64,000 nucleotides of DNA. Source: Promethearchaeota archaeon. GTDB taxonomy: Archaea > Asgardarchaeota > Lokiarchaeia > Sigyniarchaeales > SOKP01. The stretch lies in contig JBHLNF010000003.1 in the NCBI GenBank assembly GCA_048937405.1, forward strand, positions 64,001 through 128,000, written 5' to 3'. The translations under genes were made by a program, and so were the position numbers. The number at the start of each line of letters is the position of its first letter. Positions within the stretch are counted from its first letter, which is position 1. The notes beneath the pieces were generated by a model. It saw only the letters and a program-made list of their open reading frames with translations. It was not told the DNA's origin and did not search any database. This document shows positions 1-64,000 of the stretch, in pieces.

Positions 1-528
1 ACGTGCTAATTCTGGTTTTCCTATTACTTCTTCTTTTGACATATAATCTATAGTAATTAATAGATCCTGTTCTATAATTTTGTTTGCCTCATCGACAAAA
101 TCCCGTAGTTTTTCAGGAGAATAATCTTGCATTGAGAAATCCATTCTCGTTTTATCTAATTCAATTTGATTACCTGTAATTTTTGCATCAGCTCTTTTAT
201 AAAGAATACTGCTAATTAGATGTGAAGCTGTATGATATCGCATGAATGTATACCTTCTTTCCCAATCAATTTCACAACTAACTTCATCTCCCTCCTTTAA
301 TCCAATTTTATCTACTTCATGACTTATTTCTCCAGAGAATTTACCAACATAGACGACTTTAAATTGTTGATCATTTTTTTTAATAAGACCCTCATCCCAA
401 GGTTGACCTCCTCCCTTGGGATAAAATGCTGTTTGTTCAAGAGTTATATATTTTCCATCTTTAACACCAACAACCTTAGTATTCCAAGTCTTAAGATAAG
501 CATCATCCATATATAAAGCTCTCTTCAT
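1..528 (-). CDS. alaX: Alanyl-tRNA editing protein AlaX (AlaX-M type), runs off the left edge
   Basis: Reverse strand from ATG at 528 reads MKRALYMDDAYLKTWNTKV...ILEQTAFYPKGGGQPWDEG...RYTFMRYHTASHLI. It has the GGQ motif and HxxxH zinc motif of AlaX. Missing from the ORF track because it is edge-truncated. Confidence 0.92.
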   Translation of the reverse strand, partial: MKRALYMDDAYLKTWNTKVVGVKDGKYITLEQTAFYPKGGGQPWDEGLIKKNDQQFKVVYVGKFSGEISHEVDKIGLKEGDEVSCEIDWERRYTFMRYHTASHLISSILYKRADAKITGNQIELDKTRMDFSMQDYSPEKLRDFVDEANKIIEQDLLITIDYMSKEEVIGKPELAR

Positions 529-849
529 AAAAAAAGAAAAGTATCCAAATTTAAAATATTAACTTTTATCAGTCTTAGGATTTCTCAGAAAATTATAATT
601 TATATTTTATATTAATTCAGTAGAAAGACCATAATCTCAAAATAAATAAATCTTAAAGCTTTAAAGCAATTTTAAAAGTATCACATAAGGGAATGAGGTT
701 AAATATACATCATATATTTATTCAATCTCTATTTTTGTGATTTAAATTATAAATATATAAATATGATTAGAGCAAAATAATAATCGAAGTTTTATTCAAG
801 TATAGAATTTCAAATTTTCAATTTAAAAAAAAATTAATGTTGATTTTGT

Positions 850-2766
850 ATGGAAAAAGAAAGAAAAACAAAAATGTATTTGATAATTTGTACGGCGTTC
901 ATACTTTTCTGCGGATTAATGGCTGCTTCAATTCAAACAAATTTTAATACTATTGATGTAAGTGAGGTTGAAATTACAACACCAAATGGAGATAATATTG
1001 TAGGGAAATTATTTCGTCCAAAAGATGTAGATGCAGTAAACACGGCTCCTGGAATTCTAGGATTACATGGGTATAATAATGATAAGAATATTCAAAGAGG
1101 AACCGCTTTAGAATTAGCTAAAGCAGGATTTGTAGTATTAATAATTGATGAACTTGGTCACGGAGATTCGGATGGCCCTGGATCATTCGATTTAGCTTCA
1201 TGCCTTGCTGGCTATGATTGGTTGGAAGCTCAACCATTTGTGAATGGGACTACTGTAAATGGTGAAAAAATGATGGGTATTTATGGACACTCTATGGGAT
1301 ATATTATGGGCTATTACACCGCTATATCTAGACCTAGTCATGATGCTTGTGCATTCGAATCCTTTGCTCCACAAAGACTTGATAGTTTACTTGAAGTTGC
1401 CCCAAGTGTATTTATAAGGTTACGGCTTCAGCACAATGTTCTTCATACTTGGGCGGAATATGAAGAATGGTATGATGTAGACTTCGTCACTGGTGCAAAT
1501 TACACATCGGATATGAGTGTTAAGGAAGTATATGATCAAGGATTAAATGTGATAGATTTCAATGCCTTATTAACAGGAGATCCAACATATAGTGGGACTC
1601 CAGAAGTAGACACAACTTATGGAGATTTTTCTCTTGGAACGGCTTATCGGGAACATTATGTTAAAGGTATTACACATCCAGGATTAACTATGGACCAATC
1701 CTGTAATAAAGAGATTGTTGCATGGTTCTTACAGGCGTTAATGGGGGAAACTGAAGCTGACGCAATGAGTACTGCATCTGTAAGCGGTCAAACATATATT
1801 ATCGTGGAAGTTTTCCAGTGTTTGGCACTACTTGCCACTTTTGCTTCACTGATCTTCTTAACTAAATGGCTATTAATGACAAACTTTTTCAAAGAAGTTG
1901 TACAACCAATGCCAGAACGCACAACATTTATTTCAGAAAAGAAGTGGGCGTGGTGGGCGGCTGCTACAGTTAATAATCTCATAGCTGCAATTGCTTATAT
2001 ATTTTGTGTAAATGCTAACGAGGCTTGGAAGATTGATTCTGAGGCACCATTATTAATGGGAATGATGAATAATTTCTTAGGGTTTTATCTTTATTGTTCC
2101 TTAGTTGGTCTTATTTTCGTCGCTTTGTGGTATTTCGTAACTTGGAGACAAAATAGAGAGAGCATAGCCCCATATGATCTTGGAATTACCTATGGTAAGG
2201 AGAATAAGAAGGAAGCTTTGCAGATATTCTTAAAGACTTGTCTAATAGCTGTAATTCTTTTTACGTGGATGTATTTGTTGGTAAGCTTCTTTCAGATATT
2301 CTTCGTAATTGAATTCGGAGTTTTCTGGACGTTCATGAAGATGTTCACACTAGAACGATTATTTATGTTCTTACTCTACCTACCAATGATTTTACCATTT
2401 TTCTTAATAATAGGTGGAGTATTTGCATTTGCAGAACTTCGACAAAAAGAAGCAAGTTCCGGAATCAAAACACAACTCATTTGGTGGGCAAAACTCAGTT
2501 ACGCTATGGTATTTGGTCTTTTCATAGTATTTATAATTCAATACGCTGGATTTTGGGTTGGACAAAATCCTACACTCAAGAGTCTGGAAACAACACCAAT
2601 AATGCCCCTTCAATTATGGGCCGTAGTTCCACTTACTATGTTAATATTATTCTTTATGGTCTTTTGGTATCGTAAAACGGGGAAAATTTATCTTGGAACC
2701 ATTATGGCTACACTCATCACAACTTGGTTTTTGACGGTTTCTGGTGTAATGGGTGCGACTTTATAA
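850..2766 (+). CDS. Membrane-anchored alpha/beta-hydrolase with a C-terminal multi-pass membrane domain
   Basis: N-terminal TM helix, LHG oxyanion motif, GHSMG nucleophile elbow, then about 8 hydrophobic helices. Confidence 0.8.
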   Translation: MEKERKTKMYLIICTAFILFCGLMAASIQTNFNTIDVSEVEITTPNGDNIVGKLFRPKDVDAVNTAPGILGLHGYNNDKNIQRGTALELAKAGFVVLIIDELGHGDSDGPGSFDLASCLAGYDWLEAQPFVNGTTVNGEKMMGIYGHSMGYIMGYYTAISRPSHDACAFESFAPQRLDSLLEVAPSVFIRLRLQHNVLHTWAEYEEWYDVDFVTGANYTSDMSVKEVYDQGLNVIDFNALLTGDPTYSGTPEVDTTYGDFSLGTAYREHYVKGITHPGLTMDQSCNKEIVAWFLQALMGETEADAMSTASVSGQTYIIVEVFQCLALLATFASLIFLTKWLLMTNFFKEVVQPMPERTTFISEKKWAWWAAATVNNLIAAIAYIFCVNANEAWKIDSEAPLLMGMMNNFLGFYLYCSLVGLIFVALWYFVTWRQNRESIAPYDLGITYGKENKKEALQIFLKTCLIAVILFTWMYLLVSFFQIFFVIEFGVFWTFMKMFTLERLFMFLLYLPMILPFFLIIGGVFAFAELRQKEASSGIKTQLIWWAKLSYAMVFGLFIVFIIQYAGFWVGQNPTLKSLETTPIMPLQLWAVVPLTMLILFFMVFWYRKTGKIYLGTIMATLITTWFLTVSGVMGATL

Positions 2767-2781
2767 CTAATATTTAACTTA

Positions 2782-2792
2782 TTTTTTTTTTT
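2782..2792 (+). terminator. Probable archaeal oligo-T terminator
   Basis: T11 run 15 nt after the stop of 850..2766. Confidence 0.4.
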
Positions 2793-3294
2793 AATTCGTT
2801 CATGATCTCTAGAATAAAATGCAGTTTTATTGAGAAATACAAATTTAGAATCTGAACCATTTACAACTTTATTATTTCAATCTTTAAGATAAGATTCATC
2901 CATTTAGAGTATTGTTGCCGTGAAAAATAAAAAATTACTTTAATTTATAGCATTAATCATTTTAATGGATTTTAGAAAGTTTTACACTATCAAATAATTC
3001 TAATTTTAGAATTTAAACTTTTTTGCTATATTGAGGAAAATAATAAGAACATTATAGTATGTTTTCAAAACTAAGAACGTATTCTTTGCCAATCGCATAG
3101 AGGAGCATATTTATACATTATCAAATTGAATTTGAAGAAATTCTATTTATAAAATGTAAAAATGATTAAATTTGGAACTAATTTTTATAGGTTTTTCATA
3201 AAGAAAATAAATAAATAAAAATCAAGTATAATTAATTTATATCTACTGAATGTAATAAAAAATTATCAATGTCTAATTAGAAAAAACACTTAAA

Positions 3295-4341
3295 GTGCTT
3301 TTAATGAACACTGTGGAATTAGCGGGGAGTAGTTTTGAAGTAAAAAATGGATTCCTGGACTTAAGCCTTTTAGAGATAAAAGACATAACTGAAATACAAG
3401 GATTATCAAAATTATCTGATTTAAAGAATTTAGAATTGAGTTCCAATGATATATTACATATAAAAGGATTAGAATCGTTAACTGAATTAGAAATATTAAA
3501 TCTAGGAAATAATCAGATTATCGATATTAAGGGCTTAGAGGGACTAGAAAACCTCAAAGTGCTACATCTTATCAGTAACCAAATAAAGGAGATTAAAGGA
3601 TTAAAGAATTTAAATAATTTAGAAGAATTATATTTAAGAGGAAATCAAATAAAAAATTTAAAAGGATTTGATAATCTAAAATCTTTAAAAAGATTGGATC
3701 TTTCTTGGAATGAAATCTCCGAAATTCAAGGATTTGAAAATCTAATAAATCTGGAAGTTTTATGGATTGCTGGCAACCAATTAAGAGAAATAAAAAATCT
3801 AGAGAATTTAAGAAACTTAGAAGTATTAAATTTGGCAGGAAATAATATTAATAAAATTAATGGTTTAAAAAATCTTAGTAAATTGAAAAGCCTTTACTTA
3901 AATAATAATTCAATCAAAAAAATCGAAGGTTTTGAAGCGTTAGAGAGTCTAGAAACTCTTTGGCTTAATACAAATAAGATTTCAGAAATTGAAGGATTAG
4001 ATAAATGTAAAGATTTAAGAATTTTAAATTTAAAACAGAATAATATTAAGCATATTAAAGGTTTGTATTTACTGAAGAATTTAGAAAATCTTTTTCTCTC
4101 AGAAAATAAAATTGGGGAGATTAAAGGTCTTGAGACATTAATAAAATTAGAAACCCTCGATTTGGGTCAAAATGAGATAATTCAGATCAAAGGATTAGAA
4201 TCTTTAGTTAATTTAAAAGACTTATGGCTCGCGGATAATCTTGTCCCTCAGAAAATTCTAGATCAGCTCGGAGGGCTTGATAGTGGAGGTTATGCAAATG
4301 AACCTCTAAAATTTGTGCAATATTGCATTATAAACCTGTAG
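3295..4341 (+). CDS. Leucine-rich repeat protein (Sds22/internalin-like 22-aa repeats); ATG at 3304 may be the true start
   Basis: About 12-13 tandem LxxLxLxxNxIxxIxGLxxLxx repeats. Confidence 0.93.
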   Translation: MLLMNTVELAGSSFEVKNGFLDLSLLEIKDITEIQGLSKLSDLKNLELSSNDILHIKGLESLTELEILNLGNNQIIDIKGLEGLENLKVLHLISNQIKEIKGLKNLNNLEELYLRGNQIKNLKGFDNLKSLKRLDLSWNEISEIQGFENLINLEVLWIAGNQLREIKNLENLRNLEVLNLAGNNINKINGLKNLSKLKSLYLNNNSIKKIEGFEALESLETLWLNTNKISEIEGLDKCKDLRILNLKQNNIKHIKGLYLLKNLENLFLSENKIGEIKGLETLIKLETLDLGQNEIIQIKGLESLVNLKDLWLADNLVPQKILDQLGGLDSGGYANEPLKFVQYCIINL

Positions 4342-4457
4342 ATTGTTTTCTGATTATTTTTATGAATCCAAAAAAAAAAATAAAAATAGACTTAACGTAT
4401 TTAGTATATTACTAATAATCAATATTTCAAATTAGAATTTTAAAAAGGTAAAATCTT

Positions 4458-5708
4458 ATGGAATTGAGTGCTTTTGAAGTAGCAAAAAAACAAATTGATA
4501 TTGTATCAAAAGAAATGGGATTGGATCCTAATTTAACTAAATACCTTAAAAGAGTGGAACGTGCTTTAATAGTTACTATTCCTATTAAGTTGGATGATGG
4601 ATCTCTTGAGATGTTTGAAGGATATAGAGTTCATCATAGTACTGTTAGAGGTCCTGGGAAAGGAGGAATAAGATTTTCCCCCGAAGTAAATTTAGATGAA
4701 GTTAAAGCTTTAGCTACATGGATGACTTGGAAATGTAGTCTTTTAAATTTACCTCTTGGTGGAGCTAAAGGAGGGATATGTGTAGATCCTCGAAAACTAT
4801 CGAAAAGTGAATTAGAGCGTCTTACGAGGAGATATACCTCTGAAATAATTAATATCATTGGACCTGATATTGACATCCCTGCTCCAGATGTTAATACCAA
4901 TGCGCAGATTATGGCTTGGATTATGGATACATATTCAATGAATAAAGGAAGATCTATTCCAGGAGTTGTTACTGGTAAACCTATTGAGATTGGAGGTTCT
5001 GTGGGAAGAGAACCAGCAACAGGGATGGGTTTATTTTTTACATTGGAAGCTATATGTGAAAAAGTAAATTTGGAACTGAAATCACAAAAAATCATTATTC
5101 AAGGTTTTGGAAATGTAGGTGGTACTATTGCTGAATTACTATTCAAAGAAGGATGTAAGGTAATAGCAGTTTCAGATATATCGGGGGGTTTATTTTATAA
5201 TGAAGGGCTACAGGTTGATAAATTATTAGAATGGACTAAAGATGGTAATTATTTAAAAGATTATGAAGATGAAAGATATAAATTTATAACTAATGATGAG
5301 TTAATTACAACTGAATGCGATATTTTAATTCCAGCTGCTCTTGAAAATCAAATAACAAGAAATAATGCAAAAAATGTAAAATGTAAAATCATTATAGAGG
5401 GAGCAAACGGACCTACAACACCTGAAGCTGATAAAATATTATTTGATAAAGGAATTCACGTTGTTCCAGATATTCTTGCTAATGCGGGAGGTGTTTGTGT
5501 CTCATATTTCGAATATGTTCAAGATATTCATGCTTATTTCTGGGAATTAGAGCGAATTAACCTCGAACTGAAAAAAATAATTTTGAACGCTTTTGAGGAG
5601 GTATTTAAGATATCACAAGAAAGAAATTTACCACTTCGAACTGCAGCATATATTATAGCCGTATCGAGGATTGCAAGAGCTATTGAACTTAGAGGAATAT
5701 TTCCGTAA
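4458..5708 (+). CDS. gdhA: Glutamate dehydrogenase (Glu/Leu/Phe/Val dehydrogenase family)
   Basis: GPGKGGIRF, GGAKGG, DIPAPD, GFGNVG, EGANGP and VPDILANAGGV motifs. Confidence 0.95.
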   Translation: MELSAFEVAKKQIDIVSKEMGLDPNLTKYLKRVERALIVTIPIKLDDGSLEMFEGYRVHHSTVRGPGKGGIRFSPEVNLDEVKALATWMTWKCSLLNLPLGGAKGGICVDPRKLSKSELERLTRRYTSEIINIIGPDIDIPAPDVNTNAQIMAWIMDTYSMNKGRSIPGVVTGKPIEIGGSVGREPATGMGLFFTLEAICEKVNLELKSQKIIIQGFGNVGGTIAELLFKEGCKVIAVSDISGGLFYNEGLQVDKLLEWTKDGNYLKDYEDERYKFITNDELITTECDILIPAALENQITRNNAKNVKCKIIIEGANGPTTPEADKILFDKGIHVVPDILANAGGVCVSYFEYVQDIHAYFWELERINLELKKIILNAFEEVFKISQERNLPLRTAAYIIAVSRIARAIELRGIFP

Positions 5709-5737
5709 TTTTTCAAATCAAATACTTAATTTTTATT

Positions 5738-6019
5738 ATGAAATTAAGATATATCTTAATTATTCTTTTTTCCTTTATATTAGGAATAATAATCACGTTA
5801 TTAACCGGATTCATTTCTAATACTACGACTAATCTTCTTGGTGCTAATAAATGGGGATTTCCATTCTATTGGATGAGTCAGCCTGTTTATCCTGGAGCAG
5901 ATAGGATAATTATATGGTCGAATTTGCTTATTGATATATTGATTTGGAGTTTCTTACTTTTTATGATTATTTGTCTAGGATATTATTTACTAACAAAATT
6001 AAAGCGTAAAAAAAAGTAA
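5738..6019 (+). CDS. Small two-helix membrane protein
   Basis: Two hydrophobic segments flanking a WGFPFYW loop, with a basic C-terminal tail. Confidence 0.7.
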   Translation: MKLRYILIILFSFILGIIITLLTGFISNTTTNLLGANKWGFPFYWMSQPVYPGADRIIIWSNLLIDILIWSFLLFMIICLGYYLLTKLKRKKK

Positions 6020-6084
6020 AAAAAAAATTTTTAAAAAATAATTATTAGATTTGAGTTAAAATTTTTGATAATATGCGAATATTA

Positions 6085-6510
6085 TTATTCTGATTCACTC
6101 AATACTTCCATTACCATAGCAGTAATTTCACCATATGCAATCGCATCTTGAAGATTCCCTTCAATTTGCAAATCTCCACTCATATATGCACTAGTGCCAT
6201 CAACCTCACCTGAAGCCATGCCTGCCCAAGTAGCAGTTGATGCCTTCATGGTTGTGCTTGGATCATCAATTTGACCTTCACCATAATCTACTTGTCCCTC
6301 TCCAAATTTCAACCAATACTTATAATCAGCATCAGTAACTTCAAATTGAATAACTGTAAGGTCAGCATCTTCAATTTCTTCTTTAATATCCTCATCTTCT
6401 ACAGCTAACTGCTTTAAAGCTTCTGCAATTAAGAGAGCATCAGAAGGTTTTCTTTCAATTTCGCCTTCTCTTATTGCTTTTAATTTTTGAAGTAAATCAT
6501 CACTAACCAT
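6085..6510 (-). CDS. SCP2 sterol/lipid-binding domain protein
   Basis: IQFEVTD...W...GE...AYMSGDLQIEGNLQDAI pattern typical of SCP2. Confidence 0.88.
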   Translation of the reverse strand: MVSDDLLQKLKAIREGEIERKPSDALLIAEALKQLAVEDEDIKEEIEDADLTVIQFEVTDADYKYWLKFGEGQVDYGEGQIDDPSTTMKASTATWAGMASGEVDGTSAYMSGDLQIEGNLQDAIAYGEITAMVMEVLSESE

Positions 6511-6728
6511 TTTTTTACACTACCTTTTTTATTGAAGTAAAAAATCTATAATCAAAAGATGAATAGTTTAATTTTAACTATATTAAAAGTTTTTATTGTT
6601 ATATTATTGATTTTAAATGGTAAAATTATATTTTTTGATTCTTTTGATGGAAAATTATGTTATTTTCAGAAAAAAATCTAGTAACTGAGAATTAAAATAT
6701 AATAAAAATAAAAAGTTAAAATTAGACT

Positions 6729-7838
6729 CTATAAATTCTCTCCATTCACTTCTATACTACCAGTTGAAGTAGTCAAACTTAATATATATAAATTAATTGC
6801 TGAATCATAATCATCTGAAATAATTACTTTACTGGTAGAACTGCCAGATTCAATAAAGCCCCCAAAACCAATAGGTTCATAATCAATTGAACCAGTCGAC
6901 GTTGAAGCTGTGAATTTAGCTCCAATATTTATAGAATTATCTTTATATTCAACATTAATACTTCCTGTAGATGTTTTTATAGCCCCATTAACCTTAGCAG
7001 TTATTTCAACATATTGGATAATATTAACATCGATACTTCCTGTGGATGTAGTAAGGTCCCAATTATAATCATCAGAATATTTCATATTATAACTGTTGAA
7101 TTTTATTGAACCTGTAGAGCATTTTCCAATAAAATTTTTTCCAATTTTAGAATTTGAAAAATTAAGTTTAAGAGAACCTGTTGAAGTATGTGCATTCAAA
7201 CTTTGAGTAAAATCAGTATGTTTCGCATATAATTCTACAGAACCAGTACTTGTGGAGATATCAACATCTCCTAGAAAATTTGTTTGTTCTGCTACATTTA
7301 ATGATACTGAACCTGTAGAAGTTGACAAAATGGTATTATTCAAAATACTATTATTTGGAATATCCATTTTTATAGAGCCAGTACTAGTATGGGCATTTAG
7401 ATCATATATTATATCAGTTCTCAGGATTAAATTAATATTGACTCTTTGAGAAATGCTGAAAGTTAACCAAGTTGAAGCTTTTGCATCCAATATAAAGGAA
7501 ATTATTTGTGAGCTTTCATTTTGCCAAATTATAGGATAAAAGAAATCTTGAAATGATTTTCCCTCAACTAACATTCCTTTTATTCGAATATCTAAATCAA
7601 TTTGAGCATAATAATCGGTTGGTGTTTCATTATAGTTGATTCTTATTGAACCAATATCACAATTTATATTAATTTGTTCGATCAGAGAAGGAGTATTAGG
7701 TTTATAATAAAAAGTGTTTTCATAAGGTACTGATCCCCATGTACTCAATATTAAAACTCCGAATGCGGTTCCTCCAGAGACTATACAAACAGATACAATA
7801 ACCAAAAGAATTCTATTACTTTTTTTCAAATAGATCAC
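6729..7838 (-). CDS. Membrane-anchored beta-strand repeat protein (DUF4097/adhesin-like)
   Basis: N-terminal TM segment and about 8 recurring (T/S)STGS(I/V) repeats. Confidence 0.75.
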   Translation of the reverse strand: MIYLKKSNRILLVIVSVCIVSGGTAFGVLILSTWGSVPYENTFYYKPNTPSLIEQININCDIGSIRINYNETPTDYYAQIDLDIRIKGMLVEGKSFQDFFYPIIWQNESSQIISFILDAKASTWLTFSISQRVNINLILRTDIIYDLNAHTSTGSIKMDIPNNSILNNTILSTSTGSVSLNVAEQTNFLGDVDISTSTGSVELYAKHTDFTQSLNAHTSTGSLKLNFSNSKIGKNFIGKCSTGSIKFNSYNMKYSDDYNWDLTTSTGSIDVNIIQYVEITAKVNGAIKTSTGSINVEYKDNSINIGAKFTASTSTGSIDYEPIGFGGFIESGSSTSKVIISDDYDSAINLYILSLTTSTGSIEVNGENL

Positions 7839-8038
7839 ATTCTTTAAAATGTTTTAAATTTAAGTTAACACAAATTAAACAGATATTTAAATGAACTTTA
7901 GACTGATTTTTGATTTATAATTAAGAAGTTGAATTGTGTGTCATTAAAGTTGTTCCAATGATCTATTACATAATAATTATAGATCAATCATTAAAAAAAA
8001 TAAATAAGTCTTTTAAAAAAATTCAGAATTTAAGGTAC

Positions 8039-9130
8039 TTAATTGCTTTGTCCATCTATATTTATATTCCCTGTAGTAGTTGTCAGATCAAATAGAAATG
8101 TATAATTTGCACTACTCCAATCAAGTGAACTGAATTGTGTTAATCCAACATTTTCAAATCCACCTGAATTGGTTGGATTGAATTGTCCTGTAGTTGTTGT
8201 GCCTAAAAATGTAGCTCCTATAATAGATGAAGTATCTATATAATCAATATTAATATTTCCTGTTGAAACAACCCCTTCACAGTCGACATTTCCACCCATC
8301 TCTACATTTTGGATTATATCACAATTAATACTTCCTGTTGTAGTTTCAAGATCCCAGTCTACATTCGCTAAACACCTAAAATTATAAGAATTAAATACTA
8401 ATGTTCCTGTGGTTATTTCTGCATCAATATCACCATTTATTAAACAACTAGAAAAGTTCAGTCTAAGATTCCCTGTAGTAGCAGTAGCTATTATACCACT
8501 AGTAAAATTTGACTTTTTTGCATATACAGATATTTCTCCGGTGGTTGCTTCTATTCTAAAACTCCTAACTGATGCTTGATCTAAATTAATCAACGAATTG
8601 CCTGTAGTAGTCTCAAGATATAATCCATCAATAGTTACCTCATTTGGAATATCATTAACCATCTTACCTGTAGTAGCATACTCTTCTATTGAATAGATAA
8701 GATCCGTTCGAAGAGTCACATTAATTTCAATTTGCTTTATGGAGAACCAATTTGTTGGGTCTAAAGAAACTCCAGGTTTAGTTCTTAAAACAAAAGTTGT
8801 TTTATCACTCGCAACGTACGTTATATTATCCCATTCAATTACGAAAAAGTCTGTTATTGACTTTCCAATCATATACGTACCACTCATTCTTATGTTATAA
8901 TCTACTTTAACTACATTTTCAGTTTCACTTGTGTTATATCTTACATTGATCTTTCCAATATCAGTTCGTATTAGGATTGGTTCTGGAGATCGAATTAAAC
9001 CTGGAGTATAAAATTGGGAACCTGAAGAAAAAATCGTACCATAGGTTAAAAATCCAATCAGGAAAAATAATCCTGTACCTGTTGCCACTAAAACTGCTAT
9101 TATTATTCCTATAATTTTACCTCTTCTCAT
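8039..9130 (-). CDS. Membrane-anchored beta-strand repeat protein (DUF4097-like), tandem paralogue of 6729..7838
   Basis: N-terminal TM segment, recurring TTTG(N/S)I repeats, and DIG-I-Y-N and LRTD motifs shared with the neighbour. Confidence 0.75.
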   Translation of the reverse strand: MRRGKIIGIIIAVLVATGTGLFFLIGFLTYGTIFSSGSQFYTPGLIRSPEPILIRTDIGKINVRYNTSETENVVKVDYNIRMSGTYMIGKSITDFFVIEWDNITYVASDKTTFVLRTKPGVSLDPTNWFSIKQIEINVTLRTDLIYSIEEYATTGKMVNDIPNEVTIDGLYLETTTGNSLINLDQASVRSFRIEATTGEISVYAKKSNFTSGIIATATTGNLRLNFSSCLINGDIDAEITTGTLVFNSYNFRCLANVDWDLETTTGSINCDIIQNVEMGGNVDCEGVVSTGNINIDYIDTSSIIGATFLGTTTTGQFNPTNSGGFENVGLTQFSSLDWSSANYTFLFDLTTTTGNINIDGQSN

Positions 9131-9237
9131 TTAATCAAATCACACTTTTTTAAGAATATTTTAATTGAATTAATAATACTCACATTCAAATAAAAATTAC
9201 TACAATTCCAACTAAAAAAAATATTTGAGTACCAATT

Positions 9238-10173
9238 TTAGGATTCAATTTTTAAATTAAAAAAATTAATAGCATTTTCTACTGTTTTTTCACTCACTGA
9301 CTGTTGGGAAACATCATGAGAATAAGCAATAGCTGCAATAGAATATCTCACATTTGATGGAACATTTATAGGACCTCTTTCAAATGGATGTTGATAATAG
9401 GAATCTGTTTCTGTAAGTAATGATTCTAATGGAGAAAATTTCGAAACTTTTCGCCATCTGTCAAATCCATAAGCAGAACTTGGAACTGATAACATGAAAT
9501 CTTGATTTGGTAGAGTTCTTCCATATTCTACAGGTCCTGAAAAACAGTGCCACATAACCTTTTTAGGGTCAATTTTAAATTCCTCCAAAATACAAAGAAT
9601 TTCCTTATTAGCGCCATCTCTTTTATTAAACCTATGTTTTGGATTTTGTCTATCGAATTCATTTTCAGCAGCATTCCTGACGTGTAGAACATATGGTTTA
9701 TTAAGTTCCTTTGTTAATTCGAAAATTTTTCTTAATTCATCAACTTGATTATTTCTTTTTTCTAAAGTTTTTGCGTGGTGAAAATCTAATCCAATTTCAC
9801 CAATCCCTAGATATTTTTCAGTTTGATTCCGAATAAAATCAATCCATTTTTTCCATTCTAAATCATAGATATTTTTTGGAGTGTATGTTACTGTTTGAGG
9901 TGCCCAACCGCATGTAAATCCAAAATTCTTATCATACTTCTTCATGAAGTTTAATGTTAAATCCAAAGTCTGTATATCTATTGTGCTCGTAATTAAAAAT
10001 TGACCACCCATTTTAAAGAAACTTAAAATTTGATCCTCGTTTGAGGGTAGTTTATCATTTTTAGGACGATGAAAAGGCAAATGACAATGAACATCAATAA
10101 ACTTTAGATTACTTTCAGGCTCTGGAATCTTTACATTTTTTGACATTCTAATTTTTAATAAGAATTCTCTCAT
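9238..10173 (-). CDS. tatD: TatD family metal-dependent hydrolase/DNase
   Basis: DVHCH, GIGEIGLD, LHVR, WHCFSG and ETDS motifs. Confidence 0.88.
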   Translation of the reverse strand: MREFLLKIRMSKNVKIPEPESNLKFIDVHCHLPFHRPKNDKLPSNEDQILSFFKMGGQFLITSTIDIQTLDLTLNFMKKYDKNFGFTCGWAPQTVTYTPKNIYDLEWKKWIDFIRNQTEKYLGIGEIGLDFHHAKTLEKRNNQVDELRKIFELTKELNKPYVLHVRNAAENEFDRQNPKHRFNKRDGANKEILCILEEFKIDPKKVMWHCFSGPVEYGRTLPNQDFMLSVPSSAYGFDRWRKVSKFSPLESLLTETDSYYQHPFERGPINVPSNVRYSIAAIAYSHDVSQQSVSEKTVENAINFFNLKIES

Positions 10174-10248
10174 AAATTATGTTTAGTTAAATTTTTAAAT
10201 GAGTTGAAGTATTAAGATTTTATCAAATCTATTTAGAATGAATTAAAG

Positions 10249-11166
10249 ATGAACAGAAAAAACGGATAGAATTGATGGAAATTCAAAATTTCTTAATATT
10301 ATAGTAAATTTTGCAATTTCATTAATGATTTTTGTAATTATATATTTTTTAGCCATAATCCAGCACGAAAAAAACACTCCGGAACCTTTAATTCCAATAG
10401 AATACGTTAAATATTTTGTAGCAATATTGCCTGGGGAACTATGGACAGATACAATTCTATTGTATATTTTTGCGTTGATTGCATTTGGAATTTTTTATTT
10501 AATTGCTCCATATATTACTACTTTCTTACTAAAACAACATAGATTAATATAGAGATCTAAAAAAAAATTTCATTATGGGATTATAGAACTAGGAAAACAA
10601 GTTAAACCTTTTACTTTATTCATAAGATCTGTTATAGCTAGTCTTTTTGCTTTTACAGTTAGTGCTTTGATGGTTCAAGCAGGTTTAAGATCATTATTTA
10701 GAGCAGGTGAATTTATAAGTCCTGCTTTAAATGAAGCGGAAGCTATTTTTTTGGTACATTTTTTATTATTTCTTTTGTTCTTTTAATATTTTTCCCAATA
10801 TGGTTTTTAGAAGCCTCAGGAGTTGTAATATGCAAACTCTATAAGGGACAGAGAAGACCACCTGTTATTGAAGGTACTTATGCACCGTATGTAAATATAC
10901 TACAAGGTTATGCAGGAATTTCAACAATTATAATATTAATAACTTACATTTTTGCTACTATCAAAGAATCTGGTTTAGGAAATGCGATTTTAACACCTAT
11001 AATTTTAATATTTCTTCCATTTATTATAACTGGACTTTTTGCATTTCCAATGTATATTTATGAACGTACATTACCAAAACTTTTAAGTCGAATTCAAAAT
11101 AGCCTTGAGAAATTAAACTTATCTGAGATAACCATCCCAACATTTAAGGATATGAAAAAAACTTAA
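10249..11166 (+). pseudogene. Disrupted multi-pass membrane protein gene
   Basis: One continuous membrane protein (MNRKTDRIDGNSKF...PIWFLEASG...GYAGISTII...KKT*) can be rebuilt with three corrections: a 1-nt change in the A-run near 10257-10262, read-through of the in-frame TAG at 10550-10552, and a 1-nt change in the T-run near 10746-10752. Confidence 0.75.
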
Positions 11167-11271
11167 AACCTTTTTTTTTTCTTTTTATAGAATTTTCATA
11201 ATAAGTTCTATATACTTTTCCTGTATAACTTTAACTAATTCTTTAAATAATGTTGTTGATTTAAGAGTATT

Positions 11272-11685
11272 ATGATTGATAAGTTAAAATCCATGCTTAA
11301 AGAGTTAGAAATTAAAAAAAAAGAACTGCAACCAAAAATCAATGAGATTAATTTGAAGCGAGAGGAAGAAATTCAAAAAATAAATCAAAAATATGATCAT
11401 TTGTTATATGATGTTAATTATACAACACGGCAATTAGAAAATGAATTTTATAATGATCTAATCAAATCATTTATAATGATTGTTACCCGAGAATTTGATT
11501 TAAAAAGGAGTTCAGATATATATGACATATCCAATGAATTCAAGGTTTACAAAGATGAAATTGCTCAATTTTCCGAATTTCCTGAAGACTTAATCGAGAA
11601 GATGGATAAAGTTATAAATGGTGCCCCTATTGAGAATATCATGTATGAGCTTGAAAAAATTCAAAAGAAATTCATGAAACCTTAG
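11272..11685 (+). CDS. Hypothetical coiled-coil protein
   Basis: 137-aa ORF with an E/K-rich heptad N-terminus. Confidence 0.75.
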   Translation: MIDKLKSMLKELEIKKKELQPKINEINLKREEEIQKINQKYDHLLYDVNYTTRQLENEFYNDLIKSFIMIVTREFDLKRSSDIYDISNEFKVYKDEIAQFSEFPEDLIEKMDKVINGAPIENIMYELEKIQKKFMKP

Positions 11686-11835
11686 ATTCTAATATCTCCT
11701 TATTTAATTTATATAATATTAACTATTCTGAAAGAAATACAGAACTAATTATATAATATTTAGATATCACTTAGATAAATATGTGTAATTAATTCTCTTG
11801 AAATATAGAACGTTACAATAATAGGTAAAATTAGA

Positions 11836-11979
11836 ATGGAGTTATTTGAGGAAGAAGTTGAAATTTATAATTCTAAAATGCGCCTTTTAAGTTGGTTATA
11901 TGATGAATTAAGGATTCAATCAGATACATCTAAAGATGTAATTAATGAAAAAGGTCAAAAATTACCATTAAACTTATAA
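11836..11979 (+). CDS. Possible 47-aa small protein
   Basis: MELFEEEVEIYNSKMRLLSWLYDELRIQSDTSKDVINEKGQKLPLNL*, preceded by AGGT about 10 nt upstream. Shorter than any ORF in the track. Confidence 0.45.
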   Translation: MELFEEEVEIYNSKMRLLSWLYDELRIQSDTSKDVINEKGQKLPLNL

Positions 11980-12546
11980 ATTCTTCTTTAAATATAATTT
12001 AATAATTACACTTATTATTATCTGAATTTTTTCAACAAGTTCTAATAAATCTCCCTTATTTGGAATGTGAATAAAAATAACAGGATATTCTTTTTTTGAT
12101 ATATAAAGAGCCCAGTAATAAAGATAATTACATAAATAATAACCAGCAAAATGAGAGATTGAAATATTTATTTCTTTATTAAGAATAAAATAAGCTTTTT
12201 CTATATTTAACGTCGTTTTAATCCAAGGGTAGAAGGAATATTTTATGGGCCCAAATTTAAATTTATTATCAATATCTTTTCCCATTTTAAAATTCCATCC
12301 TATTTTTTCAAGATGAAACTTATTACTTAGATGAATACCTAAAAGAATTATTAATAGAGGATTTGATGATATTTTTAAAAAAATGTCCTTATAAGTTCTA
12401 ATACTTCTTTTCCAGCTAACAGGTATAATTTCTTTTACAATTGATAGCCCTTCATTTTCAATTGAGAATCTCTTGATAATTTCACCACTCAAATTGATAG
12501 GAAAATTATCATATGATCCAAATCCTGTTAAAATTAAAGTTTTCAA
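11974..12546 (-). CDS. pcp: Pyroglutamyl-peptidase I (peptidase C15)
   Basis: ILTGF..., LEKIG (Glu), AGYYLCNYLYY (Cys) and FIHIP (His) give the catalytic triad pattern. Confidence 0.85.
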   Translation of the reverse strand: MKTLILTGFGSYDNFPINLSGEIIKRFSIENEGLSIVKEIIPVSWKRSIRTYKDIFLKISSNPLLIILLGIHLSNKFHLEKIGWNFKMGKDIDNKFKFGPIKYSFYPWIKTTLNIEKAYFILNKEINISISHFAGYYLCNYLYYWALYISKKEYPVIFIHIPNKGDLLELVEKIQIIISVIIKLYLKKNL

Positions 12547-12635
12547 TTTCTTTAAGAAAAAAAATTTTAATAGATAAGTTAAAAATTAAAAAAAAGATTA
12601 CTAAGGGAGTTGTTATATTGATTATTTCTTTTTTA

Positions 12636-13052
12636 TTATTCTGCCATTTCTTTAGCTTTAGCTTTTTCTATAGCGGAAATTTCTTTTTGTAAAGCTTTAA
12701 TTTCTGATTGAACTGCTTTAACGCTAGCTTTCTTCTCCCCTTCAATTTCTTTCAATTTAGCGTTTAAAGCTTTTTCTTTTTCACTTTTTAAGGTTTTAAG
12801 CGTTTTATCTGCCTCTTTTGCAGCAGTAATTCTTTCTTTCTTTTTAGCAGCCCATTCTGCTGCTTTCTCAATAGCTTCCTCTTTTAAACCTTCTGCGTCT
12901 TTCAACTTTGCTTCAGCATTCTCAATTTTAGGATTATATTCCCCTTCTATTTCACTTTCTGCAGAAGCCTCTTTTTTAGATGCTTCTTCTTCAATACGAG
13001 TAATTTCATCTTCTTTGGCACTAATTTGCCCTCTTAAATTTTCTTCGGACAT
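12636..13052 (-). CDS. Hypothetical coiled-coil protein
   Basis: A/E/K-rich helical 138-aa ORF. Confidence 0.8.
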   Translation of the reverse strand: MSEENLRGQISAKEDEITRIEEEASKKEASAESEIEGEYNPKIENAEAKLKDAEGLKEEAIEKAAEWAAKKKERITAAKEADKTLKTLKSEKEKALNAKLKEIEGEKKASVKAVQSEIKALQKEISAIEKAKAKEMAE

Positions 13053-13303
13053 AAAACATCATTTTTTTTTATTTTTTTTTTATTGTTAAAATATAATATA
13101 TTTTCAGTTCTATTAAATGAATAGCATGTTATAATAGTGTTAGGTTTGTCATCCTTTTAAACTTTTTATCAAATTTTTTTCGAATGTTTTACAAAATTAT
13201 TGCTTTTGGGTGTATTTTCTATTGTTTTATTATGATCATCGATTATGGATAGATCCAGAGTGGTAATCGATGAATATAATATAAGCTATATCTCTTGTTT
13301 CCA

Positions 13304-13837
13304 CTATGCTTCCGAATTAATCGTGAATTCCCATGCACAAAAATAATTTTCAGGGTGTGATCCTGGAGGACAAGCAATACATTTAGTTTTTATTCGAGTA
13401 TCTATGGTGCTTGCAAATAATCCATATTCTATTATACCTACTGGTTTACATGGAAAATCTGGAAGGCCTCTACGCTTTCTAGAAGATTGAACACGGCAAT
13501 TATTCATTCTGAACACACATCTATTATCAGTAATCTCAATTATTTCCTGTTTATTAATATTTGCATATACTCTGTATTTCAAGGCCTTTATTAAAGCAGG
13601 AATTCCCCCATTTTTAGGAATTTTGAATCGATCCATGATTCTTTTTGCTTCAATTACTGTAAATCTTTCCCATTGCTTAACATCAAGTTCTATGGCCTTT
13701 TCAAGACCGTATTCTCTTTCTACAACTTGAAACCAAGTTCCATCAATTGCGAGCCAATTTTTGGATAGATCTTCAATATAATCCAATAATTCCTCTTTTG
13801 AAAGTGATTGTAAATCTCTTCTCATATCAATTATCAC
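13304..13837 (-). CDS. DUF6125-like protein
   Basis: KNWLAIDGTWFQ...CRVQ..RKRRGLPDFPCK...CIACPP...CAWEF pattern. Confidence 0.75.
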   Translation of the reverse strand: MIIDMRRDLQSLSKEELLDYIEDLSKNWLAIDGTWFQVVEREYGLEKAIELDVKQWERFTVIEAKRIMDRFKIPKNGGIPALIKALKYRVYANINKQEIIEITDNRCVFRMNNCRVQSSRKRRGLPDFPCKPVGIIEYGLFASTIDTRIKTKCIACPPGSHPENYFCAWEFTINSEA

Positions 13838-14037
13838 TATAAAGTTAAAAGCTAATTAGGAGAATCATTTAAAATTTAAAAAGTTGAACCAAAATGATGG
13901 GTAAATTGGTAGATTAATTATTATAATATGGTATAATAGTTGATTTCAAAAGTAAAATTTAATAACATTTTAATTTTAATTATTTTAGAATCTATTTTAT
14001 CCGGAAAAGTAATTATTAAAAGAATAGAGGAATAAAA

Positions 14038-15963
14038 ATGGGAAAAACACTCACAGAAAAAATTTTAGAAAATCATTTGGTTGAAGGAAATTTAGAAAAA
14101 GGTACAGAAATAGCTATTAAAATTGACCAAACTTTAACCCAAGATGCAACTGGTACTATGGCTTATTTACAATTTGAATCGATGGGTGTCCCTAGGGTTC
14201 AAACCGAATTATCAGTAAGTTATGTTGATCATAATACATTACAGACTGATTTCAAAAATCCTGATGATCATAGATATCTCCAAAGTATTGCTGCAAAATA
14301 TGGGTTATATTTTTCACGTCCTGGAAATGGCATTTGTCATCAAGTACATCTTGAACGATTTGCTCGTCCAGGAAGAACATTATTGGGCAGTGATAGTCAT
14401 ACACCAACAGGAGGAGGTGTTGGTTCAATTGCGATTGGAGCGGGTGGACTTGATGTAGCAGCCGCTATGGCAGGAGAACCCTTTAGATTAAAAATGCCTA
14501 AAGTTGTCAAAGTGTACCTCACAGGAAATCTTCCTGATTTTGTTTCAGCAAAAGATGTGATTTTAGAGGTATTGAGAAGAATTGGTGTAAAAGGGGCGGT
14601 AAATAAGGTACTAGAATATACTGGCCCAGGAATAAAGACATTAACAGTCCCAGAAAGAGGAACAATAACTAATATGGGAACCGAGACTGGTGCTACAACA
14701 TCAATTTTCCCCTCGGACGATGTTACTAAAGAATTTTTAGAAGCTCAGAAGAGAGGAGATCAATGGATTAAATTATTACCTGACGAAGATGCCAGTTATG
14801 ATGTAATAATCGAGATAAATTTAAATGAATTGGAACCACTTATTGCTGAACCTCATAGCCCAGGGAATGTTAAAACTGTTAAAGAATTAGAGGGGTTGAA
14901 CGTAGATCAAGTATGTATTGGAAGTTGTACTAATTCTTCTCTAAGAGATCTTAAAATTGTTGCTAATATGTTAAAAGGGAAAACTATACATCTAAATACC
15001 GTTTTAACGGTATCTCCTGGTTCTCGACAAGTTGTAGATCATATGATAGAATCTGGTGAAATGGGTTATTTGGTAAAAGCAGGAGCTAGAATTTTAGAAA
15101 ATGCATGTGGTCCATGCATTGGAATGGGTCTAGCTCCTAAAAGTGAAGCTGTTTCTTTAAGAACTTTCAATAGAAACTTTCTTGGGAGATCAGGAACAAA
15201 AAGTGCTAATGCTTATTTAGTAAGTCCTGAAACTGCTGCTATTGCAGCAATTGAAGGTAAAATAACAGATCCTAGAAGGTTTGGTAGCTTGCCCAAAATA
15301 GAAATACCTAAACGGTTTATGGTTAATGATAATATGATTGTTCCGCCATTACCTCCTGAAGAGGCTAAAAATATAGAAATTGTTAGAGGTCCAAATATAA
15401 AACCTTTACCAGAATTTAAACCTTTACCAGAAAAATTAGAAGGGGAAGTTCTTTTAAAAGTTGAGGATGACATAACAACAGATCATATTATGCCAGCTGG
15501 AGCAAAAATATTACCTTTAAGAAGTAATATTCCAGAGATTAGTAAATTTGTCTTCAATGTGGTGGATGAAGCATTTCATGATAGATCTCTTGAAAAGGGA
15601 GGAGGATTTATTATTGGAGGAGAAAATTACGGCCAAGGTTCAAGTCGAGAGCATGCAGCAATTGCACCTAAATACTTAGGAATTAAAGCTGTAATAGTTA
15701 AGAGTTTTGCACGTATTCATTTAGCAAATCTAGTAAATTTTGGAATTGTGCCATTAACTTTTGTAAATAAAGAAGATTATAACAATATTGAAGCTGGTGA
15801 TCAATTTGAGATTGATTTATCGAATATCAAATCTGGTAAAGTTTCACTGAAAAATAAAACTAAAAATTTAGATATCGAGTTAACTCATTCACTAAGTGAG
15901 CAAGATTTAGAAGAATTAATGGCTGGAGGGAAGTTGACTCTTATAAAACAAAAACACATATAA
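14038..15963 (+). CDS. Aconitate hydratase (short 641-aa archaeal/Aquifex type)
   Basis: QDATGT, DSHT, IGSCTN, CGPCIG, NRNF, TTDHI and NYGQGSSREHAA motifs. Confidence 0.93.
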   Translation: MGKTLTEKILENHLVEGNLEKGTEIAIKIDQTLTQDATGTMAYLQFESMGVPRVQTELSVSYVDHNTLQTDFKNPDDHRYLQSIAAKYGLYFSRPGNGICHQVHLERFARPGRTLLGSDSHTPTGGGVGSIAIGAGGLDVAAAMAGEPFRLKMPKVVKVYLTGNLPDFVSAKDVILEVLRRIGVKGAVNKVLEYTGPGIKTLTVPERGTITNMGTETGATTSIFPSDDVTKEFLEAQKRGDQWIKLLPDEDASYDVIIEINLNELEPLIAEPHSPGNVKTVKELEGLNVDQVCIGSCTNSSLRDLKIVANMLKGKTIHLNTVLTVSPGSRQVVDHMIESGEMGYLVKAGARILENACGPCIGMGLAPKSEAVSLRTFNRNFLGRSGTKSANAYLVSPETAAIAAIEGKITDPRRFGSLPKIEIPKRFMVNDNMIVPPLPPEEAKNIEIVRGPNIKPLPEFKPLPEKLEGEVLLKVEDDITTDHIMPAGAKILPLRSNIPEISKFVFNVVDEAFHDRSLEKGGGFIIGGENYGQGSSREHAAIAPKYLGIKAVIVKSFARIHLANLVNFGIVPLTFVNKEDYNNIEAGDQFEIDLSNIKSGKVSLKNKTKNLDIELTHSLSEQDLEELMAGGKLTLIKQKHI

Positions 15964-16003
15964 AGAAATAACAGATTTTTTTTTTTCAAATTTTATTAAT
16001 ACA

Positions 16004-16786
16004 GTGTTTGATAAAATGTTTAAACAAGATCCAAAAAAGCGTTTTTCTTCAAGAGTAGAACAATATGTGAAATTTAGACCTTCTTATCCAAAAGAAATCA
16101 TTCCATTCTTAAAAAAAAAACAAATATTATCAAAAAATTCCGTAATTGCTGATATAGGATCAGGTACAGGCATTTTAAGCGAAATTTTTTTAAAGGAAGG
16201 GAACAAGGTCTATGGAATTGAACCAAACATTGATATGAGAAAAGCTGGAGAAGTTCAACTAAAAAAATACTCTAATTTTATAAGTATTGACGGTTCAGCT
16301 GAAAATTCTTTGCTCGAATCTAAAAGTGTTGATATCATTACTGTAGGACAAGCTTTCCATTGGTTTGATTTAGATAAAACAAAAATCGAATTTTCGAGAA
16401 TTCTTAAACCTAATGGTTGGGTTGTTTTGATTTGGAATCATCGAAATAATCAGAATAATGAGTTTTTAAAGGACTATGAAAAATTTCTCATAAAGTTTGG
16501 GACAGACTTTAGCAATATCGAAAAAAGAATACAAGATTGTCAAAAATTTTTCGGAGGAAATCATCTAGAGAAGACATATGAATATCAAATGTTTTATAAT
16601 TCTCAAATTTTCGATTATAAAGGTTTAGAAGGTAGAGTACTTTCTACTTCTTATCTTCCTTTAGCAGATCATCCTTTATTTAATTCAATGATTATTGAAC
16701 TAAAGGAACTTTTTGAGAAGCATCAACAAAATGGTTCAGTTAAATTTGAATATAAGACAGAAGTTTTTTACGGACAGTTAATATAG
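16004..16786 (+). CDS. Class I SAM-dependent methyltransferase
   Basis: DIGSGTG motif I, QAFHWFD and RILKPNG. Confidence 0.9.
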   Translation: MFDKMFKQDPKKRFSSRVEQYVKFRPSYPKEIIPFLKKKQILSKNSVIADIGSGTGILSEIFLKEGNKVYGIEPNIDMRKAGEVQLKKYSNFISIDGSAENSLLESKSVDIITVGQAFHWFDLDKTKIEFSRILKPNGWVVLIWNHRNNQNNEFLKDYEKFLIKFGTDFSNIEKRIQDCQKFFGGNHLEKTYEYQMFYNSQIFDYKGLEGRVLSTSYLPLADHPLFNSMIIELKELFEKHQQNGSVKFEYKTEVFYGQLI

Positions 16787-16803
16787 TTTAAAATTATTTT
16801 TGG

Positions 16804-17802
16804 TTAGTTTTTATAATCTTTCAGATAACTGTGAATTGTTTTAAATTTTTCAAGAGAAGAGATAATTCTACCCTCTTTCAATAATTTTAAACCTTCATCA
16901 TTTAATTTTGTAATAGAATTCTTAAGCTCTTTAAACTTAAGTTGTTCCTGAAGTATTTTAAGTAATTTGGAATATTCCTCTACAGTCTCGTTTTCTTTTA
17001 TTGATTCAGCAAGTTGAATAATTTTTTTGCTATTTTTGATTGCATCTTTAAAATTCTTCTTATCTTGGAGGTATTTAACATCATTAATTAATTGTTCTAT
17101 TCTGAGTAAGGTCTTTTGATACTCTTTTTCAGCATTTATAACATCATTTTCAATAACTCTTATTTCTTTTAAATAATCAGTAATCTCGTTTTCTTCCAAT
17201 TCTTTAATAAGTTCACTTAACTTTTCCTTTAAATCTTCAAAAAGATATTTCTCCTTTAAAATAATGCTTTCTTCTATTAAATTTCCAGACTTTTCTATTA
17301 GTTCTTTTCTAATTTTCGATTTTAAAGCGTTATTTTCATACTTCTCCCATTTGCTCTTTATTTTATCATCATCAAGATCAGAAATTAGGTTTTTAGCAGT
17401 TTCTAATATTACTTCTGTTTTTTTAAAATCGTCTAATTTTAGAGCTATATTAAACTCGCTTTCTAAATGACTTAATTCTAATTTTATTTTCTTAATTTTC
17501 TCAAGTCTTAACTTTTCTTGTTCAACCCTGATTCTTTCTCTTTCGTTTTCTTCTCTTTCTTTTAAGATCTTCTTGATTCTATCAATTAAACTTTCTTGCT
17601 CTCTAATAAACGATCTTAAGTCTTCCAGTTCAGCTAATTCTATGATTTCATAAGCAAGAAATAATGCTTCGTTCAACTTTCCTTTCATATATGCTTGTCC
17701 TTGAATTGCAATTTTGTCATCAATTTCAGAAATTATCTTAATCTTTCTTTTTTCTTCTTTTTCTTCTTCTGCTTCAATTTCCTCGGATCTTTCTTCAGCC
17801 AA
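16804..17802 (-). CDS. Alpha-helical repeat/coiled-coil protein, paralogous to the C-terminal part of 17806..19428
   Basis: E/K-rich helices sharing the ELS.LE...A..L...L.D..I..KWE repeat and the C-terminal motif with the upstream gene. Confidence 0.75.
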   Translation of the reverse strand: MAEERSEEIEAEEEKEEKRKIKIISEIDDKIAIQGQAYMKGKLNEALFLAYEIIELAELEDLRSFIREQESLIDRIKKILKEREENERERIRVEQEKLRLEKIKKIKLELSHLESEFNIALKLDDFKKTEVILETAKNLISDLDDDKIKSKWEKYENNALKSKIRKELIEKSGNLIEESIILKEKYLFEDLKEKLSELIKELEENEITDYLKEIRVIENDVINAEKEYQKTLLRIEQLINDVKYLQDKKNFKDAIKNSKKIIQLAESIKENETVEEYSKLLKILQEQLKFKELKNSITKLNDEGLKLLKEGRIISSLEKFKTIHSYLKDYKN

Positions 17803-17805
17803 TTT

Positions 17806-19428
17806 TTACACCTTATAGGCTTGTAATTGATCTATAATTTGTTCAAAAAATTTTAATGACTTTTCAAAGGAACCCTTATCTAAAGCGACTATACCATTTT
17901 TACTTAAAAATTCAATATTTTCTAAAAGTCGTCTAGCGGTATGAAATTTTGTTTTGAAATTATCCCATTTATCAATAATATCATCATCAACTAATTCATT
18001 AAGGATTTTTTCACTCTTCTCAAAAACTTCATTTGCGGCTTTTATCTCCATCCTTTTAATGTTTAAAGTAATTATTTTTTCTAATTTTGAGAGTTCTTCT
18101 TTCAATTTATTTTGTCTTTCTTCAAATTCTTTCCTTTTTTTAATTTGTTTTTTAGATTGTTCTAAAATATTTTTATAATTATCGATTACTTCAGATTTGT
18201 TTATAGATTTTCCTAATTCAATGATTTTTTCACAATCTTTGATAACTTCTTCTAAAAGAGTATTTTTTTGATTATTTATAATATTATTATCTAACCTCTT
18301 AATTTCTTCTAATGTCATATTATATAGTTCTTCAGCAGAATCAATTTCTTTGGATATCACCTCTAATTTGTCACGATACTCTAAAAAATCTATGGATTCA
18401 ACTTCTTTTATTAAGGTCTCAATTTTTGTTTTTATTTCATTGTATAGATACGCTTCCTTTAATTTTATTATCTCTTCAGAAAATTTCTCGAATCTATTTA
18501 TAAACTCGATTTTGTCTTTTGCCTTTTGGATTTTTTTATGAAATTCTTCCCATTTATTCTTAGTCTTTTTTTCAATTAAATTAGATATAAGATTCATTGC
18601 TTTATCATAGATTTCAGTAGCTTCTGAAATCTCCAAGTTATCTATAGATTCATTAAAATCTTTTTCTAATATGGAAAGATCATTTTTTATTCTTTCTTGT
18701 TCAGCTTTCCACTTCTTTTTTTCTTTTAAAATTAATTCTTTAGCACTCGGAACTAGAGTTAGATCATATACTTTCTCATATTTTTCTCTAAAGAATTCGA
18801 CTAACTCATGAGCACTTAATATATTTTTTACGTTTATTAACTTGTTATATTCCTTTTCAATTCTTATTGTTTCTTGTTCAATTTCAGATATGATCTTTTG
18901 ATTCTCATATTTCTCAGTTAATTCTGATAATAAAGTTTCTTGTTCTGTTTTAAGTGCATCATTTTGTATTTTTTCTGCTAATCCCATTATTTCTTTCAAT
19001 AGCTCAATTGCATTTTCAAAATCTTCAGATTCTATAGATTTTTCTGATTTTCCTTTTAGATCATCTATTTTTTCTAATACTGGTAGTACAGTTTTTTCTT
19101 GATATTCAATAATCTCATATAATTCATCTTTTGTGATATTTAAATTCTTGAAAAATTCATATGGTTCTGATCTCATCTCAAATGTAATATTTCTGATAAT
19201 TCTAAATTGAGGAAATTCTTCCTTTAACAACACTCGAATTTGGGCAACATGGTTTTTTAGAGTTTGAGTTGCATTTCTTCCTATCCAGATATACATTGTT
19301 TTTATTTTCTGCATATGGATAGCTAAAATATTAACAATTGTGAATACATCTTTTATGTTTTCATAAGCAATCTCATCAAAAGTCCCGTCATAATTTAATT
19401 TGAAGGTTTTTATTATATTTTCAACCAT
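17806..19428 (-). CDS. Protein with an N-terminal gelsolin-like domain and long alpha-helical repeats
   Basis: N-terminus contains MYIWIGRNATQ...FEMRSEPYEFF, matching the gelsolin-repeat W-x-G and E-x-x-E-P-x-x-F signatures. The rest is helical. Confidence 0.65.
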   Translation of the reverse strand: MVENIIKTFKLNYDGTFDEIAYENIKDVFTIVNILAIHMQKIKTMYIWIGRNATQTLKNHVAQIRVLLKEEFPQFRIIRNITFEMRSEPYEFFKNLNITKDELYEIIEYQEKTVLPVLEKIDDLKGKSEKSIESEDFENAIELLKEIMGLAEKIQNDALKTEQETLLSELTEKYENQKIISEIEQETIRIEKEYNKLINVKNILSAHELVEFFREKYEKVYDLTLVPSAKELILKEKKKWKAEQERIKNDLSILEKDFNESIDNLEISEATEIYDKAMNLISNLIEKKTKNKWEEFHKKIQKAKDKIEFINRFEKFSEEIIKLKEAYLYNEIKTKIETLIKEVESIDFLEYRDKLEVISKEIDSAEELYNMTLEEIKRLDNNIINNQKNTLLEEVIKDCEKIIELGKSINKSEVIDNYKNILEQSKKQIKKRKEFEERQNKLKEELSKLEKIITLNIKRMEIKAANEVFEKSEKILNELVDDDIIDKWDNFKTKFHTARRLLENIEFLSKNGIVALDKGSFEKSLKFFEQIIDQLQAYKV

Positions 19429-19530
19429 TAAATTTCCTCCGAACTTATCATAACAAAATAGTTAAAGAATTTGCTTTTAAAGGTTTGCGAATAGAAAGGA
19501 GGAAATTACGCTATAGTTCCATCTTATAAT

Positions 19531-20910
19531 TTAAACCATTTTTTTGGGGTCTAATAAATTATCCAAATTGTCTATTTTCAATCCCATTTCCTTAATGACA
19601 GTCTTAATTGTCTTTCCTTCTTTATATGCTCGTTGAGCTATCTCGGAACATTTATCATAACCTAAAATGGGCGTTAAATTTGTAATAATCATCAGCATTT
19701 GTTCTAAATTTTCATTTATTTGCGAAACATTAGCCTTTAATCCAATTAAACAATGTTCTATAAATGAATTAATTCCACCAATTAGTATTTCAATAGATTC
19801 AAGTAAATTAATGATCATTACAGGTTTACATACATTCAAATCTAATATACTACCATATGCCTCTCCATATGAAATTACTGAATCATTTCCAATAACTTGA
19901 AGACAAACCTGAATTAATGCCTCGGACTGCGTAGGATTTATTTTACCTGGCATGATTGATGAACCAGGTTCATTTTGAGGTAATTTTAATTCATATAATC
20001 CCGCTCTTGGTCCACTTCCCATCCAACGTATATCATTAGCCATCTTTAATAAAGATAAAGCTAATAACCTAAGATTTCCACTTAGATTGACTACCGAATT
20101 ATGGGAAGCAATACCTTCTGCTTTCACAGGATTAGTTTTAAATAATATATTTGTAATTTGAGATAAATGAGATATTGTGAGTCTTGCAAAATCCTTATGC
20201 GCATTCAAGCCAGTTCCTAATGCAGTTCCCCCAATTGGAATGTAATATAATTCATTACAAGCATTTTGCAATCTTTCTGTATTAGTTTGAATTTGCTTTT
20301 TATAGACTTTAAATTCCAAAGACAGTGGTATAGGAATGGCGTCTTGTAGATGAGTCCTCCCTATTTTAATAATATCTTCAAAATCACTAATCTTTTTATT
20401 TATGTTTTCTATTAATTTTTCCAATGTTAGAAATAACTTTTGAATCATATGCAAAGCAGCTACATGCATCGTAGTTGGGATCACATCATTCGATGATTGA
20501 CTTTTATTTACATGATCATTAGGGTGTATAGGATATTTTTCACCCATTGGGTATCCTAATATTTCATTTGCTCGATTCGCTAATACTTCATTCATATTCA
20601 TATTTGTTTGGGTTCCTGAGCCAGTTTGAAAAATATCTATAGGGAATTGATTGAGATGTTTTTTTTCATTTAATATCTCATCTGCAGCTTTAAGAATGGC
20701 CTTTCCTTTTTCTTCATCAACCAGAGCTAAATCAATATTTGCCAAGAGACAAGCCTTTTTTACTTGGACTAAAGAAGTTATAAAAATTGAGGGAAACTTC
20801 TTACCACTAATTTGAAAATTCAAGATGGCTCGTTGAGTATTAGCACCCCAATAAACATCAGAAGGAACTTTTATTTCACCTAACATATCATTTTCAATAC
20901 GATAATTCAA
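19531..20910 (-). CDS. fumC: Class II fumarate hydratase
   Basis: QTGSGTQTNMN, HPNDHVN, GRTHLQDA and GSSIMPGKINP signatures. Confidence 0.93.
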   Translation of the reverse strand: MNYRIENDMLGEIKVPSDVYWGANTQRAILNFQISGKKFPSIFITSLVQVKKACLLANIDLALVDEEKGKAILKAADEILNEKKHLNQFPIDIFQTGSGTQTNMNMNEVLANRANEILGYPMGEKYPIHPNDHVNKSQSSNDVIPTTMHVAALHMIQKLFLTLEKLIENINKKISDFEDIIKIGRTHLQDAIPIPLSLEFKVYKKQIQTNTERLQNACNELYYIPIGGTALGTGLNAHKDFARLTISHLSQITNILFKTNPVKAEGIASHNSVVNLSGNLRLLALSLLKMANDIRWMGSGPRAGLYELKLPQNEPGSSIMPGKINPTQSEALIQVCLQVIGNDSVISYGEAYGSILDLNVCKPVMIINLLESIEILIGGINSFIEHCLIGLKANVSQINENLEQMLMIITNLTPILGYDKCSEIAQRAYKEGKTIKTVIKEMGLKIDNLDNLLDPKKMV

Positions 20911-21034
20911 AGTTCAATCATCTTTTTTTGTATTTTAATATTGTAATAAGGATTGAGAATATAAAAAAAGTTCATAACAATAAATAATAAATTGAGAAAA
21001 TCCTAATTCATATGGAATTATTTTTCAATGAGAA

Positions 21035-21667
21035 TTAGTCCGAATTTTTTAATTGTCCAAAAAATTAATCTGTGTCATCAATTCCCGATTTTAACAATGC
21101 ATATTCTCGTATTATTTCAAGTTCCTTGCTAATTAATTCTAAATATTCCTTGTCAATTTCATCCTGAAAACGTAACCAACAACCAAGTGCATCAGTATAG
21201 TCTTACCACCCTCCAAAGACTAATTTACTTAAAATAAAATCTTCAATTGAAGTAACCCAGCATTCAATCCCAAAGATTTTTTCTCGAACTCTCCTTTTTA
21301 ATCCTATTGGGCCCATTTTTTTATATTTGTTATCACTGAATTTTATTACTATATGATTGTCATAACTTACAGTGTCATTTTTGTCTAAAAATTGAATAAT
21401 ATTAGTTTCTCTTGCCAAATTTAATGTTGTTCTCCAATCTCGTATTGGATGAAAACTGTTTTTTTCTAGAAGTGAAATATAATCTTCTAGAGTAATATTA
21501 GATGATTGCAAGTCGATTACAATATCAATATCACGAGTAATCCTAAAATCAGAATATAAATTTACTAAGATTCCTCCTACTAAATAATATTTAAAAGTTT
21601 TTTTATCTTCAAGATCTTCTAAAAAAATAATTATTTATAAAAATGCTTGCTTATAAGTACTCTCCAT
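21035..21667 (-). pseudogene. Nucleotidyltransferase (Pol-beta superfamily, DUF6036/AbiEii-like) with in-frame nonsense codons
   Basis: From ATG 21667: MESTYKQAFL*IIIFLEDLEDKKTFKYYLVGGILVNLYSDFRITRDIDIVID...EDFILSKLVFGGW*DYTDALGCWLRF...DDTD*FFGQLKNSD*. The GG...R.T.DID motif is present. TAA at 21635-37, 21203-05 and 21065-67, with no frameshift. Confidence 0.8.
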
Positions 21668-21904
21668 TTATCTTTTTCTCCTTCTTAAGTTATCATGAAA
21701 TTGATACTTATTTAAAATAATTTCTTTATATGTTTTTTCAGGATATCTCTCTTTTTCCTTTTGAATGTAATCTTGTAATCCTAATTCATAGATTTCTAAA
21801 AACATTGATTCAATTTTTTTTAAATCTGTTTTATTCCTTAACTCTATCCTTCCTTTAAAATCTCTAATAATTTTTCTAAATTTATTATCTGATTTAGCTG
21901 TCAT
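21668..21904 (-). CDS. Small basic protein abutting the nucleotidyltransferase; possible antitoxin-like partner
   Basis: 78 aa; its stop codon directly adjoins the ATG of the nucleotidyltransferase. Confidence 0.6.
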   Translation of the reverse strand: MTAKSDNKFRKIIRDFKGRIELRNKTDLKKIESMFLEIYELGLQDYIQKEKERYPEKTYKEIILNKYQFHDNLRRRKR

Positions 21905-22382
21905 CTATAATTTTGTATTATTAATTCCTTTAAATATAATAATAGGAAAATGATTTATTAATAACTTGCAATTGACATATTTTCTTAGAGGTTTTTTAAA
22001 TTACTCACTGGCACAAAAGCTATAATGATATTTAAAAAAATGTATTCTATAAGAGAATTTAACAAGATTTTTTCCATATAATATCAATATTCAAAGTTTT
22101 CCCATATGACAGTATAGATAATTATATAATTGTCCTATTTATGTATTTTATTCGAAAAATACGACAAAATAGAGTATATTCAAAATAATATCGAGATTTA
22201 CAAAAATAAACTTTAAATATAAGTCGTAAATTAATTATGTTCGTATCTTCAATAGAGGGTAAATAATTGAAATTTAATGTTTATTATTCAAAAACAATAG
22301 AAAGAAAGGAAGATGTCCAAGGTTTTAGATATTTTCATACTGGTCCTCGGAATTTTTTGAATAATGAAATCATCATTTTCCT

Positions 22383-22394
22383 CTATATAAAAAG
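22383..22394 (+). promoter_or_regulatory. Candidate TATA box for the giant gene
   Basis: CTATATAAAAAG about 50-60 nt upstream of GTG 22445/ATG 22457. The AT-rich context makes this weak. Confidence 0.25.
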
Positions 22395-22456
22395 TATTTT
22401 TCATTAAGAGTATAAAGAAAATTTAAATAAAAATGATCAAATAGGTGCCAGATTAT

Positions 22457-25400
22457 ATGAGTAAAATAAAACAGGAACCAAATGAACTTAAATTGTCTAA
22501 TATGAAAAACAAGGAGAGATTCTACAACATAAAATTATCAAAAATTACTAATAAAAATAGGCTTTGTCAATATAATGGACAATTTAATGAAATTAGAAGA
22601 TTTAGGCAATGGCTATATAGAAATAATCTGTCTTTTTTAAAATTTAAAGAAGAGTTGCAAAATATCTGGAGTATTTTCAAGCGATATGAAGAAACTAAGA
22701 TGTACACCACACATGATCTTCTTTTTATGAAGATAATTAGACAACGAAATATTAATTCCTCCTCACTTATCATCTCTAAAGAATTCCATTCTATTTTGAA
22801 TAAAGAGAAAATGCAATTGTATCAATTATTAAAAAGAATTTCTGAAAATTATAAGCATCAAACTCATGTAGGGTTTTTAGATTATTATTCTTCAGATAAT
22901 CAAGAAAGACCTATTACCTCATCAAGTGCAAGTGGTCTATTAACTAAAGAAATAGGATGGAAACAAAATCGAATTATTCCCTATGATGATCCAACAAGTA
23001 GGGAAGTATGGGAGGAAAACCAAATTCTAGAATATCACCTTGCACAAAAAGAAGAAATTACTCAAAAACGCTTATTGGAAAGAAAAAAACTTTATAAAAA
23101 AGATCTGCAAATACAAAAAAAACTCGAAATAGAATACCGAACAAAATTAGATGAAGTCTCTAATGATTTACGTTGGATAAGATTGTTAAACAATAATAAT
23201 GATTTTAATGTTATATCAATTCTCAAGGAAAAGGAAAAATTTGAACACTTTTTTGTAGAAAACAACTTACCAGATCAAGAGTATATTGCTTTTCTTAGAC
23301 TATATAAGGAGATAAAAAAAAGATATAATTTTTTAAAAAAAATCGGATACCAAAAACACACTTCGTTATCATATAGAGAGGCTCAGTTAAATTTCCTAAA
23401 AGAACAGGAATGTTTAATTAATGATTATTTTAATGGTATTAAAAGAAATAATGAATTTATAAAGCAAACATCTTCTTTCAATAAACAAGCCCGTCAATTT
23501 ATTAGAAACATTATTAAAAATAATTCCTCTCTTAATTTAACTTCAGAACACCCAGAATTCTTGTTTATTAATCATGATAAAGAAAAGATTGAGAAAATAC
23601 CATATTACTTAGATTGTATAAACGATTTGTTGATTTTAGCTCAAAATAGAAAATATGTTAAAAAAATCTTGACAAAGAATATTAATTCTATTAAAATACA
23701 GAAGAAGAACAATCATAAAAAACAAGAGAAATCATCAGAAAAAGAAAACCTCTATTCAAAAAAAATTTTTAAAAATAAATTTGCCAAAAATTTTGTGAAA
23801 TCTTTACCTTTGATAAGTTTGGTTTTGGTACCTCTTTTAATGGTGTTTTCTCCTGGAGATAACTTTTATTCTGGATATTTATTAACTTACTTTCCTTTTA
23901 TGCAAGTTCTAATCTTTACTATTTGTCTTTTAATATACACTTGGGATCTAGTTTTGTCAAAAGCTCAATTATTATTTGTTACAGTATCGCCGATAATTCT
24001 TTTTAATCTTATAGTACTGATCAGTGAAATTTTCGGAGCGAGAGTATCTTTGTATATAACTCCAATTATGCTGATCCCTTCATATTTTGTATTAAGAAAT
24101 ATCCCTAAAAAAATCGAACGTGAATCTGAAAATTTAAAGCATTTATACCACAAAAGTAAAATATTAATTCTGTGGGTTTTGCTATCTATATCTTTTGTTC
24201 TTTTTTGGATAATTTTTGTTTTTTTTCCACGACTTCTATTTGTACCTGCATTTATAATAATTGTATCTATTGTTTTGTTTACTAAAAAATGTAATTATCA
24301 AAAGAGCAGAATTGTTGACCAATTAAAGAAAAAGTACTTTGACTATCGCTATCGAAAAAGTTCTCAAAAAGAGTTTTCATGCTATAATGCGAACAATTAT
24401 AGAGCCGCCCTATTAATGGCAATATTTCTTGTATTTATGCCATTACTTTTCTCAATTAATTCTATTGTTCGTATTGACTGTCCAGATCTTCAATTTTCGC
24501 GAATACCCCAGGATTTAAGACTTAAAACAAGTGATATAGATTATGATAACTTAGAATATCTTTCTTCACTCGATGTATTAGAAGACTTATCATTCAATGG
24601 CAAGTTTATTGCAAGATGCCAAATATCACCTAATTGGGGTGCAAGCGCTTCAATTAGAGTTCGCTTAATACCTAAAAACGTGACTCCAGTAGAAGGGTAT
24701 CAATTAAAAAAATTCTATGATATTTATTCCAAAGATAAAACAGGTCCTTTAAAAAATTATAGTCTAATTACTCATATTTCATTAAACGAATTAGATCTAT
24801 TACCAGGGAAATATGAGGCAAAGGTATACTACACTGAAATATCAGGATTTTCATATAGAATTGCTGAACCAAAAATATATGAAGTAACGTTAGAAAAAGA
24901 TGCCTTGAAAATCCTACCCACCCACCCATTTGATTTAGGAGAAGATGTAAATTACGGAGCGGTCTATACTTTTGAATATGAAAATTCCTGGAATATCACT
25001 TTTGATGGGAGATTAACAAATTCATTGGAAGAAGGTATTCAAGCAAATTTAACCTTATTTCTTGAGGACCATAACAAATGGGTCAATATTGCAAATATTA
25101 CCACGACAGAAAATGGCTCATTTTTCTTTGAGTATGCAAAATTTGGCTCCTTCGAGGTAAATGCGTTGGCTAAAATTGAGTTTGCGGGGGATGATCTTTA
25201 TGAACCCCTTATGTACGAAGAATATGCGGGACTTGAATTTTCCATTGATGGAGGAAGATTTTTTAGGGATGAGGATGGAGATGGGTATCCTGATTGGCCA
25301 TATAGTTTGTATGATTTGCTTGAAGCGCTAAAAGCGCAGGATGAGTATTATTCGAATGCTCTCGATTTTTTTGATGAGTTTGATACGGGGTACGGTTCTA

Positions 25401-28400
25401 CCACAACAGAAACCATCCACGGTTATACCGGTACCTTGAACGGCAATACAGCATGGGGATCGGGTGTTCGGGATTACGGACTTGTTCTTGATGGAGATGG
25501 TAATATTATGTATGATATCAATGAGTTCTTTAATATCTATATGTATGCTACTTATTCAATTCTTTCCTATGAATATTTTAGTGGTGGTGGAACATATGGA
25601 TCAACAGGTTCACCGACCACCACTTCCAGCGAGATAAGGACAGCGGGTGGTGAACCTGTAGCTGAGATATATTCTGCCCAGACTGCACTGGATATCAATA
25701 GAATAGTGGGTGGTGGGGGTAGCTTTGATAGCACCTTATCGGCGGGAACCGTAGCAAATGTAAATAGGGACATATACATAAGTGAATCAACAGAGTTACA
25801 TCCTACATCGTCGACCACAAGTGTTGAGAGAGGTGGTGAGGACTGGTCGAACCCAGGGAATGTGCAGTCCCAGGATAATGTCTACGCTTCTGCCGATTTG
25901 GTAGAAGGTGGTGGGAGCGGTGTTATCATTGAGGATTATGTGGATAGTGATACCTCGGATGTGGATGGGGTACCTGATGAGGGGACCTTAAGTGATTTCA
26001 ATAATATGCAAACGGTGGATGCCACCCATTCGACTATTACCGAGGAGGGTATTGGTGGTAGTGGAGGTACTTTCGGGTATGGGATAGGAGAGGGGAATAC
26101 AGTGACATCAAACGGCTTTTTGTATGTGGCCGGTGTTACGGGTTCCACGATTGCCACCTTTACGGGAGATGGGGTGGTAGAGAGTATTTGGATAGACATT
26201 TATGAGGATTACGGTGGAGTGCTTGATTTTTATCTGGGTACCATATCTGGAACTAGTTTTGTGTTCAAACAGTACGATCCGATTTGTTCTATTGATCCTT
26301 CGGTTGTGGGTTGGCAGGAGTTTACAGCCCCTGATGATTTTACGGCGTTTATGGTGGAAGCGGGGGATGTGTTGGGCTTTTATAGCAGTACCAGTGCGGT
26401 AACGGTAGGAAGATCTAGTTCGGGGTCGTATATGTCCTATCATTACAGTAGTGCGACTCGTCCGTATAGCGGAAGTGTTACGCTTAGCTCTTCGACGAGT
26501 AGGAGATTAGAGATCTTGGCAACGGCAAGTCCGCTTTCGTCTGATTATGTAGCAGAGCAAGAAGTGCAATTTACTGATGTAATGGACTTTATGGCAGTGG
26601 AAGAGCTGTGTATTAACACGGGTAGTATGGGTGCAGAAGACCTGGCGGTGGAATACTGGGACGGAGATTCTTGGGAGGTGATTGCCTCAGATTTAACCGC
26701 ATCAGCCTGGAATAATTATTCTGTGTCATTAGATAGTTCAGCTTTTACGGTTCGTTTTAGCGACGGTACCAAGACGGGAGATACCACTACGCAGGATAGC
26801 TGGACTATCGATGCAATGTTGTTGAAATACTCCGGGGGGGGTGTTAATGAGGATTATGTGGATAGTGATACCTCGGATGTGGATGGAGCGGGAGATCTCG
26901 GAGCATTGGCTGATTTTGATGATATGAAGGCAACAGATAGTTCTTATTCGACGCTGACCGAAACATCTGGATCAGTGGTGTGGTATAATGGTACGACTCC
27001 CAGTGATTTAATATTGGTTACGAGTCCTGATATATCCGGTACAGCGGTAACTTATACCACTTTTAATGAGGGCAATCTTGCTACTGATGATGATGCGTAT
27101 GGAGGTTTTAATATCCAAGACGAAGGTAGTGGGAATCCAACACAACAGGTGTTTCACTATTTTGATTTTGATATATCCGGTCTTGGAATTAGCGGTTCTG
27201 AATTAGACCAATTAATATTTGAGGCGGAGTATTATTTCCACGGTGGTACCTCTCTTGCTCCTGTTTCATCTGCTGATGTGTGGGAAATGGAAGGTAATTC
27301 CATCGATAGCGCTATTATGATTTATGATTGGACTGCATTATCGTGGTCGGTAATGGGGAGTATGGATTTCTTGAATGAAAACAATCTAGCAAATTGGGAC
27401 CAAACCAGTGATACAAATGCCGAGAGACCGTTGATTCGATCTAAAACCTCGGGATTCACGGACGGTCATATTAGTGGTAGTGGAATTATCCGCATCATGT
27501 GTAATATCACAGGCACTTTTCAAGGAACTTCCTATGACGGAGTCGGAGTAGTTGATTATGCTAAAATAGATTTCTGTTACTCCTCGGGAAGTGAGTATCA
27601 ACTGGAGCAGGAGGTACAATTTGAAGACATTCCTGATGAGGCGGATCAGATGCCAATAAAGGAGTTATGTATTAAAACGGGTAGCATGGGAGCGGAAGAC
27701 TTGGCGGTGGAATACTGGAACGGTGATTCTTGGGAAACATTATTCTCAGATCTAACAGCTTCTTCGTGGAATAATATCAGCATCTTAGGTTATCTATCAG
27801 CACCGACCTTTATTATTCGTTTCAGCGATGGTGCCAAAACTTCGGATGTATCAGGAGATGTGTGGAATATCGATGTGGTGTTGATTCATCTTGAGAATTC
27901 CGGCGGCGGAAGTGGTGGAGGAAACTCAGAATCGGATTGTTTACGTATTGATTTAGATTACATTTTGCCCGGAGCGGATCTTATAGAGGGATTAACTATA
28001 GATGGTATTGAGGTTCGCATTGATAGGCACGCAAGTGTAGCAAGTGCTCTTCTGGATTATTGGGTACAGCTACGCAATGCGTCGGGTCCGAAAGGTGATA
28101 ATAAGGCAAGTGCGGTGTACTGGGATGCTACTGACACGGACACCTATACGGTGTATGGAAGTTCGTTCGATGTATGGGGAACATCATGGACGGTAGCCGA
28201 GATTAACAGTGGTGGATTTGGAATAGACATAGTGGTAAACGCAAGTACTAACAGTATTGCTTATATAGATCATGTGATTGTATTGGTGTATTATTCAGGG
28301 TTTGTGTCTGGAAGGGAGTGGCAGAATCCAACAGGTGCGCAGGTACAAGATGATATAGTTACCTTTACAGAGTTTGAGGGATTGATCGAAAGTGAATCTG

Positions 28401-31400
28401 ATTGGTTGAGGTTAACTGATTTTGGCTTTATGATCCCCAGTACGGCAATCATTACCGGAATTGAGGTGGCTATGGATAGGTATGCGAATGTAAGTTCTAT
28501 TTATAGTAATGGTTTGTATTTACTCAAGTCTGGTGTGGAAGTTGGAATTGGAAAAGATATTGGAACTATATGGGACACCGTTGATGATGATAATTATGAT
28601 GTGTTCGGAGGTCCCGGAGAGTTGTGGGATGAGTCGTGGAGTTATTCTGATATTAATGATCCTGAATTTGGGATTCAATTGTCCGTATCTTCTATAGAAT
28701 CTTTTGATAGAAAAGCCTGTATTGATGATTTGAATATAACTATATATTATATCGAGCCGGAAGTTACTGCTGAGGTGTGGTTTGATGCGTTAAATTCCTT
28801 GGCACAAGACGATAATAGCGTCTATGTAGTGTTTAATGCAACGACAGAAAATAGTTCAAATTGGCTACGGTTGAGTAATTTTGGCTTTTCACTTCCCTCT
28901 GATGTGGTTATTAATGGTATTACGGTGGAGGTAGATAGAGCGGCAACTCAGAGTGCTGCGATCAGAGACGGCGAGATCTATCTGCGGAAGACAAGCGGTC
29001 GGGTTGGTGATAATAAGGCAAGTGCCTCGTGGTGGGATACTGTGGATGATGATGTGTATGATAGCTATGGTGGATCAACAGATTTGTGGGGGACTACATG
29101 GTCTTATTCTGATATTAACGATCCAGAGTTCGGAGTGGATCTGTATGTGGAAAATTTCGGAACGGGTGATGTCAATGCCAGTATCGATCATATAGTAATT
29201 ACGGTGGATTATACTCTACTCCCTCAGAATCAGCAACCCTGGGTGAATTCTCACTATGCGGGAGATCAGGATGATGATGAAACTTATGCCTCGTTTAGCA
29301 CGTCAACAGAAAGCAGTTCTGATTGGCTGATGCTGACAAATTTTGGTTTCTCTTTGCCATCAGATGCGGTAATCGATGGTATTACAGTAGAAATAGATAG
29401 GTTCGCAACCCAAGCATCTTCGATTAGAGACGTGGCGGTGTATCTAATGAATACAAGTGGCCCAGTTGGTGATAATAAAGCCAGCGCCTCGTGGTGGGAT
29501 ACCATGGATGATGATAACTACGATAGTTATGGCGGTGCATCTGATTTGTGGGGGATTACTTGGGACTATTCAGATATCAACAATCCTGATTTCGGTATGG
29601 TGATGTATGTGGAGTATCTAGGGTCTATGGCTACTGAAGCCAGAATTGATCATGTTCGTATTATCGTCAATTATACGATTCAGCCTACATTACAGCAGGA
29701 TAGCGGTGTTGTACGTCCTGATGGGGATGTTATGACTCAGTGGAATGCGTCGACAGCAGGGGATCATTATCTCTTACTTAATGAAGGTATTATCGATCCC
29801 ACGGTACCCAATACTAATAGCGGGTATATCTTTACTTCCAGTTCCAGTAGTGGATCATATATTATTGATGAATTTACGATGGAAACACTTGATATCAGCA
29901 GCGGAAATATCACACAAATCGAGATTAAAGTCTACGGCAATGAAACAATAAGTATTGATTCTACCATAGATGTATATTGCGGTGGTAGCTGGCTAGGAGC
30001 GCAACAACTAAATATGGGCACAAACGGATGGTATACCTATACCTGGAATGGGTTAAGTTTATCACAGGCGGATTTAGATGGAATGCAGGTAAAGTTTAAT
30101 TCAATCGTTCCCGATCCGATTCTTTCCAATCCAACCTACGAAGATTTTGATTTTGTACAATACGGAGATATTGTAGATCATATTCTCGGAAGTTCAAATA
30201 GCCAAACCGTAATTACCTCGTGGATTTTTCCAACCGCATTAACTTCAAATGTGAGTGAAAACGGATTGAATAATGTATTTATTTCAAAAAATGGTAATCT
30301 AGAATTGGGAATCAGCGAAGATGGACATCTACAGGTGTATATGAAGACAGTCGGTGCTGAAGCAACCGCCGAATATGGTACTTTTGGAGGAATAGACTTG
30401 GACCAATGGACCTATATTGCGGTGCGATATGATAAGGGTGATGTTGATGTGCTTATCGGGGATGCTTGGTACACCTCGGCAATCGGTGATGTTCCAGAAC
30501 CATGGAACGGTGGTGGAAATTTTATTAGTGGTGCTGAATTTATCATCGGTGCAGAACTTACTAACTATATCTGCTTTACAGGAAGATTAGATGAGGTAAG
30601 TCTGTTTAATCGATCGGTTTCTGATTCAGAGATTGAGCATCACGGTACTCGATCAATTCCTCCCTCACTTGATTTTCATCTTGAGTTTGAAGAAAATACT
30701 GGTTACTCTACCTTCGATTCCGTGCATAATTACGAAGGGACTTTAGAAGGAAATACAGCGTGGGTTAGTGGGTATGATGGTTACGGTCTCAATTTTGATG
30801 GACAGGGTACTATTGTGTATGAAGAAAGATTTGCATCATATATGTATGCCACCTATTCGATTATTTCCTATGAATATTTTAGTGGTGGGGGTAGCTTTGA
30901 TAACACCTTATCGGCGGGAACCGCAGCAAATGTGGATAGGGATTTAGGTAGTAGCAGTACAGAACTTACTCGGTCTCCAGCTACAACGACCTCGGTTGAC
31001 AGAGGCGGTGAAGACTGGTCGAACCTAGAGAATGTGCAGTCCCAGGATAATGTCTACGCTTCTGCCGATTTGGTAGAAGGTGGTGGGAGCGGTGTTATCA
31101 TTGAGGATTATGTGGATAGTGATACCTCGGATGTGGATGGAGTTCCTGATGAGGGGACCTTAATTGATTTCAATAATATGCAGGCATTGGATGTAATATA
31201 TGCAACTATCACAGAGGTTGGTGATAGTGGAGAGGGAGGTACTTTCGGGTACGGGATAGGAGAGGGGGATACAGTGACATCAAACGGCTTTTTGTATGTG
31301 GCTGGGGTTACGGGTTCCACGGTTGCCACCTTTACGGGAGATGGGATGGTAGAGAGTATTTGGATAGATATTTATGAGGATTATGGAGGAGTGCTTGATT

Positions 31401-34400
31401 TTTATCTGGGTACCATATCTGGAACTAGTTTTGTGTTCAAGCAGTACGATCCGATTTGTTCTATTGATCCTTCGGCTGTGGGTTGGCAGGAGTTTACAGC
31501 CCCTGATGATTTTACGGCGTTTATGGTGGAAGCGGGGGATGCGCTGGGCTTTTATAGTAGTACCAGTGCGGTAACGGTAGGAAGGTCAAGCTCAGGGTCG
31601 TATATGTCCTATCATTACAGTAGTGCGACTCGTCCGTATAGCGGAAGTGTTACGCTTAGTTCTTCGACGAGTAGGAGATTAGAGATCTTGGCAACGGCAA
31701 GTCCGCTTTCGTCTGATTATGTGGTGGAGCAAGAAGTGCAATTTACTGATGTAATGGACTTTATGGCAGTGGAAGAGCTGTGTATTAACACGGGTAGTAT
31801 GAGTGCAGAAGACCTGGCGGTGGAATACTGGGACGGAGATTCCTGGGAGGTGATTGCCTCAGATTTAACCGCATCAGCCTGGAATAATTATTCTGTGTCA
31901 TTGGATAGCTCAACCTTTACCGTTCGGTTTAGTGATAGTACCAAGACGGGAGATACCACTACGCAGGATAGTTGGACTATCGATGCAATGTTGTTGAAGT
32001 ATTCCGGGGTGGGTGTCAATGAGGATTATGTGGATAGTGATGCCTCCAATGTGGATGGAGTTTCTGATTTAGGAAATTTAATTAATTTTGATGATATGAA
32101 GGCAATAGATAGTAGTTATTCGACATTGACCGAAACATCGGTAGGTGGGAGTAATATAGAGTTTGTTGATTCTACCGAAGTAATCGGTAGTCAATCAATG
32201 TCTTTAAGTGTTCCTTCTGTACAAAACGGAGATTTTATGATCACGATTGTGGCTCATTCTGATGATAATCCTACTACAACACTTACACCTCCTTTGGGAT
32301 GGACATTGCAACGGGATAAGACAAATATGGGTACAACAGCGGTTTCACCTCCGGTGATTTATGTGTATTACAGAATTGCGAATAATGAACCGTCGTCTTA
32401 TATCTGGAGTTGGGATACCGCAGGTGGTGTAGTGGGTGTGTGTCTGGCTTACAGAAATGTTGATACTGTTACAGCAATAGATATTGATTCTTTAAATGCC
32501 CAGACGAGTTCTGGAACAGATGTCATATCACCGAGTATAGTGACCAATAATGATGGGGATTGGATAATTTCGATAGAGTGGCATGACGATGATGATGGTG
32601 TAACTGGTCCTTCTGATAGCGGGTTCACTGTACGACATGATGTGCAAACCGCAACAGGAGGGAATGGATTGGGGATAGGTGTTGGTGATGAGTATCGAGC
32701 TACTGTTGGTTCAACAGGAACGAGAACTTGGACCCTTTCCTCTTCTGAGGAGCGGAGCGGTATTATGCTTTCCATTACTCCAGCTGCGGGTTCAAGCGAA
32801 TATCAACTGAACCAGGAGGTGCAATTTGAAGGCATTCCTGATGAGGCGGATCAGATGCCAGTACAGGAGTTATGTATTAAAACGGGTAGCATGGGAGCGG
32901 AAGACCTGGCTATGGAATACTGGGACGGGGATTCCTGGGAAGTACTTGCTTCTGATTTAGTAGCCTCTTCGTGGAACAATATCAGCATCGTAGGTTATCT
33001 ATCATCAGCGACCTTTACCGTTCGGTTCAGCGATGGTACCAAAACCTCGGATGGATCAGGAGATGTGTGGAATATCGATGCGGTGTTGATTCATCTTGAG
33101 AATTCTGGTGGTGAAGGAGGAAGTGCTGAATCAGATCTTTTACGATGCACTGATTTTGATTTTTCCAGTATTCCAGATACAGCAACAATAGATGGTATTA
33201 CTGTAGAAATTGATAAGTATACGGATGTATCTGATGCTATTTCAGATTATTCCATACGCCTTAGAAATTCAGGTGGTCCAAAGGGAAGTGATAAAGCCAG
33301 CGCTTCGTATTGGTCTACCTCTGATACTGATACTTACACGGTCTATGGCAGTTCAACTGATCTGTGGGACACTTCATGGATGGTTTCTGAGATTAAAAGC
33401 GCAAATTTTGGGGTAGATATTATAGCAGAAACGGGTACCAGTGCCAGTGCGTTTATTGATCATGTACAGATCAAAATAAATTATATCGAATCTTTTTCAG
33501 GTAGGGAGTGGCAAAATCCGAGTAATGCAAATACTCAGGATGATGTTGACACTATTGTGGTATTTACTACTACTTCTGAAGATACTTCTGATATATTACG
33601 ACTTACAAATTTTGGATTTATAATTTCTGATATCGTAAATATTGTAGGTATCGAAGTGGGATTTGATCGTGAGGCAAATATTACAAATTCTATCACCGAT
33701 GGCTATCTAAAATTATTGAAAGCTGGATCTCCAGTAGGAGATGATAAAGCGACGACAACACCTTGGACGGTTGGAGACGATGATACATATGATATATTTG
33801 GCGCTTCCGATGATCTGTGGGGTACTTCGTGGACATATTCTGATATTAACGATAATGGGTTTGGAGTGGAGTTGTTTGTAAATTATACGGGTTCTTCCAA
33901 TGCTGAGGCTAGAATTGATCATATCCATATTACCGTGTATTATACGGTACCACCATCTTTACAGCAGGATAGTGGTATAATACGTCCATATGGGGATGTT
34001 TCTGCTCAGTGGAATGGATCTGATGTGGGAGATCATTTCAGTTTATTGAATGATATTGTTATAGATCCTACCATTCCAGATATCAACCTCGGATATATTT
34101 TTTCTTCCAGTAGAAGCTCTGGACCGTATATTGTTGATGAATTTACTATGGATACATTGGATATCAATAATGGTAATGTAACGCAAATTACCATAAAAGT
34201 ATACGGCAATGAAACCGATATTGATTCTAGGGTGGATGTGTATTGTGGTGGTAGTTGGTTAGGAGCTAAACAGTTGAATATGGGTTCGATCCCAGGATGG
34301 TATATTTATACTTGGAGCGGATTAAGTTTATCTCAGGCTGATCTTGGAGGGATGCAAGTGAGATTCAACTCGACCGTTCCCACGCCAGGACCAATAGAAT

Positions 34401-37400
34401 TTTATGAGGATTTCGATTATGTGCAATTTGGAGATATTTTAGATAGCACCTTTGATACAACCGAATTTACGATATGTGGATGGGTTAATCCAACTGCATT
34501 TTCCGATGTAGAAAGTTCCCATGGTGTGAACAACGTCTTCTTCTCAAAGGAGGGCATCCTGGAATTGGGAGTAAATGAAAGCGGTTATGTAGAGGTCTAT
34601 CTTGATCCGAATAACTTGCCTGACGCAACCGCAACCTACGGTACCTCGGGAGCGGTTCAAATAGGCCAGTGGAATTTTCTTGCGGTACGGTATACCAGAG
34701 GAAATGTTGATGTGATAATTAATGATGTTTGGTACACCTCTGCGGTGGGAGGTACTACGGAGCCGTGGAGCGGAGGGAATCAGCTGGAGAATGGTGGCAC
34801 CTTCATTATCGGTGCAGAACTGACTAATTATACCTGTTTTGCAGGGAATATAGATGATGTGAGAGTGTATAATCGCTCATTAACGTTTAACGAAGTTGAA
34901 GAAATTCGGTTAGGGAATGAACTTAGACTGGAATGCACAGTTTCACGAGAAAATGGTGCGGGTGGATGGGTACCTATTACTTCGGGAGAGCTAATCGATA
35001 GTTATATTCACTTTGAATGTGAAAAAATGTATGGTGAAATGGTAGCCCTTGAAACAGTTGAGTTTTACATAGCGACATATGAACCTACAATGTTAGAAGA
35101 TCCAGTTCCCGATGAATGGAGTTTGATTAGAAGCTACTCCTATAATCGGGATCATTATTCGTTTGTTGTTCACAGTAGAAATCTACCAGACGAACCCACC
35201 TGGTATTTCATTGTTCGAGTGGTATGTTCAGATCAGAACGTTACGTTTAGTATATATAGTAATTCGTTTGGTATTAGTCATTTCGAAGAGTCTGTAAATT
35301 TTACCTATGTCAATATTGATGGGCGTGTTAATCATAATTCTCAAATTGGCGTGTTACCACTAGAGAGATTTAGCTACCACATAGAATCTATTAATCTATA
35401 TGTAAATTATTCTGGGTCGATTGATAAAGTGAATAACGTGCCTTTCACATACAATGATATGTATTTTAATAATTGGTTACTTGAACTTGATGAATTAACA
35501 CAATGGGTATTAGATGAAGGATTATTACCAGGTGAGTATATCATCAATTTCATTGTTGAAGCAAACTTTACTTTCGGACCAGAATTTAACTATTATATGT
35601 ACAACTATACGATGGGTAATATTACTTTAGATATCGAAAGTCCAGATATTACATTAAATATACAACACAATCCATTTGAAACGACATATACAGATGAAGA
35701 AGATCACTTATTAACAGCGCAGCTAGATTTTATAGATGATCACTTTTCATATGTAAGGCTCGATTACATGTATCATACCTATGAAACTCAGGAAATTTGG
35801 AGGGATTACGGTATAGAATTTACAGGATCGTCCCCTAGTATGAATATTACGTTTGACATACTCAATTTTAGAGATGATAACATTTCTATGAGGTTTATTG
35901 GCTATGACGATTTGGGTAATGAAAAAATTCTAGATGAAGCCAGTTTTTGGTTCCTAAAAGATATGAACAACCACCGTGATTTTGTAGTAAACGGTATTGA
36001 TGAGAATTATTTGTATTCTCTCGATCACAGCGGAAAAATCGATCTTGATGTAACTATATATCCAGTTGATAATGATATCACCAAAGTAACGCTTACAACT
36101 ATGTACGAGAATTTTAAACTCAATAACACAGTTATAGAAAATGATCATATCTACTTCAGCGATACGAGTGTAGGTGAGATAAATATTAAACTAAACAGTA
36201 TCTATTATGAAGTATTTGCAACTGATTTTCTTCAGATTCCAGTCACCATACGATTATATCAGGATGATAATATAATAGCAACAAAACAATTTACCATTAT
36301 CTCAACCACAAAGGTGTTTGAGGATCCCATAGAGATATCTGGAATTGATATCAATTTAGATTATAATGATGAAGTGGTATATGAAGAAAACTTTAATGAG
36401 TCAAATTGGAATTTATACGGAAATAATCCACACACATTTGATGTATCATCATCTACGATTAATAACTATTTAAATAAAAATCACTCTTTAAAAGAGTCAT
36501 TTTATAGTTATACAGGCGAATATAGTTTAGAATCTCCTTCAGGCTCTATTCACTTCAATGAAGACGATAACCACTGGTACGTATTTGATAAGAGCAATAG
36601 TAGATTATATCAATATAATCCCGATTGGACATATACTGGCACATTTTACAATATTGATACATCATCATTTCCCTCATTTGAACCTACTTCTATTTATTAT
36701 GAAGATGATTGGTATGTATCTGGTACAAATTCTGAAGATTATTTATATTCCTATCTCAGAACATCTACATCCAGCAACATACCTTTAAATAATAAGTATG
36801 AAATAGTTGAAACCCCATATGGGATTTATTTTTCGGATTTGAATGGTCGTTTTATTTATAAGACTTCTGATGAGGGAAAAACTTTTACAACGGTAGTAGA
36901 TGAATCACAGAGTGTAACACGTATTAAAGGTCTTTTGTTTGATGAAAATACTAATCGTCTATACTTTTTACTGTCGGATAATATCTATTATGATGAGTAC
37001 TCTCTAAAATCAAAATATATAGAATTAGATAATAATGATAATGTTGTTGAACGATATAATATATATTTTCAAAAAATGTCTTTATCACCCATTGATAATT
37101 TTATTCATCAAAATAGAAAATATGAATTTTATGAATATCAAGAACCCAGTACAGCGGATATAATATTTGAAATAAGAGATCAATCAGGACCTTCGACATG
37201 GTCATACAATATGGGATCTACTATAAATCATTATGGATCATTTCACCATACTTATCCAACTCTCGTAGGAAATAATCTATGGTTCTTGGGTGGTTGGGAC
37301 GATGGAAATGTTGAAATATGGAGGTTCAGTTTAGTCTCCAAGGTTTTTACAAAAATGAAGGATTTAGGAGCCAATACTAAGATCCCTTTAACACCTATTT

Positions 37401-40400
37401 ATCAGCTGTATGGAGAACTTGCGTATAATGGACATGATCATCTTTGTTTTATAATTGAAGGTGTATCTGATGACCGACGTTATTATTGGAATTACTCGAT
37501 TTCTACAAATATAGCAATTAAAGGAGCAGAATGTGACGTTTCGTTTATGTTAAATAAATATGCAGATGGATATACGAAAGCTTTTGATCGTGAACAAGGT
37601 ATAATATATTTACTAACTGATAACGGATTAGAAACATTCTATGAAGAGGATTTTCAGGCGCCTATCTCAGTTATAACTGAAAACTATTTCTGGACATTCG
37701 ATAAAAAATTCTACAAGCTTGAATATCCTAACTTATTGAAATTTGATTATGATTGGAGGATATATTCTGGCTCTCATTATGATATTGATGTTAGTAACAA
37801 CGGTCTTAATTCTATGTGTTATCAGAATGGATACTGGTATGTGGCTGATGGTAATTTTATAAAGAAATTTAATGCGGAGTGGGTATATCAAACAGAATAT
37901 TTTGTAGGTTCTGAAGATACACCGATATCTCTTAAGTTTAATGAAGATGATAGTTACTGGTATATGCTGGGTGAATATAGTTCAACGGTGTATAGATATG
38001 ATTCTAACTGGGTATATACAGAAACATCATATAATATAAATCAAGACGCAGATCCAAGAGGGATTTATTATCATAATGGATACTGGTGGATGTGCGGTAA
38101 CGAACGTGACAAAATCTACAAATACGATAATCTTTTTACGGTTTCTAAAATATATCAGGGAAATGGAATTTTATACTGCCAAACGGGTGCTACTGAAACA
38201 ATATCATTAAGAAGTAATAGTCTTGATCTTGATCTAATACCTGGAGATATTATTGAAATTACATATAACACCACTTCGACACACGAGATAATGTTTAATT
38301 TGTTAAGCTCTGGAATACAACAAAAAGGATTTAAATTGATACAAGAGGGGAATAAAAATTTCGGTACTAAGACTGTAGGATTTATTCTTGATAATTTTGA
38401 TGATTTTTATGATAATATAGATCAACTCGAATTTACTGGAACATTTGACGATACTCACAATTTAGTAATAGATCACATAAAGATATACCGCATTCCTCCG
38501 AATATTTTTATGAATGTGTCTTGTGGGAATTCGTATAACAACTCTTATAATTTACCATTTATAGTAAATAACATCAATCCCTATGTTGAATTTTACAATT
38601 CCGAGAATGAATTAGTGCAAACAGTAAGGTTATTCTCAAATGTGAGTGATATGAGAGTACAACTTTATTCCAATGAATACTTATACCTATACACAAGTAC
38701 AAAACTACCAGCAAACACGCATTTATGGTGGGAAATTGGTAGCGGAGAATTGTATCTTGTAGATGCTGCTGATCAAACTCAATTGTATGTATCTACCGAT
38801 GAAGGAATGACCTGGATTCAGGTAGATATTGATCCTTCTGACACTTCTGGAGATGCTAAATCACGAGATCACAACATCCAATCAGCGTGGCATGACAACG
38901 TAAGTCAGGTTATATGGTTTGTTGATTGTGATGATGGAACGGCAGACAATTTCGATGTGTGGAAACTTGATTACAGTACGAATAAAACGCACCCAACTAT
39001 AACAGAAATAGGAACTTCTAGTGGTGCTGATGCAGGTAGTGTGATGTTTACGGATATTTTTGTATATAGTTCAGATACATATGTTGTAAATTATGAGGAG
39101 AGATCAGGCACTAAAGTCGTTGTCGTTTGGGATGTGGATACTGCACCATTTACTCAGGAGGGTATACACTATCCAGGCAGTCCAGCGACACATGTTGAAC
39201 TGTCTTTTGTTACACTTATAGGTGATGATGTCTATCTTACTGAGGAACTTGACACAGGACAACCATCACCCATGGATTCAATTCGCATACTGCGTTTTGA
39301 TCTTTTTACCTCATCATGGGGCGCTCCAGATTATCTAAGTGGGTATGATATGCTAGAAAGGGGTATCGTCTATGATGGTAATGATACTATATATTTTATG
39401 GCTGCTAACATTGCTGATGGCAAGAATTATGTATGTTCTTATTCTATTTCAACCTTTACAATTACAGTGGGACAAGAAAATAACATTTCATTTATGTTAA
39501 ACCGAAATGCGGATGGATATGGAAAAGCATTTCATACAAATGGCATAATATATCAAATTACTGAAAACGATATTGAGTTGTTTAATACTAGATCTTATGA
39601 TGATGATGTAATCGCTATTACAGAAGGATATATTATGACCGCAAACGGTAAGTTATACATCTTTGAAAACATTACAATTACGCGGAACAGGTTTAAGGTA
39701 CCATTTCCAGATTTAAATCCTGGAGAGGAATTGGCGGATATAAGAGTTGTTACTATTAGCGGTACCTCATATGAATTTTATTATTTTATAGATGCAACTG
39801 ATCAGGAAATTTACATCAATTTACTAACAGATGAAAACATTGATGGTACATATAATGAGATATATATACGGTACGGATTTACTAACACATCTATCGGATT
39901 TCATCAGTTTTATGGATATTACGACTTAAAATCAACTCTTTTTATCCCAGAAGGGAATTATACATTAAAAGGCTACTTTCATGATATTTCGGGTACAGTT
40001 TCTAAATTTTTATCAAATACAACACATGTAATTGATTTTGAAAGTCCTCGGGTGTTCAAGCAATTTGAAGAAAGTGTAATAATTAATAATCTAAAAGATG
40101 GATTTATTTCATTCATTATTGAAGATTTTAGCGGTATCGACGAGTGCTTTTTCCTTGATCAAATTTTTGATGGGTATTGGGATGTTCAAGGTAATCTTTA
40201 TACCTATTACTTTACTGATCCCCATGCGACTATATTTTTATCTGAATTTTCAACCCCTTCTTTGTGGAATTTCAGCGTCGCCTATGGGAAATTGGACTAT
40301 CATAATCTTGAACATATTGATAATATCAATACAACAATTTATGGTGAGTATACCACATATGACACTCCAGAACAACCCAGCGACGTCATTGTAATAGATG

Positions 40401-43400
40401 GAATTATTACAGATTATGGAAATCTCGAATTTATTGATAATAACGAAACAACAATTGATGCCGAGTATAGCGGTAGTTCATATGACATTAATGCAGAAAT
40501 ATTAATCGATGGGATACCGCCAAATATAAATGACTGGAGGTCCTACCTCAGATTTAATCATAGTTCTACTGCAACTATTGATTTTGATATATGGGATTAT
40601 ACATTATCCGATTGGCAAGATATAAGCGCAGGCCATTATCCAGCAACCTACAGTTTTGAAAACGATCAAGCTGGGCAAAATCCTAGTGAATGGGATATAG
40701 ATGAAACAGGAGGGACTGTCGACGTTCTCGCTACTTTTCAAAGACATGACAAAGTTGTAAAAATTACAGATAGTAGCGGTTCTGATTATCCACGATTTTA
40801 TCAAAGTATCGATTATTTATCATATGGAAAGGTGGAATTTTGGATTTGTGCAGGTGAGACTGATAGAATGCATCGTTTTGCGATTGTTGATTATATGGAT
40901 GAAGGACTTGAGTTTTATATGAGAAATAATGGGCAATTTTCTTATTATGATGTTAATGGGTATCATGATATAGGCGCATATATTACGAATCAATGGTATC
41001 ATATCAAAATAGAATTCGGTCTTACAGACTGGCATCTGTGGATAGATGGTGTTTCTAAGGATCAAGGGAATGGATATGGATATTATGGATATCGTATACC
41101 ATTTACTATTATGACTTTTGAAACAAATTCAGGGGAAACTGGCGCTGATTTTTATATTGATGCAGTAGGAACTTCTTGGTATTCAAAGAAATATAATATC
41201 GGGGACAATAAATACGCAACTCAATTATTATCTACTGATTTAATTAACAATCGCGTTGTAAAGGTACGGTATATAGCCACTGATTCAACCGATTTTGTAC
41301 TAGACATTGATCAACTCCGAGTAGATTACTATGATGATAAGTATAAAATAGAAGGAGAAATTGAATGGTCAGTAGATGATCCAATTTTATATTCAATCGA
41401 TTCGCTACGATTTAGTCAGTTTGTTGAAAACAGACTTGATAATTTTGATATATGGAATTATACATTAGGTAATTGGCAGGATATTTCAAGTGAAGACAGT
41501 CCATTTACACTTTCATCTGATTTTTATGACAGTAGCAATATTATAAAGGTTCGTTACATAGCATCTTCTGATACCACTTTTGGCTTAGATTTAGATCAGC
41601 TCAGAACTGATTACACAACTACAATACCAGTTGAAGGATTTGTATCCACATTCCATTTATTTGTTAAGGATACCGTGGGTAATAATAATACAATTGGTAT
41701 TTCACTCGCATTTGATGATGTGCCTCCTGCGATTGAAGATTTGTACATACATACCAAATATTGGAATGAATTACTGAGAATTGATATAAAGATCAAAGAT
41801 ACTTCTGATTATGATATTTCATTGATGTTAAAAAACATCATTAACAAAGCAACCTTTACTCGGTTGAAATACACCATCACAAATGTAGGACAAGATGAAT
41901 GGCAGATTTTGTTAGATACATCTCAACTGCCGAATGGCTTGTACGATATTTATCTCACCATAACAGACATAGCGGGAAATTCACTTATACATGTTATTGA
42001 AGACATATATTTGGATAACAGTCCCGTAGAATTTTTGTATCTTGAAGATAAAGTAATAATCGACGACATTTCGATGTATAGTTTTGTAATTGATGATGTA
42101 TTATATTTCAATGATAGAAAAGAAATAGCTATTTCTGCAATTGACATTACCTACGACGGTTTTAGCTGGAGTTTAATTGATCCAGCGCTGGGTATTCAAC
42201 AAGGGGTTCATAATATTACAATGTATATAACAAACGAGCTTGCTTATCACCCCGTTGTGTTATCAACCGAATTGAATTATGATACACTTTCATATGTAAT
42301 AATCGGCTATGGTACCTATCCAAATATTATATATGATACACAAGCCATCAAGGAAATCAAGCGGTTGAAAATTAATGATGTAGTTATAGAAAATAACGGG
42401 TTTTCGACCTCATTTACTGGAGGTTCATATGTATTGCATATTGATCCTCATTATACATATTTACTATCCCCATTAAATACAATTGAAGCCGAGTTCTATG
42501 AACGCATTGAAGACGGCATTTATTTTGAGTTTGATAGTATTAGTATGGAATGGGTTTTGAAATCAAGTGGAAAAGATTTCTTTAATATCTCTGAGTATCT
42601 GTCACTTTCTGAAGGAGAAGAATTTTACTTTTGGTTCGAATTGGAAGATGGAATGGGTGTTGCCAAAAATGGTTCGGTATCATATAATCCGTGGTGGAGA
42701 TACACAGGGATTAATTATCCAGTTTTTCCAGTTAACGAAACATCTCCAAAAAGCATATACTACCAAAATGGATATTGGTATGTGCTTGGAGATTATAACA
42801 ATAAAGTATTTAAGTACTATTCTAATTGGATACCTACTGGTGAGTCATATTCCATTGCTTCTGAGGATAACCTACCACAATCGATCTATTACTATGATGG
42901 ATATTGGTGGGTATTGGGTCAATTTAACAAAACTGTGTTTAAGTACAATCCAGACTGGACTTATACTAACTTAAACTACACGATAGATGAAGATGCCTGG
43001 CCAACTTCAATTTTTTATCATAACGGATATTGGTGGGTGCTCGGAAATGCTCAATCAGAAGTATTTAAATATAACTCTGATTGGACATATTCTGGAGAAT
43101 CATTTTTACTCGAAACAGAGGGAGATCTAAGTGACATCAATTTTGAGGGAGGATATTGGTATGTCTGTTGCAATGATAAAAGAAGGATATATAAGTACGC
43201 AGTTGATTGGACATATTTGGGAGAATCTTTTTCAGTAAACGCGAATCCGACCGCTATTCATTATGCAAATGACTACTGGTGGGTTCTGGGAGAACAGTCA
43301 AGAATATACAAGTATATGTGGCAGACTTCGAATGAGACAAGGGGAAATATCTTTATCACCCATACCTATAAAGGAATTTATGATAATTCAATTGAACGGA

Positions 43401-46400
43401 TAGGTGATGGGAACTTATTTGAATGGAACCTCGGTACTACGTCTAATGGTACAGGAGTTGTGATTTTCGGTACAGATGAGTACAAGGATAGCTTGATCCA
43501 GATCGATCCGTCATCAGTGCTTCCTGATGTGAACGATGATATGGATATCGCGAGAGTAATGATTTATGGAACTGAAAATCCTGAGTATTACATTGTGGAT
43601 ACTGCGTGGTGGAATCTTGATGAAGGTACAGGAAACATTGCTGAAGACTCTATTAATGGAGATCACAATGGTATAATTTATGGGACGACCTGGGATGATG
43701 GATTAAACGGTAAAGCACTGTATTTTGATGGTATAAACGATTATGTTTCAACAAATCTTGATATGACCTCTATTTGGACTGCTGGGGATCCGATTCACAT
43801 ATCTGTTTGGTTCAAAACTACCGCAACGAGTGGTTATATCATCGCGGGAACTCCTGAAGGAGGTCCAGATATAGCAGTTCAAATGTATAATGGACAAGTT
43901 AGAGTTCGATTGTACGGCGATACAGTAGCGGCATCTGATAATGAAGAATATAATGATAATGAATGGCATCTTGTCGATTTTGGCTGTAATGAAACTGATT
44001 CTTATTTCTATGTCGATGGTGTATTACAATCAACCGCACCATCTATTGGAACCTTTAATCGAGAGACTTCCCTAATGTTTGGTGCCCGTAAAACTCCTGC
44101 TCAAGACTTTTATGAGGGTTATATTGATGACATTCGTATTTATCAATACGCGCTCTCAGGTGATCAGATTCAATGGTTATATAATGAAGGTAAAGGTAGA
44201 ACATCACTATGGGATTTTGTTGGTAGATGTTATTATGATGAAGTAGAAGATAGGTGGGTGTATTACTGGAATGACGAAACTGTTGATGATATTTCTTCTA
44301 GAACGTATCATTTAAAGAGCTATGTATTTGATAAAGCTGGTAATTACCTTGATTTTAACGAACATTACAGTGGAACTTATAGTTTTGAACACGATACAAT
44401 TGGATTCATACCTAATGGATGGATAGGTAGTTCGAGCGCACCTGTATATGTAGAGGTGATTGATTCGTGGGAAGCTCATAATAAAATGCTAAGAATACAT
44501 GATGATGGAATACAAACACCATTCGACTTGATTGCAGTAACCGAGAACATATTTAGTAGTCAGCAAACAAAAGGTACTATTGAGTTTTGGTGGGGCGCTG
44601 ATAATGTCTATGATTGGTCGCAATGTGTTGTCTACAACCAAGATACTTTTAAGTCAATTCGTGTAGTACTTTATCAGAATAAGTTTCAATACCATGATGG
44701 ATCATCATATCAACCTCTAGCTGATGTTTTTAACAATACTTTATATCATGTTCGATTAGTGTTTGATTGTGATTTAGATACATATGATATTTATCTGAAT
44801 GGGAATTTAGAAAAGGATGATGCTCAATTTTTATTTAACGCGGATTCTTTAAAATCATTAGATTTTTCAATGGCAGACGAAGATGGAGGTGGTGCAGATC
44901 TTTATGTCGATGCGATAGGGTACTCATGGGATAATGATTACAAAATCGGAGATAACAATTTTGAATTCGGACGTTCAGCGGTGCAAATCTATGATTTTGT
45001 GGATATCGAACTTGCCACTGACATCATTCTTGGAAAGGTGTTTGAGTACAACAGCACCTTACCACAAAATATACAAGAAATAACAGGAATTATTCAAGAT
45101 TACTTTGGCACTGATAATCTATGGGACATTATAGTTGAGTATTATAATCCGTTAGAACATGAATGGATACCTCTGGCAGTAGATTCATCGGTAATTACCA
45201 ACGGAAAGTACACAATTACCTGGGATATCAATCAGGATGAAACATTCTTGAATTCAATGTATTATTTAGAATATGAATTCCTTCCTTATGCAATTCCTAA
45301 TAGCGGTTCTGAATTGTGGGGATCATGGGGTACCTTTTATTCAGGTGGAGATTGGCAACCCATTGTTGTAACAAAACACTCTTCAGACGTCGATATTACT
45401 GTATATAAATTTGATGGCATAAACGGATGGCAGGTGGATACCCAGCGCAGTAGTGAAAATACTATACCATCGCTAAATGGTGAAGTATTCAAATTATTTG
45501 ATATCAACAATGACGGAGTGAGTGAAATTGTCAGGGTATCTCCCGCTCAAATTGATGTGATCTATTTAGATCTGGATGTGTGGGTACTACATGAAAATGT
45601 CACCTACATGAGTGGGTATGAATATTTTGCATTTGATCTATTTTATGATGAAGACTTCGATAAAACTATACTAGTTGTCATGCAAGAAAATATTGCTCAA
45701 GGAATCTTATCACTGTGGAAATATCAGTTTGATGCTCAATTTAACCTTGATTTGGTAAGACAGGTTTACTGTCCTTTAAATTTTTATCCATATACTATAA
45801 AAATTGTAAACGATTTTTCAACAAACGATAGAAACGCGATATTAGTAGGTGGGTTAATGGAAGGAGGCGCCTATTATTCTCAGCTTCTTGAATATGACCA
45901 GAATTTGGATGTACAAAAAGTAATTACAGAGGAAGTTCTGGGAAAAATTAGCGCTATTGAATATGAGCAAATTAACGGAATACATACGATTTTCCTTGGT
46001 ATGGATCGACTTGCAATCGGAAAAATGGATGCTGTAGTAGTACTGAAGAAAAAAGAATTTTCGGATGAATGGAATGAATTAGAATTAGGGGAGTTTGAAG
46101 AGGACATCAAGTTTAAGATTTTGGATCTTCTTTTTATCAATGATAATAATAATATGAAATTGATAACAGCATCAAACACGGGGGTGTTTCAAACATCGAT
46201 CATATATGTAGAAGACAAATCTACAATTAAAAGCCCTATTGTCGTGAAGAAGTTAATGCTACTTAAAGATGATTTGAACTCAGAAAGTCATCCTTTTCAC
46301 ACAATCGAAATTACTGATCGAGTGTATTCTATAGAAAGGGTATATTATAAGTTAAACAACAGATGGGTGGAATTGGGAGAATCAAAGTATGTTTATTCAA

Positions 46401-49400
46401 ATTTCAAAATCAAACTCGATTTAAGCGCTGTCTCGTGGAATGATTTACAGTCAGTTATAATTGTGTATAGTTTTTGCTCTTTTAAGGTTATAGAAGAAAA
46501 CGTTATAGATCCATCTTTTAAAATATTTGATGGACAGGCTGATATCAATGAACTATCCGCATCTGCAACATTTTACAAAGATTTACAATTCCCCTTGTTA
46601 TGGATCAATCCAGGGACAAGAACAGATCAATTTTATCTTCCAAACGCATTGACATTACATCGGGAACCAGTTATTTCTGGATACGGTAGGAAGTCGGCAT
46701 ATCCTATTGATATGCAACAGGGATGGGATGGAGAGTATAGTGCAGCGTACACCTCTATGACAGAACTTGAAAATAGTTTGATTTTTTACAATAATACTTA
46801 TGATTCGGGAATTCTTGCTCAAGAGTTAACGGGTAAAGATGATAATCCCGAGGTGGGACTTAACGGGGATAAGAAAAAGGTATTTGATGATCAGTTTGAA
46901 GGGAATTATATAGACGGGGTGTGGATTAGCAACCCAGCAATCAGTGAGAATTACGATTTCAGTGAGATGTATTATGATCAAATACATGATGAAACACTGG
47001 TAGAGCCAAATTCGATGTACAATAATTACGGAGGTGAGCAAGAGCTTTTCATTAGAAATAATTTAAATAATTATAATCTACTTTCAAGTGATACAACAAG
47101 TACAATAAAATCAAGAAATACGGCTTCATTTGGCACCGATCTAAAAACATTTCAAGAAGCAACAGTGACGGATGTTGCATACGCATTGGTAGACCCAGAA
47201 CAATACATTTCTATAGATCTTATAAATCCATCTACAATATATGGGTTAGAATTAACACATCAACTACCCATCATTGATAGGGATGGAACAAGATCTATTC
47301 AGATATCGTTTGATGCAGCAATATACGACAGTGATTACAACTTTGGTAGTAATGGAGAGCTTCCTATTTCTGTACAAATCTATAATTTCTACAGAAGAAG
47401 ATGGGAATCAATACCGATGGGGGTAACATCGGGCGGTTATTACAATTTAGGTGTATTGGATTACGATAGTTTTTGGACGTATCAAGGTCCCGAAGATACA
47501 AGTGCCTTTCAACCAAAATGGGGTACCACAAGCACAGGTGATATCAACATCATATCGTTTGGATTTCCGTTTCCAACAGAACTTGATAGTCAAGGAAGGG
47601 CATGGTTTGATGATTCTATTACGGATCCGTATAGCGGGTCAAGTTTCTTAATGAAGAATTCGGAAAACCATACTATGAATAACTTTGATATGGATGATTA
47701 TCCATTCAAAGGACTGTTTTATGATAGTAACGGGAATTCCCAAAAATACCAATTTGACAACATCAAAATAAATCCTAAAGATTTTTGGACATCTCCAACA
47801 GACTGGTTCCCAGAAGTTGATCCATCAGAAGCATTTGAAAAAGTTACAGAAGAGAATTTTTATAGCCAATTTGTAAACGATGATAATGAAATCAGAGTAA
47901 GGTTAATAACTGATTCAGAATCTTGTGATGGATACTTATGCCTTGGTGATTTTAACACCTATGTTCATACTGATAGTGATTATTTGAACTACGATGATTT
48001 CTCGGCCAATATCTACAATTCTGGACAGTACAGATACTTAAGAAACATTAATGTATTACCAAAAGATCCTCATCTATTTATAGAAGCATCTGATGGTGAT
48101 TTATATGTTGTCGATTTTGTATCACCGAATATGGTGATAAAGTTAGAGGATGAGGGAGAAACCTGGTCAATAGTTGCTAATAGAAATTACGACATTATCT
48201 CAGCATGGTATGATAGATCTTCAGAGGTGATTTACTTTATTGAGTCTAATAGCACTCAATTCAACTGTTGGTATTTAACCCTTGCATCTGATGCAATCAC
48301 AGAAATGGGAACCCATACAGGTACAAATATTGATGTACGGGATGTGTATAAGTCTGGATCCGATATGTTTGTTCTTACAATTGAAGATGACAGCGGTATG
48401 GATAAAGTGCATGTGTTTAAGTGGGTTAGTCCGAACTGGGTCAATCGGGATATAGAAGTATTTCATGATATAGGTTATATGTCTGAGGTAGTATTTCCTG
48501 GCGGAACATTTCCAACATTTATCGTCGAATCGACGGAAAACATGGTAAAAATCTATACCTTTGATGATACAATCCCAGATTTCAGTCTTGTCGCAGATGT
48601 GGGAAGTAATTTGAAATTACCCCCTATAGAAATGAGGGGGATTGCTGATCAGGACGGTGAAGACATATTTCAGTTCGTGATTTCTGATTTAACAGATACC
48701 TATTATAGATATGTGTATGATTCTGGTACCATTACAGAAGAAGAGGAATTTAATATCATACTGATGTTGGATAGAAATGCAGCGCCTGGAAGTCAAGAAA
48801 AAGGCATACATATATCCGACAGCATTGCGTGGCAAACACAATTAAACGGATTTGTCAATAGCACGGGTATATGTACAGATGGAACATCTGTGGCTATATC
48901 TGAAAATTACATCCTTACCGATAGTGGGAATTTATATAAGTTTATCAGTCCGTTCCTTGAAAGCGTGCATGTAAGTGAGAGAATTGATATGACACCTGAC
49001 GGTATTGAACTGTACGGTAGAAGTGGATTTAATTTTAAAGATACACCGACAATGTATAAGTTTCAAGATAACTTATATCAAGGTTCATGGCAATTAGTTG
49101 GCGGCACTGAGAACTTACTTATAGATTCAGGTATATTAGATGGTGATGCATTTGTAAATAGAGATAACAGAAATACGAATTATGGTGATCTATCTTATGT
49201 GCTAATAGATGGAATCAATCGCGGTTTTATACACCGACAATCTAATTATATTATAGGTAGTTATACCAAAAATTCTGAACTACGGGTATTTTATAATGGT
49301 GAATCTCCTCTAAATCATAGGAGTATATCTATTCCTACAAAGACTTTTGTAGAAGATGAGATAACATGGAATAATCAACCACCGCCGTTGACATTCAACC

Positions 49401-52400
49401 GAATTTGGAGTGATATAACCGCTGATCCTAATACATTCGTAATAATAGATATGGGAGTTCCGAGCGAAGCATATATGTTAATAAAAAGTTCTGAAAGTTC
49501 TGGAGGATCTTTATTTTTTTCATCAAAAGATAATACAAGAAATCTCCCTATTCTTACTCATTATCTATACAAATTTCACCAGGATGATGGTCGTATTTAC
49601 ATGCAAAGCAATATAGAAGAACAATTAACTATAAGAAGCCCTGTATATAGCAGTAAAACCCAATTGAAACCTGGAAACATACTTTCTATTGATTGTCAAG
49701 GAACTACTCCGAATGGCATGCACTTGAATCTTTATAACGATGGGCAACTTGTCAAGTCATTTGCAGTGGATGATAACTATAATAGAAAGATTATAAACAT
49801 TTTAATCCCTGAACAACTCATTTTCAACCAATTAGAGTTTACGGGAGCCTTTGTGGAAAATTCGATATTTCAAGTATATGATATTTGGGTAGAAGTGAAA
49901 AACGAGTATAGAGAAAATTTAGAATTTAAGGGATATGATCATGAGATTGTAATAGGACAGCATGTAGATTACGGTCCAATTACATGGCCTCAAGCAAATC
50001 TTTATGAAAGCATGGATAATATATCCTATGGTAAAGTTGATGATGAAAGATACTGGACGATCCGATCTCAGGATATCGATAACAATCAGCACTTACAAGT
50101 GGATATTTTATTTTTCAATACTATAAATCACGAGGAATTGGATCATATTGAAATCAACTTGGAGGGGTATTGTACCTATGCTCAATGGCTTGAGAATGCA
50201 ATATTTTATTTTATGAACTACAGAACTGGTGTTTATGAAGAAATGATCCCTTCAATCAATGGGGATACACTTACTTTCACAATAACAGATGGCAAGAAAT
50301 TAAACAACAGAAATATTTTGATTCGTATTGATATCACATGGCCTAACTCGGATTCTTATTTTGAATTAAATATCGATCGACTGGTCGCTACAACCTATGA
50401 TAAGTGGAAAGCAGATCATGATGTGTACCGTTTAGTGTACACCCTTGAAAGAAGACCAGATGGCTATGATGATGGACAGGTATGTTTCTCAGTAAATGAT
50501 AATGTAGCGATCAACATACTAGATAATCAATTTTCTCCTTCGGGATTCGGATATAAAGATAAAGTGTATTTCTACTATGATTTTTCAACCAACATGTGGA
50601 ATATATACCTCCAAAAAGAAAATCCTCCCCAAATTCAACCGTTATTATCTCTTTATGATCCCAATCCAGTATTTCGCGCAATTCCCAGGATCGAAACATT
50701 ATATTCTGATACAGATCAGGGTATTAAATTATATTCCATAGAATCTCAGTTCTTGAAGCGCATTTCTTCGGAAGAAGATTTCATCAAGTATAAAGCCTTG
50801 GTTGAATCCTATAAGACAGAAGGGTATGTTGATATGTTAAACATTGATTATCAAGACTTTTTATTTACTCCTGAGAATACATTTACGCAGCTCAGTTCTG
50901 ATATTGATATATTTTATAGCTTTAATGATGCAATGAAAGAGCAAAATGTATACAGTTATGAAATGCTACCTTCATTTATGAATGAGGATCAAGCAGATCT
51001 TTTTGATTATGAGTATGATTCCTTTTTAGAGAAAAATTATATAATAAACGGAGATGAGCAGGCATCAATTGAGGGTTGGTATAACGTCTCGGTGGTCAAT
51101 GATTGCAGTTTTCCAGCATATGCTTGGCTACTTCCAAAGAGTACTGTCTCTAATGATGGATTTGAGATTATGGGAGATGAAACTACTATACATGGGGCGC
51201 TAGATGATACAGGAGACGATAATTCTTATTCAGGAGGCGGAACAAAAATTTACGGGTACAATATGGACACATGTGAACTTGGGTTTGGAACAGGTCATGA
51301 TATTCCGACTGATAGTACGGTAACCGCATTAAAGGTAATTATAAAATGGGCTGGTGCTAGTTATGGGACTATTGTGAGATTTAAAAAAGGTGGGTTTATT
51401 TCATCATGGAAAAGTATCTCATATTATACGTGTTGGGAATATAGATGGTCTTTATTATATTGGGATGACTTGAGTTTAACCGATGTTAATAGTATAACAG
51501 TCGAAATTAAAGCTCAAGATTACACGGGTATATTTATAGATGCTTTATTTGTAGATTATGATTTTTCTGTTCCAGTTTCTAATGATGATGAAGAAAAATT
51601 GGGAGGCTTTGGAAGTCCTCCTGATGATAAAACATATACTGTATCACGTGGAAGAGTCGCCTATAGTAATTATGATACAAATTATCAGCATGTAGCTCCT
51701 GATACTCTTTATACCTTTTATTATTTTGATGATCATTATGATGAGACAATTGCACCAGATTGGTGGAAGGCAACTGGGGATCAAAAAACCGCCTATTTTT
51801 GGGCGCGTAGTTACGGGAAAGATGTTGGTGATCCTGGAGGAGTGCATATGGAAGTTATCCAAGAATTTAGATATTACACTGATTGGACAAGTGGAGATCC
51901 TCTTCCAGATGAAATCGATATAAATTTGAATATGAGGGCTTGGGGTTCTTCTGGATCTGATGATGATAGTCATCATCCTTCCTATCATTATACCAATATA
52001 GAAATTTATAATTACAGGTTAAGTGAATGGCAACATTTCAAAAACGTTCCTCTAAGTTCTAGCTCTGGACCTTTCTCGTGGATCAATATCAATATAAAAC
52101 CCTATACTGTGTATGGTGGATATGATGCATATTTGTATCGTCCTGAAGATTATTTAACATCGAGTGGAGAATTTAAATTTCGCATATACTCCAAGTCACA
52201 TTCATGGGGTCTATATAGGACTAGTACAAATGGGGTAGAGTTAGACTATTTATCTGTAAAGGTGTCTTATCTTCCGAAATCGGAGATACATTTCACATTT
52301 AATGATCCAGATATTACAGACGGGGCAAACGATTTCATTCTTTTATTTGAAGGAAAGACTACCCAAGGAACATATAGTGGAGTAGATCCTTGGACAGCAC

Positions 52401-55400
52401 AATTACACATCGGTGATAGAGTAGTATCATTTGGTAACCAAGAGGTCACGATACTTGAAGAAGACTCTTTCTTAGTAAGAAACGTAGATGATGTCTATAT
52501 TACTTTTGCTGCTGATAAACGAATAGGGGAACCTGACCGTACGATAATTCTCGATCAGTTACAGTTGTTTTTACTCAACGAGACGCGAATAAAAGTTCAA
52601 AATGATTATGAGATATTTACAGGACCGCACCTTTCTCACAGTAATATGGAATTAGTTGGCGGTAATTGGGGCAATGAACCGTTCCTCGGCAATAATACGA
52701 TACATTATACCGCCCATAAATCACTGAAAACTCCCGTATTCGGAAGATCAGATGATGATGTGTATGTAAATCTCGAGCTCGAGGATTTGAAGTTTCAGTT
52801 TGAGGTGTTCCCACCAGAGGAATATCCGAATTTTCCAACAAATGAACCCAATGTTGAAGGAAATTATGATGACTATGATATATATTCACTGGATTATGAA
52901 ACAAGTAGGTTCAAGAACACGGCATTGGATGATATTCAAATCCCATTGATATCTCCTTTTGAACTGAATATAGGAAATTTAGATATAACGGATATTTATA
53001 ATCTAGAACTTAAGTTGGCGCTTGATGTAGATATCGAACTTGAAAACCGCGCATATGATAGCATCTGGAGTTGGAGATGTAGATTAGTAATGTATAATTA
53101 TACTTCTGGCAAGTGGCAGGATATCGATGCTGTAATCAGGGCGAGACATCTTTTTGAAGACAGGGATGTGTGGTCTCCAGAAGATTTTTCTGATCATCCC
53201 CTTGCCTATATTCAAAATACAACGCAAAATAGATTTTTACCAATAAAAAACTCAAATGACATAGAACTGAAAAATCCATTCAGATTGTTAAATCTGAATT
53301 CAGATGTGATACAAGACGGTATTATGAAGCTTGCATTTATTTCGTACATACTTCCTGGTGATTTGTGTATCGATTCATGGGGATACTTCAGGTATGAACG
53401 CAGCGATCCGAACATTCCTATTAGGGTTTCTCAATCATTAGATATAATGGATTGTATATTCATGTGGGATACAAAAGAAACACTGTACGCAGAAACTTCT
53501 GTAGTGACATCTTTAGATACCTACAACAATAGAGTAAACCTAAGTGAAATAAGTAATCTAGGAGAAATCTTAACATTAACGGGAGTAGTATATCAAGACG
53601 GATCGATACAACGATATCCAATTTTTGATTATATTATAAATGATGATAATGAACTTCGATTTATTTCTTCTTTCATTAAAGAAGAATTGATAAACGAAAT
53701 AGAAGTAGAATATGTTCCTGATGTAGTACTTATACATAATCCTTCTGGTCTTCCGCAGTATGATGGAATGTGGTATATGCCGAATTCTTCTCTTGTCGGT
53801 GCTTATAATTTCAGTTCCCCATTTTTCGTAAGCGAGTTATGGGTCAATACTACATTATACAATACATGGATGGGTACTGAAGATGTAGGATATGTTGTGG
53901 ATTCCAATGACTACGGTATGTATGTTAAATTTGATAATGATCCTCATCCTGATTCCAATGTACACGGATCTATAAGATATGAAAATATCAATGAAACCTC
54001 ACTAGTTTCAACTTTTACGGCAGGAGATGAATTATTGTATAAGTATGATGTGTTGGAAAGTGATCAGGAGATCATTGATGGTATATTGCATGTAAATATG
54101 AAAAGCGGTCTTGATGCTCTCTATTTAGATAGAAAAGTGCTTTCTGAAAGTTATGAACTTGTATTTCATCTATGGTGTATTGATAGCATGGGAAACAGGG
54201 ATTTTATTACGGTGTTTTCACATGATATAAATAAATATGACTTAGGAGTTCAAGATCGGGTTCTTGACATCACTATAGGAGATCTTAATTTATCACCAAC
54301 AGAATTGGCATTATTGAGCAAGTCATTAACAGAAGGGTATGATTTAATTGTTGAGGTAAATTCTACTATGGCTGGATGCGAAGTCATAGGAGCCACTTTT
54401 CAAGGGAATTATATTCAGGAGTTAACAGATGTAGATTTTAAAGTGAAAGCTCATGAAGCCGAACTGCATATCAATAATACGGTTGTAGAAGTTCCATATG
54501 TTGAAGAGTATCATAATAATGCGATGTTAACAAAAGTTGCGCCATCTGTTTTCATGTTTGATGCACTCAGGTATGATACTGAGTTTTACATTACGGATCT
54601 ACGTACGGATTCAGAATCGATTCCAGAAGATGAGTATATACTCAATATAGATCAAAATATAATTATATTACTCGGGGTTGATTGGAGTGATTATTCTGGA
54701 TTGCTTTTTGCTGATGTGGTATATAAATTATTTGAATGGCACGACGGTTCTGTAATAACACTGGAACCCATTACGTTAACCTTTCAAGGTGATTTCATTA
54801 ACAATATTGTGGATAATTTGTGGCTCGGTATTGAGTTTGACCCAAACTGGATACCAGGATATGAGATAACACAAATAAACGAGCAATCTGGTAAACGAGT
54901 TATCACTGCCAAAGAGAACGGAGCCGAATACATCGAATTTTACTTCTATAATTATATAGATGAAGTATGGGAAAACACTAAATTCGTTACTTATGATGGT
55001 ACATCATTTAATCAATTTGAATATGTTATTGATAGGAACTTTATCTTATTTGAGAAGTTCTTCAACCGTACAGATGTCCAAAACGAATTTGAAATGCAAA
55101 TGATGATAGGCCTTGATGAAGATCTTAATCAGTACCAATACATTTCTTCAACAACAAGATTTAAAATAAATGATATACAAACAATGATTTTCTACTCTCC
55201 ATCAAATGAAGGCCGAGTTGTAAGTCCAGAAGTACACTTTGATGTTGATTTAACTGAATATTTTGATAAGAATATAGACATCGATGAAATTGAACTTTCA
55301 TTAGAATATTTCAGTGAGTTAAATATGAACCAAACGATGATTTTTGCTGAACATGCATTGATTGAGGAAGGATATCGCTTTTACATCCAAAATGAGTATT

Positions 55401-58400
55401 TAGAATTTGAGGAATTTATATTAGATGATAATAAAGTACGCATATCCAAAGAAGTGTTAGATGCTAACTTGTTCTATGATATTAACGCTCAGAAGTATTT
55501 ACTACGGTGTAAATTGGAATATTTCTGGGATTGTTTCTTCATCATTAATTTTGCAACAGGTAATAAACTGGAAGTCGTTGCTGAATTGACATTAGATAAA
55601 TATGATCTTAGTGTATTTTACACGAAGTATGAGACGACAAGGATATCAGCAGATGAGTATGATATACCCTTTGATATGGCCGCTATTGATGCACCGAATT
55701 ATATTGAAAATGTTGTTGAAGGACATTATCCAGCGACCTACAGTTTTGAAAATGAAGTTGGCGAAACTGATACAAATATTGAGTGGATCGATGATGTTTA
55801 TTCTGGAGCTCATGCAGAAATAATTAATAGTCATCAAGGTCATAATGCAGTTTTGGAATTTAATGTCGATGCTGGTTATCAATATGCAAAAATAAACGAT
55901 TTAAACCTAGATCAAGATTCTGGAACAGTTGAATTTTGGCATCTCTATGACACAGAGACCTTTCAATGGCAATTTAGAGACTTTAGTGGCAATTATTTAT
56001 TCCAGATTAGAATTACTCCTACCCATATTACATTCTACTATGACGGAACTACTTCATATATTATTGATACTACCACCGAATGGGTACATATCAGAAGTGA
56101 CTTTGATTGCGCGAGTGATTCAGTAAGTTTTTATGTAAATGATTTTCTTATTGTTGACAATCAACCACTGGATAATAATAATTCATTAAATCAGGTGATT
56201 ATTCAAACTAATTCTAATTCAGCAAGCCGATGTTATGTTGACGCAATAGGTTATTCTTGGGATATCAATTATATAATTAATGATAATAAACATGAAGATA
56301 CAAAAGTAGCAAAACTTCTTGCAAATGATCAAGAAATTGATATAGGAGTGCTTGGTGGATTTCTTAGGAATATTGATTCACGACAGAGATTAATGTTAAG
56401 GCAAAAACTCTTCTATAATTTTACAGAAAGTGAACTTGACAGTTTTCAAATATTATTGGATCAAAAATATTCAGATGTACAACTAAGATTCATGAATCCA
56501 ATTGGTTGGTTAGAATACCCTATTAATGATCGATTTGGTAAATATAGCACCTCTATTTCAGTTCCGATCTATCCTGATGATTTTAATTTAATTAACGGAT
56601 TATTAACGAGGCAAGGAAGTCTTTTGGGTATCAATAACGATTATCATACAATTGTATCAGAATTATTACGAACCGAGTATCTAAAATTAAGCGAAATGCC
56701 AATAGCAGGTGACTTTAATATCACTTTGAACTGGGGAGATCTTGAGTATATTAATGGGGATTTTGCATCATTTGCTTCCGAAATTTCAGGTTCGTATTAT
56801 AGCAGTGATTATAAAATTCCTAACCAAGTACAATTCTCATTTACTGAAGGTGTGTGGAACTACTATGATAAAGGAGCTCTCAACTATGATGATAATCAGA
56901 ACTCAATGATTACCGCAACATCAAGTAATAGTAGTTCAGAATACGAAATTCCAGTATACGGACATTATCCTGCTACCTATAGTTTCGAAAATGAGATACC
57001 AGAAACTTCGGGAACAGATATAGGTTTTGTAGATCAATCGAGTGGAAATGTAGAGATTATCGATAATTTTAACAATCATTATCATGTTATTGAAGTAAAT
57101 GATACTGACTCATCTGGACATTATTTCAGACATAATATTCCGACAGCGCTATCTGAAGGGTCTATAGAATTTTGGATATGCGCATCCGATGTTACTCAAG
57201 AAGTAGAGATCAAACTTATGAATACAATCACAACAACTGTTTGTAGAATTCATATTTTAGCTGATAAATTTCAAGCATTTTATAATTCTCAATGGAATGA
57301 TCTAACCACCATTCCTTATGATAACACATGGTATCATATAAGAATAGATTGGGAGCAAATTAATAATAAATTTTCTGTTTTTATAGATGGTGTAGAGGAG
57401 GTTTCATATAAAACAGTTGAGGATAACGGTAATGTGAAATCATTCCAAATGATGAGTCAAACCACAGATCAAAACTATTTAATATATTTTGATGCATACG
57501 GATGCCCTGAAGAAGATTTAAGCTACACTCTCGGCGATAATAAAAAGGAAAGCGGTAACTTTAATGTAATTACAGGAAATCTCATCTATGGTGATCTTGC
57601 CGATATAGATAGCCAGGTATCAACTATATCAGTTACAGATCCAGGTCTTCCAATGATACAAGGGTGGGATTATGTACGAGATATTACATTAAGTCCACCA
57701 ACCCCAGAAGATAACTATCAGGTAAAGGTGCAATTAGATAGCTCAAACTTTGATTATTCTAAAGTAAAATCAGGTGGTTCTGATTTACGATTTTATGCTA
57801 GTGGCGTATTGTTGAATTATTGGATAGAGTCATGGGATATAACAGGATATTCTCTTATATGGGTAAATGTCCCAGATGCAGGAACGTCTGTGATTAACAT
57901 GTATTACGGAAATTCTGCAGCAGTGGCAATGAGCAACGGGTCGGCGACATTTCCTTTTTTTGATGATTTTGAAGGAACAAGTTATGATAACAATATATGG
58001 TATGAAGTATATGATACTACTGGAGAAATTAAGGAAAGATATGTAAATGTATCTGATAGTATAGCTGAATTATATATAGAACTTGACCCAGATGATTGGG
58101 GTGGACAATATACTCCAGAGATGCGGTGGGAAAGAAGTGCTGTTGGATGGCTTGATTTCTGGTCAACAGGGGGGACTTATGGAAATAGGTATCCGAATAG
58201 TCTTTGTTTCCTTGAAGACGATACCATGACAAGGAGGGATGGTGGAGAGATTGAAACAACTAGCAATGTTGCAGCTTCTGAATGGGTTTGGACTATTAAA
58301 GAGGTTGTTTGGATCAATTCTTCATCAGTCAAGTTTTATGAAAATGATACTTTTCTATCAGAGCACACAAATTCTAACGCTATACCAATTTCTGAAACAG

Positions 58401-61400
58401 TACCGATACAATTTTATCTCGGCTGTGGATCCTATCCAAACGGTTGGGATCATATGCTAGGTTTAGAGTCTATTGATAACACTCTCGGTGCTGAAGGTAG
58501 AGCTCTAAGAAGTTTTACTTTAAATGAGTGGAATGAAGCTACTGATGACGATATTCTCATATGTCTAATTGATTGGGTCTTTATTTATAATATTAATGAA
58601 ACGGAGTCAGTCGCTAGCATAGGATCTGAGTCCTTACAGGAATATTCTGTAAATGCAGAAATTGAGTGGTCTGTTGATGATCTAAATCTTATATCAATGG
58701 ATTATTTAAGTTTTGAATATGATGATATTCCAGAGGGGTGGAATTATTTAGGGACTCATTTTGATGTACAGGCTCAAGATGGGCGTCCAATGGGAATTAC
58801 CTGGGATGGTACACATTTTTGGGTTGTTGGAGATGGTAATAGTGAAGTTTATCAATACACAACTGCGGGAGTGTATTCCGGTACTCATTTTGATGTAGGA
58901 AGTCAAGCTAATTACCCAGTTGGAATCACTTGGGACGGAACATATTTCTGGATTGTATGTACATCAAATGATGAAGTCTATCAATACACAGCTGCGGGAG
59001 TGTATACTGGTACTCATTTTGATGTAGCAGGTCAAGATACGAGTTTAGGTGATATTATATGGGATGGAACTTATTTATGGGTTTTAGGATTTGTTAACCA
59101 AGAAGTATATCAATATACGACCGCAGGGGTGTATACCGGAGTTCATTTTGATGTTACAGGTGATAGTGGAATCACATGGGACGGTATCAATTTCTGGGTC
59201 CTTTCAGATAGTAATGATGAAGTTTATCAATATACAGCTACGGGAGTGTATACTGGTGTTCATTTTGATGTAGGAAGTCAAGGAAATCAGATAATAGGTA
59301 TTACATGGGATGGAGGAAATTTATGGGTTATGCATGGAGAAGGACCAGGAGGAGGTAATCCAGAAGTTTACAAATATATATTCTTTGAATTTAATTTTGA
59401 TATATGGAATTATAATGCTGAAGACTGGCAGGATATTTCAAATGAAACTAGTCCATTTGCACTGACTACCGATCATTATAATAGCAGCAATACTTTAAAG
59501 GTTCGTTATATAGCTTATTCTGGTAGTCCTTTTAATATCACCATTGACCAATTACACATTGATTATACACAAGCTACTGATTATATGGTTGATGCGGTAG
59601 CAGAAATAACCATTCAGGATGATGTGATGTATGAATATCAACAAACAAGTGCTAAACAACCAGCAAATACACACTTATGGTGGGAACTTGGTGATGGTGT
59701 ATTTTATCTTGTAGATTCAACCGATCAGTCCAAATTGTATGTGACATTGGATGAAGGGAAGACCTGGGCTCAGGTAGATGTCGATCCTTCGGATACTTCA
59801 GGAGATAGTAAATCGCGAGATCATAAGATTCATTCTGCTTGGCATGATAGAATAAATAAGATTATCTGGTTTTTGGATTGTGATAATGGTGGTACTGCTG
59901 ATAATTTTGATGTTTGGAAATTAGATTATACAGTAAGTAAAACGAGTCCAACTGTAACGGAAGTAGGGACTTCAAGTGGGGCAGATGCAAATAGTGTGTA
60001 TGCTTATGATATTTTTATGATTGGTAGTAATGTGTTTGTTATAAATTTGGAAGAACGTTCTTATACTCAAACTATGGTAATTTGGGACGTAGATACTGCT
60101 CCTTTTACTGAGAAAGATACAGATACAAGCGAAGGTGTAAATAGAAACACATATATGTTTGGTGCAGTCGTAGGAAACATTTATTATAATTGCTTCGAAG
60201 TCGATAGTTTTAAAGTATTTGAATATAATGACTCTGCAACCACAATCTCATGGACATCAGAAGCATTATATACTCCCCCTTCTAACAGTAATTTAAAAGC
60301 AATGACGTATGATGGTTCAGATGTAATTTATATGATTGGAGATAGATGGGTGGTTGATCGATATGTAAACTATTTACTTTCTTATTCAATTTCAGGAGGT
60401 TCATGGACGGTAGGAGGAGAAGAAACTAATGTTGCATTAATGCTTAATAGAAATGCAGAAGGGTGTGCAAAAGCATATCATCTCGAAAATGGAACTATAT
60501 ATTATATCACCACAAACGGTCTTGAAGTAATGTATGACGGTAGTTCTTATTTTGATGATGATGTTATCGCAATTACTGATACTTATATTATGACTGATAG
60601 TGATATTATTTACAAACTTATCGGGCAAAATGATATAAATATTGAATCTGTAGACTATCTATTTTTTGACCATATTGCATCTGTAGGCACCAGCTTTTTT
60701 GTTTGGAATTATACTGCAGGTTCATGGCAAAATATTTCCAGTGAGTCAAGTCCTTATTCTCTTAAAACCGATCATTATGATGGAAATTACACTATACTTG
60801 TGCGATATCTCACAGGAGTATCTATCAGTTCATTTGATTTGGATATTGATCAATTAAAAGTAAATTACACGAAACTCGCTAATCTCTATGATGTACATGC
60901 TGAGGTGGTGTGGGATATTACGGAAGTTATTCAATCAGTGGAATATTTGATGTACTCGCATAAAACTTCAAGGGATGTAAACTGTACAATGGAAATTTGG
61001 GACTTTACCTCTCAGGAATGGGATCTGGTAAACAGCTCTATCAACTCTATTGGATTTTTCAACACATCCTTTGATTTGAGCGATCCTCGATACCGTAATG
61101 CAACCAATCATGTGAAAATTCGGTATACAACTAAGGGGCTTCCTACAGAATTTAATCTTCTCATTGATAGATTGCGGGTGGATTACACCTCAATAGATGA
61201 GATTTATGGTATTGATGTTGAAGTTACATGGAATGTCTCAGATGAACTTTTCTATTCATTAGATTTCTTGAAATATTCCTATAGAACTAATGAGTCAATT
61301 GATGTAGATCTTGATATTTATAACTACACCTCGCAATCATGGGTAGGTATAGAAAGTGTAATAAACTCAGAGGTATTTAATGATGAATCATTTACGCTCA

Positions 61401-64000: not shown

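What the first reader, a model, noticed from the sequence alone, without database searches (positions are those of the whole stretch)
22457..64000. Hidden giant gene: more than 41.5 kb of open reading frame (at least 13,848 aa) missed by the ORF track
Seen: one frame stays open from 22445/22457 to the window edge, so two-thirds of the window is a single gene. The track shows only short shadow ORFs, apparently because it needs a stop codon. Established: archaeal genes of this size are rare. Inference: it is a giant surface adhesin or scaffold of a Lokiarchaeia-like archaeon. Staying intact while two nearby small genes have decayed suggests purifying selection.
Basis: partly seen in the sequence, partly recalled or inferred. 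Interest (0 to 1): 0.92.

Follow-up and report, generated by a model that had tools for sequence, protein, structure and literature searches.

The report
Giant Asgard surface protein, swappable tail
Two-thirds of this window is the first part of one intact 20,615-codon gene of a Loki-type Asgard archaeon, encoding a 2.4-MDa membrane-anchored, sugar-coated surface protein whose far end is a hypervariable, strictly sugar-site-free tail, which suggests a device for touching, and perhaps handing cargo to, neighbouring cells.

Summary
The frame opened at 22445/22457 has no stop up to the window edge. On contig C13 it runs on to 148304: 20,619 codons (20,615 from the ATG), 61.9 kb, 1.38% of the genome, with no Ns.

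The gene is real. Collinear homologues at about 40% identity, with open frames of 9,000-14,833 aa, occur in 28 of 399 Asgard genomes, 26 of them in its own family. Ours is the longest, through lineage-specific internal duplications.

Architecture:
- a lysine-rich cytoplasmic N-terminus;
- seven membrane helices;
- an acidic ectodomain of about 17,000 aa carrying Laminin_G_3, DUF2341 and CBM domains, rich in N-glycosylation sequons;
- a conserved, non-repetitive core of about 4,300 aa;
- three conserved Gly/Ala-rich hydrophobic segments;
- a hypervariable C-terminal tail.

The last 2,683 aa hold no N-X-S/T sequon (about 22 expected). The tails of all 14 members together hold 0 against 117 expected.

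In a closely related pair, identity falls from about 83% to about 25% just past the last hydrophobic segment.

Seven of 13 loci have an LRR gene alongside; ours has small GTPases.

The best reading is a contact-dependent surface device with a polymorphic, glycan-free tail. Delivery and toxicity are untested.

This scan has already reported relatives on other DNA (e1-2678978, e1-2304329, e1-3241968).

The parts
22422..22429 (+). TTTAAATA, an archaeal TATA-like box 28 nt upstream of the ATG
   Evidence: read from the sequence; its function is inferred
22444..22447 (+). GGTG, a possible ribosome-binding site 9 nt before ATG 22457; it overlaps the alternative GTG start at 22445
22457..64000 (+). 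First 13,848 codons of the giant gene. The gene continues to C13:148304, 20,615 codons in all, about 2.36 MDa, pI 4.3
22457..23800 (+). Lysine-rich N-terminal region (aa 5-452 in GTG numbering), pI 9.7, predicted cytoplasmic; sequons at the chance level (5 observed, 4.5 expected)
   Evidence: weakly conserved with G003
23801..24457 (+). Seven hydrophobic helices (aa 453-671) with positively charged loops at 551-572 and 613-653. Predicted N-in, C-out membrane anchor
   Evidence: hydropathy and the positive-inside rule; 38-46% identical in G003, G014 and G007
24458..25492 (+). First conserved ectodomain block (aa 672-1,016)
   Evidence: 45% identity to G014 and 33% to G003 within the same alignment as the anchor
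25493..34402 (+). Lineage-specific expansion (aa 1,017-3,986). It is a segmental duplication of about 5.2 kb at 87-93% nucleotide identity, with 462-nt sub-repeats. It is G/S/T/D-rich, with GC 41-44% and GC3 33-39% against 20-30% elsewhere in the gene
34415..34897 (+). Laminin_G_3 (ConA-like lectin) domain, conserved in G003 and G014
   Evidence: Pfam E = 1.5e-23 for the 5,000-aa piece
43730..44173 (+). Laminin_G_3 / Laminin_G_2 domain
   Evidence: Pfam E = 9.7e-23
57776..58003 (+). DUF2341 domain
   Evidence: Pfam E = 2.2e-21
62762..62986 (+). Sialidase-like carbohydrate-binding module
   Evidence: Pfam E = 1.6e-06, 28.6 bits against a cut-off of 27
63161..63661 (+). Laminin_G_3 domain
   Evidence: Pfam E = 1e-29
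21089..21670 (-). Decayed minimal-nucleotidyltransferase-like gene with two in-frame stops, between fumarase and the giant gene; a 78-aa ORF lies just upstream at 21668-21904
19531..20910 (-). Class II fumarase, the left border of the variable spot that holds the giant gene
   Evidence: Pfam Lyase_1 E = 7e-96. Fumarase and ATP-citrate lyase are 2.5-6.8 kb apart in three relatives and 65.8 kb apart here

Best explanation
This is a real, intact gene of 20,615 codons. Its product is the longest member found of a conserved family of giant Asgard cell-surface proteins.

Shown or directly predicted:
- a lysine-rich cytoplasmic N-terminus;
- a seven-helix membrane anchor;
- an acidic, Cys-poor ectodomain of about 17,000 aa. 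It is enriched in N-glycosylation sequons and studded with ConA-like lectin domains (7 Laminin_G_3 stretches, DUF2341, a sialidase-like CBM) and Dx[DN]xDG calcium loops;
- a conserved, non-repetitive core of about 4,300 aa (aa 14,560-18,813);
- a distal module with three conserved Gly/Ala-rich hydrophobic segments (aa 17,635-17,668, 18,115-18,167 and 18,741-18,775);
- a hypervariable C-terminal tail. In ours the tail ends in a domain with a papain/C39-like Gln...Cys20380...His20566...Asp20586/20588 pattern.

Inferred: the body is a glycosylated tether, hundreds of nanometres long, that binds glycans or surfaces of other cells. The last 2,683 aa are exported but are kept free of N-glycans by selection, because they must insert into or cross a membrane.

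Proposed mechanism, not shown: on contact, the hydrophobic module engages a neighbouring cell's membrane and presents or delivers the polymorphic tail. The tail acts as an effector or as a kin-recognition determinant. Adjacent cytoplasmic proteins (LRR proteins in most relatives, small GTPase-domain proteins here) would be its partners or antidotes.
For: Real gene:
- There are no stops or Ns over 61.9 kb, with a chance probability of about 10^-762.
- G003 (12,745 aa, complete) and G014 (at least 11,803 aa) are collinear with ours at about 40% identity. This includes one alignment of about 4,400 columns, with even conservation and few gaps.
- The family is present in 28 of 399 Asgard genomes, with frames of 9,000-14,833 aa.
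- The copies of the internal duplication are 87-93% identical, so they are not an assembly duplication.

Surface location:
- hydropathy and charged loops;
- pI 9.7 for the N-terminus against 4.1 for the body;
- lectin domains;
- sequons enriched in the body of the family, 320 observed against 197 expected.

Glycan-free tail:
- Ours has 0 sequons in the last 2,683 aa against about 22 expected, with normal Asn (6.9%) and Ser+Thr (12.9%). Ser or Thr never occupies N+2 at any of 161 sites.
- This run is five times longer than any other sequon-free run in the protein.
- The 14 family tails, of several unrelated types, hold 0 against 117 expected.
- The cytoplasmic N-terminus is at chance (5 against 4.5), and genome ORFs have observed/expected = 1.14.

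Polymorphism:
- Homology among all members ends about 2,450-2,700 aa past the query piece, and the tails fall into several types.
- The G212-G224 core is 86% identical, but only 309 aa of the tails align, at 32%.
- The drop from about 83% to about 25% is abrupt, about 100 aa after the last hydrophobic segment.
- Our last 767 aa match nothing in 40 relatives. The last 1,200 aa have 5 weak hits among 1.84 billion representatives.

Neighbours:
- LRR proteins are adjacent at 7 of 13 loci, while LRR genes are about 1% of genes.
- A related small ORF follows three members that share one tail type.
- Our downstream GTPase-domain gene has no close homologue in 30 genomes of the genus.
- Imm-LRR and Tox-PL-C39 are recognised classes in polymorphic toxin systems (PMC3482391).

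Peptidase hint:
- the aligned Cys/His/Asp pattern;
- a weak DUF3335 'Peptidase_C39 like' match in a homologue;
- a language-model neighbour named 'Peptidase C39-like' at 0.75.
Against: - No tail, ours or six others, matches any Pfam or NCBIfam toxin, nuclease or other domain.
- The peptidase call rests on a motif pattern only, and the model of that domain is poor (pLDDT 44.5).
- The hydrophobic module has no confident structural match (Foldseek E at least 0.09; VIA Z at most 8.8 on a generic helical hairpin). 'Membrane-inserting' is therefore an inference from composition.
- No orphan tail cassettes or paralogues exist in this genome.
- Tail types mostly follow the core tree, and tails within a type remain weakly homologous. 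Fast in-place divergence is not excluded; the synonymous-site test was inconclusive.
- LRR neighbours are on the opposite strand in three loci, and ours has no LRR gene.
- No expression, read-level or protein evidence could be obtained.
Confidence: 0.55

Rival explanations
1. It is a pure adhesin or structural surface filament. The protein only tethers the cell to partners or surfaces. The distal end varies because it is the exposed tip, under pressure from viruses, grazers or changing ligands, and nothing is delivered.
For: - Lectin-type domains and calcium loops.
- A sequon-rich acidic body.
- No recognisable toxin domain in any tail.
- No orphan cassettes.
- Cultured Lokiarchaeia lack an S-layer and show complex surface proteins, some bridging protrusions (PMC9834061).
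Against: - An exposed ligand-binding tip has no obvious reason to exclude every N-glycosylation sequon over 600-2,700 aa in 14 of 14 members while the rest of the ectodomain is enriched in them.
- The tail has a cytoplasm-like, near-neutral charge, unlike the body.
- Conserved hydrophobic Gly/Ala-rich segments precede the tail.
- Cytoplasmic LRR proteins are the recurrent neighbours.
Confidence: 0.25
2. It is a two-ended membrane receptor. The hydrophobic segments at about 17,640, 18,115-18,167 and 18,750 are transmembrane helices of the producer cell. The ectodomain would then be a giant loop, and the variable tail would lie in the producer's own cytoplasm, where it signals to LRR or small-GTPase partners.
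For: - The hydrophobic segments are conserved, and net charge shifts from about -12% to about neutral exactly there.
- The neighbours are cytoplasmic LRR proteins, or GTPase-domain proteins in ours.
- Other giant Asgard receptors with cytoplasmic signalling tails were noted in this scan.
Against: - A cytoplasmic domain is never exposed to the oligosaccharyltransferase and should carry sequons at the chance rate. The N-terminal cytoplasmic region (5 against 4.5) and the genome's ORFs (ratio 1.14) do so. The tails hold 0 against 117 expected.
- The predicted helices are 42-69 residues long, more like hairpins than single membrane spans.
- A signalling tail would not be expected to diverge from 83% to 25% identity between close relatives.
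Confidence: 0.13
3. It is an assembly artefact or a dead relic. The long frame would result from mis-joined repeats or chimeric contigs, or the gene would no longer be functional.
For: - The genome is a 29-contig assembly with 5.7% estimated contamination.
- About 7,900 aa of lineage-specific insertions cannot be checked against homologues.
- Read-level validation was not possible.
Against: - There is no stop in 61.9 kb of 29%-GC DNA.
- Order and content are collinear with complete homologues on long contigs in other genomes.
- The duplicated segments are 7-13% diverged, which assembly errors do not produce.
- The contig is 328.8 kb long, with ordinary housekeeping genes on both sides.
Confidence: 0.03

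Closest known systems
Bacterial polymorphic toxin / contact-dependent inhibition systems (CdiA-type, Rhs, MafB; Zhang et al. 2012, PMC3482391)
   Same: - A very large surface-exposed protein with a conserved body.
- A sharp boundary, followed by a variable C-terminal region.
- Variable neighbouring genes, including LRR proteins (the 'Imm-LRR' class).
- A possible C39-like papain domain (the 'Tox-PL-C39' class).
   Different: - An archaeal host; classical systems are rare in archaea.
- Anchoring by an N-terminal 7-TM domain instead of T5/T6/T7 secretion.
- A body 5-10 times longer, mostly non-repetitive, with no FHA, RHS or other known repeats.
- Tails of 600-2,300 aa with no known toxin domain.
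- No orphan cassettes in this genome.
- Absolute avoidance of N-glycosylation sequons, which I did not find described for those systems in the paper I consulted.
Archaeal 'huge proteins' carrying Laminin_G_3 (survey class in PMC11573180)
   Same: - An archaeal protein of more than 5,000 aa whose only recognisable domains are Laminin_G_3 and its relatives.
- Function described as not understood.
- Lokiarchaeota contribute 12 of the 23 Asgard examples.
   Different: The survey lists domain content only. It does not describe this family's anchor, conserved core, hydrophobic module, variable tail or sequon pattern. Ours has seven LamG stretches spread along the body, not one near the N-terminus.
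Giant genes of Asgard archaea in West-Roberts et al. 2023 (bioRxiv 10.1101/2023.11.21.568195) and Wu et al. 2022 (PMC8813620, aloposon giants Otus/Ephialtes)
   Same: Very large Asgard genes. West-Roberts et al. note that archaeal proteins over 10,000 aa are rare and most numerous in Asgard. [quoted passage not shown]
   Different: Aloposon giants are tandem pairs of 3,000-6,000 aa, with a MinD/ParA gene set upstream and tRNA integration sites. Here there is a single gene of 20,615 codons, with no tRNA within 23 kb upstream or 17 kb downstream and no such gene set.
Hypervariable Ig-domain protein module of Thermococcales (PMC8416519)
   Same: An archaeal locus centred on a large surface protein with unique combinations of downstream genes, interpreted as conflict or self/non-self recognition.
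   Different: It has a different protein family (Ig domains), is far smaller, and belongs to a different phylum. I read the abstract only and ran no sequence comparison.
Giant bacterial RTX-type adhesins (LapA, MpIBP and similar); from established knowledge, not tested by search
   Same: Megadalton-scale, acidic, calcium-binding surface proteins. They are held at one end in the cell envelope and carry sugar- or ligand-binding domains far from the cell.
   Different: Those are built mainly from tens to hundreds of near-identical Ig-like repeats and are exported by type I secretion. Here most of the length is non-repetitive and no RTX or BIg domains were detected.

Membership tests
Giant Asgard surface-protein family defined here (G003, G014, G252, G244, G212 and others) | Collinear homology over the anchor, several body blocks and the core of about 4,300 aa | tested here: met
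   About 40% identity with collinear blocks, including one alignment of about 4,400 columns; 45-51% identity over the 1,200-aa core piece in 20 or more loci
Giant Asgard surface-protein family defined here | Conserved hydrophobic Gly/Ala-rich segments followed by a sequon-free variable tail | tested here: met
Polymorphic toxin systems (Zhang et al. 2012) | Conserved N-terminal and central region with a sharply bounded, variable C-terminal region | tested here: met
   (identity falls from 83% to 25% within about 100 aa in a pair whose cores are 86% identical)
Polymorphic toxin systems (Zhang et al. 2012) | C-terminal domain belonging to a recognised toxin superfamily | tested here: inconclusive
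   No Pfam or NCBIfam hit in seven tails. There is only a Cys/His/Asp motif pattern and weak C39-like hints for ours, and the model is of low confidence
Polymorphic toxin systems (Zhang et al. 2012) | Cognate immunity gene immediately downstream that co-varies with the toxin | tested here: inconclusive
   Neighbours differ with tail type: LRR at 7 of 13 loci, a small ORF after three members of one type, and species-specific GTPase-domain genes in ours. Three of the LRR genes lie on the opposite strand, and no binding or protection is shown
Polymorphic toxin systems (Zhang et al. 2012) | Stand-alone (orphan) toxin cassettes available for recombination | tested here: not met
   tblastn of the tail against the whole genome finds no copy outside the gene. 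Tested in this genome only
Archaeal Laminin_G_3 'huge proteins' (PMC11573180) | Archaeal protein of at least 5,000 aa with Laminin_G_3 as the main recognisable domain | tested here: met
   20,615 aa; seven Laminin_G_3 stretches above the Pfam cut-off
Aloposon giant genes (Wu et al. 2022) | Tandem giant genes, an upstream four-gene set with a MinD/ParA ATPase, and a tRNA integration site downstream | tested here: not met
   A single giant gene; the neighbours are TCA-cycle genes and GTPases; no tRNA in the window at 1-23000 or in the 17 kb downstream
Peptidase C39-like / papain fold (terminal domain, aa about 20,360-20,619) | Gln/Cys on an N-terminal helix and His plus Asp/Asn on C-terminal strands; a match to a family profile | tested here: inconclusive
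   The motif order is present and is conserved in 3 distant homologues, and the predicted secondary-structure order fits. There is no Pfam hit on ours, the DUF3335 hit in a homologue is below cut-off, and the PDB profile search is uninformative
MACPF/CDC or other beta-pore-forming folds (aa about 17,550-17,820) | Central bent four-stranded sheet with two helical clusters; a significant structural match | tested here: inconclusive
   The model shows four strands of 24-28 residues with two inserted helical clusters. The best Foldseek hits are E = 0.09-0.13 (PlyB pore, probability 0.66) and VIA finds only loose beta-barrel matches
Repetitive giant adhesins (RTX/BIg type) | Most of the length made of tandem near-identical domains | tested here: not met
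   Self-comparison finds strong repeats only in aa 800-4,000, weak ones up to 14,500 and none after that. No BIg or RTX Pfam hits

The most novel reading that the evidence does not exclude
The family is an undescribed archaeal contact-dependent delivery system. A glycosylated tether of up to 2.4 MDa, anchored in the producer's membrane, carries at its tip a translocon-like hydrophobic module and a glycan-free, rapidly exchanged effector cassette that enters neighbouring cells. In this genome the cassette ends in a papain/C39-like peptidase. The species-specific small-GTPase-domain protein encoded directly behind it could be its antidote or a decoy substrate, which would hint that Asgard cells attack each other's eukaryote-like GTPase machinery.
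Probability: 0.3. Interest if true: 0.9.

Novelty: new variant of a known kind. Interest (0 to 1): 0.72.

Why it matters
[quoted passage not shown] Cultured Lokiarchaeia have no S-layer. They show 'complex surface proteins' of unknown identity, some of which bridge protrusions (PMC9834061).

This gene family supplies concrete candidates for those structures. It spends 1.4% of the genome on a single protein. It also gives a simple, testable sequence signature: a sequon-rich body followed by an absolutely sequon-free, hypervariable tail after a hydrophobic module. That signature points to a function beyond adhesion.

If the tail is delivered to other cells, this would be a new, archaea-specific route of contact-dependent interaction, used for competition or kin recognition. 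It would be independent of the bacterial secretion systems and of contractile injection systems.

Even on the conservative reading, this is the longest member of its family found among 399 Asgard genomes. It also shows that ORF callers that require a stop codon inside the window miss such genes.

Tried and rejected
- **Binding of the terminal domain to the downstream GTPase-domain protein.** Complex prediction returned 'no answer' (score 0.00). This is not evidence either way.
- **Structure of the terminal 460 aa.** Mean pLDDT was 44.5, too poor for a fold search, so none was run on it.
- **Fold of the end-of-body module** (model pLDDT 58.7).
  - Foldseek against the PDB gave no hit below E = 0.09.
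  - VIA-align wide gave a best Z of 8.8, on a generic helical hairpin, and only loose beta-barrel matches.
  - The ESM Atlas gave TM scores of at most 0.35.
  - My MACPF/CDC-like reading of the strand-helix order is therefore not supported.
- **Naming the tails and the core.**
  - Pfam on our N-terminus and C-terminus, on seven relatives' tails and on all 13 members of the end-of-body alignment at E up to 1 gave nothing usable.
  - NCBIfam on seven tails gave nothing.
  - PDB sequence and profile searches gave nothing.
  - The language-model atlas gave only a 0.75 lead for the C-terminus and nothing for the core.
- **Aloposon membership.** Rejected.
- **Orphan cassettes or paralogues in the genome.** None found.
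- **The conserved divergent upstream gene of G003/G014** (581/614 aa). It is absent from our genome.
- **Recombination versus in-place divergence of tails.** Four-fold-site identity for G212/G224 was 59-66% in the core and 47% in the tail, but only 32 tail sites were usable, so the test is inconclusive.
- **Tail types on the core tree.** Two of three types are monophyletic, so the tree alone does not prove exchange. Only the quick tree finished.
Full report
**Observation**

With open ends allowed, the window contains one ORF at 22445..64000 (+) of 13,852 codons that is still open at the edge. A script translation shows no stop and no N. A TAG at 22442-22444 closes the frame upstream. The first ATG is at 22457, preceded by GGTG at 22444-22447 and a TTTAAATA box at 22422-22429.

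The window is G000:C13:64001-128000. In the contig the frame continues to a stop at 148302-148304. That gives 20,619 codons from the GTG, or 20,615 from the ATG, with no N. The gene is 61.9 kb, 1.38% of the 4.47-Mb genome, and its product is about 2.36 MDa with pI 4.3. A random codon in this genome is a stop with p = 0.0815, so chance cannot explain the frame (10^-762). The next longest ORF in the genome is 3,512 aa.

**Is it real?**

An 800-aa N-terminal query found giant frames in other genomes of the genus. I fetched two of them. G003 has a complete frame of 12,745 aa. G014 has at least 11,803 aa and runs off its contig. Both are collinear with ours at about 40% identity. The shared blocks are the anchor, several body blocks and one alignment of about 4,400 columns covering our aa 14,559-18,813. 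That alignment has even conservation and few gaps.

A 1,200-aa core piece (aa 15,006-16,205) found the family in 28 of 399 Asgard genomes:
- 26 of 133 genomes in the same family, across nine genera, and one in another family;
- 9 of 53 genomes in the same genus;
- frames of 9,000-14,833 aa, two copies in several genomes, and a distant subfamily at 28% identity.

Ours is 39% longer than the next longest. Public protein databases hold only fragments of 2,196-4,879 aa on short contigs. Apart from one evidently spurious label, they are named 'hypothetical protein'. They come from Loki's Castle sediment and from MAGs labelled Lokiarchaeota, Helarchaeota and Hodarchaeales.

The extra length of our copy comes from lineage-specific segments, mainly aa 1,017-3,986, about 4,650-5,640 and about 11,360-13,000. 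These resemble other parts of the same protein. The largest is a 5.2-kb segmental duplication whose copies are 87-93% identical at the nucleotide level. That is too diverged to be an assembly artefact. It has raised GC3, 33-39% against 20-30% in the rest of the gene. Reads could not be consulted.

**Anatomy**

- **aa 1-452:** lysine-rich, pI 9.7.
- **aa 453-671:** seven hydrophobic helices with strongly positive loops at 551-572 and 613-653. This predicts an N-in, C-out topology.
- **aa about 672-17,900:** strongly acidic (D+E about 15%, K+R 3-6%) and Cys-poor. It carries seven Laminin_G_3 stretches, one DUF2341 and one sialidase-like CBM, plus six Dx[DN]xDG loops.
- **aa 14,560-18,813:** conserved but not repetitive, and it matches no Pfam, NCBIfam or PDB sequence.
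- **Three conserved Gly/Ala-rich hydrophobic regions:** aa 17,635-17,668, 18,115-18,167 and 18,741-18,775.

An AlphaFold model of aa 17,505-18,685 was built from 13 sequences, with mean pLDDT 58.7. It shows four strands of 24-28 residues with two inserted helical clusters, several small beta domains and two long helical hairpins. No fold search gave a confident match.

**The tail**

Homology among all members ends about 2,450-2,700 aa after the core piece, near our aa 18,750. It ends just after a conserved motif (EEIIxDGFIE...GFWLSSxxTSxRE), a Q/E/K-rich linker and the last hydrophobic segment, which has a near-invariant proline. Beyond that point the tails are 600-2,300 aa long and fall into several types.

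Our last 767 aa match nothing in 40 relatives. The last 1,200 aa have only five weak hits among 1.84 billion representatives. Three of those hits, together with our sequence, share a Gln...Cys...His...Asp-x-Asp pattern typical of papain/C39-like peptidases. Supporting hints are weak, and the model is poor.

Tails diverge far faster than cores. G212 and G224 are 86% identical in the core, yet only 309 aa of their tails align, at 32%. Identity collapses from about 83% to about 25% within about 100 aa after the last hydrophobic segment.

**The sequon test**

I tested that here.
- Our protein has 210 N-X-S/T sequons, and the last is at aa 17,936.
- The final 2,683 aa have none, against about 22 expected.
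- Asn (6.9%) and Ser+Thr (12.9%) contents are normal there, and Ser or Thr never occupies N+2 at any of 161 sites.
- No other sequon-free run in the protein exceeds 534 aa.
- Across 14 members, the tails hold 0 sequons against 117 expected. The preceding body is enriched (320 against 197).
- The cytoplasmic N-terminus is at chance (5 against 4.5), and the genome's ORFs of 400-3,000 aa have observed/expected = 1.14.

The tail types are unrelated in sequence, so this is convergent selection and not shared ancestry. A purely cytoplasmic domain would not show it. The simplest reading is that the tail is exported, and therefore exposed to the oligosaccharyltransferase, but must stay free of glycans.

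**Context**

The gene lies between fumarase and ATP-citrate lyase. These are 2.5-6.8 kb apart in three relatives that lack the gene and 65.8 kb apart here. In G003 and G014 the homologue sits in other neighbourhoods. The gene is therefore accessory and mobile on an evolutionary timescale. No tRNA or aloposon-type gene set is nearby.

At 7 of 13 loci the adjacent gene encodes an LRR protein, and the N-termini I printed show no obvious signal peptide. LRR genes are about 1% of genes in these genomes. Three members that share one tail type are followed by a related small ORF. Our gene is followed by two small-GTPase-domain genes, and the first has no close homologue in 30 genomes of the genus.

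**Interpretation**

I regard the following as shown or well supported: the gene is real, it belongs to a conserved family, and it encodes a membrane-anchored, lectin-bearing surface protein that is probably glycosylated.

I regard the following as inferred: the distal hydrophobic module and the glycan-free hypervariable tail act on or in another membrane.

The closest analogue in logic is a bacterial polymorphic toxin or contact-dependent inhibition system. Those systems include Imm-LRR immunity proteins and Tox-PL-C39 domains (PMC3482391). Membership, however, fails or is unproven on several defining features:
- no recognised toxin domain;
- no orphan cassettes;
- no demonstrated immunity.

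A kin-recognition role is equally compatible with the data. The rivals are a pure adhesin, a two-ended receptor and an artefact. They are weighed in their own sections.

**Literature**

- Giant Asgard genes are reported in general terms by West-Roberts et al. 2023 and Wu et al. 2022.
- Archaeal Laminin_G_3 'huge proteins' of unknown function are described in PMC11573180.
- Related archaeal conflict systems appear in PMC8416519 and PMC11566945.
- In the papers I searched I found no description of this family's architecture or of the sequon-free tail.
- This scan has reported relatives in other genomes and the same gene in the next window.

Noticed in passing
window:21089-21904 (-): A minimal-nucleotidyltransferase-like gene (G-G...D-x-D motif) has two in-frame stops, and a 78-aa ORF lies just upstream of it. 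It looks like a decayed toxin-antitoxin-type pair sitting in the same variable spot as the giant gene.
   Followed up: partly
window:25493-34402: The lineage-specific expansion has GC3 of 33-39%, against 20-30% in the rest of the gene and 17-28% in flanking genes. This could mean acquisition from a GC-richer relative or a different mutational history. No source was searched for.
   Followed up: partly
window:43445-52444 (aa 7,001-10,000): This body segment is depleted in N-X-S/T sequons (11 observed, 28 expected), unlike the enriched segments at aa 13,001-17,630. It may be a second region that is kept poorly glycosylated.
   Followed up: no
window:16804-19428 (-): Two adjacent paralogous ORFs of 332 and 540 aa (35% identity over 185 aa) have no Pfam match. 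They lie between aconitase and fumarase.
   Followed up: partly
L003:2365-4289 (C13:148365-150289): Two small-GTPase-domain proteins (285 aa, Arf-like; 291 aa, Ras-like with a weak HTH hit) directly follow the giant gene. Each has an N-terminal extension of 120-160 aa of unknown nature. The first has no close homologue in 30 genomes of the genus.
   Followed up: partly
L014:8198-9940 (G003) and L011:8661-10502 (G014): A divergently transcribed gene of 581/614 aa with no Pfam match is conserved (40% identity) directly upstream of the giant gene in two relatives. It is absent from our genome. It may be an accessory factor for some family members.
   Followed up: partly
G000 genome-wide: 67 of 961 ORFs of 400-3,000 aa contain no N-X-S/T sequon. 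These include ORFs of 1,104, 1,035 and 909 aa where 4.9, 5.3 and 7.8 sequons were expected. Some may be other exported proteins kept free of glycans.
   Followed up: no
G117:C57:9378-13019 (L025, L037): One family member (frame of at least 11,809 aa, 46% identity in the core) lies in a genome of a different taxonomic family of the phylum, while 0 of 14 and 0 of 31 genomes in other, closer families have it. This could reflect horizontal transfer or a binning error.
   Followed up: no
L002:12646-13200 approx. (aa about 18,215-18,400): The sequon-free conserved domain between the second and third hydrophobic regions has an invariant His (GHPGGYY motif) and a nearly invariant Cys (RPTCIDG motif) about 126 residues apart. 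A His-then-Cys processing peptidase is conceivable but was not tested.
   Followed up: no

What the first reader, a model, noticed from the sequence alone, without database searches (positions are those of the whole stretch)
25361..34906. Matryoshka architecture: stacked N-terminal stubs pair with downstream domain bodies, and both are lost or gained together
Seen in arm 1: after the LamG N-half come four ~21-aa stubs, each ending in Arg (TYGSTGSPTTTSSEIR 25592, VAEIYSAQTALDINR 25658, SFDSTLSAGTVANVNR 25721, STELHPTSSTTSVER ~25787). About 2 kb later come exactly four bodies (27926, 28310, 28769, 29231) that lack this first strand. Seen in the duplicate arm 2: only the two inner stubs (30893, ~30956) and only two bodies (33122, 33500). 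The retained outer body starts SGREWQNP in both arms. The two outer stubs and the two outer bodies, 3 kb apart, are absent together. Inference: each domain is inserted into a loop of the previous one, giving LamG > R-domain > D > C > B > A > socket > cargo, about 8 levels. The chain would climb as single strands and descend completing each storey, forming a hairpin stalk whose length is set by adding or removing stub+body pairs.
Basis: partly seen in the sequence, partly recalled or inferred. Interest (0 to 1): 0.95.

Follow-up and report, generated by a model that had tools for sequence, protein, structure and literature searches.

The report
Nested jelly-roll stalks in Asgard protein
Two side-arms of a 20,619-residue archaeal surface protein are built like Russian dolls from sugar-binding-type domains set inside one another, and relatives with zero to four layers always carry one short leading strand per domain body, though the packing of those strands is inferred, not yet seen.

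Summary
In one open frame of 20,619 residues, two LamG domains are each split at one loop by a large insert. Arm 1 has four Arg-ended stubs and four CBM-like bodies. Arm 2 has two of each.

Three levels of nesting are solid: LamG, body 1 and the socket domains. Orthologues have this LamG uninterrupted or holding smaller inserts at the same loop. A model of the window's own arm 2 joins the strand after the last stub to body 1 across 672 residues.

The stub-to-body pairing is supported only by comparison:
- Nine arms from different genomes have 0/0, 1/1 (three), 2/2 (two), 3/3 (two) and 4/4 stubs/bodies.
- Bodies that abut lack the roughly 15-residue first strand that contiguous family members have.
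- Bacterial or phage-like relatives stack longer N-pieces before equal numbers of C-pieces. One such two-level nest folds at pLDDT 96 with a discontinuous outer domain.

Direct tests on the window's own stubs gave nothing. The arm-2 model left them at pLDDT about 30.

Recursive nesting is known from cyanobacterial RNA polymerase Si3. This scan also noted it before on other DNA (phage, giant-virus and CPR proteins). This case is a new variant in an unannotated domain family, possibly eight levels deep.

The parts
22445..64000 (+). Giant ORF (20,619 aa in the genome; runs off the window) that contains both arms
25361..25507 (+). Arm 1, LamG N-terminal strands (host domain, part 1)
   Evidence: 59.7% identical to arm 2's N-part. 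Contiguous with the LamG C-part in orthologue G007.
25508..25591 (+). Arm 1, aromatic hairpin read as the displaced last strands of the R domain
   Evidence: Resembles the terminal hairpin of contiguous R-like domains. It is present exactly where R is present in related arms.
25592..25786 (+). Arm 1, outer stubs 1-3 (22, 21 and 22 aa, each with an Arg 6-7 residues before a Gly-rich or polar linker). Proposed first strands of bodies 4, 3 and 2.
   Evidence: Weak hits of the inner-stub HMM and of the family strand-1 HMM. Counts match body numbers in homologues.
25787..25921 (+). Arm 1, stub 4 plus N-strand: strands 1 and 2 of body 1
   Evidence: Family strand-1+2 HMM, 30.5 bits, E 2.8e-9.
25922..27922 (+). 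Arm 1, two socket domains, each split by a cargo domain. Socket 1: 25922-26068 + 26540-26842, cargo 26069-26539. Socket 2: 26843-26974 + 27590-27922, cargo 26975-27589.
   Evidence: Socket N-parts are 63% and C-parts 59% identical to each other. The cargoes are unrelated.
27923..28309 (+). Arm 1, body 1 (lacks strands 1 and 2)
   Evidence: Aligns to the other bodies only from their position of about 28. HMM parts C+D only.
28310..29689 (+). Arm 1, bodies 2, 3 and 4 (28310-28759, 28760-29224, 29225-29689). Each starts at its second strand.
29690..30136 (+). Arm 1, R domain without its usual terminal hairpin
   Evidence: 72% identical to arm 2's R. Contiguous relatives end with an extra hairpin.
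30137..30667 (+). Arm 1, LamG C-part (host domain, part 2)
   Evidence: 50% identical to arm 2's C-part, which matches Pfam Laminin_G_3.
30668..30892 (+). Arm 2, LamG N-part (30668-30823) and R hairpin (30824-30892)
30893..31093 (+). Arm 2, outer stub (30893-30955), inner stub (30956-31003) and N-strand (31004-31093)
   Evidence: Strand-1+2 HMM, 31.5 bits. The outer stub is the single best hit of the family strand-1 HMM in the 13,852-aa window protein. The N-strand is modelled as part of body 1'.
31094..33118 (+). Arm 2, two sockets with cargo. Cargo 1 is 97% identical to arm 1's. Socket 2 holds a different cargo, 32147-32794.
   Evidence: The cargo resembles the LamG insert of orthologue G003.
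33119..33958 (+). Arm 2, body 1' (33119-33499) and body 2' (33500-33958)
   Evidence: pLDDT about 90 in the arm-2 model. CBM/MAM-like jelly rolls, Z 7.9-8.6.
33959..34912 (+). Arm 2, R domain (33959-34399) and LamG C-part (34400-34912)
   Evidence: Pfam PF13385, 62.6 bits against a cut-off of 27.6.

Best explanation
Each arm is a side branch grown inside one loop of a LamG jelly roll by repeated domain-in-domain insertion.

The chain leaves LamG and lays down the last hairpin of a circularly permuted basal domain (R). It then runs outward as a row of single beta strands (the stubs). Each stub is the first strand of one CBM/MAM-like jelly-roll 'body'.

After strands 1 and 2 of the innermost body, the chain builds two socket domains, each of which is itself split by a cargo domain. 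It then returns and completes body 1, body 2 (then bodies 3 and 4 in arm 1) and R, and re-enters LamG. The result is a two-stranded stalk of stacked jelly rolls that holds two cargo modules away from the main fibre of a membrane-anchored surface protein of an Asgard archaeon. Stalk length is set by the number of stub+body layers: four in arm 1, two in arm 2.

Shown by sequence or by model:
- the LamG split;
- the body-1 split;
- the socket/cargo split;
- equal stub and body numbers;
- nesting of this domain family at other loops.

Inferred:
- each outer stub physically docks on its body, in nested order;
- the stalk is rigid;
- the cargoes are binding modules.
For: 1. LamG is a true host. Orthologous giant proteins of the same genus have this LamG either uninterrupted (G007) or holding inserts of 205, about 310 and about 400 aa at exactly this loop (G003, G007, G014).

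2. Stub 4 plus the N-strand are strands 1+2 of the family (30.5 and 31.5 bits). In the AlphaFold model of the window's own arm 2, single CBM chains (for example 2y64_A: Z 8.6, rmsd 3.5, 121 aligned) span model residues 60..886. This means the N-strand and body 1' form one domain across the 672-aa insert.

3. Abutting bodies lack strand 1.
- The gap between consecutive bodies is bimodal: 4-11 aa in 29 cases, or 17 aa and more, with none at 12-16.
- The RPTPmu MAM domain (2v5y) aligns to a complete family member from its residue 2, but to the window's body 2' only from residue 22.

4. Contiguous Asgard copies have a stub-like segment directly before the conserved Trp (L020, L012, L013, L025).

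5. Stubs and bodies match in number in nine arms:
- G302: 0/0
- G177 (two loci) and P0076: 1/1
- P0016 and arm 2: 2/2
- P0004 and P0002: 3/3
- arm 1: 4/4
Only 24 of the 9! pairings of these numbers keep all nine equal (6.6e-5, my arithmetic; the arms are not fully independent).

6. An HMM built from innermost stubs finds the outer stubs at the expected places and numbers. The family strand-1 HMM, built without Asgard stubs, has its single best hit in the 13,852-aa protein on arm 2's outer stub.

7. The family nests elsewhere too. Among the 150 best of 9,911 relatives, many proteins stack N-pieces before the same number of C-pieces, split after strand 2 or after the middle of the domain (for example 3+3, 4+4 and 6/6/6).

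8. One two-level nest (P0068:135-478) folds at mean pLDDT 96.3 and pTM 0.88, with its outer N-piece at pLDDT 97. Single MAM/CBM chains span residues 1..340 with only 116-139 aligned, so the outer domain is discontinuous.

9. The hairpin and R occur together in six arms and are absent together in four.
Against: - The only model of the window's own arm left the stubs and the hairpin at pLDDT about 30 with no secondary structure. It folded bodies 1' and 2' at about 90 without them. This is weak evidence, because the sockets and cargoes in the same 20-row-alignment model were also under 50.
- The similarity of outer stubs to strand 1 is weak (HMM scores from -5 to +6 bits).
- Stub counts in homologues were read by eye from nine arms, several of which are related lineages. 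Many other homologues are cut by contig ends.
- An edge strand may be dispensable, so bodies could be stable without it.
- The order of pairing (nested rather than some other order) is argued from linker lengths and from the two-level homologue model. It was not tested for the window.
Confidence: 0.72

Rival explanations
1. The stubs are repeated Ser/Thr/Gly-rich linkers (possibly glycosylated spacers) with no place in any fold. Bodies 2-4 are an ordinary tandem array of a shortened domain that does not need strand 1. Only LamG, body 1 and the sockets are truly split.
For: Stubs have pLDDT about 30 and no strands in the arm-2 model, while the bodies fold at about 90 without them. Stub composition is low in complexity, and their match to strand-1 profiles is weak.
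Against: - Stub and body numbers are equal in nine arms across 0-4.
- All stubs share the pattern and Arg-ended motif of the innermost stub, which is strand 1 by position and by HMM.
- The missing segment between abutting bodies is the size of a stub.
- Relatives show the same bookkeeping with N-pieces of 40-65 aa that cannot be linkers, and one folds as a nest at pLDDT 96.
Confidence: 0.17
2. The stubs do complete strand-deficient bodies, but not in nested order within one arm. They pair in another register, or between the two arms, or between molecules, as in donor-strand exchange. That would cross-link arms or copies of the protein.
For: Strand-deficient beta sandwiches completed by a strand from elsewhere are an established principle (chaperone-usher pili; my knowledge). 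Nothing here fixes the register for the outer layers. The similarity-matrix test of pairing order was inconclusive.
Against: - Numbers balance within each arm separately (4/4 and 2/2), and within single-arm proteins.
- The innermost stub is covalently continuous with strand 2 of body 1. Linkers between stubs and between bodies are only about 6-10 aa, which favours the nested register.
- The two-level homologue is modelled as an intramolecular nest.
Confidence: 0.06
3. The repeat pattern is an assembly or annotation artefact: mis-joined repeats in a metagenome-assembled genome.
For: The genome is a 29-contig assembly with 5.7% contamination. A related metagenome contig has a frameshift in the same region.
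Against: - There is one uninterrupted frame of 20,619 codons.
- The repeats are only 34-61% identical to each other, so they cannot be collapsed or expanded copies.
- The same architecture occurs on independent contigs from NCBI, JGI and marine-sediment data.
Confidence: 0.02

Closest known systems
Si3 insertion of cyanobacterial/plastid RNA polymerase beta' (RpoC2): recursively nested sandwich-barrel hybrid motif domains, reported as six levels deep (PMC13114784, read)
   Same: Copies of one small beta domain are inserted into loops of other copies of the same domain. This gives stacked N-pieces, a core and stacked C-pieces, and builds an elongated arm that leaves and re-enters a host domain at one point.
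   Different: - The fold differs: CBM/MAM-like jelly roll, not SBHM.
- The setting differs: an extracellular giant surface protein of an archaeon, not a cytoplasmic enzyme.
- The displaced piece can be a single strand.
- The family uses three different split points.
- The number of layers varies between close relatives (0-4) and between two arms of one protein.
- The nest also includes unrelated hosts (LamG, R, socket) and swappable cargo.
Ordinary single- or double-level domain insertion (A1-B-A2, A1-B1-C-B2-A2), as surveyed across ECOD (PMC13114784)
   Same: LamG, body 1 and the sockets behave as classical hosts whose two pieces flank a complete guest.
   Different: The depth here is eight levels if the stub pairing holds, against mostly one level in the survey. 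One family is also reused as both host and guest.
Carbohydrate-binding modules and MAM domains (CBM4, CBM32, CBM36, RPTPmu/meprin MAM)
   Same: Best structural matches of the bodies are Z 8.4-9.6, rmsd about 3-3.7 A, 116-139 aligned residues. All are beta jelly rolls.
   Different: There is no significant sequence similarity to any PDB chain and no Pfam or PHROG model. Z values of 8-9.6 may reflect only a common fold. Sugar binding is untested.
Donor-strand complementation in chaperone-usher pili (my knowledge, analogy only)
   Same: A beta sandwich that lacks one strand is completed by a strand encoded elsewhere.
   Different: Here the donor strand is in the same chain and upstream, and the result is a nested monomeric stalk rather than a polymer. 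No homology is implied.
Earlier reports of this scan on other DNA (e1-5318742 phage protein of nested CBM-like domains; e1-5221313 and e1-4993334 CPR surface proteins; e1-5391614 phage fibre, seven levels)
   Same: Recursive nesting of small beta domains in giant surface or fibre proteins, with relatives that differ by whole layers.
   Different: Different genomes, and as far as a word-based sequence look-up shows, different sequences. I did not re-test those reports.

Membership tests
Laminin_G_3 / concanavalin A-like lectin domain (host of each arm) | Match to Pfam PF13385 above its gathering score | tested here: met
   Arm 2 C-part: 62.6 bits against a cut-off of 27.6, profile positions 5-150 of 151. 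Arm 1's C-part is 50% identical to it but was not itself reported by hmmscan.
Laminin_G_3 / concanavalin A-like lectin domain (host of each arm) | The N-terminal strands upstream belong to the same domain, so the domain is split rather than truncated | tested here: met
   In orthologue G007 the N-part and C-part are directly adjacent. In G003, G014 and G007 (second copy) they flank inserts of 205 to about 400 aa at the same point.
Recursive (self-)domain insertion of the Si3 kind | A domain whose two sequence pieces flank a complete guest and fold together | tested here: met
   Window: N-strand plus body 1' form one jelly roll in the model (range 60..886, about 120 aligned). Homologue P0068: the outer domain is residues 1-40 plus 217-340, pLDDT 96.
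Recursive (self-)domain insertion of the Si3 kind | Host and guest are the same family, repeated over several levels | tested here: inconclusive
   In the family this is clearly so: architecture strings with equal stacked N- and C-pieces and the P0068 model. For bodies 2-4 of the window it rests on counts (nine arms equal), spacing and weak stub homology. The window's own model did not place the stubs.
Recursive (self-)domain insertion of the Si3 kind | Sandwich-barrel hybrid motif fold inside RNA polymerase beta' | tested here: not met
   The bodies match CBM/MAM jelly rolls, and the protein is a membrane-anchored giant ORF. It works like Si3 but is not a member.
CBM / galactose-binding-like / MAM jelly-roll superfold (bodies) | Structural alignment covering most of a solved domain | tested here: met
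   4zxe_A: Z 9.6, 122 of 132 residues. 2v5y_A: Z 9.5. 8yt7_A: Z 9.4. 2y64_A: Z 8.6 on the window model. These Z values are only moderately above background.
CBM / galactose-binding-like / MAM jelly-roll superfold (bodies) | Carbohydrate binding | not testable with these tools
   No sequence relative with a solved structure or known ligand.

The most novel reading that the evidence does not exclude
Arm 1 is an eight-level natural nest: LamG > permuted R > body 4 > body 3 > body 2 > body 1 > socket > cargo. That would be deeper than the six levels reported for RNA polymerase Si3. It is built from a large domain family with no Pfam or PHROGs model (about 9,900 cluster representatives) that can be opened at three different loops. 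In this family, a layer can be as little as one displaced beta strand plus a body. Asgard archaea would then tune the length of a cargo-bearing stalk by adding or removing such layers.
Probability: 0.6. Interest if true: 0.8.

Novelty: new variant of a known kind. Interest (0 to 1): 0.7.

Why it matters
Domain insertion is usually one level deep. Recursive nesting of a domain in itself is documented for very few systems. Here a whole family shows it at three split points, with a graded natural series in close relatives: no insert, cargo only, then 0, 1, 2, 3 and 4 layers.

That series makes several questions directly testable:
- How do nested proteins grow?
- How do they fold co-translationally, given that the first strand of the outermost body is made about 1,200 residues before the rest of it?
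- Can a single displaced strand hold a jelly roll together?

It also gives a design principle for rigid, length-tunable display stalks whose two ends sit together. Finally, it flags a large domain family with no Pfam or PHROGs model, found on the cell surface of Asgard archaea, the closest known relatives of eukaryotes.

Tried and rejected
- Complex prediction of stubs 1-3 (aa 1050-1114) against bodies 2-4 (alignment A1). ipSAE was 0.00 in both runs and the controls were not run, so there is no verdict. I count it neither for nor against.
- AlphaFold2 of the whole arm-2 insert (aa 2794-3985, 20-row alignment A2). Mean pLDDT was 53. Only bodies 1' and 2' were confident, with R and the N-strand partly so. 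The stubs, hairpin, sockets and cargoes were all under 50, so it is uninformative for the stub question.
- Test of pairing order by comparing similarity matrices of N-pieces and C-pieces in eight multi-layer relatives. No consistent best mapping emerged; the pieces are too short.
- The search for related loci in genome contigs with the arm-2 N-part. No confirmed relative.
- The genome search over 300 genomes of the phylum with bodies 1'+2'. Only one other genome (G177) matched at E <= 1e-10, so most comparison arms had to come from metagenome proteins.
- The search for homologous proteins with the whole arm. The extra hits matched LamG, socket or cargo, not bodies. The 'longer' search gave mainly N-terminally cut fragments.
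- Sequence searches:
  - Bodies and R against Pfam and PHROGs, and body 3 against PDB sequences: nothing significant.
  - The three cargoes against PDB sequences: nothing significant.
  - Sockets and cargoes were covered only by the Pfam scan of both arms.
  - The VIT hit on bodies 2-4 (22.7 bits) is below its cut-off of 26.5.
- A circularly permuted LamG (C-part of arm 1 joined to N-part of arm 2) was considered and rejected. Orthologues show N-part and C-part of the same arm adjacent.


Full report
**What is there.**

The finding lies in one open frame that starts at window 22445 and runs off the window. In the genome it is 20,619 codons without a stop. The genome has 4.47 Mb in 29 contigs. 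The N-terminus is basic, followed by hydrophobic segments and then an acidic, Ser/Thr-rich chain.

The closest database relatives are named by their sources as Hodarchaeales, Heimdallarchaeota, Kariarchaeaceae or Promethearchaeota MAG proteins. The organism is therefore most likely an Asgard archaeon. This rests on those names only.

**The observation.**

A BLASTP self-comparison gives the following unit list for arm 1, in aa of the ORF:
- LamG N-part, 973-1021
- an aromatic hairpin, 1022-1049
- stubs at 1050, 1072, 1093 and 1115
- an 'N-strand', 1130-1159
- socket 1 (N-part, cargo 1, C-part)
- socket 2 (N-part, cargo 2, C-part)
- bodies at 1827, 1956, 2106 and 2261
- a 149-aa domain here called R, 2416-2564
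- LamG C-part, 2565-2741

Arm 2 (2742-4156) has the same order, with two stubs and two bodies. Its stubs align to stubs 3 and 4 of arm 1 (57.5% identity). Its first body is closest to body 1 (50.8%). The junction into its second body is the same eight residues as in arm 1.

No further arm exists in this genome.

**Levels that are solid.**

(a) LamG. Pfam sees Laminin_G_3 only on the C-part (62.6 bits). Orthologous giant proteins of the same genus settle the matter:
- In G007 the N-part and C-part are directly adjacent.
- In G003, G014 and a second G007 copy they flank inserts of 205, about 400 and about 310 aa at the same loop.

(b) Body 1. It aligns to the other bodies only from their position of about 28. 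The missing piece is the N-strand that follows stub 4.
- A family-wide HMM for strands 1+2 hits aa 1120-1155 and 2843-2879 at 30.5 and 31.5 bits.
- In the AlphaFold model of the window's own arm-2 insert, single CBM chains align over model residues 60..886 with only about 120 aligned residues (2y64_A: Z 8.6, rmsd 3.5). The N-strand and body 1' therefore form one jelly roll across 672 inserted residues.

(c) Sockets. Their N- and C-parts are repeated (59-63% within an arm, 78-96% between arms). They enclose unrelated cargoes, and socket 2 holds different cargo in the two arms.

**What the bodies are.**

A search of 1.84 billion cluster representatives with bodies 2-4 found 9,911 proteins at E <= 0.001. 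No Pfam or PHROG model matches the bodies, and no PDB sequence matches body 3, the one body searched. Structurally they are CBM/MAM-like jelly rolls with Z 8.4-9.6.

I aligned 219 complete copies to get a family consensus. From it I cut four part-HMMs:
- A: strand 1
- B: the strand with the conserved Trp
- C: middle
- D: C-terminal two thirds

**Are the stubs displaced first strands?**

The evidence is comparative.

First, contiguous Asgard copies of the domain carry a stub-like segment directly before the conserved Trp (L020, L012, L013 and L025).

Second, bodies 2-4 have no room for strand 1.
- Across all consecutive bodies in the retrieved proteins, the spacer is either 4-11 aa (29 cases, including all Asgard abutting bodies) or 17 aa and more. 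None fall at 12-16.
- The RPTPmu MAM domain aligns to a complete family member from its residue 2, but to body 2' only from residue 22.

Third, counts. Reading complete arms gives these stubs/bodies:
- G302: 0/0 (hairpin, cargo, R)
- G177 LamG arm: 1/1
- P0076: 1/1
- G177 second protein: 1/1 (contiguous)
- P0016: 2/2
- arm 2: 2/2
- P0004: 3/3
- P0002: 3/3
- arm 1: 4/4

P0007 and the contig of P0175 repeat the 3/3 lineages. Only 24 of the 9! ways of pairing these numbers keep all nine equal (6.6e-5). The arms are partly related, so this overstates the significance.

Fourth, an HMM built from innermost stubs finds outer stubs at the expected places and in the expected numbers. The family strand-1 HMM contains no Asgard stub, and its single best hit in the 13,852-aa window protein is on arm 2's outer stub. 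All these scores are low, as expected for 10-15 residues.

**The family nests at other loops too.**

Architecture strings from the part-HMMs show many proteins with stacked N-pieces followed by the same number of C-pieces:
- B B BCD CD CD: P0041, P0050, P0093
- B BCD CD: four proteins
- BC x4 ... D x4: P0019
- BC BC BCD D D: P0128
- a mixed six-domain nest: P0023, 6/6/6

I folded one two-level case, P0068:135-478, with a 100-row alignment.
- Mean pLDDT is 96.3 and pTM is 0.88. The outer N-piece is at pLDDT 97 and forms strands.
- Single-domain PDB chains align either to residues 41-216 (the inner domain), or to the range 1..340 with only 116-139 aligned residues (8yt7_A: Z 9.4; 7ay3_A: Z 8.4).

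The outer domain is therefore made of the first 40 and the last 125 residues. This is a predicted structure of a homologue, not of the window.

**The base of the arm.**

R-like domains that are contiguous in other proteins end with an aromatic-rich hairpin after the strand that closes the window's R. In the window that hairpin is missing from R, and a matching hairpin sits before the stubs.

Hairpin and R are present together in G000 (twice), G177, G302, P0016 and P0176. They are absent together in G003, G014 and both G007 LamGs. R is thus best read as circularly permuted around the whole nest.

**What failed.**

The arm-2 model had mean pLDDT 53. The stubs and hairpin were at about 30, and the sockets and cargoes were also under 50. 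Only the bodies reached about 90. It cannot decide the stub question, though formally it shows bodies modelled confidently without stubs. The complex job gave no verdict. A congruence test of pairing order was inconclusive.

**Mechanism and evolution (inference).**

The chain climbs as single strands, builds the tip (two sockets with cargo) and descends completing each jelly roll. Both ends of the branch therefore sit at one LamG loop, and the main fibre is not interrupted. Linkers of 6-10 aa between stubs and between bodies fit the nested register.

The graded series in relatives suggests growth by wrapping layers around a cargo. The series runs: no insert, cargo only, hairpin+R, then one to four layers. 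Bodies 3 and 4 are the most similar pair (61%), so the outer layers may be the youngest.

Identity between the arms is patchy: 94-97% over the N-strand, cargo 1 and the socket 1 C-part (78% for the socket 1 N-part), but about 50% over the bodies and LamG C-part, 60% over the LamG N-part and 72% over R. This points to recent cassette exchange.

**Comparison with what is known.**

Recursive same-family nesting is documented for the Si3 insertion of cyanobacterial RNA polymerase beta', reported as six levels deep in a 2026 survey of 2.7 million domains (PMC13114784).

The present case works the same way but is not a member:
- The fold differs.
- The cellular place differs.
- The depth is variable.
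- There are three split points.
- The displaced unit can be one strand.

This scan has also reported nested CBM-like or barrel domains in phage, giant-virus and CPR proteins on other DNA. I did not re-test those reports.

**Verdict.**

The nested interpretation is well supported by comparison and by a homologue model. The docking of the window's own outer stubs remains inferred, with probability about 0.7.

Noticed in passing
window 26000-34000: G+C is 0.41-0.44 across the two arms, against 0.25-0.36 in the flanking parts of the same ORF and the upstream genes. This may be a composition effect of Gly/Asp/Ser/Thr-rich domains, or a sign that the nest cassette came from elsewhere.
   Followed up: no
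window 25832-26842 versus 31004-32011: Identity between the arms is patchy. The N-strand, cargo 1 and the socket 1 C-part are 94-97% identical in protein (socket 1 N-part 78%). Bodies and LamG C-part are about 50%, LamG N-part 60% and R 72%. This looks like recent gene conversion or cassette transfer on an older duplication.
   Followed up: partly
window 32147-32794 (arm 2, cargo of socket 2): This cargo is unrelated to arm 1's cargo 2. It resembles the domain that sits directly in the LamG loop of orthologue G003 (E 7.5e-4) and directly in body 1 of P0004 and P0016. The same cargo is therefore found at three different nesting depths.
   Followed up: partly
P0010 (416-aa metagenome fragment), residues 1-100: At least five stacked stub-like repeats precede the first body, and the protein is cut at both ends. 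Nests deeper than four body layers may exist.
   Followed up: no
L028:2700-2860 (JGI contig carrying P0175): A frameshift or deletion falls inside the innermost stub/N-strand of a 3/3 arm and splits the gene call in two. It could be an assembly error or a broken copy.
   Followed up: no
L020, L012, L013 (about 2,090-aa proteins of three genomes of the same genus): A single contiguous body domain is inserted into a different loop of another LamG-like domain, downstream of a DUF2341-like N-terminus (the DUF2341 resemblance is my reading, not tested). The body family therefore acts as a guest as well as a host.
   Followed up: no
body domain family (P0002-P0151): The family is large (9,911 representatives at E <= 0.001) and has no Pfam or PHROG model. 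The language-model Atlas look-up places body 3 nearest to clusters of 171-191-aa hypothetical proteins of tailed phages (score 0.96).
   Followed up: partly
window 3295-4341 (+): A 348-aa protein made almost entirely of leucine-rich repeats (LRR_4, 2e-59) lies among housekeeping genes upstream of the giant ORF: glutamate dehydrogenase, aconitase, fumarase and TatD.
   Followed up: no

What the first reader, a model, noticed from the sequence alone, without database searches (positions are those of the whole stretch)
25931..33100. Socket-and-cargo cassettes: one host domain carries interchangeable tip domains
Seen: four copies of a host EDYVDSD.S.VDG..D.G.L..F..M...D...T(I/L)TE | cargo | (D/E)Y...QEVQF...ELCI.TG.M.AEDLA.EYW.G.SW...W.ID..L. 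Copies at 25931 and 31103 carry the same ~165-aa cargo. Copies at 26849 and 32021 are homologous up to ACCGAAACATC and again from EYQL.QEVQF, but carry unrelated cargos. One (26969-27592) is a jelly-roll-like domain. The other (32141-32797) has P.V..GD...P.GWT...YR.A..EP.SY.W...AY..VD, a domain type I associate with MshQ-like and phage tail proteins. Inference: recombination between conserved flanks swaps the ligand-binding tips, diversifying specificity.
Basis: partly seen in the sequence, partly recalled or inferred. Interest (0 to 1): 0.82.

Follow-up and report, generated by a model that had tools for sequence, protein, structure and literature searches.

The report
Split socket domain with swappable guests
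Inside a 20,619-residue surface protein of a Loki-type Asgard archaeon, a small sugar-binding-module-like domain is cut open four times at the same loop to hold a complete foreign domain, and two near-identical copies hold unrelated guests; this is an archaeal counterpart of the 'split domains' that display binding modules on bacterial giant adhesins.

Summary
Four copies of a ~43-aa N-part and a ~100-aa C-part lie at the stated coordinates in one giant ORF, and nowhere else in the genome.

An AlphaFold2 model of copy 4 (pLDDT 89.5) puts N-part and C-part into one carbohydrate-binding-module-like jelly roll. The 216-aa cargo C is a separate domain with a fold common in tailed-phage proteins, including mycobacteriophage minor tail proteins.

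Natural 'empty sockets' exist. In 170 metagenomic relatives the N and C parts are ordered like balanced brackets.

Cargos A, B and C show no detectable homology (hhalign probability below 1%). Copies 2 and 4 are 80-97% identical in DNA up to the junction codons and random-like between them.

Across the family, sockets carry about 25 guest groups, including LamG and DUF2341.

The swapping mechanism is only partly supported. Gene conversion of the flanks is not excluded. No donor copy exists in the genome. In 20 loci from two other genera, cargos co-diverged with their sockets in 16 of 17 close pairs. Ligand binding is inferred.

The principle is known from bacterial RTX adhesins, so this is a new variant. 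The scan had noted nested split domains only in this same protein, not on other DNA.

The parts
22445..64000 (+). Giant ORF: 13,852 aa in the window and 20,619 aa in the genome. It has a basic N-terminal region, several hydrophobic segments and a huge ectodomain.
25838..25909 (+). Putative N-terminal stub (EDWSNPGNVQSQDNVYASADLVEG) of the outer ~152-aa 'R' domain that would enclose sockets 1 and 2. The assignment is by eye only.
   Evidence: one search shows it resembles REWQNPTGAQVQDD...; the HMM score of 4.0 bits is no better than controls
25922..26050 (+). Socket copy 1, N-part (aa 1160-1202)
26051..26533 (+). Cargo A (aa 1203-1363). All-beta, no Pfam family. Homologues occur as stand-alone small proteins (P0132, P0138) and in the first socket of P0035.
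26534..26836 (+). Socket copy 1, C-part (aa 1364-1464)
26840..26968 (+). Socket copy 2, N-part (aa 1466-1508)
26969..27583 (+). Cargo B (aa 1509-1713). Homologues are in P0039 (in a socket), P0177 (in a divergent socket in a multihaem cytochrome protein), and P0153 and P0178 (no socket). The fold is not resolved.
27584..27904 (+). Socket copy 2, C-part (aa 1714-1820)
27926..28297 (+). Body of the outer R domain (aa 1828-1951). It matches the R-repeat HMM only from position 27 onward, so it lacks its first strands.
31010..31081 (+). Putative R-domain stub of module II (EDWSNLENVQSQDNVYASADLVEG)
31094..31222 (+). Socket copy 3, N-part (aa 2884-2926)
31223..31705 (+). Cargo A' (aa 2927-3087), 95% identical to cargo A
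31706..32008 (+). Socket copy 3, C-part (aa 3088-3188)
32012..32140 (+). Socket copy 4, N-part (aa 3190-3232)
32141..32788 (+). Cargo C (aa 3233-3448). A separate ~216-aa beta domain whose fold is shared with ~200-250-aa tailed-phage proteins and mycobacteriophage minor tail proteins. The local scan of 176 proteins found 37 homologous domains.
32789..33109 (+). Socket copy 4, C-part (aa 3449-3555)
33125..33490 (+). Body of the outer R domain of module II (aa 3561-3682). It also starts at HMM position 27.

Best explanation
The 'socket' is one ~140-aa beta-sandwich domain with a carbohydrate-binding-module-like jelly-roll fold. It belongs to an unannotated family found mainly in very large proteins of Asgard and other archaea. 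After its first three strands (...T-I/L-T-E) the chain leaves the domain, builds a complete, independently folding guest domain, and returns ((D/E)-Y-x-x-x-Q-E-V-Q-F...) to finish the sandwich. This is shown. By analogy with split domains in bacterial RTX adhesins, the socket would work as a stalk element that holds the guest away from the fibre axis of a membrane-anchored giant surface protein, with the guests as interaction modules. This is inferred. In this gene two sockets in tandem appear to be inserted in a further split domain (R), and the whole unit occurs twice. The two units are 80-99% identical in DNA except that the second socket holds B in one and C in the other, with the switch exactly at the junction codons. 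At some point a whole guest was therefore replaced inside an otherwise conserved socket. The most likely route is recombination with a homologous socket that carried another guest, possibly from another organism. This is inferred: the segment has raised GC3, and the socket was not found in 68 other sampled genomes of the same family. Such replacements recur across the family, but on evolutionary rather than strain time scales.
For: One split domain:
- The AF2 model of copy 4 has pLDDT 89.5.
- Single-domain CBMs of 129-176 aa superpose on model residues 1/2..362-366 with 115-141 aligned residues (CBM86 6sgf: Z 10.4, rmsd 2.8, 123 of 129 aligned). That is more than the 107-aa C-part alone can supply.
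- Other hits cover only residues 43-259, the cargo.
- Four natural sockets have the N-part directly followed by the C-part.
- N/C order is bracket-balanced in 111 of 170 proteins, against 38 after shuffling. Patterns include NNCC x52, NNCNCC x21 and one NNNNNNCCCCCC.

Unrelated guests:
- phmmer finds no similarity among the cargos.
- hhalign probability is 0.07-0.6% between the A, B and C families.
- 192 innermost guests form 30 BLAST clusters, about 25 groups after profile merging. They include Laminin_G_3 and DUF2341.
- The guests are autonomous. A occurs as stand-alone proteins, B occurs outside sockets, and C occurs in phage proteins and as a tandem pair in a bacterial protein.

Replacement:
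- The DNA identity profile has sharp borders.
- P0035 carries A followed by a third kind of partner.
- P0039 carries B in the second socket, where most relatives carry a C-type guest.

Distribution and context:
- 629 representative proteins match.
- 60 of 301 genomes of the phylum match, but 0 of 68 others in the own family.
- GC3 is 0.34-0.40 over aa 1001-3500 against 0.22-0.31 elsewhere in the gene.
- RTX adhesin split domains are described in PMC12077191, PMC10865825 and bioRxiv 10.1101/2025.09.30.679566.
Against: - No coordinates or PAE were available, so N/C packing rests on alignment ranges and aligned lengths, not on contacts.
- Z 8-10 to CBMs is only moderately above the background quoted by the tool (7-8).
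- The folds of A and B are unresolved (pLDDT 53), so a shared fold cannot be excluded.
- No binding, localisation or expression data exist.
- No donor copy of B or C is present in the genome.
- The genus-level sample shows stable cargos in 16 of 17 close pairs.
- The 10 of 18 mismatches among sockets 80-89% identical come from a library clustered at 50% identity, which enriches for such pairs.
- The assembly of this repeated region could not be checked with reads.
Confidence: 0.72

Rival explanations
1. No cargo moved in this lineage. Modules I and II are old paralogues that always held B and C. Gene conversion between them has homogenised the alignable parts (stub, socket 1 with cargo A, and both halves of socket 2) and stops at the non-homologous guests.
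For: Identity along the modules is patchy: 95-99% over socket 1 and cargo A, about 80% in the N-part of sockets 2 and 4, up to 97% at the start of their C-parts, and only 50-65% with indels further out on both sides. This pattern is typical of conversion tracts. Neither B nor C has a second copy in the genome.
Against: Both cargos still had to enter homologous sockets at some earlier time. Relatives show other guests at the same position (P0035, P0039). This rival therefore changes the date of the replacement, not the principle.
Confidence: 0.3
2. Ordinary beads-on-a-string array: the EDYVD... segment is a linker or the last strand of the preceding domain, and 'cargo' and 'C-part' are simply consecutive domains.
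For: In a linear reading the order N, cargo, C is also compatible with three consecutive modules. No contact map was available.
Against: Whole single-domain CBMs align across model residues 2..364 with more residues than the C-part contains. N directly abuts C in four natural proteins, making a contiguous ~140-aa domain. N and C counts match 4:4 in this genome and are nested like brackets in relatives.
Confidence: 0.04
3. B and C (and A) are highly diverged homologues of one ancestral guest, so nothing was exchanged.
For: All three are predicted all-beta. The folds of A and B could not be modelled, so fold identity is untested.
Against: The flanks are 80-97% identical in DNA while the guests are at random-level identity, with a step change within a few bases; point mutation cannot produce that. 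hhalign probabilities are below 1%. Each guest has its own family of relatives elsewhere.
Confidence: 0.03
4. Assembly artefact: two strain variants of one module (one with B, one with C) were joined in tandem by the assembler because of the near-identical 1.1-kb stretch.
For: The genome has 29 contigs and 5.7% estimated contamination, and the repeated stretch is 95-99% identical. Reads could not be consulted.
Against: The modules differ in the number of R repeats (4 versus 2) and in 50-65% identical outer parts with indels. The frame stays open for 20,619 codons.
Confidence: 0.05

Closest known systems
'Split domain + ligand-binding domain' units of Gram-negative RTX adhesins (AhLap, FrhA, MpIBP and others; PMC12077191, PMC10865825, bioRxiv 10.1101/2025.09.30.679566)
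   Same: A small beta domain in a giant surface fibre is interrupted after its first strand(s) by a complete guest domain whose termini lie together. Many guest types occur (CBM, vWFA, beta-roll, peptide-binding). Guests can themselves be split, and isoforms differ in their guests.
   Different: The host here is an archaeon with an N-terminal membrane anchor, not a type I-secreted protein with a retention module and RTX beta-roll. The split domain is a dedicated CBM-like jelly roll of its own sequence family (no Pfam match), not the usual Ig-like extender. It nests inside copies of itself, up to six deep in one metagenomic protein. The guests include a phage-tail-type domain, LamG and DUF2341.
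Carbohydrate-binding modules with a beta-sandwich jelly-roll fold (e.g. CBM86 6sgf, CBM29 1wcu/1gwk, CBM11 1v0a)
   Same: Size and fold of the reassembled socket: Z 8.9-10.4, rmsd 2.8-3.4 A, 116-129 aligned residues.
   Different: No sequence similarity (5-16% identity). Pfam and PDB sequence searches gave nothing significant. No evidence that the socket itself binds sugar; here it serves as a scaffold.
Uncharacterised ~200-250-aa proteins of tailed phages and mycobacteriophage minor tail proteins (BFVD models, e.g. phages Gaia, Hawkeye, Shauna1)
   Same: Fold of cargo C: 119 BFVD matches at E <= 1e-3, with target-normalised TM 0.65-0.78 over about 210-250 columns for the small proteins. ESM Atlas viral clusters give TM 0.70-0.80 and feature score 0.96.
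   Different: Sequence identity is 11-23%. These phage proteins have no characterised function. Here the domain is embedded in a cellular giant protein.
Other nested split jelly-roll stalk in the same protein
   Same: The same principle of split domains holding guests, in the same ORF.
   Different: A different sequence family: my N and C HMMs find nothing significant there.

Membership tests
RTX-adhesin-type split domain / projected domain unit (architecture class) | Host domain is interrupted by a complete guest domain and completed afterwards | tested here: met
   AF2 model with VIA alignments; empty sockets; balanced N/C grammar
RTX-adhesin-type split domain / projected domain unit (architecture class) | Host domain is an Ig-like (BIg) extender | tested here: not met
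   The best structural matches of the reassembled socket are CBM-type jelly rolls. The preprint 10.1101/2025.09.30.679566 notes that CBMs can occasionally act as split domains.
RTX adhesin (protein family) | [quoted passage not shown] | tested here: not met
   The host is a Promethearchaeota archaeon. The N-terminus is a basic region plus hydrophobic segments. Pfam on aa 1-4852 gives only Laminin_G_3. The C-terminal 15,000 aa were not scanned.
RTX-adhesin-type split domain / projected domain unit (architecture class) | Guest domain binds an external ligand | not testable with these tools
   No binding data. Guest families include lectin-like LamG_3.
Beta-sandwich carbohydrate-binding modules (fold class) | About 130-150-aa jelly roll that superposes on solved CBMs | tested here: met
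   Z 8.9-10.4, rmsd 2.8-3.4 A, 116-129 aligned. This is only moderately above the tool's stated background of Z 7-8.
Beta-sandwich carbohydrate-binding modules (fold class) | Sequence membership in a curated CBM family, or conserved sugar-binding residues | tested here: inconclusive
   No Pfam hit for the socket. PDB profile search gave only E 0.002 to an unrelated fucose lectin, with no stretch passing.
Phage minor-tail-type domain (cargo C) | Shared fold with tailed-phage proteins over the whole domain | tested here: met
   BFVD Foldseek E 2e-13 to 1e-5, TMt 0.65-0.78; Atlas TM 0.70-0.80
Programmed cassette switching (pilin/VSG-type gene conversion from silent copies, shufflons, DGRs) | Silent donor copies of the variable segment elsewhere in the genome | tested here: not met
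   phmmer of A, B and C against all six-frame ORFs of the genome finds only the copies in this gene.
Programmed cassette switching (pilin/VSG-type gene conversion from silent copies, shufflons, DGRs) | Dedicated recombinase or reverse transcriptase, and variation between close strains | not tested
   Reads were unavailable. Neighbouring genes were not examined for recombinases. The genus-level sample elsewhere shows stable cargos.

The most novel reading that the evidence does not exclude
The socket is a dedicated 'display scaffold' of archaeal giant surface proteins. Its fixed insertion loop and conserved flanks would make it an evolutionary docking site through which complete binding modules are traded between archaea, bacteria and viruses. 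These modules include receptor-binding-type domains shared with tailed viruses. Loki-type cells would thereby get rapidly re-tooled, branched surface fibres for partner or virus recognition.
Probability: 0.15. Interest if true: 0.8.

Novelty: new variant of a known kind. Interest (0 to 1): 0.6.

Why it matters
Asgard archaea depend on physical contact with partner organisms, yet the make-up of their huge, unannotated surface proteins is largely unknown. This work defines a previously unannotated split-domain family: no Pfam match, 629 representative proteins, and matches in 60 of 301 sampled genomes of the phylum. The family has a simple grammar (N-part, guest, C-part, nestable). That grammar gives a practical rule for finding the likely interaction modules in such proteins, as split domains now do for bacterial RTX adhesins. 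It also shows that the 'project a binding domain from a split scaffold' design arose outside the bacterial type I-secreted adhesins, and that one of the displayed modules shares a fold with phage tail proteins.

Tried and rejected
- A joint AF2 model of copies 1+2 (A10, 9 rows) reached only pLDDT 53. Its fold search recovered just the socket halves and background-level hits for cargo B (Z 6.6-6.8), so no fold is claimed for A or B.
- Deeper alignments for that job failed because MAFFT misplaced fragment rows on the repeated sockets (A5, A6, A7, A9).
- A single-sequence word search for cargo B found nothing. A profile search found only four proteins.
- ESM Atlas features for B were below the recognition threshold.
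- Pfam gave nothing for the socket or for cargos A, B and C.
- PDB sequence searches with profiles of A, B, C and the socket gave nothing significant.
- Foldseek against PDB with the two-domain model gave only low-TM multi-domain hits such as reelin and baseplate proteins.
- The R-domain stub could not be supported statistically: 4.0 bits, within the range of the controls.
- The genomic context of the stand-alone cargo-A protein P0138 is a 1.6-kb contig and was uninformative.
- The socket was not found in 40 relatives of the same order.
Full report
**What is there.** The window holds one frame that is open from 22445 to its end (13,852 codons). In the genome (contig C13) the frame runs for 20,619 codons. 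A neighbouring gene is 83-95% identical to genes of Promethearchaeota MAGs, so the host is a Loki-type Asgard archaeon. EDYVDSD starts at 25931, 26849, 31103 and 32021. QEVQF starts at 26558, 27608, 31730 and 32813. An alignment of the four units shows a conserved ~43-aa N-part, a variable middle and a conserved ~100-aa C-part. HMMs of the two parts find exactly four N and four C in all six frames of the 4.47-Mb genome.

**The sharp borders.** The four units belong to two paralogous modules about 5.2 kb apart.
- From 25814 to 26953, DNA identity to the second module is 43-60 per 60 nt, mostly 56-60 over socket 1 and cargo A.
- It drops to 18-26 per 60 from 26954 to about 27570.
- It returns to 41-58 per 60 afterwards.
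- At base level, homology ends after ...TTGACCGAAACATC (codons T-E-T-S) and resumes at the S-E-Y-Q-L codons.

phmmer finds no similarity among cargos A, B and C, or to anything else in the genome. Profile-profile comparison of their families gives probabilities of 0.07-0.6%. A step from more than 80% to random-level identity within a few bases cannot arise by point mutation. A whole segment was replaced, or the flanks were homogenised around two different segments.

**Is the socket really one domain?** Four lines of evidence say yes.
- A word-based search with copy 4 and an exhaustive HMMER search with copies 1+2 returned many metagenomic relatives: 31 proteins and 629 representatives at E <= 1e-3. 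The named ones come from Promethearchaeota, Kariarchaeaceae, Hodarchaeales and Bathyarchaeota.
- I scanned 176 of these proteins with N and C HMMs. The order of parts behaves like brackets: NNCC (52 proteins), NNCNCC (21), NC (17), NCNC (11), NNNCCC (4) and one NNNNNNCCCCCC. 111 of 170 strings are balanced, against 38 when the order is shuffled within each protein. Most of the rest look like truncated contigs.
- Four sockets are empty, with the N-part running straight into the C-part to make a contiguous ~140-aa domain: P0028:31-169, P0044:565-709, P0069:116-257 and P0161:19-160.
- An AlphaFold2 model of copy 4, built on 28 homologous units, has mean pLDDT 89.5. An all-against-all structural search put single-domain carbohydrate-binding modules at the top. 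The best was CBM86 6sgf: Z 10.4, rmsd 2.8 A, 123 of 129 residues aligned. CBM29, CBM11 and others followed at Z 8.9-9.6. All were aligned over model residues 1/2 to 362-366, with 115-141 aligned residues, which is more than the 107-residue C-part holds. Other rows matched only residues 43-259 or 151-258, which lie in the cargo.

I had no access to coordinates or PAE, so the N/C packing is inferred from these ranges, the empty sockets and the grammar. The Z-scores are only moderately above the tool's stated background.

**What the guests are.**
- *Cargo C* (216 aa) is a well-modelled separate beta domain.
  - In BFVD it has 119 matches at E <= 1e-3. Many are 200-250-aa uncharacterised proteins of tailed phages, with target-normalised TM 0.65-0.78. 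Several are mycobacteriophage 'minor tail proteins'.
- ESM Atlas searches by shape and by features point to the same viral clusters.
  - The local scan of 176 proteins found 37 C-type domains. Two lie in tandem, without sockets, in a bacterial protein.
- *Cargo A* has five relatives in hand. Two are stand-alone small proteins that begin with Met (P0132, P0138). One sits in the first socket of P0035, whose second socket holds yet another kind of domain.
- *Cargo B* has four relatives. One is in the second socket of P0039. One is in a divergent socket inside a multihaem cytochrome protein (P0177). Two have no socket (P0153, P0178).
- The joint model of copies 1+2 was too poor (pLDDT 53) to assign folds to A or B. 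'Jelly-roll-like' for B remains unverified.

Across the catalogue, 192 innermost guests fall into 30 BLAST clusters. That is about 25 groups after merging pairs that hhalign links. They include Laminin_G_3 and DUF2341; most have no Pfam family.

**Surroundings.** Each pair of sockets appears to be a guest itself. Directly after socket 2 (aa 1828-1951) and socket 4 (aa 3561-3682) lie copies of a ~152-aa repeat ('R', six copies in all). These two copies match the R-repeat HMM only from position 27 onward. Just before sockets 1 and 3 lies EDWSNPGNVQSQDNVYASADLVEG, which resembles the missing start of the R repeat (REWQNPTGAQVQDD...). The stub is too short to score above controls, so this outer level is plausible but not proven. 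In most relatives the outer host is another copy of the socket itself (NNCNCC).

**How often do guests change?**
- In the metagenome catalogue, 10 of 18 socket pairs that are 80-89% identical carry guests of different groups.
- On a FastTree of 192 sockets the guest group changes at least 82 times. The minimum possible is 24, and shuffled labels give 103-122.
- That library keeps one protein per 50% identity cluster. This removes pairs that share both socket and guest, so these figures overstate the exchange rate. The tree also rests on only about 140 columns.
- As a less biased sample I fetched 20 loci from species of two other genera found in a phylum-wide scan. Of 17 socket pairs at 65% identity or more, 16 carry homologous guests whose identity tracks that of the socket (for example 0.95/90% and 0.82/77%). 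Only one pair, at 65%, differs.

Guest replacement is therefore real and recurrent, but it is an occasional evolutionary event. Nothing here indicates strain-level switching.

**Origin in this genome.** The socket was not found in 40 relatives of the same order, including 24 species of the genus. It was also not found in 68 other genomes of the family in a 301-genome sample of the phylum, where 60 genomes have it, mostly in other families. Third-position GC is 0.34-0.40 over aa 1001-3500, against 0.22-0.31 in the rest of the gene; genome GC is 0.289. This suggests, but does not prove, that the socket-bearing segment was acquired horizontally and then duplicated.

**Mechanism and rivals.** The best-supported reading is a split scaffold domain that displays autonomous guest domains on a giant, membrane-anchored surface protein. 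At least one whole-guest replacement lies between two recently related copies. Three points remain open.
The patchy identity (95-99%, about 80%, up to 97%, then 50-65% outward) fits conversion tracts.
- Whether the donor was foreign. No donor copy of B or C exists in the genome.
- Whether the guests bind ligands.

The beads-on-a-string reading and the divergent-homologue reading are disfavoured by the evidence above. A tandem mis-assembly of two strain alleles is unlikely, given the different numbers of R repeats and the uninterrupted frame.

**Comparison with what is known.** The closest described system is the 'split domain' of Gram-negative RTX adhesins. There, ligand-binding domains bud out after the first strand of an Ig-like extender. 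CBM, vWFA and beta-roll domains can also be split (PMC12077191; PMC10865825; bioRxiv 10.1101/2025.09.30.679566). The present case works like that system but is not a member of it.
- The host is an archaeon.
- The anchor is N-terminal and membrane-embedded.
- The split domain is a separate CBM-like family without a Pfam model.
- It nests in itself.
- Its guest repertoire differs.

Giant genes in Asgard archaea have been reported (PMC8813620), but I found no description of this architecture in the two literature searches. Earlier notes of this scan describe nested split domains elsewhere in this same protein (e1-5562255) and on this stretch (e1-5562254). Look-alikes of the socket were indexed only in this genome.

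**Verdict.** This is a new variant of a known design principle and is of moderate to good interest.

Noticed in passing
window 25445-32945 (aa 1001-3500 of the giant ORF): Third-codon-position GC is 0.34-0.40 here, against 0.22-0.31 in the rest of the same gene; genome GC is 0.289. The socket family was also not found in 68 other sampled genomes of the same family. Together these suggest that this segment was acquired horizontally.
   Followed up: partly
window 27926-29690 and 33125-33960: An unannotated ~152-aa repeat ('R': W.NP..QDD...DWLRLTNFGF...W.YSDIN...IDH..I.V.Y) occurs four times in module I and twice in module II. The first copy of each series lacks HMM positions 1-26. The only Pfam signal is a weak VIT hit (E 3e-4).
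   Followed up: partly
P0132 and P0138 (metagenome proteins); L005:125-784: Cargo A has homologues that are stand-alone proteins of 182 and 219 aa starting with Met. P0138 lies on a 1.6-kb contig next to small genes. Their origin (cellular or viral) is unknown.
   Followed up: partly
P0177:352-706: A cargo-B-type domain sits in a strongly diverged socket-like frame (C-part E 0.003) inside a 1,460-aa protein with multihaem cytochrome Pfam domains. The split-and-display design may therefore reach beyond archaeal giant proteins.
   Followed up: no
P0031:38-441: A protein named as a Rokuibacteriota PQQ-like beta-propeller repeat protein carries two tandem cargo-C-type domains without any socket.
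   Followed up: no
metagenome proteins; G206:C81 (10,138-aa frame): One relative shows six N-parts followed by six C-parts, a six-deep self-nesting. One Asgard genome has a 10,138-aa frame with nine C-part matches.
   Followed up: no
window 22445-25300: The giant protein starts with a ~450-aa Lys/Asn/Arg-rich region followed by several hydrophobic segments, rather than a signal peptide. This was seen in the translation and was also noted by earlier readers.
   Followed up: no

Follow-up and report, generated by a model that had tools for sequence, protein, structure and literature searches.

A putative two-storey nested side arm inside an Ig-like domain of a giant Asgard surface protein

INTRODUCTION

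How does an Ig-like domain that its orthologs carry unbroken come to hold, in one of its loops, 467 residues that themselves look like domains nested within one another? No known organisms are more closely related to eukaryotes than the Asgard archaea, whose cell surfaces and contacts between cells take a central place in hypotheses on eukaryogenesis; to our knowledge, almost nothing is known of their giant surface proteins. The locus described here lies in such a protein, a surface protein of 20,619 residues from an Asgard (Promethearchaeota) archaeon. Within the window (the whole stretch of 64,000 nucleotides that was analyzed), a single open reading frame fills everything from position 22445 to beyond 64000, and its full length of 20,619 amino acids is contained on the contig. 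An initial annotation had proposed that short segments ("stubs") and longer ones ("bodies") form a two-storey stalk here, inserted in an Ig-like domain and interrupted by a further module.

RESULTS AND DISCUSSION

The interrupted host domain and the limits of the insert

The two flanks of the insert can be read as halves of one domain, as had been suggested, because the orthologous regions carry that domain uninterrupted. It is unbroken in all eight orthologous regions read from other Promethearchaeota genomes (six giant open reading frames of the same genus plus MAG L071 and L076, with L076 being the G064 ortholog again). These orthologs read '..IYTFYFND-SAII-EGL..I.L.CNDTLG..' without a break, and the neighborhood is conserved. 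Alignment with MAFFT placed a single gap of 467 residues in six orthologs, opposite residues 5926 to 6392 (positions 40220 to 41620), which agrees with the end of the insert as first annotated but moves its start from 40229 to 40220. In the C-terminal half of the host, residues E6397, G6398, D6409, G6412, D6424, and P6428 are invariant in the ortholog alignment. The window's own host halves are too short for scoring against the Pfam Big models. In the orthologous stretch, which as scored comprised the uninterrupted domain plus the next one, Big_3_3 reached 30.3, 33.7, and 39.2 bits (cut-off, 27) in three of the six orthologs, and Big_13 gave 20 to 25 bits in all orthologs tested. Judged by these alignments and scores, the host reads as an Ig-like domain of the Big_3_3 / Big_3 type that has been cut open by the insert.

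The insert keeps the reading frame, and its position falls precisely within a host-domain loop (Table 1). The only target-site-like repeat common to both junctions is the 6-nucleotide sequence ACTGAT, which is within chance. Among the genomes searched, sequence comparison places the insert in this genome only; this lineage alone has acquired, or retained, the arm.

Table 1. Features of the insert and its host domain, in window coordinates
Feature	Position	Strand	Residues	Sequence and basis
Host Ig-like domain, N-terminal half	40025..40219	+	5861-5925	HVIDFESP...NLYTYYFTD; column-for-column alignment with six uninterrupted orthologs
Whole insert	40220..41620	+	5926-6392	467 aa; one alignment gap versus six orthologs
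Stub 1	40271..40351	+	5943-5969	FSVAYGKLDYHNLEHIDNINTTIYGEY; match to stub 2 and fit to family consensus
Stub 2	40391..40471	+	5983-6009	Top stub-HMM match; aligns with stubs of 11 unsplit homologs
Inner body, N-terminal part	40481..40630	+	6013-6062	YDINAEILI...FDIWDYTLSDWQDISA; body HMM positions 1-52
GHYPATY module	40631..41218	+	6063-6258	ConA-like/LamG-type jelly roll, putative tip cargo
Inner body, C-terminal part	41219..41332	+	6259-6296	TQLLSTDL...VKVRYIA...LDIDQLRVDY; body HMM positions 65-100
Outer body	41339..41620	+	6299-6392	Full-length match to body family
Host Ig-like domain, C-terminal half	41621..41731	+	6393-6429	TIPVEGFVSTFHLFVKDTVGN...DDVPP; aligns with second half of orthologous domain

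Stubs and bodies of the insert

The insert belongs to a family that combines a body of about 95 residues (Y-x-h-x-x-E-h-x-W ... h-D-I-W-N-Y-x-x-x-x-W ... V-K-V-R-Y ... L-x-I-D-Q-L-R-h-D-Y) with a stub of about 27 residues lying upstream (F-x-h-x-x-G ... G-D-L-x-x-h-D-x-x-y-t-t-I). In this family all stubs precede all bodies, as a rule with one stub per body, and the insert follows the same order with two of each: stub 1, stub 2, inner body, outer body. The family numbers 264 representative proteins among 1.84 billion, occurs mainly in one Promethearchaeota family, and is without a Pfam model. Pfam gave no match to the stub/body domain, and nothing was returned when the body profile was searched against PDB sequences or when the body alignment or the outer body alone served as the query of a related-locus search.

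Against the body-family HMM the outer body scored 125 to 136 bits, and the inner body matched in two pieces. When the outer body was used as the query, it recovered both of these pieces, at residues 6035 to 6071 (query 23 to 60; iE 5e-7) and 6262 to 6295 (query 58 to 92; iE 2e-7), and it also matched the four bodies at residues 12067 to 13022 (iE 1e-5 to 1e-21). The outer and inner bodies are 50% identical (42 of 84 residues), and the DNA of the N-terminal part of the inner body is 86% identical to that of the outer body over 43 nucleotides. As the two storeys are mutual paralogs at 50 to 60% identity, duplication of the first is the probable origin of the second.

For the stubs, an HMM was built from 10 stubs, all of other genomes. 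Across the whole protein its nine best matches were exactly the stubs named in the initial annotation, and stub 2 ranked first (10.2 bits; iE 5e-5; best shuffled score, −0.2). Stub 1 alone lies within the noise of this model (−1.0 bits) and is recognized because of its match to stub 2, with 15 of 25 aligned residues identical (phmmer iE 0.0015 within the 20,619 residues) and 78% DNA identity over 58 nucleotides; it also fits the family consensus F-x-h-x-x-G-x-l-x-x-G-D-L-x-x-h-D-x-x-y-t-t-I. The succession of two stubs and two bodies thus stood where it had first been placed, by profile matches for the bodies and the match between the stubs. The same is true of the similarity claimed to the stubs at 56555 to 57640 (phmmer and stub HMM) and of the four stubs and four bodies counted at 56555 to 61510 (body matches and stub HMM). 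That 4+4 arm of the same protein is made from the same stub/body family under the same rule, with bodies 46 to 59% identical; the insert at 40220 differs from it in that the Ig-like domain around it is unbroken in all orthologs found.

The LamG-like module

The inner body had been described as split by a GHYPATY module, and this module does lie exactly between the two matched pieces of the inner body. About 100 homologous copies occur in related genomes at 26 to 40% identity. The copy in the window scored 19.4 bits with Laminin_G_3, below the cut-off of 27.6, and two of seven relatives tested passed a Pfam cut-off (L010, with Laminin_G_3 at 32.2 bits, and L007, with Sialidase-like_CBM at 30.0 bits). 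The Pfam matches of the family (Laminin_G_3, Sialidase-like_CBM, and Pentaxin) belong consistently to the ConA clan. A scan of LamG loci L002 to L030 found no member of the body family in them.

In all 23 canonical LamG-bearing units, the LamG module is placed at the junction between stub and body. At this locus, unlike in the other arms of the same protein, it instead occupies an inner-body loop, after WQDIS, and stub 2 runs directly into the body. By sequence, the norm of a guest at the junction would be kept by the outer storey, with the inner domain as its guest, and broken by the inner storey. Among 342 matches to the N-terminal part of the body, a guest inside the body was found in this protein only, at two sites.

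Structure models and proposed architecture

AlphaFold2 was given residues 5974 to 6298 of the window's protein as its target, with an alignment that included 11 natural unsplit homologs; all structure models were read out as pLDDT and secondary structure only. Stub 2 and the N-terminal part of the inner body were modeled at a pLDDT of 75 to 96 (79 to 96 for the latter), and the C-terminal part was modeled at 87 to 96. Stub 2 forms strands at model residues 8 to 12, 14 to 17, and 29 to 32 (pLDDT 89 to 96), and the LamG part, which was without alignment rows, remained below 50. As modeled, stub 2 and both pieces of the inner body confidently make up one folded unit. A canonical relative with the order stub-stub-LamG-body-body (P0092, residues 103 to 582) gave a mean pLDDT of 92.8 and a pTM of 0.76. 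Its LamG module reached 86 to 98, and both of its stubs were modeled as strands (pLDDT 79 to 96), with stub 1 and the outer body occurring together in only 2 alignment rows. Of the two storeys first proposed, the inner one is supported by a model of its own sequence, and the outer one is reached by elimination, the counting rule, and the model of the canonical relative. Stub 1 presumably pairs with the outer body, supplying its N-terminal strands. This pairing draws on elimination and analogy because MAFFT misaligns mixed fragment families: alignments that combined Ig, stub, body, and LamG fragments were misaligned in its auto, L-INS-i, E-INS-i, G-INS-i, and FFT-NS-2 modes, and the clean alignments were single-family or colinear ones only.

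Foldseek searches with the canonical unit matched multi-jelly-roll/CBM proteins at E values of 1e-8 to 1e-4, among the 50 of 77 matches listed (E <= 0.001). The proteins that resemble it include Cry1 protoxin C-terminal domains, Vip3, GH101, sialidase BT_1020, a CBM22 tandem, and reelin repeats, at TM-scores that are low (0.1 to 0.3) because the models are multidomain. The model of the window's inner storey returned nothing at E <= 1e-3 because its LamG part was unmodeled. In the ESM Atlas, P0127 gave weak jelly-roll/LamG leads (TM 0.3 to 0.4). The canonical unit is comparable to CBM/galactose-binding-like jelly rolls and ConA-like LamG domains, and its stub/body domain does not belong to them at the sequence level (Pfam and PDB).

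Taken together, we consider it likely that the locus encodes a nest of four levels, in which an Ig-like host holds an outer beta-sandwich, which holds a second, inner beta-sandwich from the same family, which in turn holds a LamG-like module, and that the whole is a side arm displaying a binding module. The chain would exit the Ig-like host by the loop that follows the strand ..YTYYFTD and first form the short strands that open the outer domain (stub 1). It would then form stub 2 and pass straight into the inner domain through the linker YSGSS. In the loop after ..WQDIS, the chain would leave the inner domain to build the ConA/LamG-like module, return to complete the inner domain, and then make the rest of the outer domain (the outer body) before reentering the Ig-like domain at ..EGFVSTFHLFV. 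By analogy with adhesins, the side arm most likely keeps a lectin-like binding module off the axis of the giant membrane-anchored surface protein. We infer the geometry of the arm (its reach and direction of projection) and, again by analogy, its binding function.

Alternative readings

The architecture could be as described and the arm nevertheless be a spacer or lattice element, providing lateral contacts between giant proteins or shielding the surface; we regard this as unlikely. No ligand site was identified, and LamG-type modules are very numerous and varied in these genomes, frequently in tandem arrays, which fits structural or self-association roles. However, in the adhesins that have been studied, split domains carry ConA/LamG and CBM-type folds at their tips as binding modules (PMC12077191), and the tip modules differ between arms (DUF2341, propellers, LamG), which suggests interchangeable cargo and favors the display of a binding module.

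It is improbable that the stubs are linker repeats or a small independent beta unit, with each body complete alone and the equal numbers resulting from duplication. The counts across the family are relevant to both sides of this question. In 107 blocks of n stubs and m bodies from 150 database representatives, n equals m in 76 (61 are 1+1, 13 are 2+2, one is 3+3, and one is 7+7), stubs are in excess in only 2, and bodies outnumber stubs in 29. The 29 body-rich blocks may reflect missed stubs or stubless bodies, and some proteins (e.g., P0005, P0015, and P0023) contain runs of bodies without a detected stub. These cases, the weakness of stub 1 against the family HMM, and models that were read as pLDDT and secondary structure, without contacts, would all suit independent stubs. 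Yet the order is always stubs and then bodies, and a single gap of guest size separates the last stub from the first body (the median stub-to-body distance over the 107 blocks is 171 residues, the size of one guest domain). In 12 natural cases among the 150 representatives the stub runs directly into the body, at most 9 residues lying between them, and L051 likewise has a stub joined directly to its body. Furthermore, the strands of stub 2 were modeled with high confidence where the only other confident part was the inner body. These observations argue for stubs that are parts of the split domains.

Still less probable is a crossed pairing, of stub 1 with the inner body and stub 2 with the outer body, or an exchange of stubs between molecules that would give a domain-swapped oligomer. 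Nothing speaks for it directly, the two-storey model showing no stub-body contacts, and three points stand against it: stub 2 is linked to the inner body by 3 to 5 residues, the same as in the unsplit homologs; the two were modeled confidently with stub 1 and the outer body absent from the target; and, in a crossed arrangement, the chain would have to be knotted as it passed through the LamG excursion.

Each junction of the insert is spanned by contigs from other sequencing runs that show no differences, covering 39900 to 40444 and 41392 to 41950 in X4 (a run not flagged as source) and 39900 to 40481 and 40783 to 41950 in X3; from run X6 came just two pieces, both internal to the LamG part. 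Although the gene is highly repetitive and the insert occurs in one genome only among those searched, this coverage, the in-frame position exactly in a host-domain loop, and the distance of the nearest paralogous bodies (46 to 59% identity, too distant for a mis-join) make it scarcely credible that the insert is an artifact of assembly or binning in which two parts of the gene were joined as a chimera.

Implications of the nested arm

The nested arm makes this locus a natural before-and-after case, in which one Ig-like domain is seen with and without an arm of 467 residues. It suggests that whole display arms can be inserted in the loop of a folded domain while the array is left undisturbed and that one small domain family, which has no Pfam model, can serve as a stackable adaptor. 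A further possibility, which we hold tentatively and with some doubt, is that the stub/body domain is a dedicated recursive "socket" and that, together with its cargo, it forms an in-frame portable cassette for surface loops of unrelated host domains or for insertion in itself. If so, Asgard archaea would have a combinatorial route to branched surface proteins of adjustable reach. For protein engineering, the domain may offer a natural scaffold that accepts guests at several loops and in which nesting sets the length of the stalk.

Comparison with known systems

The Si3 insertion of the cyanobacterial RNA polymerase beta' subunit contains eight SBHMs, several of them assembled from distant segments of the chain (PMC10895346). 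As is proposed for the insert described here, one small beta-domain family is nested in itself, several copies are discontinuous, and an elongated arm emerges from a loop of the host. Si3 differs in having the SBHM fold, in belonging to a cytoplasmic enzyme, and in lacking interchangeable cargo and the grammar of short stubs and long bodies. The stub/body unit showed no SBHM similarity by sequence, and no RNA polymerase was present among the 50 of 77 Foldseek matches listed; the likeness is one of architecture only.

In RTX adhesins of Gram-negative bacteria, such as AhLap of Aeromonas hydrophila and FrhA of Vibrio cholerae, "split domain + ligand-binding domain" units have been described (PMC12077191, PMC10865825), and deeper nesting also occurs, with an RTX roll followed by a vWFA domain and then a further insert (PMC12077191). 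As in the reading put forward here, an Ig-like domain of a long fibrillar surface protein is broken there by a complete guest and then resumed, the guest is thereby carried off the axis, and the guests are of lectin or CBM type. The protein described here, however, is archaeal and anchored by a multipass membrane segment, and its relatives are from Promethearchaeota MAGs. No HemolysinCabind/RTX repeats were found in the 13,851 residues scanned with Pfam, and no T1SS signal was seen in the window. The insert works like an RTX split-domain unit but is not a member of that group. The break in its Ig-like host lies in a late loop rather than after the first strand, and the projecting element is a family of split beta-sandwiches that is recursive, with two storeys here and up to seven in P0003.

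A split Ig-like domain in a giant archaeal protein

The sequences flanking the stub/body insert had been read in the initial annotation as two halves of one Ig-like domain, and comparison with relatives bears this out. Six orthologous giant open reading frames (ORFs) from the same genus (genome:contig G003:C7, G073:C135, G073:C95, G014:C35, G067:C3, and G064:C47) keep the neighborhood, with ..GEFYDISG..IDF.GP.. upstream and ..SDYS..W.IL.D...L.DGYYDI....D..GN.. downstream, and carry the domain unbroken (..NIYTFYFND-SAII-EGL..I.L.CNDTLGY..). Two alignments with colinear rows place a single gap opposite the insert. A scan of species-representative genomes recovered one further Promethearchaeota orthologue (locus L071) with an unbroken domain and, as L076, the G064 orthologue again, likewise unbroken. 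Among the 54 genus genomes searched, the split match occurs in this genome alone. The uninterrupted stretch scores above the Pfam cut-off for Big_3_3 in three orthologues and slightly under that for Big_13 in all. Because the orthologues carry the domain uninterrupted, the two flanks together make up a single Ig-like domain, probably of bacterial type, and the cut site is the loop whose counterpart in the next, intact domain has the sequence DTSQLPNG. For the Ig-like domain after the insert, matches at 26 to 27% occur in one Nanoarchaeota and one Methanobacteriota MAG (L079 and L080).

Contigs from other sequencing runs span both insert junctions with zero differences, and the insert is therefore not an assembly artifact. 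The hexamer ACTGAT (Thr-Asp) is present at both edges and is too short to be told from chance. Run X6, a mangrove metagenome from a third study, contains two stretches of the LamG part, each 259 nt long, at identities of at least 99%; this organism, or else a very closely related strain, was therefore present in a sample from another habitat.

The giant ORF is a single enormous open frame of 20,619 aa on the contig. The window covers 13,851 aa of it, where Pfam matches are few: Laminin_G_3, DUF2341, and some weak Ig-like ones. Upstream are ordinary chromosomal genes for glutamate dehydrogenase, aconitase, fumarase, and an LRR protein, and the MAGs that supply relatives of the region, titled Promethearchaeota or Promethearchaeia, are Asgard archaea of the Loki type. 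A 348-aa LRR protein encoded 18 kb upstream of the giant ORF gives internalin-like LRR matches (E 1e-38), far under the family cut-offs.

Coordinates of the insert, its parts, and related features
Feature	Protein (aa)	Window (nt)	Remark
LRR protein		3295-4341	
Giant ORF		22445 to window end	
ACTGAT, two copies		40214-40219; 41606-41611	insert edges
Insert	5926-6392	40220-41620	alignment gap in orthologues
Prediction 1	5974-6298		stub2, inner body N-part, LamG, inner body C-part
Inner body, piece 1	6035-6071		matches outer-body query 23-60
Inner body, piece 2	6262-6295		matches outer-body query 58-92
Outer body	6299-6392		
Run X6 pieces		40663-40921; 41062-41320	LamG part; insert junctions outside coverage
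4+4 arm		56555-61510	four stubs, four bodies
Bodies of 4+4 arm	12067-13022		all four match outer body
First body of 4+4 arm	12067-12375	58643-59569	split by beta-propeller-like guest
Second body of 4+4 arm		59600-60871	split by beta-propeller-like guest

Composition of the insert

Similarity searches and a family HMM recovered the proposed layout of two stubs, a split inner body, and an outer body. In a search of the giant protein, the outer body matched the inner body in two separate pieces and also matched the four bodies of the 4+4 arm. The family HMM locates the break in the inner body to a variable loop, between positions 52 and 65 of the model, and the 196-aa GHYPATY module occupies this break; in the alignment used for structure prediction, the module is one insertion between ..WQDISA and TQLLSTDL... 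With an HMM built exclusively from ten stubs of other genomes, the stubs listed in the initial annotation proved to be precisely the nine best matches in the whole protein. Stub2 was the top match with 10.2 bits; the best score in 20 shuffled proteins was -0.2 bits. Stub1 alone lies within the noise of this HMM and is recognized through its sequence likeness to stub2 (iE 0.0015 in a 20,619-aa search space; 15/25 residues identical; DNA 78% identical over 58 nt).

Stub and body order across the family

Among 1.84 billion representative proteins, a profile search recovered just 264 members of the body family. Strong matches in 161 sampled genomes of the phylum were nearly confined to the organism's own family (10/28 genomes) and always fell in large ORFs. 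Stubs always precede bodies in the relatives, as one of each (L033, L037, L049, and L052) or two of each (L034 and L038). When blocks were counted with our own HMMs in the best 150 of the 264 representatives, stub and body numbers were equal in 76 of 107 (61 were 1+1, 13 were 2+2, one was 3+3, and one was 7+7). Bodies were in surplus in 29 of the 107 and stubs in 2; the surplus bodies may reflect missed stubs or bodies that have none. Representatives P0004, P0014, and P0017 show the pattern stub-body-(~30 aa)-LamG-body, in which the stub-length gap is probably a stub under the HMM threshold, and such missed stubs may explain part of the surplus. The deepest nest seen is in the 2343-aa representative P0003, where seven consecutive stubs occupy aa 105-386 and seven bodies come after them, at aa 524-1240.

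Median spacing is 17 aa from stub to stub and 11 aa from body to body; that from last stub to first body, 171 aa, matches a single guest domain in size. In L051 and in twelve further cases, a stub runs directly into a body as an unsplit domain of ~135 aa. The stub is thus probably the N-terminal portion of a domain that the body completes, and the junction between them is the usual entry point for guests.

Position of the LamG module

In 23/23 LamG-bearing units found, 18 of them stub-LamG-body and 5 stub-stub-LamG-body-body, the module is placed where the stub and body of the innermost domain meet. At this locus, stub2 is continuous with its body and the module lies in a later loop. The chain is thus probably nested four levels deep: Ig-like domain, outer sandwich, inner sandwich, and LamG. 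Across 342 matches to the N-terminal part of the body (from the representatives, the loci, and this protein itself), internal splitting of a body by a guest was seen in this protein only, in the present insert and in body 1 of the 4+4 arm. In that arm, beta-propeller-like guests interrupt bodies 1 and 2 internally, in loops that differ from the one holding the LamG module here; a body can thus accept guests at three or more positions. GHYPATY modules of LamG type are very abundant in the genus, often in tandem arrays of 2 to 6 copies, in ORFs of 270 to 5,900 aa without any stub/body domain (L002-L030).

Predicted structures

Prediction 1 covered the window's own inner storey, with an alignment of 11 unsplit homologues and 25 bodies that was clean around the LamG part and had no LamG rows. 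Confidence was high for stub2 with the N-terminal part of the inner body (pLDDT 75 to 96; 89 to 96 for the three stub strands) and for the C-terminal part (87 to 96); it fell below 50 in the LamG part, where there are no alignment rows. The sole confident partner of stub2 in the modelled chain is the inner body. Prediction 2 took aa 103-582 of representative P0092, a stub-stub-LamG-body-body unit, and its 43-row alignment was verified to be colinear. This two-storey unit reached a mean pLDDT of 92.8 and a pTM of 0.76 with no segment below 50, and both stubs were modelled as strands (pLDDT 79 to 96) with just two rows holding the outer stub and outer body. In a chain of 480 residues and four domains, such a pTM suggests that the assembly is fairly rigid. 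Among the matches listed by Foldseek for the P0092 model were multi-jelly-roll/CBM proteins (E 1e-8 to 1e-4); the Pfam matches of the GHYPATY family fall in the ConA-like clan.

Origin and possible role

The two storeys are 50 to 60% identical and share DNA stretches at 78 to 86% identity, which suggests that one storey was duplicated into the other. By analogy with RTX adhesins, the arm would most likely display its LamG-like module, with the storey count setting how far out it stands; its binding, ligand, and geometry are what we infer. In RTX adhesins, split Ig-like domains project lectin-type modules off the fiber axis (PMC12077191), a likeness to this arm without sequence kinship. The Si3 insertion of cyanobacterial RNA polymerase, in which one small domain family is nested inside itself (PMC10895346), resembles the arm in that self-nesting, again without kinship in sequence.

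What the first reader, a model, noticed from the sequence alone, without database searches (positions are those of the whole stretch)
56555..61507. Second, unrelated four-storey nested stalk tipped with DUF2341 and carrying side branches
Seen: four stubs of a different family (P...F....G....G.L...(D/N)....I.(S/A)E) at ~56555, ~56675, ~56800 and ~56940-57640, the last split by a GHYPATY module. Then a DUF2341 domain (57662-58630). Then exactly four bodies Y.(V/I).(A/V)E(I/V).W...(W/Y)(N/D)(Y/F)....W.....VR(Y/F)....F...ID(Q/R)L..(D/N)Y at 58643, 59582, 60887 and 61205. The first two bodies themselves contain a 5-blade propeller and an Asp-box propeller. Inference: the same nesting grammar is used with a second fold family, so it is a general design rule of this protein and produces a branched tree.
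Basis: partly seen in the sequence, partly recalled or inferred. Interest (0 to 1): 0.88.

Follow-up and report, generated by a model that had tools for sequence, protein, structure and literature searches.

The report
Recursively nested split jelly-roll stalk
Inside a 20,619-residue surface protein of a Loki-type Asgard archaeon, a small sugar-binding-module-like domain appears to be split and inserted into itself four times, which would make a hairpin stalk holding a DUF2341 domain at its tip and lectin-like side branches; homotypic nesting this deep has not been described.

Summary
Window 56558-61525 lies in one 20,619-aa ORF. It contains four ~35-aa stubs, a ConA-like module, a DUF2341 unit and four ~105-aa bodies, two of which are interrupted by other domains.

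An HMM built only from contiguous stub+body domains of other proteins maps its positions 5-46 onto the stubs and 55-149 onto the bodies. Only 181 of 1.84 billion representative proteins match the body. In those proteins, stub and body counts are equal in 89 of 114 clusters, including 7+7, 3+3 and 18 cases of 2+2.

Two AlphaFold2 models were made: a 3-level homolog, and the 2-level cluster of the same window protein. In both, single-domain CBM jelly-rolls superpose on stub+body pairs. The outer pair spans the inner one.

Nesting is therefore well supported for two levels. For the four-storey stretch it is inferred by homology, because 1,650 aa exceeds the 1,200-aa folding limit.

The closest known analogue is the split-domain display of ligand-binding domains in RTX adhesins. 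The new feature is that one split jelly-roll is nested in copies of itself.

The Asp-box propeller is unverified, and the proposed intact copy at 49920-50398 is not supported. This stretch was also flagged by first readers in another window read.

The parts
56558..56665 (+). Stub 1 (outermost); predicted partner is body 4
   Evidence: Intact-domain HMM positions 5-40, iE 6e-7. Stub HMM hit.
56693..56797 (+). Stub 2; predicted partner is body 3
   Evidence: Stub HMMs. Intact-domain HMM positions 23-41, weak (iE 0.17).
56813..56935 (+). Stub 3; predicted partner is body 2
   Evidence: Stub HMMs. Intact-domain HMM positions 5-46, iE 0.014.
56960..57514 (+). GHYPATY module: a ConA/LamG-like jelly-roll inserted at the start of stub 4 (side branch)
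   Evidence: It is 25-29% identical to seven paralogs/orthologs. All seven relatives (7 of the 8 aligned modules) match Pfam Laminin_G_3 (best E 1e-9), but this copy does not match on its own.
57539..57652 (+). Stub 4b (innermost); predicted partner is body 1
   Evidence: Seed stub HMM 1.1e-15, by construction. It lies inside the 51-53%-identical match to the G041 homolog, whose aligned stub scores 4e-5 with the iterated stub HMM. Intact-domain HMM positions 9-43, weak (iE 0.49).
57662..58630 (+). Tip cargo: DUF2341 followed by a LamG-like part
   Evidence: Pfam PF10102, 74.4 bits, at nt 57776-58003. It is 35-51% identical to free-standing DUF2341 units in relatives.
58643..58762 (+). Body 1, N-terminal strands
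   Evidence: Body HMM positions 1-46.
58763..59386 (+). Five tandem ~43-aa blades (putative 5-bladed beta-propeller) inserted in body 1
   Evidence: Five W-D-G repeats at a ~43-aa period. About 30 metagenomic homologs at 30-55% identity. ESM Atlas nearest clusters are SMP-30/NHL/Glu_cyclase propeller families at 0.94, a lead only. No Pfam or PDB sequence hit.
59387..59578 (+). Body 1, C-terminal strands
   Evidence: Body HMM positions 33-104, 2.3e-17. Intact-domain HMM positions 76-149, 7e-12.
59582..59623 (+). Body 2, first strand (YMVDAVAEITIQ)
   Evidence: Motif Y.V.AE(I/V) read directly from the translation. The body HMM resumes at position 12 downstream.
59624..60628 (+). ~335-aa insert in body 2 with one Asp-box-like motif; fold undetermined
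   Evidence: One S/T-x-D-x-G-x-T-W motif at aa 12434. Weak leads only: PDB G-beta E 0.065; Atlas DUF6242_C 0.90 and BNR 0.86.
60629..60877 (+). Body 2, remaining strands
   Evidence: Body HMM positions 12-103, 4.4e-18.
60887..61204 (+). Body 3 (uninterrupted)
   Evidence: Body HMM 2.2e-40. Intact-domain HMM positions 58-149, 1.2e-17.
61205..61525 (+). Body 4 (uninterrupted, outermost)
   Evidence: Body HMM 1.3e-39. Intact-domain HMM positions 55-148, 1.4e-19.
40256..41620 (+). Second, two-storey nest of the same family in the same protein (stub, stub, body split by a ConA-like module, body); used here as the in-window structural test
   Evidence: HMMs. AF2 model m0477725aba62. VIA hits span 37..366 (inner unit) and 1..460 (outer unit).

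Best explanation
What it is. The stretch encodes a hairpin stalk built from one ~140-residue beta-jelly-roll of the carbohydrate-binding-module (CBM) type. This domain is split after its first two strands. The stub is strands 1-2 and the body is the remaining strands.

How it is built. A complete guest is inserted at the split: either another copy of the same split domain or a cargo domain. Four copies are nested. The chain climbs through stubs 1 to 4, makes the tip cargo (DUF2341 plus a LamG-like part), and descends through bodies 1 to 4. Stub 4 would complete body 1, stub 3 body 2, stub 2 body 3 and stub 1 body 4.

Consequences. The N- and C-termini of the whole 1,650-residue unit meet at its base, so the giant fibre continues past it. 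Extra loops of the inner storeys carry a ConA-like module, a five-blade repeat domain and a ~335-aa insert as side branches. The result is a projecting, branched display arm for lectin-like modules on the surface protein of a Promethearchaeota (Loki-type) archaeon.

Shown: motif positions, family membership, equal stub and body counts, the CBM-like fold, and two nested levels in models.

Inferred: levels 3-4 in this stretch, stalk geometry, inside-out folding order and glycan binding.
For: 1. One domain in two pieces. An HMM built from 15 contiguous stub+body domains of other proteins hits the window's stubs with positions 5-46 and its bodies with positions 55-149. It also hits aa 5970-6088 contiguously over positions 2-116.

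2. Stubs occur only with bodies. Six stubs and six bodies are found in 20,619 aa, in two clusters of 2+2 and 4+4.

3. Family grammar. In 114 stub-run/body-run clusters from 181 family proteins, counts are equal in 89: 1+1 in 68, 2+2 in 18, 3+3 in 2 and 7+7 in 1. Shuffling gives a mean of 57, and 0 of 20,000 shuffles reach 89. For multi-copy clusters, 21 of 46 are equal against a mean of 14.3, reached by 23 of 20,000 shuffles.

4. AF2 of the 3-level homolog P0087:108-656 with a colinear 49-row alignment. Stubs 2 and 3 have pLDDT 92-97 and bodies 1 and 2 have 87-98. In the VIA search, single-domain CBMs (1gwk_A CBM29, 2zew_A CBM16, 8xmz_B, 6sgf_A CBM86, 2xom_A CBM61) align 117-129 residues at Z 10-11 and rmsd ~3.1 over model range 42..437, which is stub 2 plus body 2. 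Other chains align over 77..341, which is stub 3 plus body 1.

5. AF2 of the window's own 2-storey cluster. The outer stub has pLDDT 89 and the outer body 85-92. CBMs align over 37..366 (inner unit, Z 7.5-9.5) and over 1..460 (outer unit; 6sgf_A Z 7.9, 2zew_A Z 7.5).

6. A same-genus genome (G041) carries the compact form S-S-DUF2341-B-B at 51-53% identity to the inner part of this stretch.

7. Linkers between successive stubs (5-9 aa) and between successive bodies (1-3 aa) are short, as tight stacking requires.

8. Surface location is suggested by signal-peptide-like N-termini in the homologs P0008 and P0087.
Against: - The four-storey stretch was never folded. It is 1,650 aa and the limit is 1,200.
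- MAFFT could not place family rows on the stub 4 to body 1 piece, so that piece was not attempted.
- In the P0087 model the third, outermost level failed: the stub has pLDDT 31 and the body 50-84. Only one alignment row covered that level.
- VIA reports only the first and last aligned residue, so stub-body contact is deduced from ranges and aligned lengths, not seen directly.
- The Z-scores for the window model (7-9.5) are in the range the tool calls 'middling'.
- Stubs 2 and 4b are individually weak against the independent HMM (iE 0.17 and 0.49).
- 25 of 114 clusters have unequal counts, mostly more bodies than stubs. Some bodies may do without a stub, or the short stub HMM may miss copies.
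- Pfam GH114_assoc aligns mainly to the body, which leaves open that the body can be a near-complete domain.
Confidence: 0.75

Rival explanations
1. Two independent tandem arrays. The stubs are short beta-hairpin or linker repeats with their own role, and the bodies are autonomous beta-sandwich domains. Equal numbers would then be coincidence or due to co-duplication, without physical pairing.
For: - Bodies 3 and 4 are compact ~105-aa units with 6-7 predicted strands.
- Pfam GH114_assoc (126 positions) aligns to the body alone.
- 25 of 114 clusters have unequal counts.
- The third level was not paired in the P0087 model.
Against: - Contiguous stub+body units exist and behave as one HMM.
- The equality of counts is far above shuffles.
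- In the models, stubs have pLDDT 89-97, and single-domain CBMs align 114-129 residues over ranges that begin in a stub and end in the matching body. A body alone has only ~86-93 residues.
Confidence: 0.12
2. Complementation in trans. Incomplete bodies of one molecule are completed by stubs of another copy, by analogy with donor-strand exchange. This would zip giant proteins into dimers or a surface mesh rather than forming a cis hairpin.
For: Equal stub and body numbers and a split fold fit antiparallel inter-molecular pairing as well as cis pairing. Nothing computed here distinguishes cis from trans for levels 3 and 4.
Against: - Monomer AF2 models close two levels in cis with high confidence.
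- The short linkers and the tip cargo placed exactly between the last stub and the first body fit a hairpin.
- Single-level S-cargo-B units are the commonest form (68 clusters), and cis insertion is the simplest reading of those.
Confidence: 0.06
3. Nesting is real only for the inner one or two levels. The outer stubs and bodies (stubs 1-2, bodies 3-4) would be leftovers of duplication that do not pair with each other.
For: - Only two levels are confidently modelled anywhere.
- Bodies 3 and 4 form a different subtype (IDRL) from bodies 1 and 2 (IDQL), and correspond to the terminal bodies of the Loki's Castle fragments.
- The G041 homolog has only two levels.
Against: - Count parity holds at 3+3 and 7+7 in other proteins.
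- The outer level of the window's own 2-storey cluster is the best-modelled part of that model.
- Stub 1, the outermost, is the strongest stub hit to the independent HMM (6e-7).
Confidence: 0.07

Closest known systems
'Split domain + ligand-binding domain' units of Gram-negative RTX adhesins (AhLap, FrhA, MpIBP; PMC12077191, PMC10865825)
   Same: A host beta-sandwich is interrupted by a complete guest domain whose N- and C-termini are adjacent. The chain then returns to finish the host, so the guest is projected away from the fibre axis. The guests are lectin-like modules. Heterotypic nesting of up to three levels is described in AhLap (RTX beta-roll, then vWFA, then an insertion).
   Different: - The host here is a CBM-like jelly-roll, not an Ig-like extender.
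- The guest of a split domain is usually another copy of the same split domain, 2 to 7 deep, so the split domains themselves build the stalk.
- The protein is archaeal, and no RTX repeat or T1SS signal was seen in the stretch.
- The word 'nested' does not occur in that paper.
Beta-sandwich carbohydrate-binding modules (CBM4/16/22/29/61/86 type jelly-rolls)
   Same: The stub+body unit superposes on single-domain CBMs: 117-129 residues, Z 10-11, rmsd ~3.1 for the homolog model and Z 7.5-9.5 for the window model.
   Different: There is no sequence match to any CBM in PDB or Pfam, and identity in the structural alignments is 6-13%. No sugar or Ca2+ site was examined. The domain may serve as scaffold rather than lectin.
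Pfam PF14741 GH114_assoc (N-terminal domain associated with GH114 endo-alpha-1,4-polygalactosaminidases)
   Same: It is the only Pfam family with recurrent weak matches: 4 of 18 intact units, best E 1.6e-5. ESM Atlas fold rows with GH114_assoc clusters also appear.
   Different: The two individually reported matches score 17-18 bits, below the 22-bit cut-off, and cover mainly the body. The window's own copies do not match. No split or nested form is known to me for that family (own knowledge).
Gram-positive pilus tip adhesins such as RrgA and the A/P hairpin stalk of streptococcal antigen I/II (own knowledge; not verified in the papers read)
   Same: As I recall, RrgA has domains nested in one another with the adhesive vWA domain at the tip. 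In AgI/II, N-terminal and C-terminal repeats pair antiparallel to hold a variable domain at the end of a stalk.
   Different: Those use different folds (CnaB/Ig domains; an alpha/PPII helix pair), at most two or three heterotypic levels, and no self-similar recursion.

Membership tests
Unnamed stub+body split jelly-roll family (defined here by HMMs) | N-terminal ~35-aa motif F.(V/I)..G......G.L..(I)(D/N)......I.(S/A)E | tested here: met
   There are four copies in the stretch. An independent intact-domain HMM places all four at positions 5-46: S1 6e-7, S3 0.014, S2 0.17 and S4b 0.49. Stub HMMs also hit them.
Unnamed stub+body split jelly-roll family (defined here by HMMs) | C-terminal ~105-aa body ending in F.L.ID(Q/R)L..(D/N)Y | tested here: met
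   Four bodies, with E-values of 1e-17 to 1e-40.
Unnamed stub+body split jelly-roll family (defined here by HMMs) | Stub strands complete the body's sandwich (one domain) | tested here: inconclusive
   Met in AF2/VIA for a homolog and for the window's 2-storey cluster. Not testable for the four units of this stretch because of the size limit.
Beta-sandwich CBM superfamily | Jelly-roll beta-sandwich of ~120-150 residues that superposes on solved CBMs | tested here: met
   VIA Z 10-11 with 117-129 residues aligned, and Z 7.5-9.5 for the window model.
Beta-sandwich CBM superfamily | Sequence membership in a curated CBM family, or a demonstrable sugar or Ca2+ site | tested here: inconclusive
   No Pfam or PDB sequence match. 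Binding residues were not examined.
Pfam PF14741 GH114_assoc | Score above the gathering cut-off (22 bits) | tested here: inconclusive
   4 of 18 family units match at E<=1, best 1.6e-5. The two individually reported hits score 17-18 bits. No window copy matched.
RTX-adhesin split-domain display system | Host domain interrupted by a complete guest, after which the chain returns to finish the host | tested here: met
   HMM coordinates and model ranges.
RTX-adhesin split-domain display system | Ig-like host domain in a T1SS-secreted RTX protein of a Gram-negative bacterium | tested here: not met
   The host fold is a CBM-like jelly-roll. The organism is a Promethearchaeota archaeon. No RTX Pfam hit was found in the stretch or in the 10,000 aa upstream.
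Pfam PF10102 DUF2341 | Score above the gathering cut-off | tested here: met
   74.4 bits against 23.4, E 1e-20.
ConA-like / Laminin_G_3 (GHYPATY module) | Pfam PF13385 match | tested here: inconclusive
   7 of 8 aligned modules match (best 1e-9). The copy at 56960-57514 does not match on its own, but shares 12 invariant columns with them.
Beta-propeller (five-blade insert in body 1) | Tandem blade-length repeats that close into a propeller | tested here: inconclusive
   Five ~43-aa repeats are confirmed. The fold was not modelled. The Atlas nearest clusters are propeller families at 0.94. No Pfam or PDB sequence hit.
BNR/Asp-box sialidase-like propeller (insert in body 2) | Several S-x-D-x-G-x-T-W Asp-boxes, one per blade | tested here: inconclusive
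   One canonical motif only. No BNR Pfam hit at E<=1. Atlas BNR cluster at 0.86, below the tool's lead threshold. The fold was not modelled.

The most novel reading that the evidence does not exclude
A self-similar, recursively nested split jelly-roll is a dedicated stalk-building device of Loki-type Asgard archaea. Its depth (1 to at least 7 storeys) would be tuned by adding stub/body pairs. Each storey would be tied to the next by two chain crossings, and the whole would fold inside-out like a zipper: tip first, and the outermost stub waiting for a partner made more than 1,000 residues later. On this reading it is a previously undescribed way to build rigid, branched display arms, and a natural extreme case for studying how discontinuous domains fold.
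Probability: 0.5. Interest if true: 0.8.

Novelty: new variant of a known kind. Interest (0 to 1): 0.68.

Why it matters
Domain insertion is common, but natural nesting is rarely more than two levels deep and is almost always heterotypic. This family uses one split domain recursively: four levels in this stretch and seven in a metagenomic relative.

Folding. If the reading is right, the outermost two strands of a domain are synthesised 1,000-1,600 residues before the rest of that domain. That makes it a natural test case for folding of discontinuous domains.

Engineering. It suggests a template for length-tunable stalks that return the chain to their base.

Asgard biology. It gives a structural reading for part of the largest proteins of Loki-type Asgard archaea, whose surface structures and cell-cell contacts matter for ideas about syntrophy and eukaryogenesis.

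Practical use. The stub and body HMMs and the parenthesis grammar allow cargo domains in these giant proteins to be located automatically, much as split domains are now used to find ligand-binding domains in RTX adhesins.

Tried and rejected
Alignments for folding the finding's own innermost storey (stub 4 to body 1) all failed:
- A2, A5, A6, A7 and A9 were inspected column by column.
- MAFFT scattered the stub-cargo-body rows over the unrelated ConA, DUF2341 or propeller parts. It aligned family stubs to the DUF2341 segment SNFDYSKVKSGGSDLRFY.
- Only one colinear homolog (G041) exists, so the second AF2 job went to the window's 2-storey cluster, where the alignment (A8) was sound.

Searches that found nothing useful:
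With bodies 3+4 as a single protein it found no relative in genome contigs.
- PDB sequence searches with the body profile, the intact-domain profile and both inserts gave nothing significant.
- Pfam has no family for stub or body. The hits on P0008 (BPL_LplA_LipB and others) are artefacts of its near-identical repeats.
- The homology search for S-DUF2341-B forms returned mostly propeller-only or DUF2341-only proteins.
- A literature check of RrgA nesting did not find the statement in the paper read, so it is cited from memory only.

Ideas rejected:
- Parallel pairing (stub k with body k). The P0008 subtype blocks would even fit it, but the ~130-aa tip with short linkers cannot bridge seven storeys, and the models show mirror order.
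Full report
CONTEXT. The window's last 41.5 kb belong to one ORF that runs on in the genome to 20,619 aa (G000:C13:86445-148304). The genome is 4.47 Mb in 29 contigs, about 30% GC. Its aconitase is 83-95% identical to those of MAGs that are mostly titled Promethearchaeota, formerly Lokiarchaeota; a few of the closest are titled Odin-, Hermod- or Hodarchaeota. Named relatives of the stretch come from Loki's Castle sediment and from Promethearchaeota MAGs, and all are annotated 'hypothetical protein'. Giant residue r corresponds to window nt 22445+3(r-1).

OBSERVATION. The translation and regular-expression and HMM scans confirm the anatomy.
- Stubs lie at nt 56558-56665, 56693-56797 and 56813-56935.
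- The fourth stub is interrupted: 'EIPVY', then a GHYPATY module (56960-57514), then FNVITGNLIYGDLADIDSQVSTISV (57539-57652).
- A DUF2341 unit lies at 57662-58630 (Pfam 74.4 bits).
- Bodies start at 58643, 59582, 60887 and 61205.
- Body 1 is interrupted between its second and third strands by five ~43-aa W-D-G repeats.
- Body 2 is interrupted after its first strand by a ~335-aa insert with a single Asp-box-like motif.
- Seven of the eight aligned GHYPATY modules match Laminin_G_3, so the module family is ConA/LamG-like. The copy in this stretch does not match on its own.
- In all 20,619 aa the stub model finds only these four plus two at aa 5938-6006. Those two sit directly before the only other two bodies, aa 6013-6392.

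ONE DOMAIN IN TWO PIECES. I built an HMM from 15 natural, contiguous stub+body units, none from this window.
- On the giant protein, positions 5-46 fall on the four stubs: S1 iE 6e-7, S3 0.014, and S2 and S4b weak.
- Positions 55-149 fall on the four bodies (7e-12 to 1.4e-19).
- Positions 2-116 fall contiguously on aa 5970-6088. This is the inner unit of the 2-storey cluster, up to the point where a ConA-like module interrupts it.
So intact homologues of the bodies do have a stub-like N-terminus.

FAMILY GRAMMAR.
- A body profile (A1) matched only 181 of 1.84 billion representative proteins.
- In whole genomes it was found in 17 of 68 genomes of the window's family, in 1 of 21 genomes of one other family, and in none of 211 others in a 300-genome sample of the phylum. 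It almost always sits in ORFs of 2,000-14,500 aa.
- I iterated stub and body HMMs over the hits and wrote each protein as a string of S and B. Stub runs are followed by body runs of equal length in 89 of 114 clusters: 1+1 in 68, 2+2 in 18, 3+3 in 2 and 7+7 in 1.
- Shuffling the body counts gives a mean of 57 agreements, and 0 of 20,000 shuffles reach 89. For clusters with any count of 2 or more, 21 of 46 agree against a mean of 14.3, reached by 23 of 20,000 shuffles.
- These proteins are related and many are fragments, so the figures are indicative rather than exact probabilities.
- The space between the last stub and the first body is usually one cargo domain of 130-230 aa. It can also be 2-21 aa, which gives an intact domain.
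- P0008 has a signal-peptide-like start, seven 42-aa stubs, a ~130-aa tip and seven bodies.
- A same-genus genome (G041) holds the compact form S-S-DUF2341-B-B, 51-53% identical to the inner part of this stretch and without the side branches.

STRUCTURE. Two AF2 jobs were available. No coordinates are returned, so contact has to be read from confidence values and from the ranges of structural alignments.

(a) P0087:108-656 (three stubs, tip, three bodies).
- The 49-row alignment was checked to be colinear and nested: 1-level rows cover residues 84-346, 2-level rows cover 40-433, and one 3-level row covers 8-549.
- Mean pLDDT is 75 and pTM 0.55. Stubs 2 and 3 score 92-97, and bodies 1 and 2 score 87-98.
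- The outermost level, covered by a single row, failed: stub 31, body 50-84.
- VIA-align against 48,161 PDB representatives: about 40 single-domain CBMs and similar jelly-rolls align 117-129 residues at Z 9-11 and rmsd ~3.1 over model range 42-46..433-443. That range is stub 2 (45-76) plus body 2 (352-433), about 118 residues in total, and it spans the whole inner unit.
- A second class of hits aligns 121-135 residues over 77-80..341, which is stub 3 plus body 1.

(b) The window's own 2-storey cluster (window:40241-41641, alignment A8 of 18 rows).
- The outer stub has pLDDT 89 and the outer body 85-92. The inner stub has 73-84.
- The ConA insert and the adjoining inner-body strands are poor, because cargo rows added noise there.
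- In VIA most rows span 37..366 (inner stub plus split inner body, Z 7.5-9.5). Three rows span 1..459-462 with 114-116 residues aligned (outer stub plus outer body; 6sgf_A Z 7.9, 2zew_A Z 7.5, 9vql_A Z 7.0).
- The same CBM families appear for both models.

Conclusion from the models: the stub+body unit is a CBM-like jelly-roll, and two nested levels are supported, one of them in this very protein.

WHAT REMAINS INFERRED.
- The four-storey stretch itself (1,650 aa) could not be folded.
- Its innermost storey could not be given a sound alignment.
- Pairing of levels 3 and 4, the linear stacking, the stiffness from double chain crossings and the inside-out folding order are all inferences. They rest on homology, on count parity up to 7+7, and on short linkers (5-9 aa between stubs, 1-3 aa between bodies).
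- The five-blade insert is a propeller only by repeat structure and an Atlas lead.
- The second insert's fold is unknown.

FUNCTION. The cargoes are all modules typical of extracellular glycan or ligand recognition: DUF2341 plus a LamG-like part, a ConA-like module and propeller-like repeats. Relatives start with signal-peptide-like segments, and the bodies carry a conserved N-x-T sequon. The most likely role is a projecting, branched display arm on a giant cell-surface fibre, working like the split-domain display of ligand-binding domains in RTX adhesins (PMC12077191). It is not a member of that system, because the host fold, the secretion context and the organism all differ.

NOVELTY. Searches of the held literature for nested or recursive domain insertion in adhesins, for Asgard giant proteins and for DUF2341 in archaea found no description of homotypic recursive nesting. 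I rate it a new variant of a known kind. First readers of this scan flagged the same stretch in another window read, and separately the 2-storey cluster. Neither note had been followed up.

Noticed in passing
P0008 aa 103-1242 (metagenomic protein): Seven stubs, a ~130-aa tip and seven bodies after a signal-peptide-like N-terminus. Stub subtypes run [divergent, G, G, G, S, S, A] and body subtypes run [a, b, b, b', c, c, divergent]. The two arms therefore seem to have expanded by local tandem duplication separately. How parity is kept is unexplained.
   Followed up: partly
Family-wide; e.g. L015 (G014) ORF aa 3090-3225, P0008 aa 398-515: The commonest cargo between the last stub and the first body is an unnamed ~130-170-aa domain, with motif (S/T)YTKA..G.L..T..DDSNY ... 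YYFKLVE and no Pfam match. It carries a stub-like G.L...D..Y motif of its own.
   Followed up: no
window 22445-64000 and beyond (G000:C13:86445-148304): A single 20,619-aa ORF. GC rises to 0.41-0.44 at window 26-34 kb, against 0.33-0.36 in the rest of the ORF. No signal peptide is evident in the first 140 aa from the GTG at 22445, so the true start may lie downstream.
   Followed up: no
window 60887-61525 and all bodies: The conserved body motif D-I-(W/Y)-N-(Y/F)-T contains an N-x-T sequon. N-x-S/T sequons are dense throughout the stretch, which would fit an N-glycosylated extracellular protein.
   Followed up: no
window 57800-57860 (DUF2341 segment SNFDYSKVKSGGSDLRFY): MAFFT repeatedly aligned family stubs to this segment of DUF2341. 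This could be chance, or a stub-like hairpin inside DUF2341.
   Followed up: no
G012:C50 (L013 ORF aa 1120-2354): A 3,661-aa relative holds several arrangements side by side: two stubs + cargo + two bodies, an intact contiguous unit (aa 1565-1697), and a unit whose cargo seems to sit inside the stub hairpin.
   Followed up: partly
window 3295-4341 (+): An ordinary neighbour: a leucine-rich-repeat protein (LRR_4, E 2e-59). The other flanking genes are metabolic: glutamate dehydrogenase, TatD, aconitase and fumarase.
   Followed up: no
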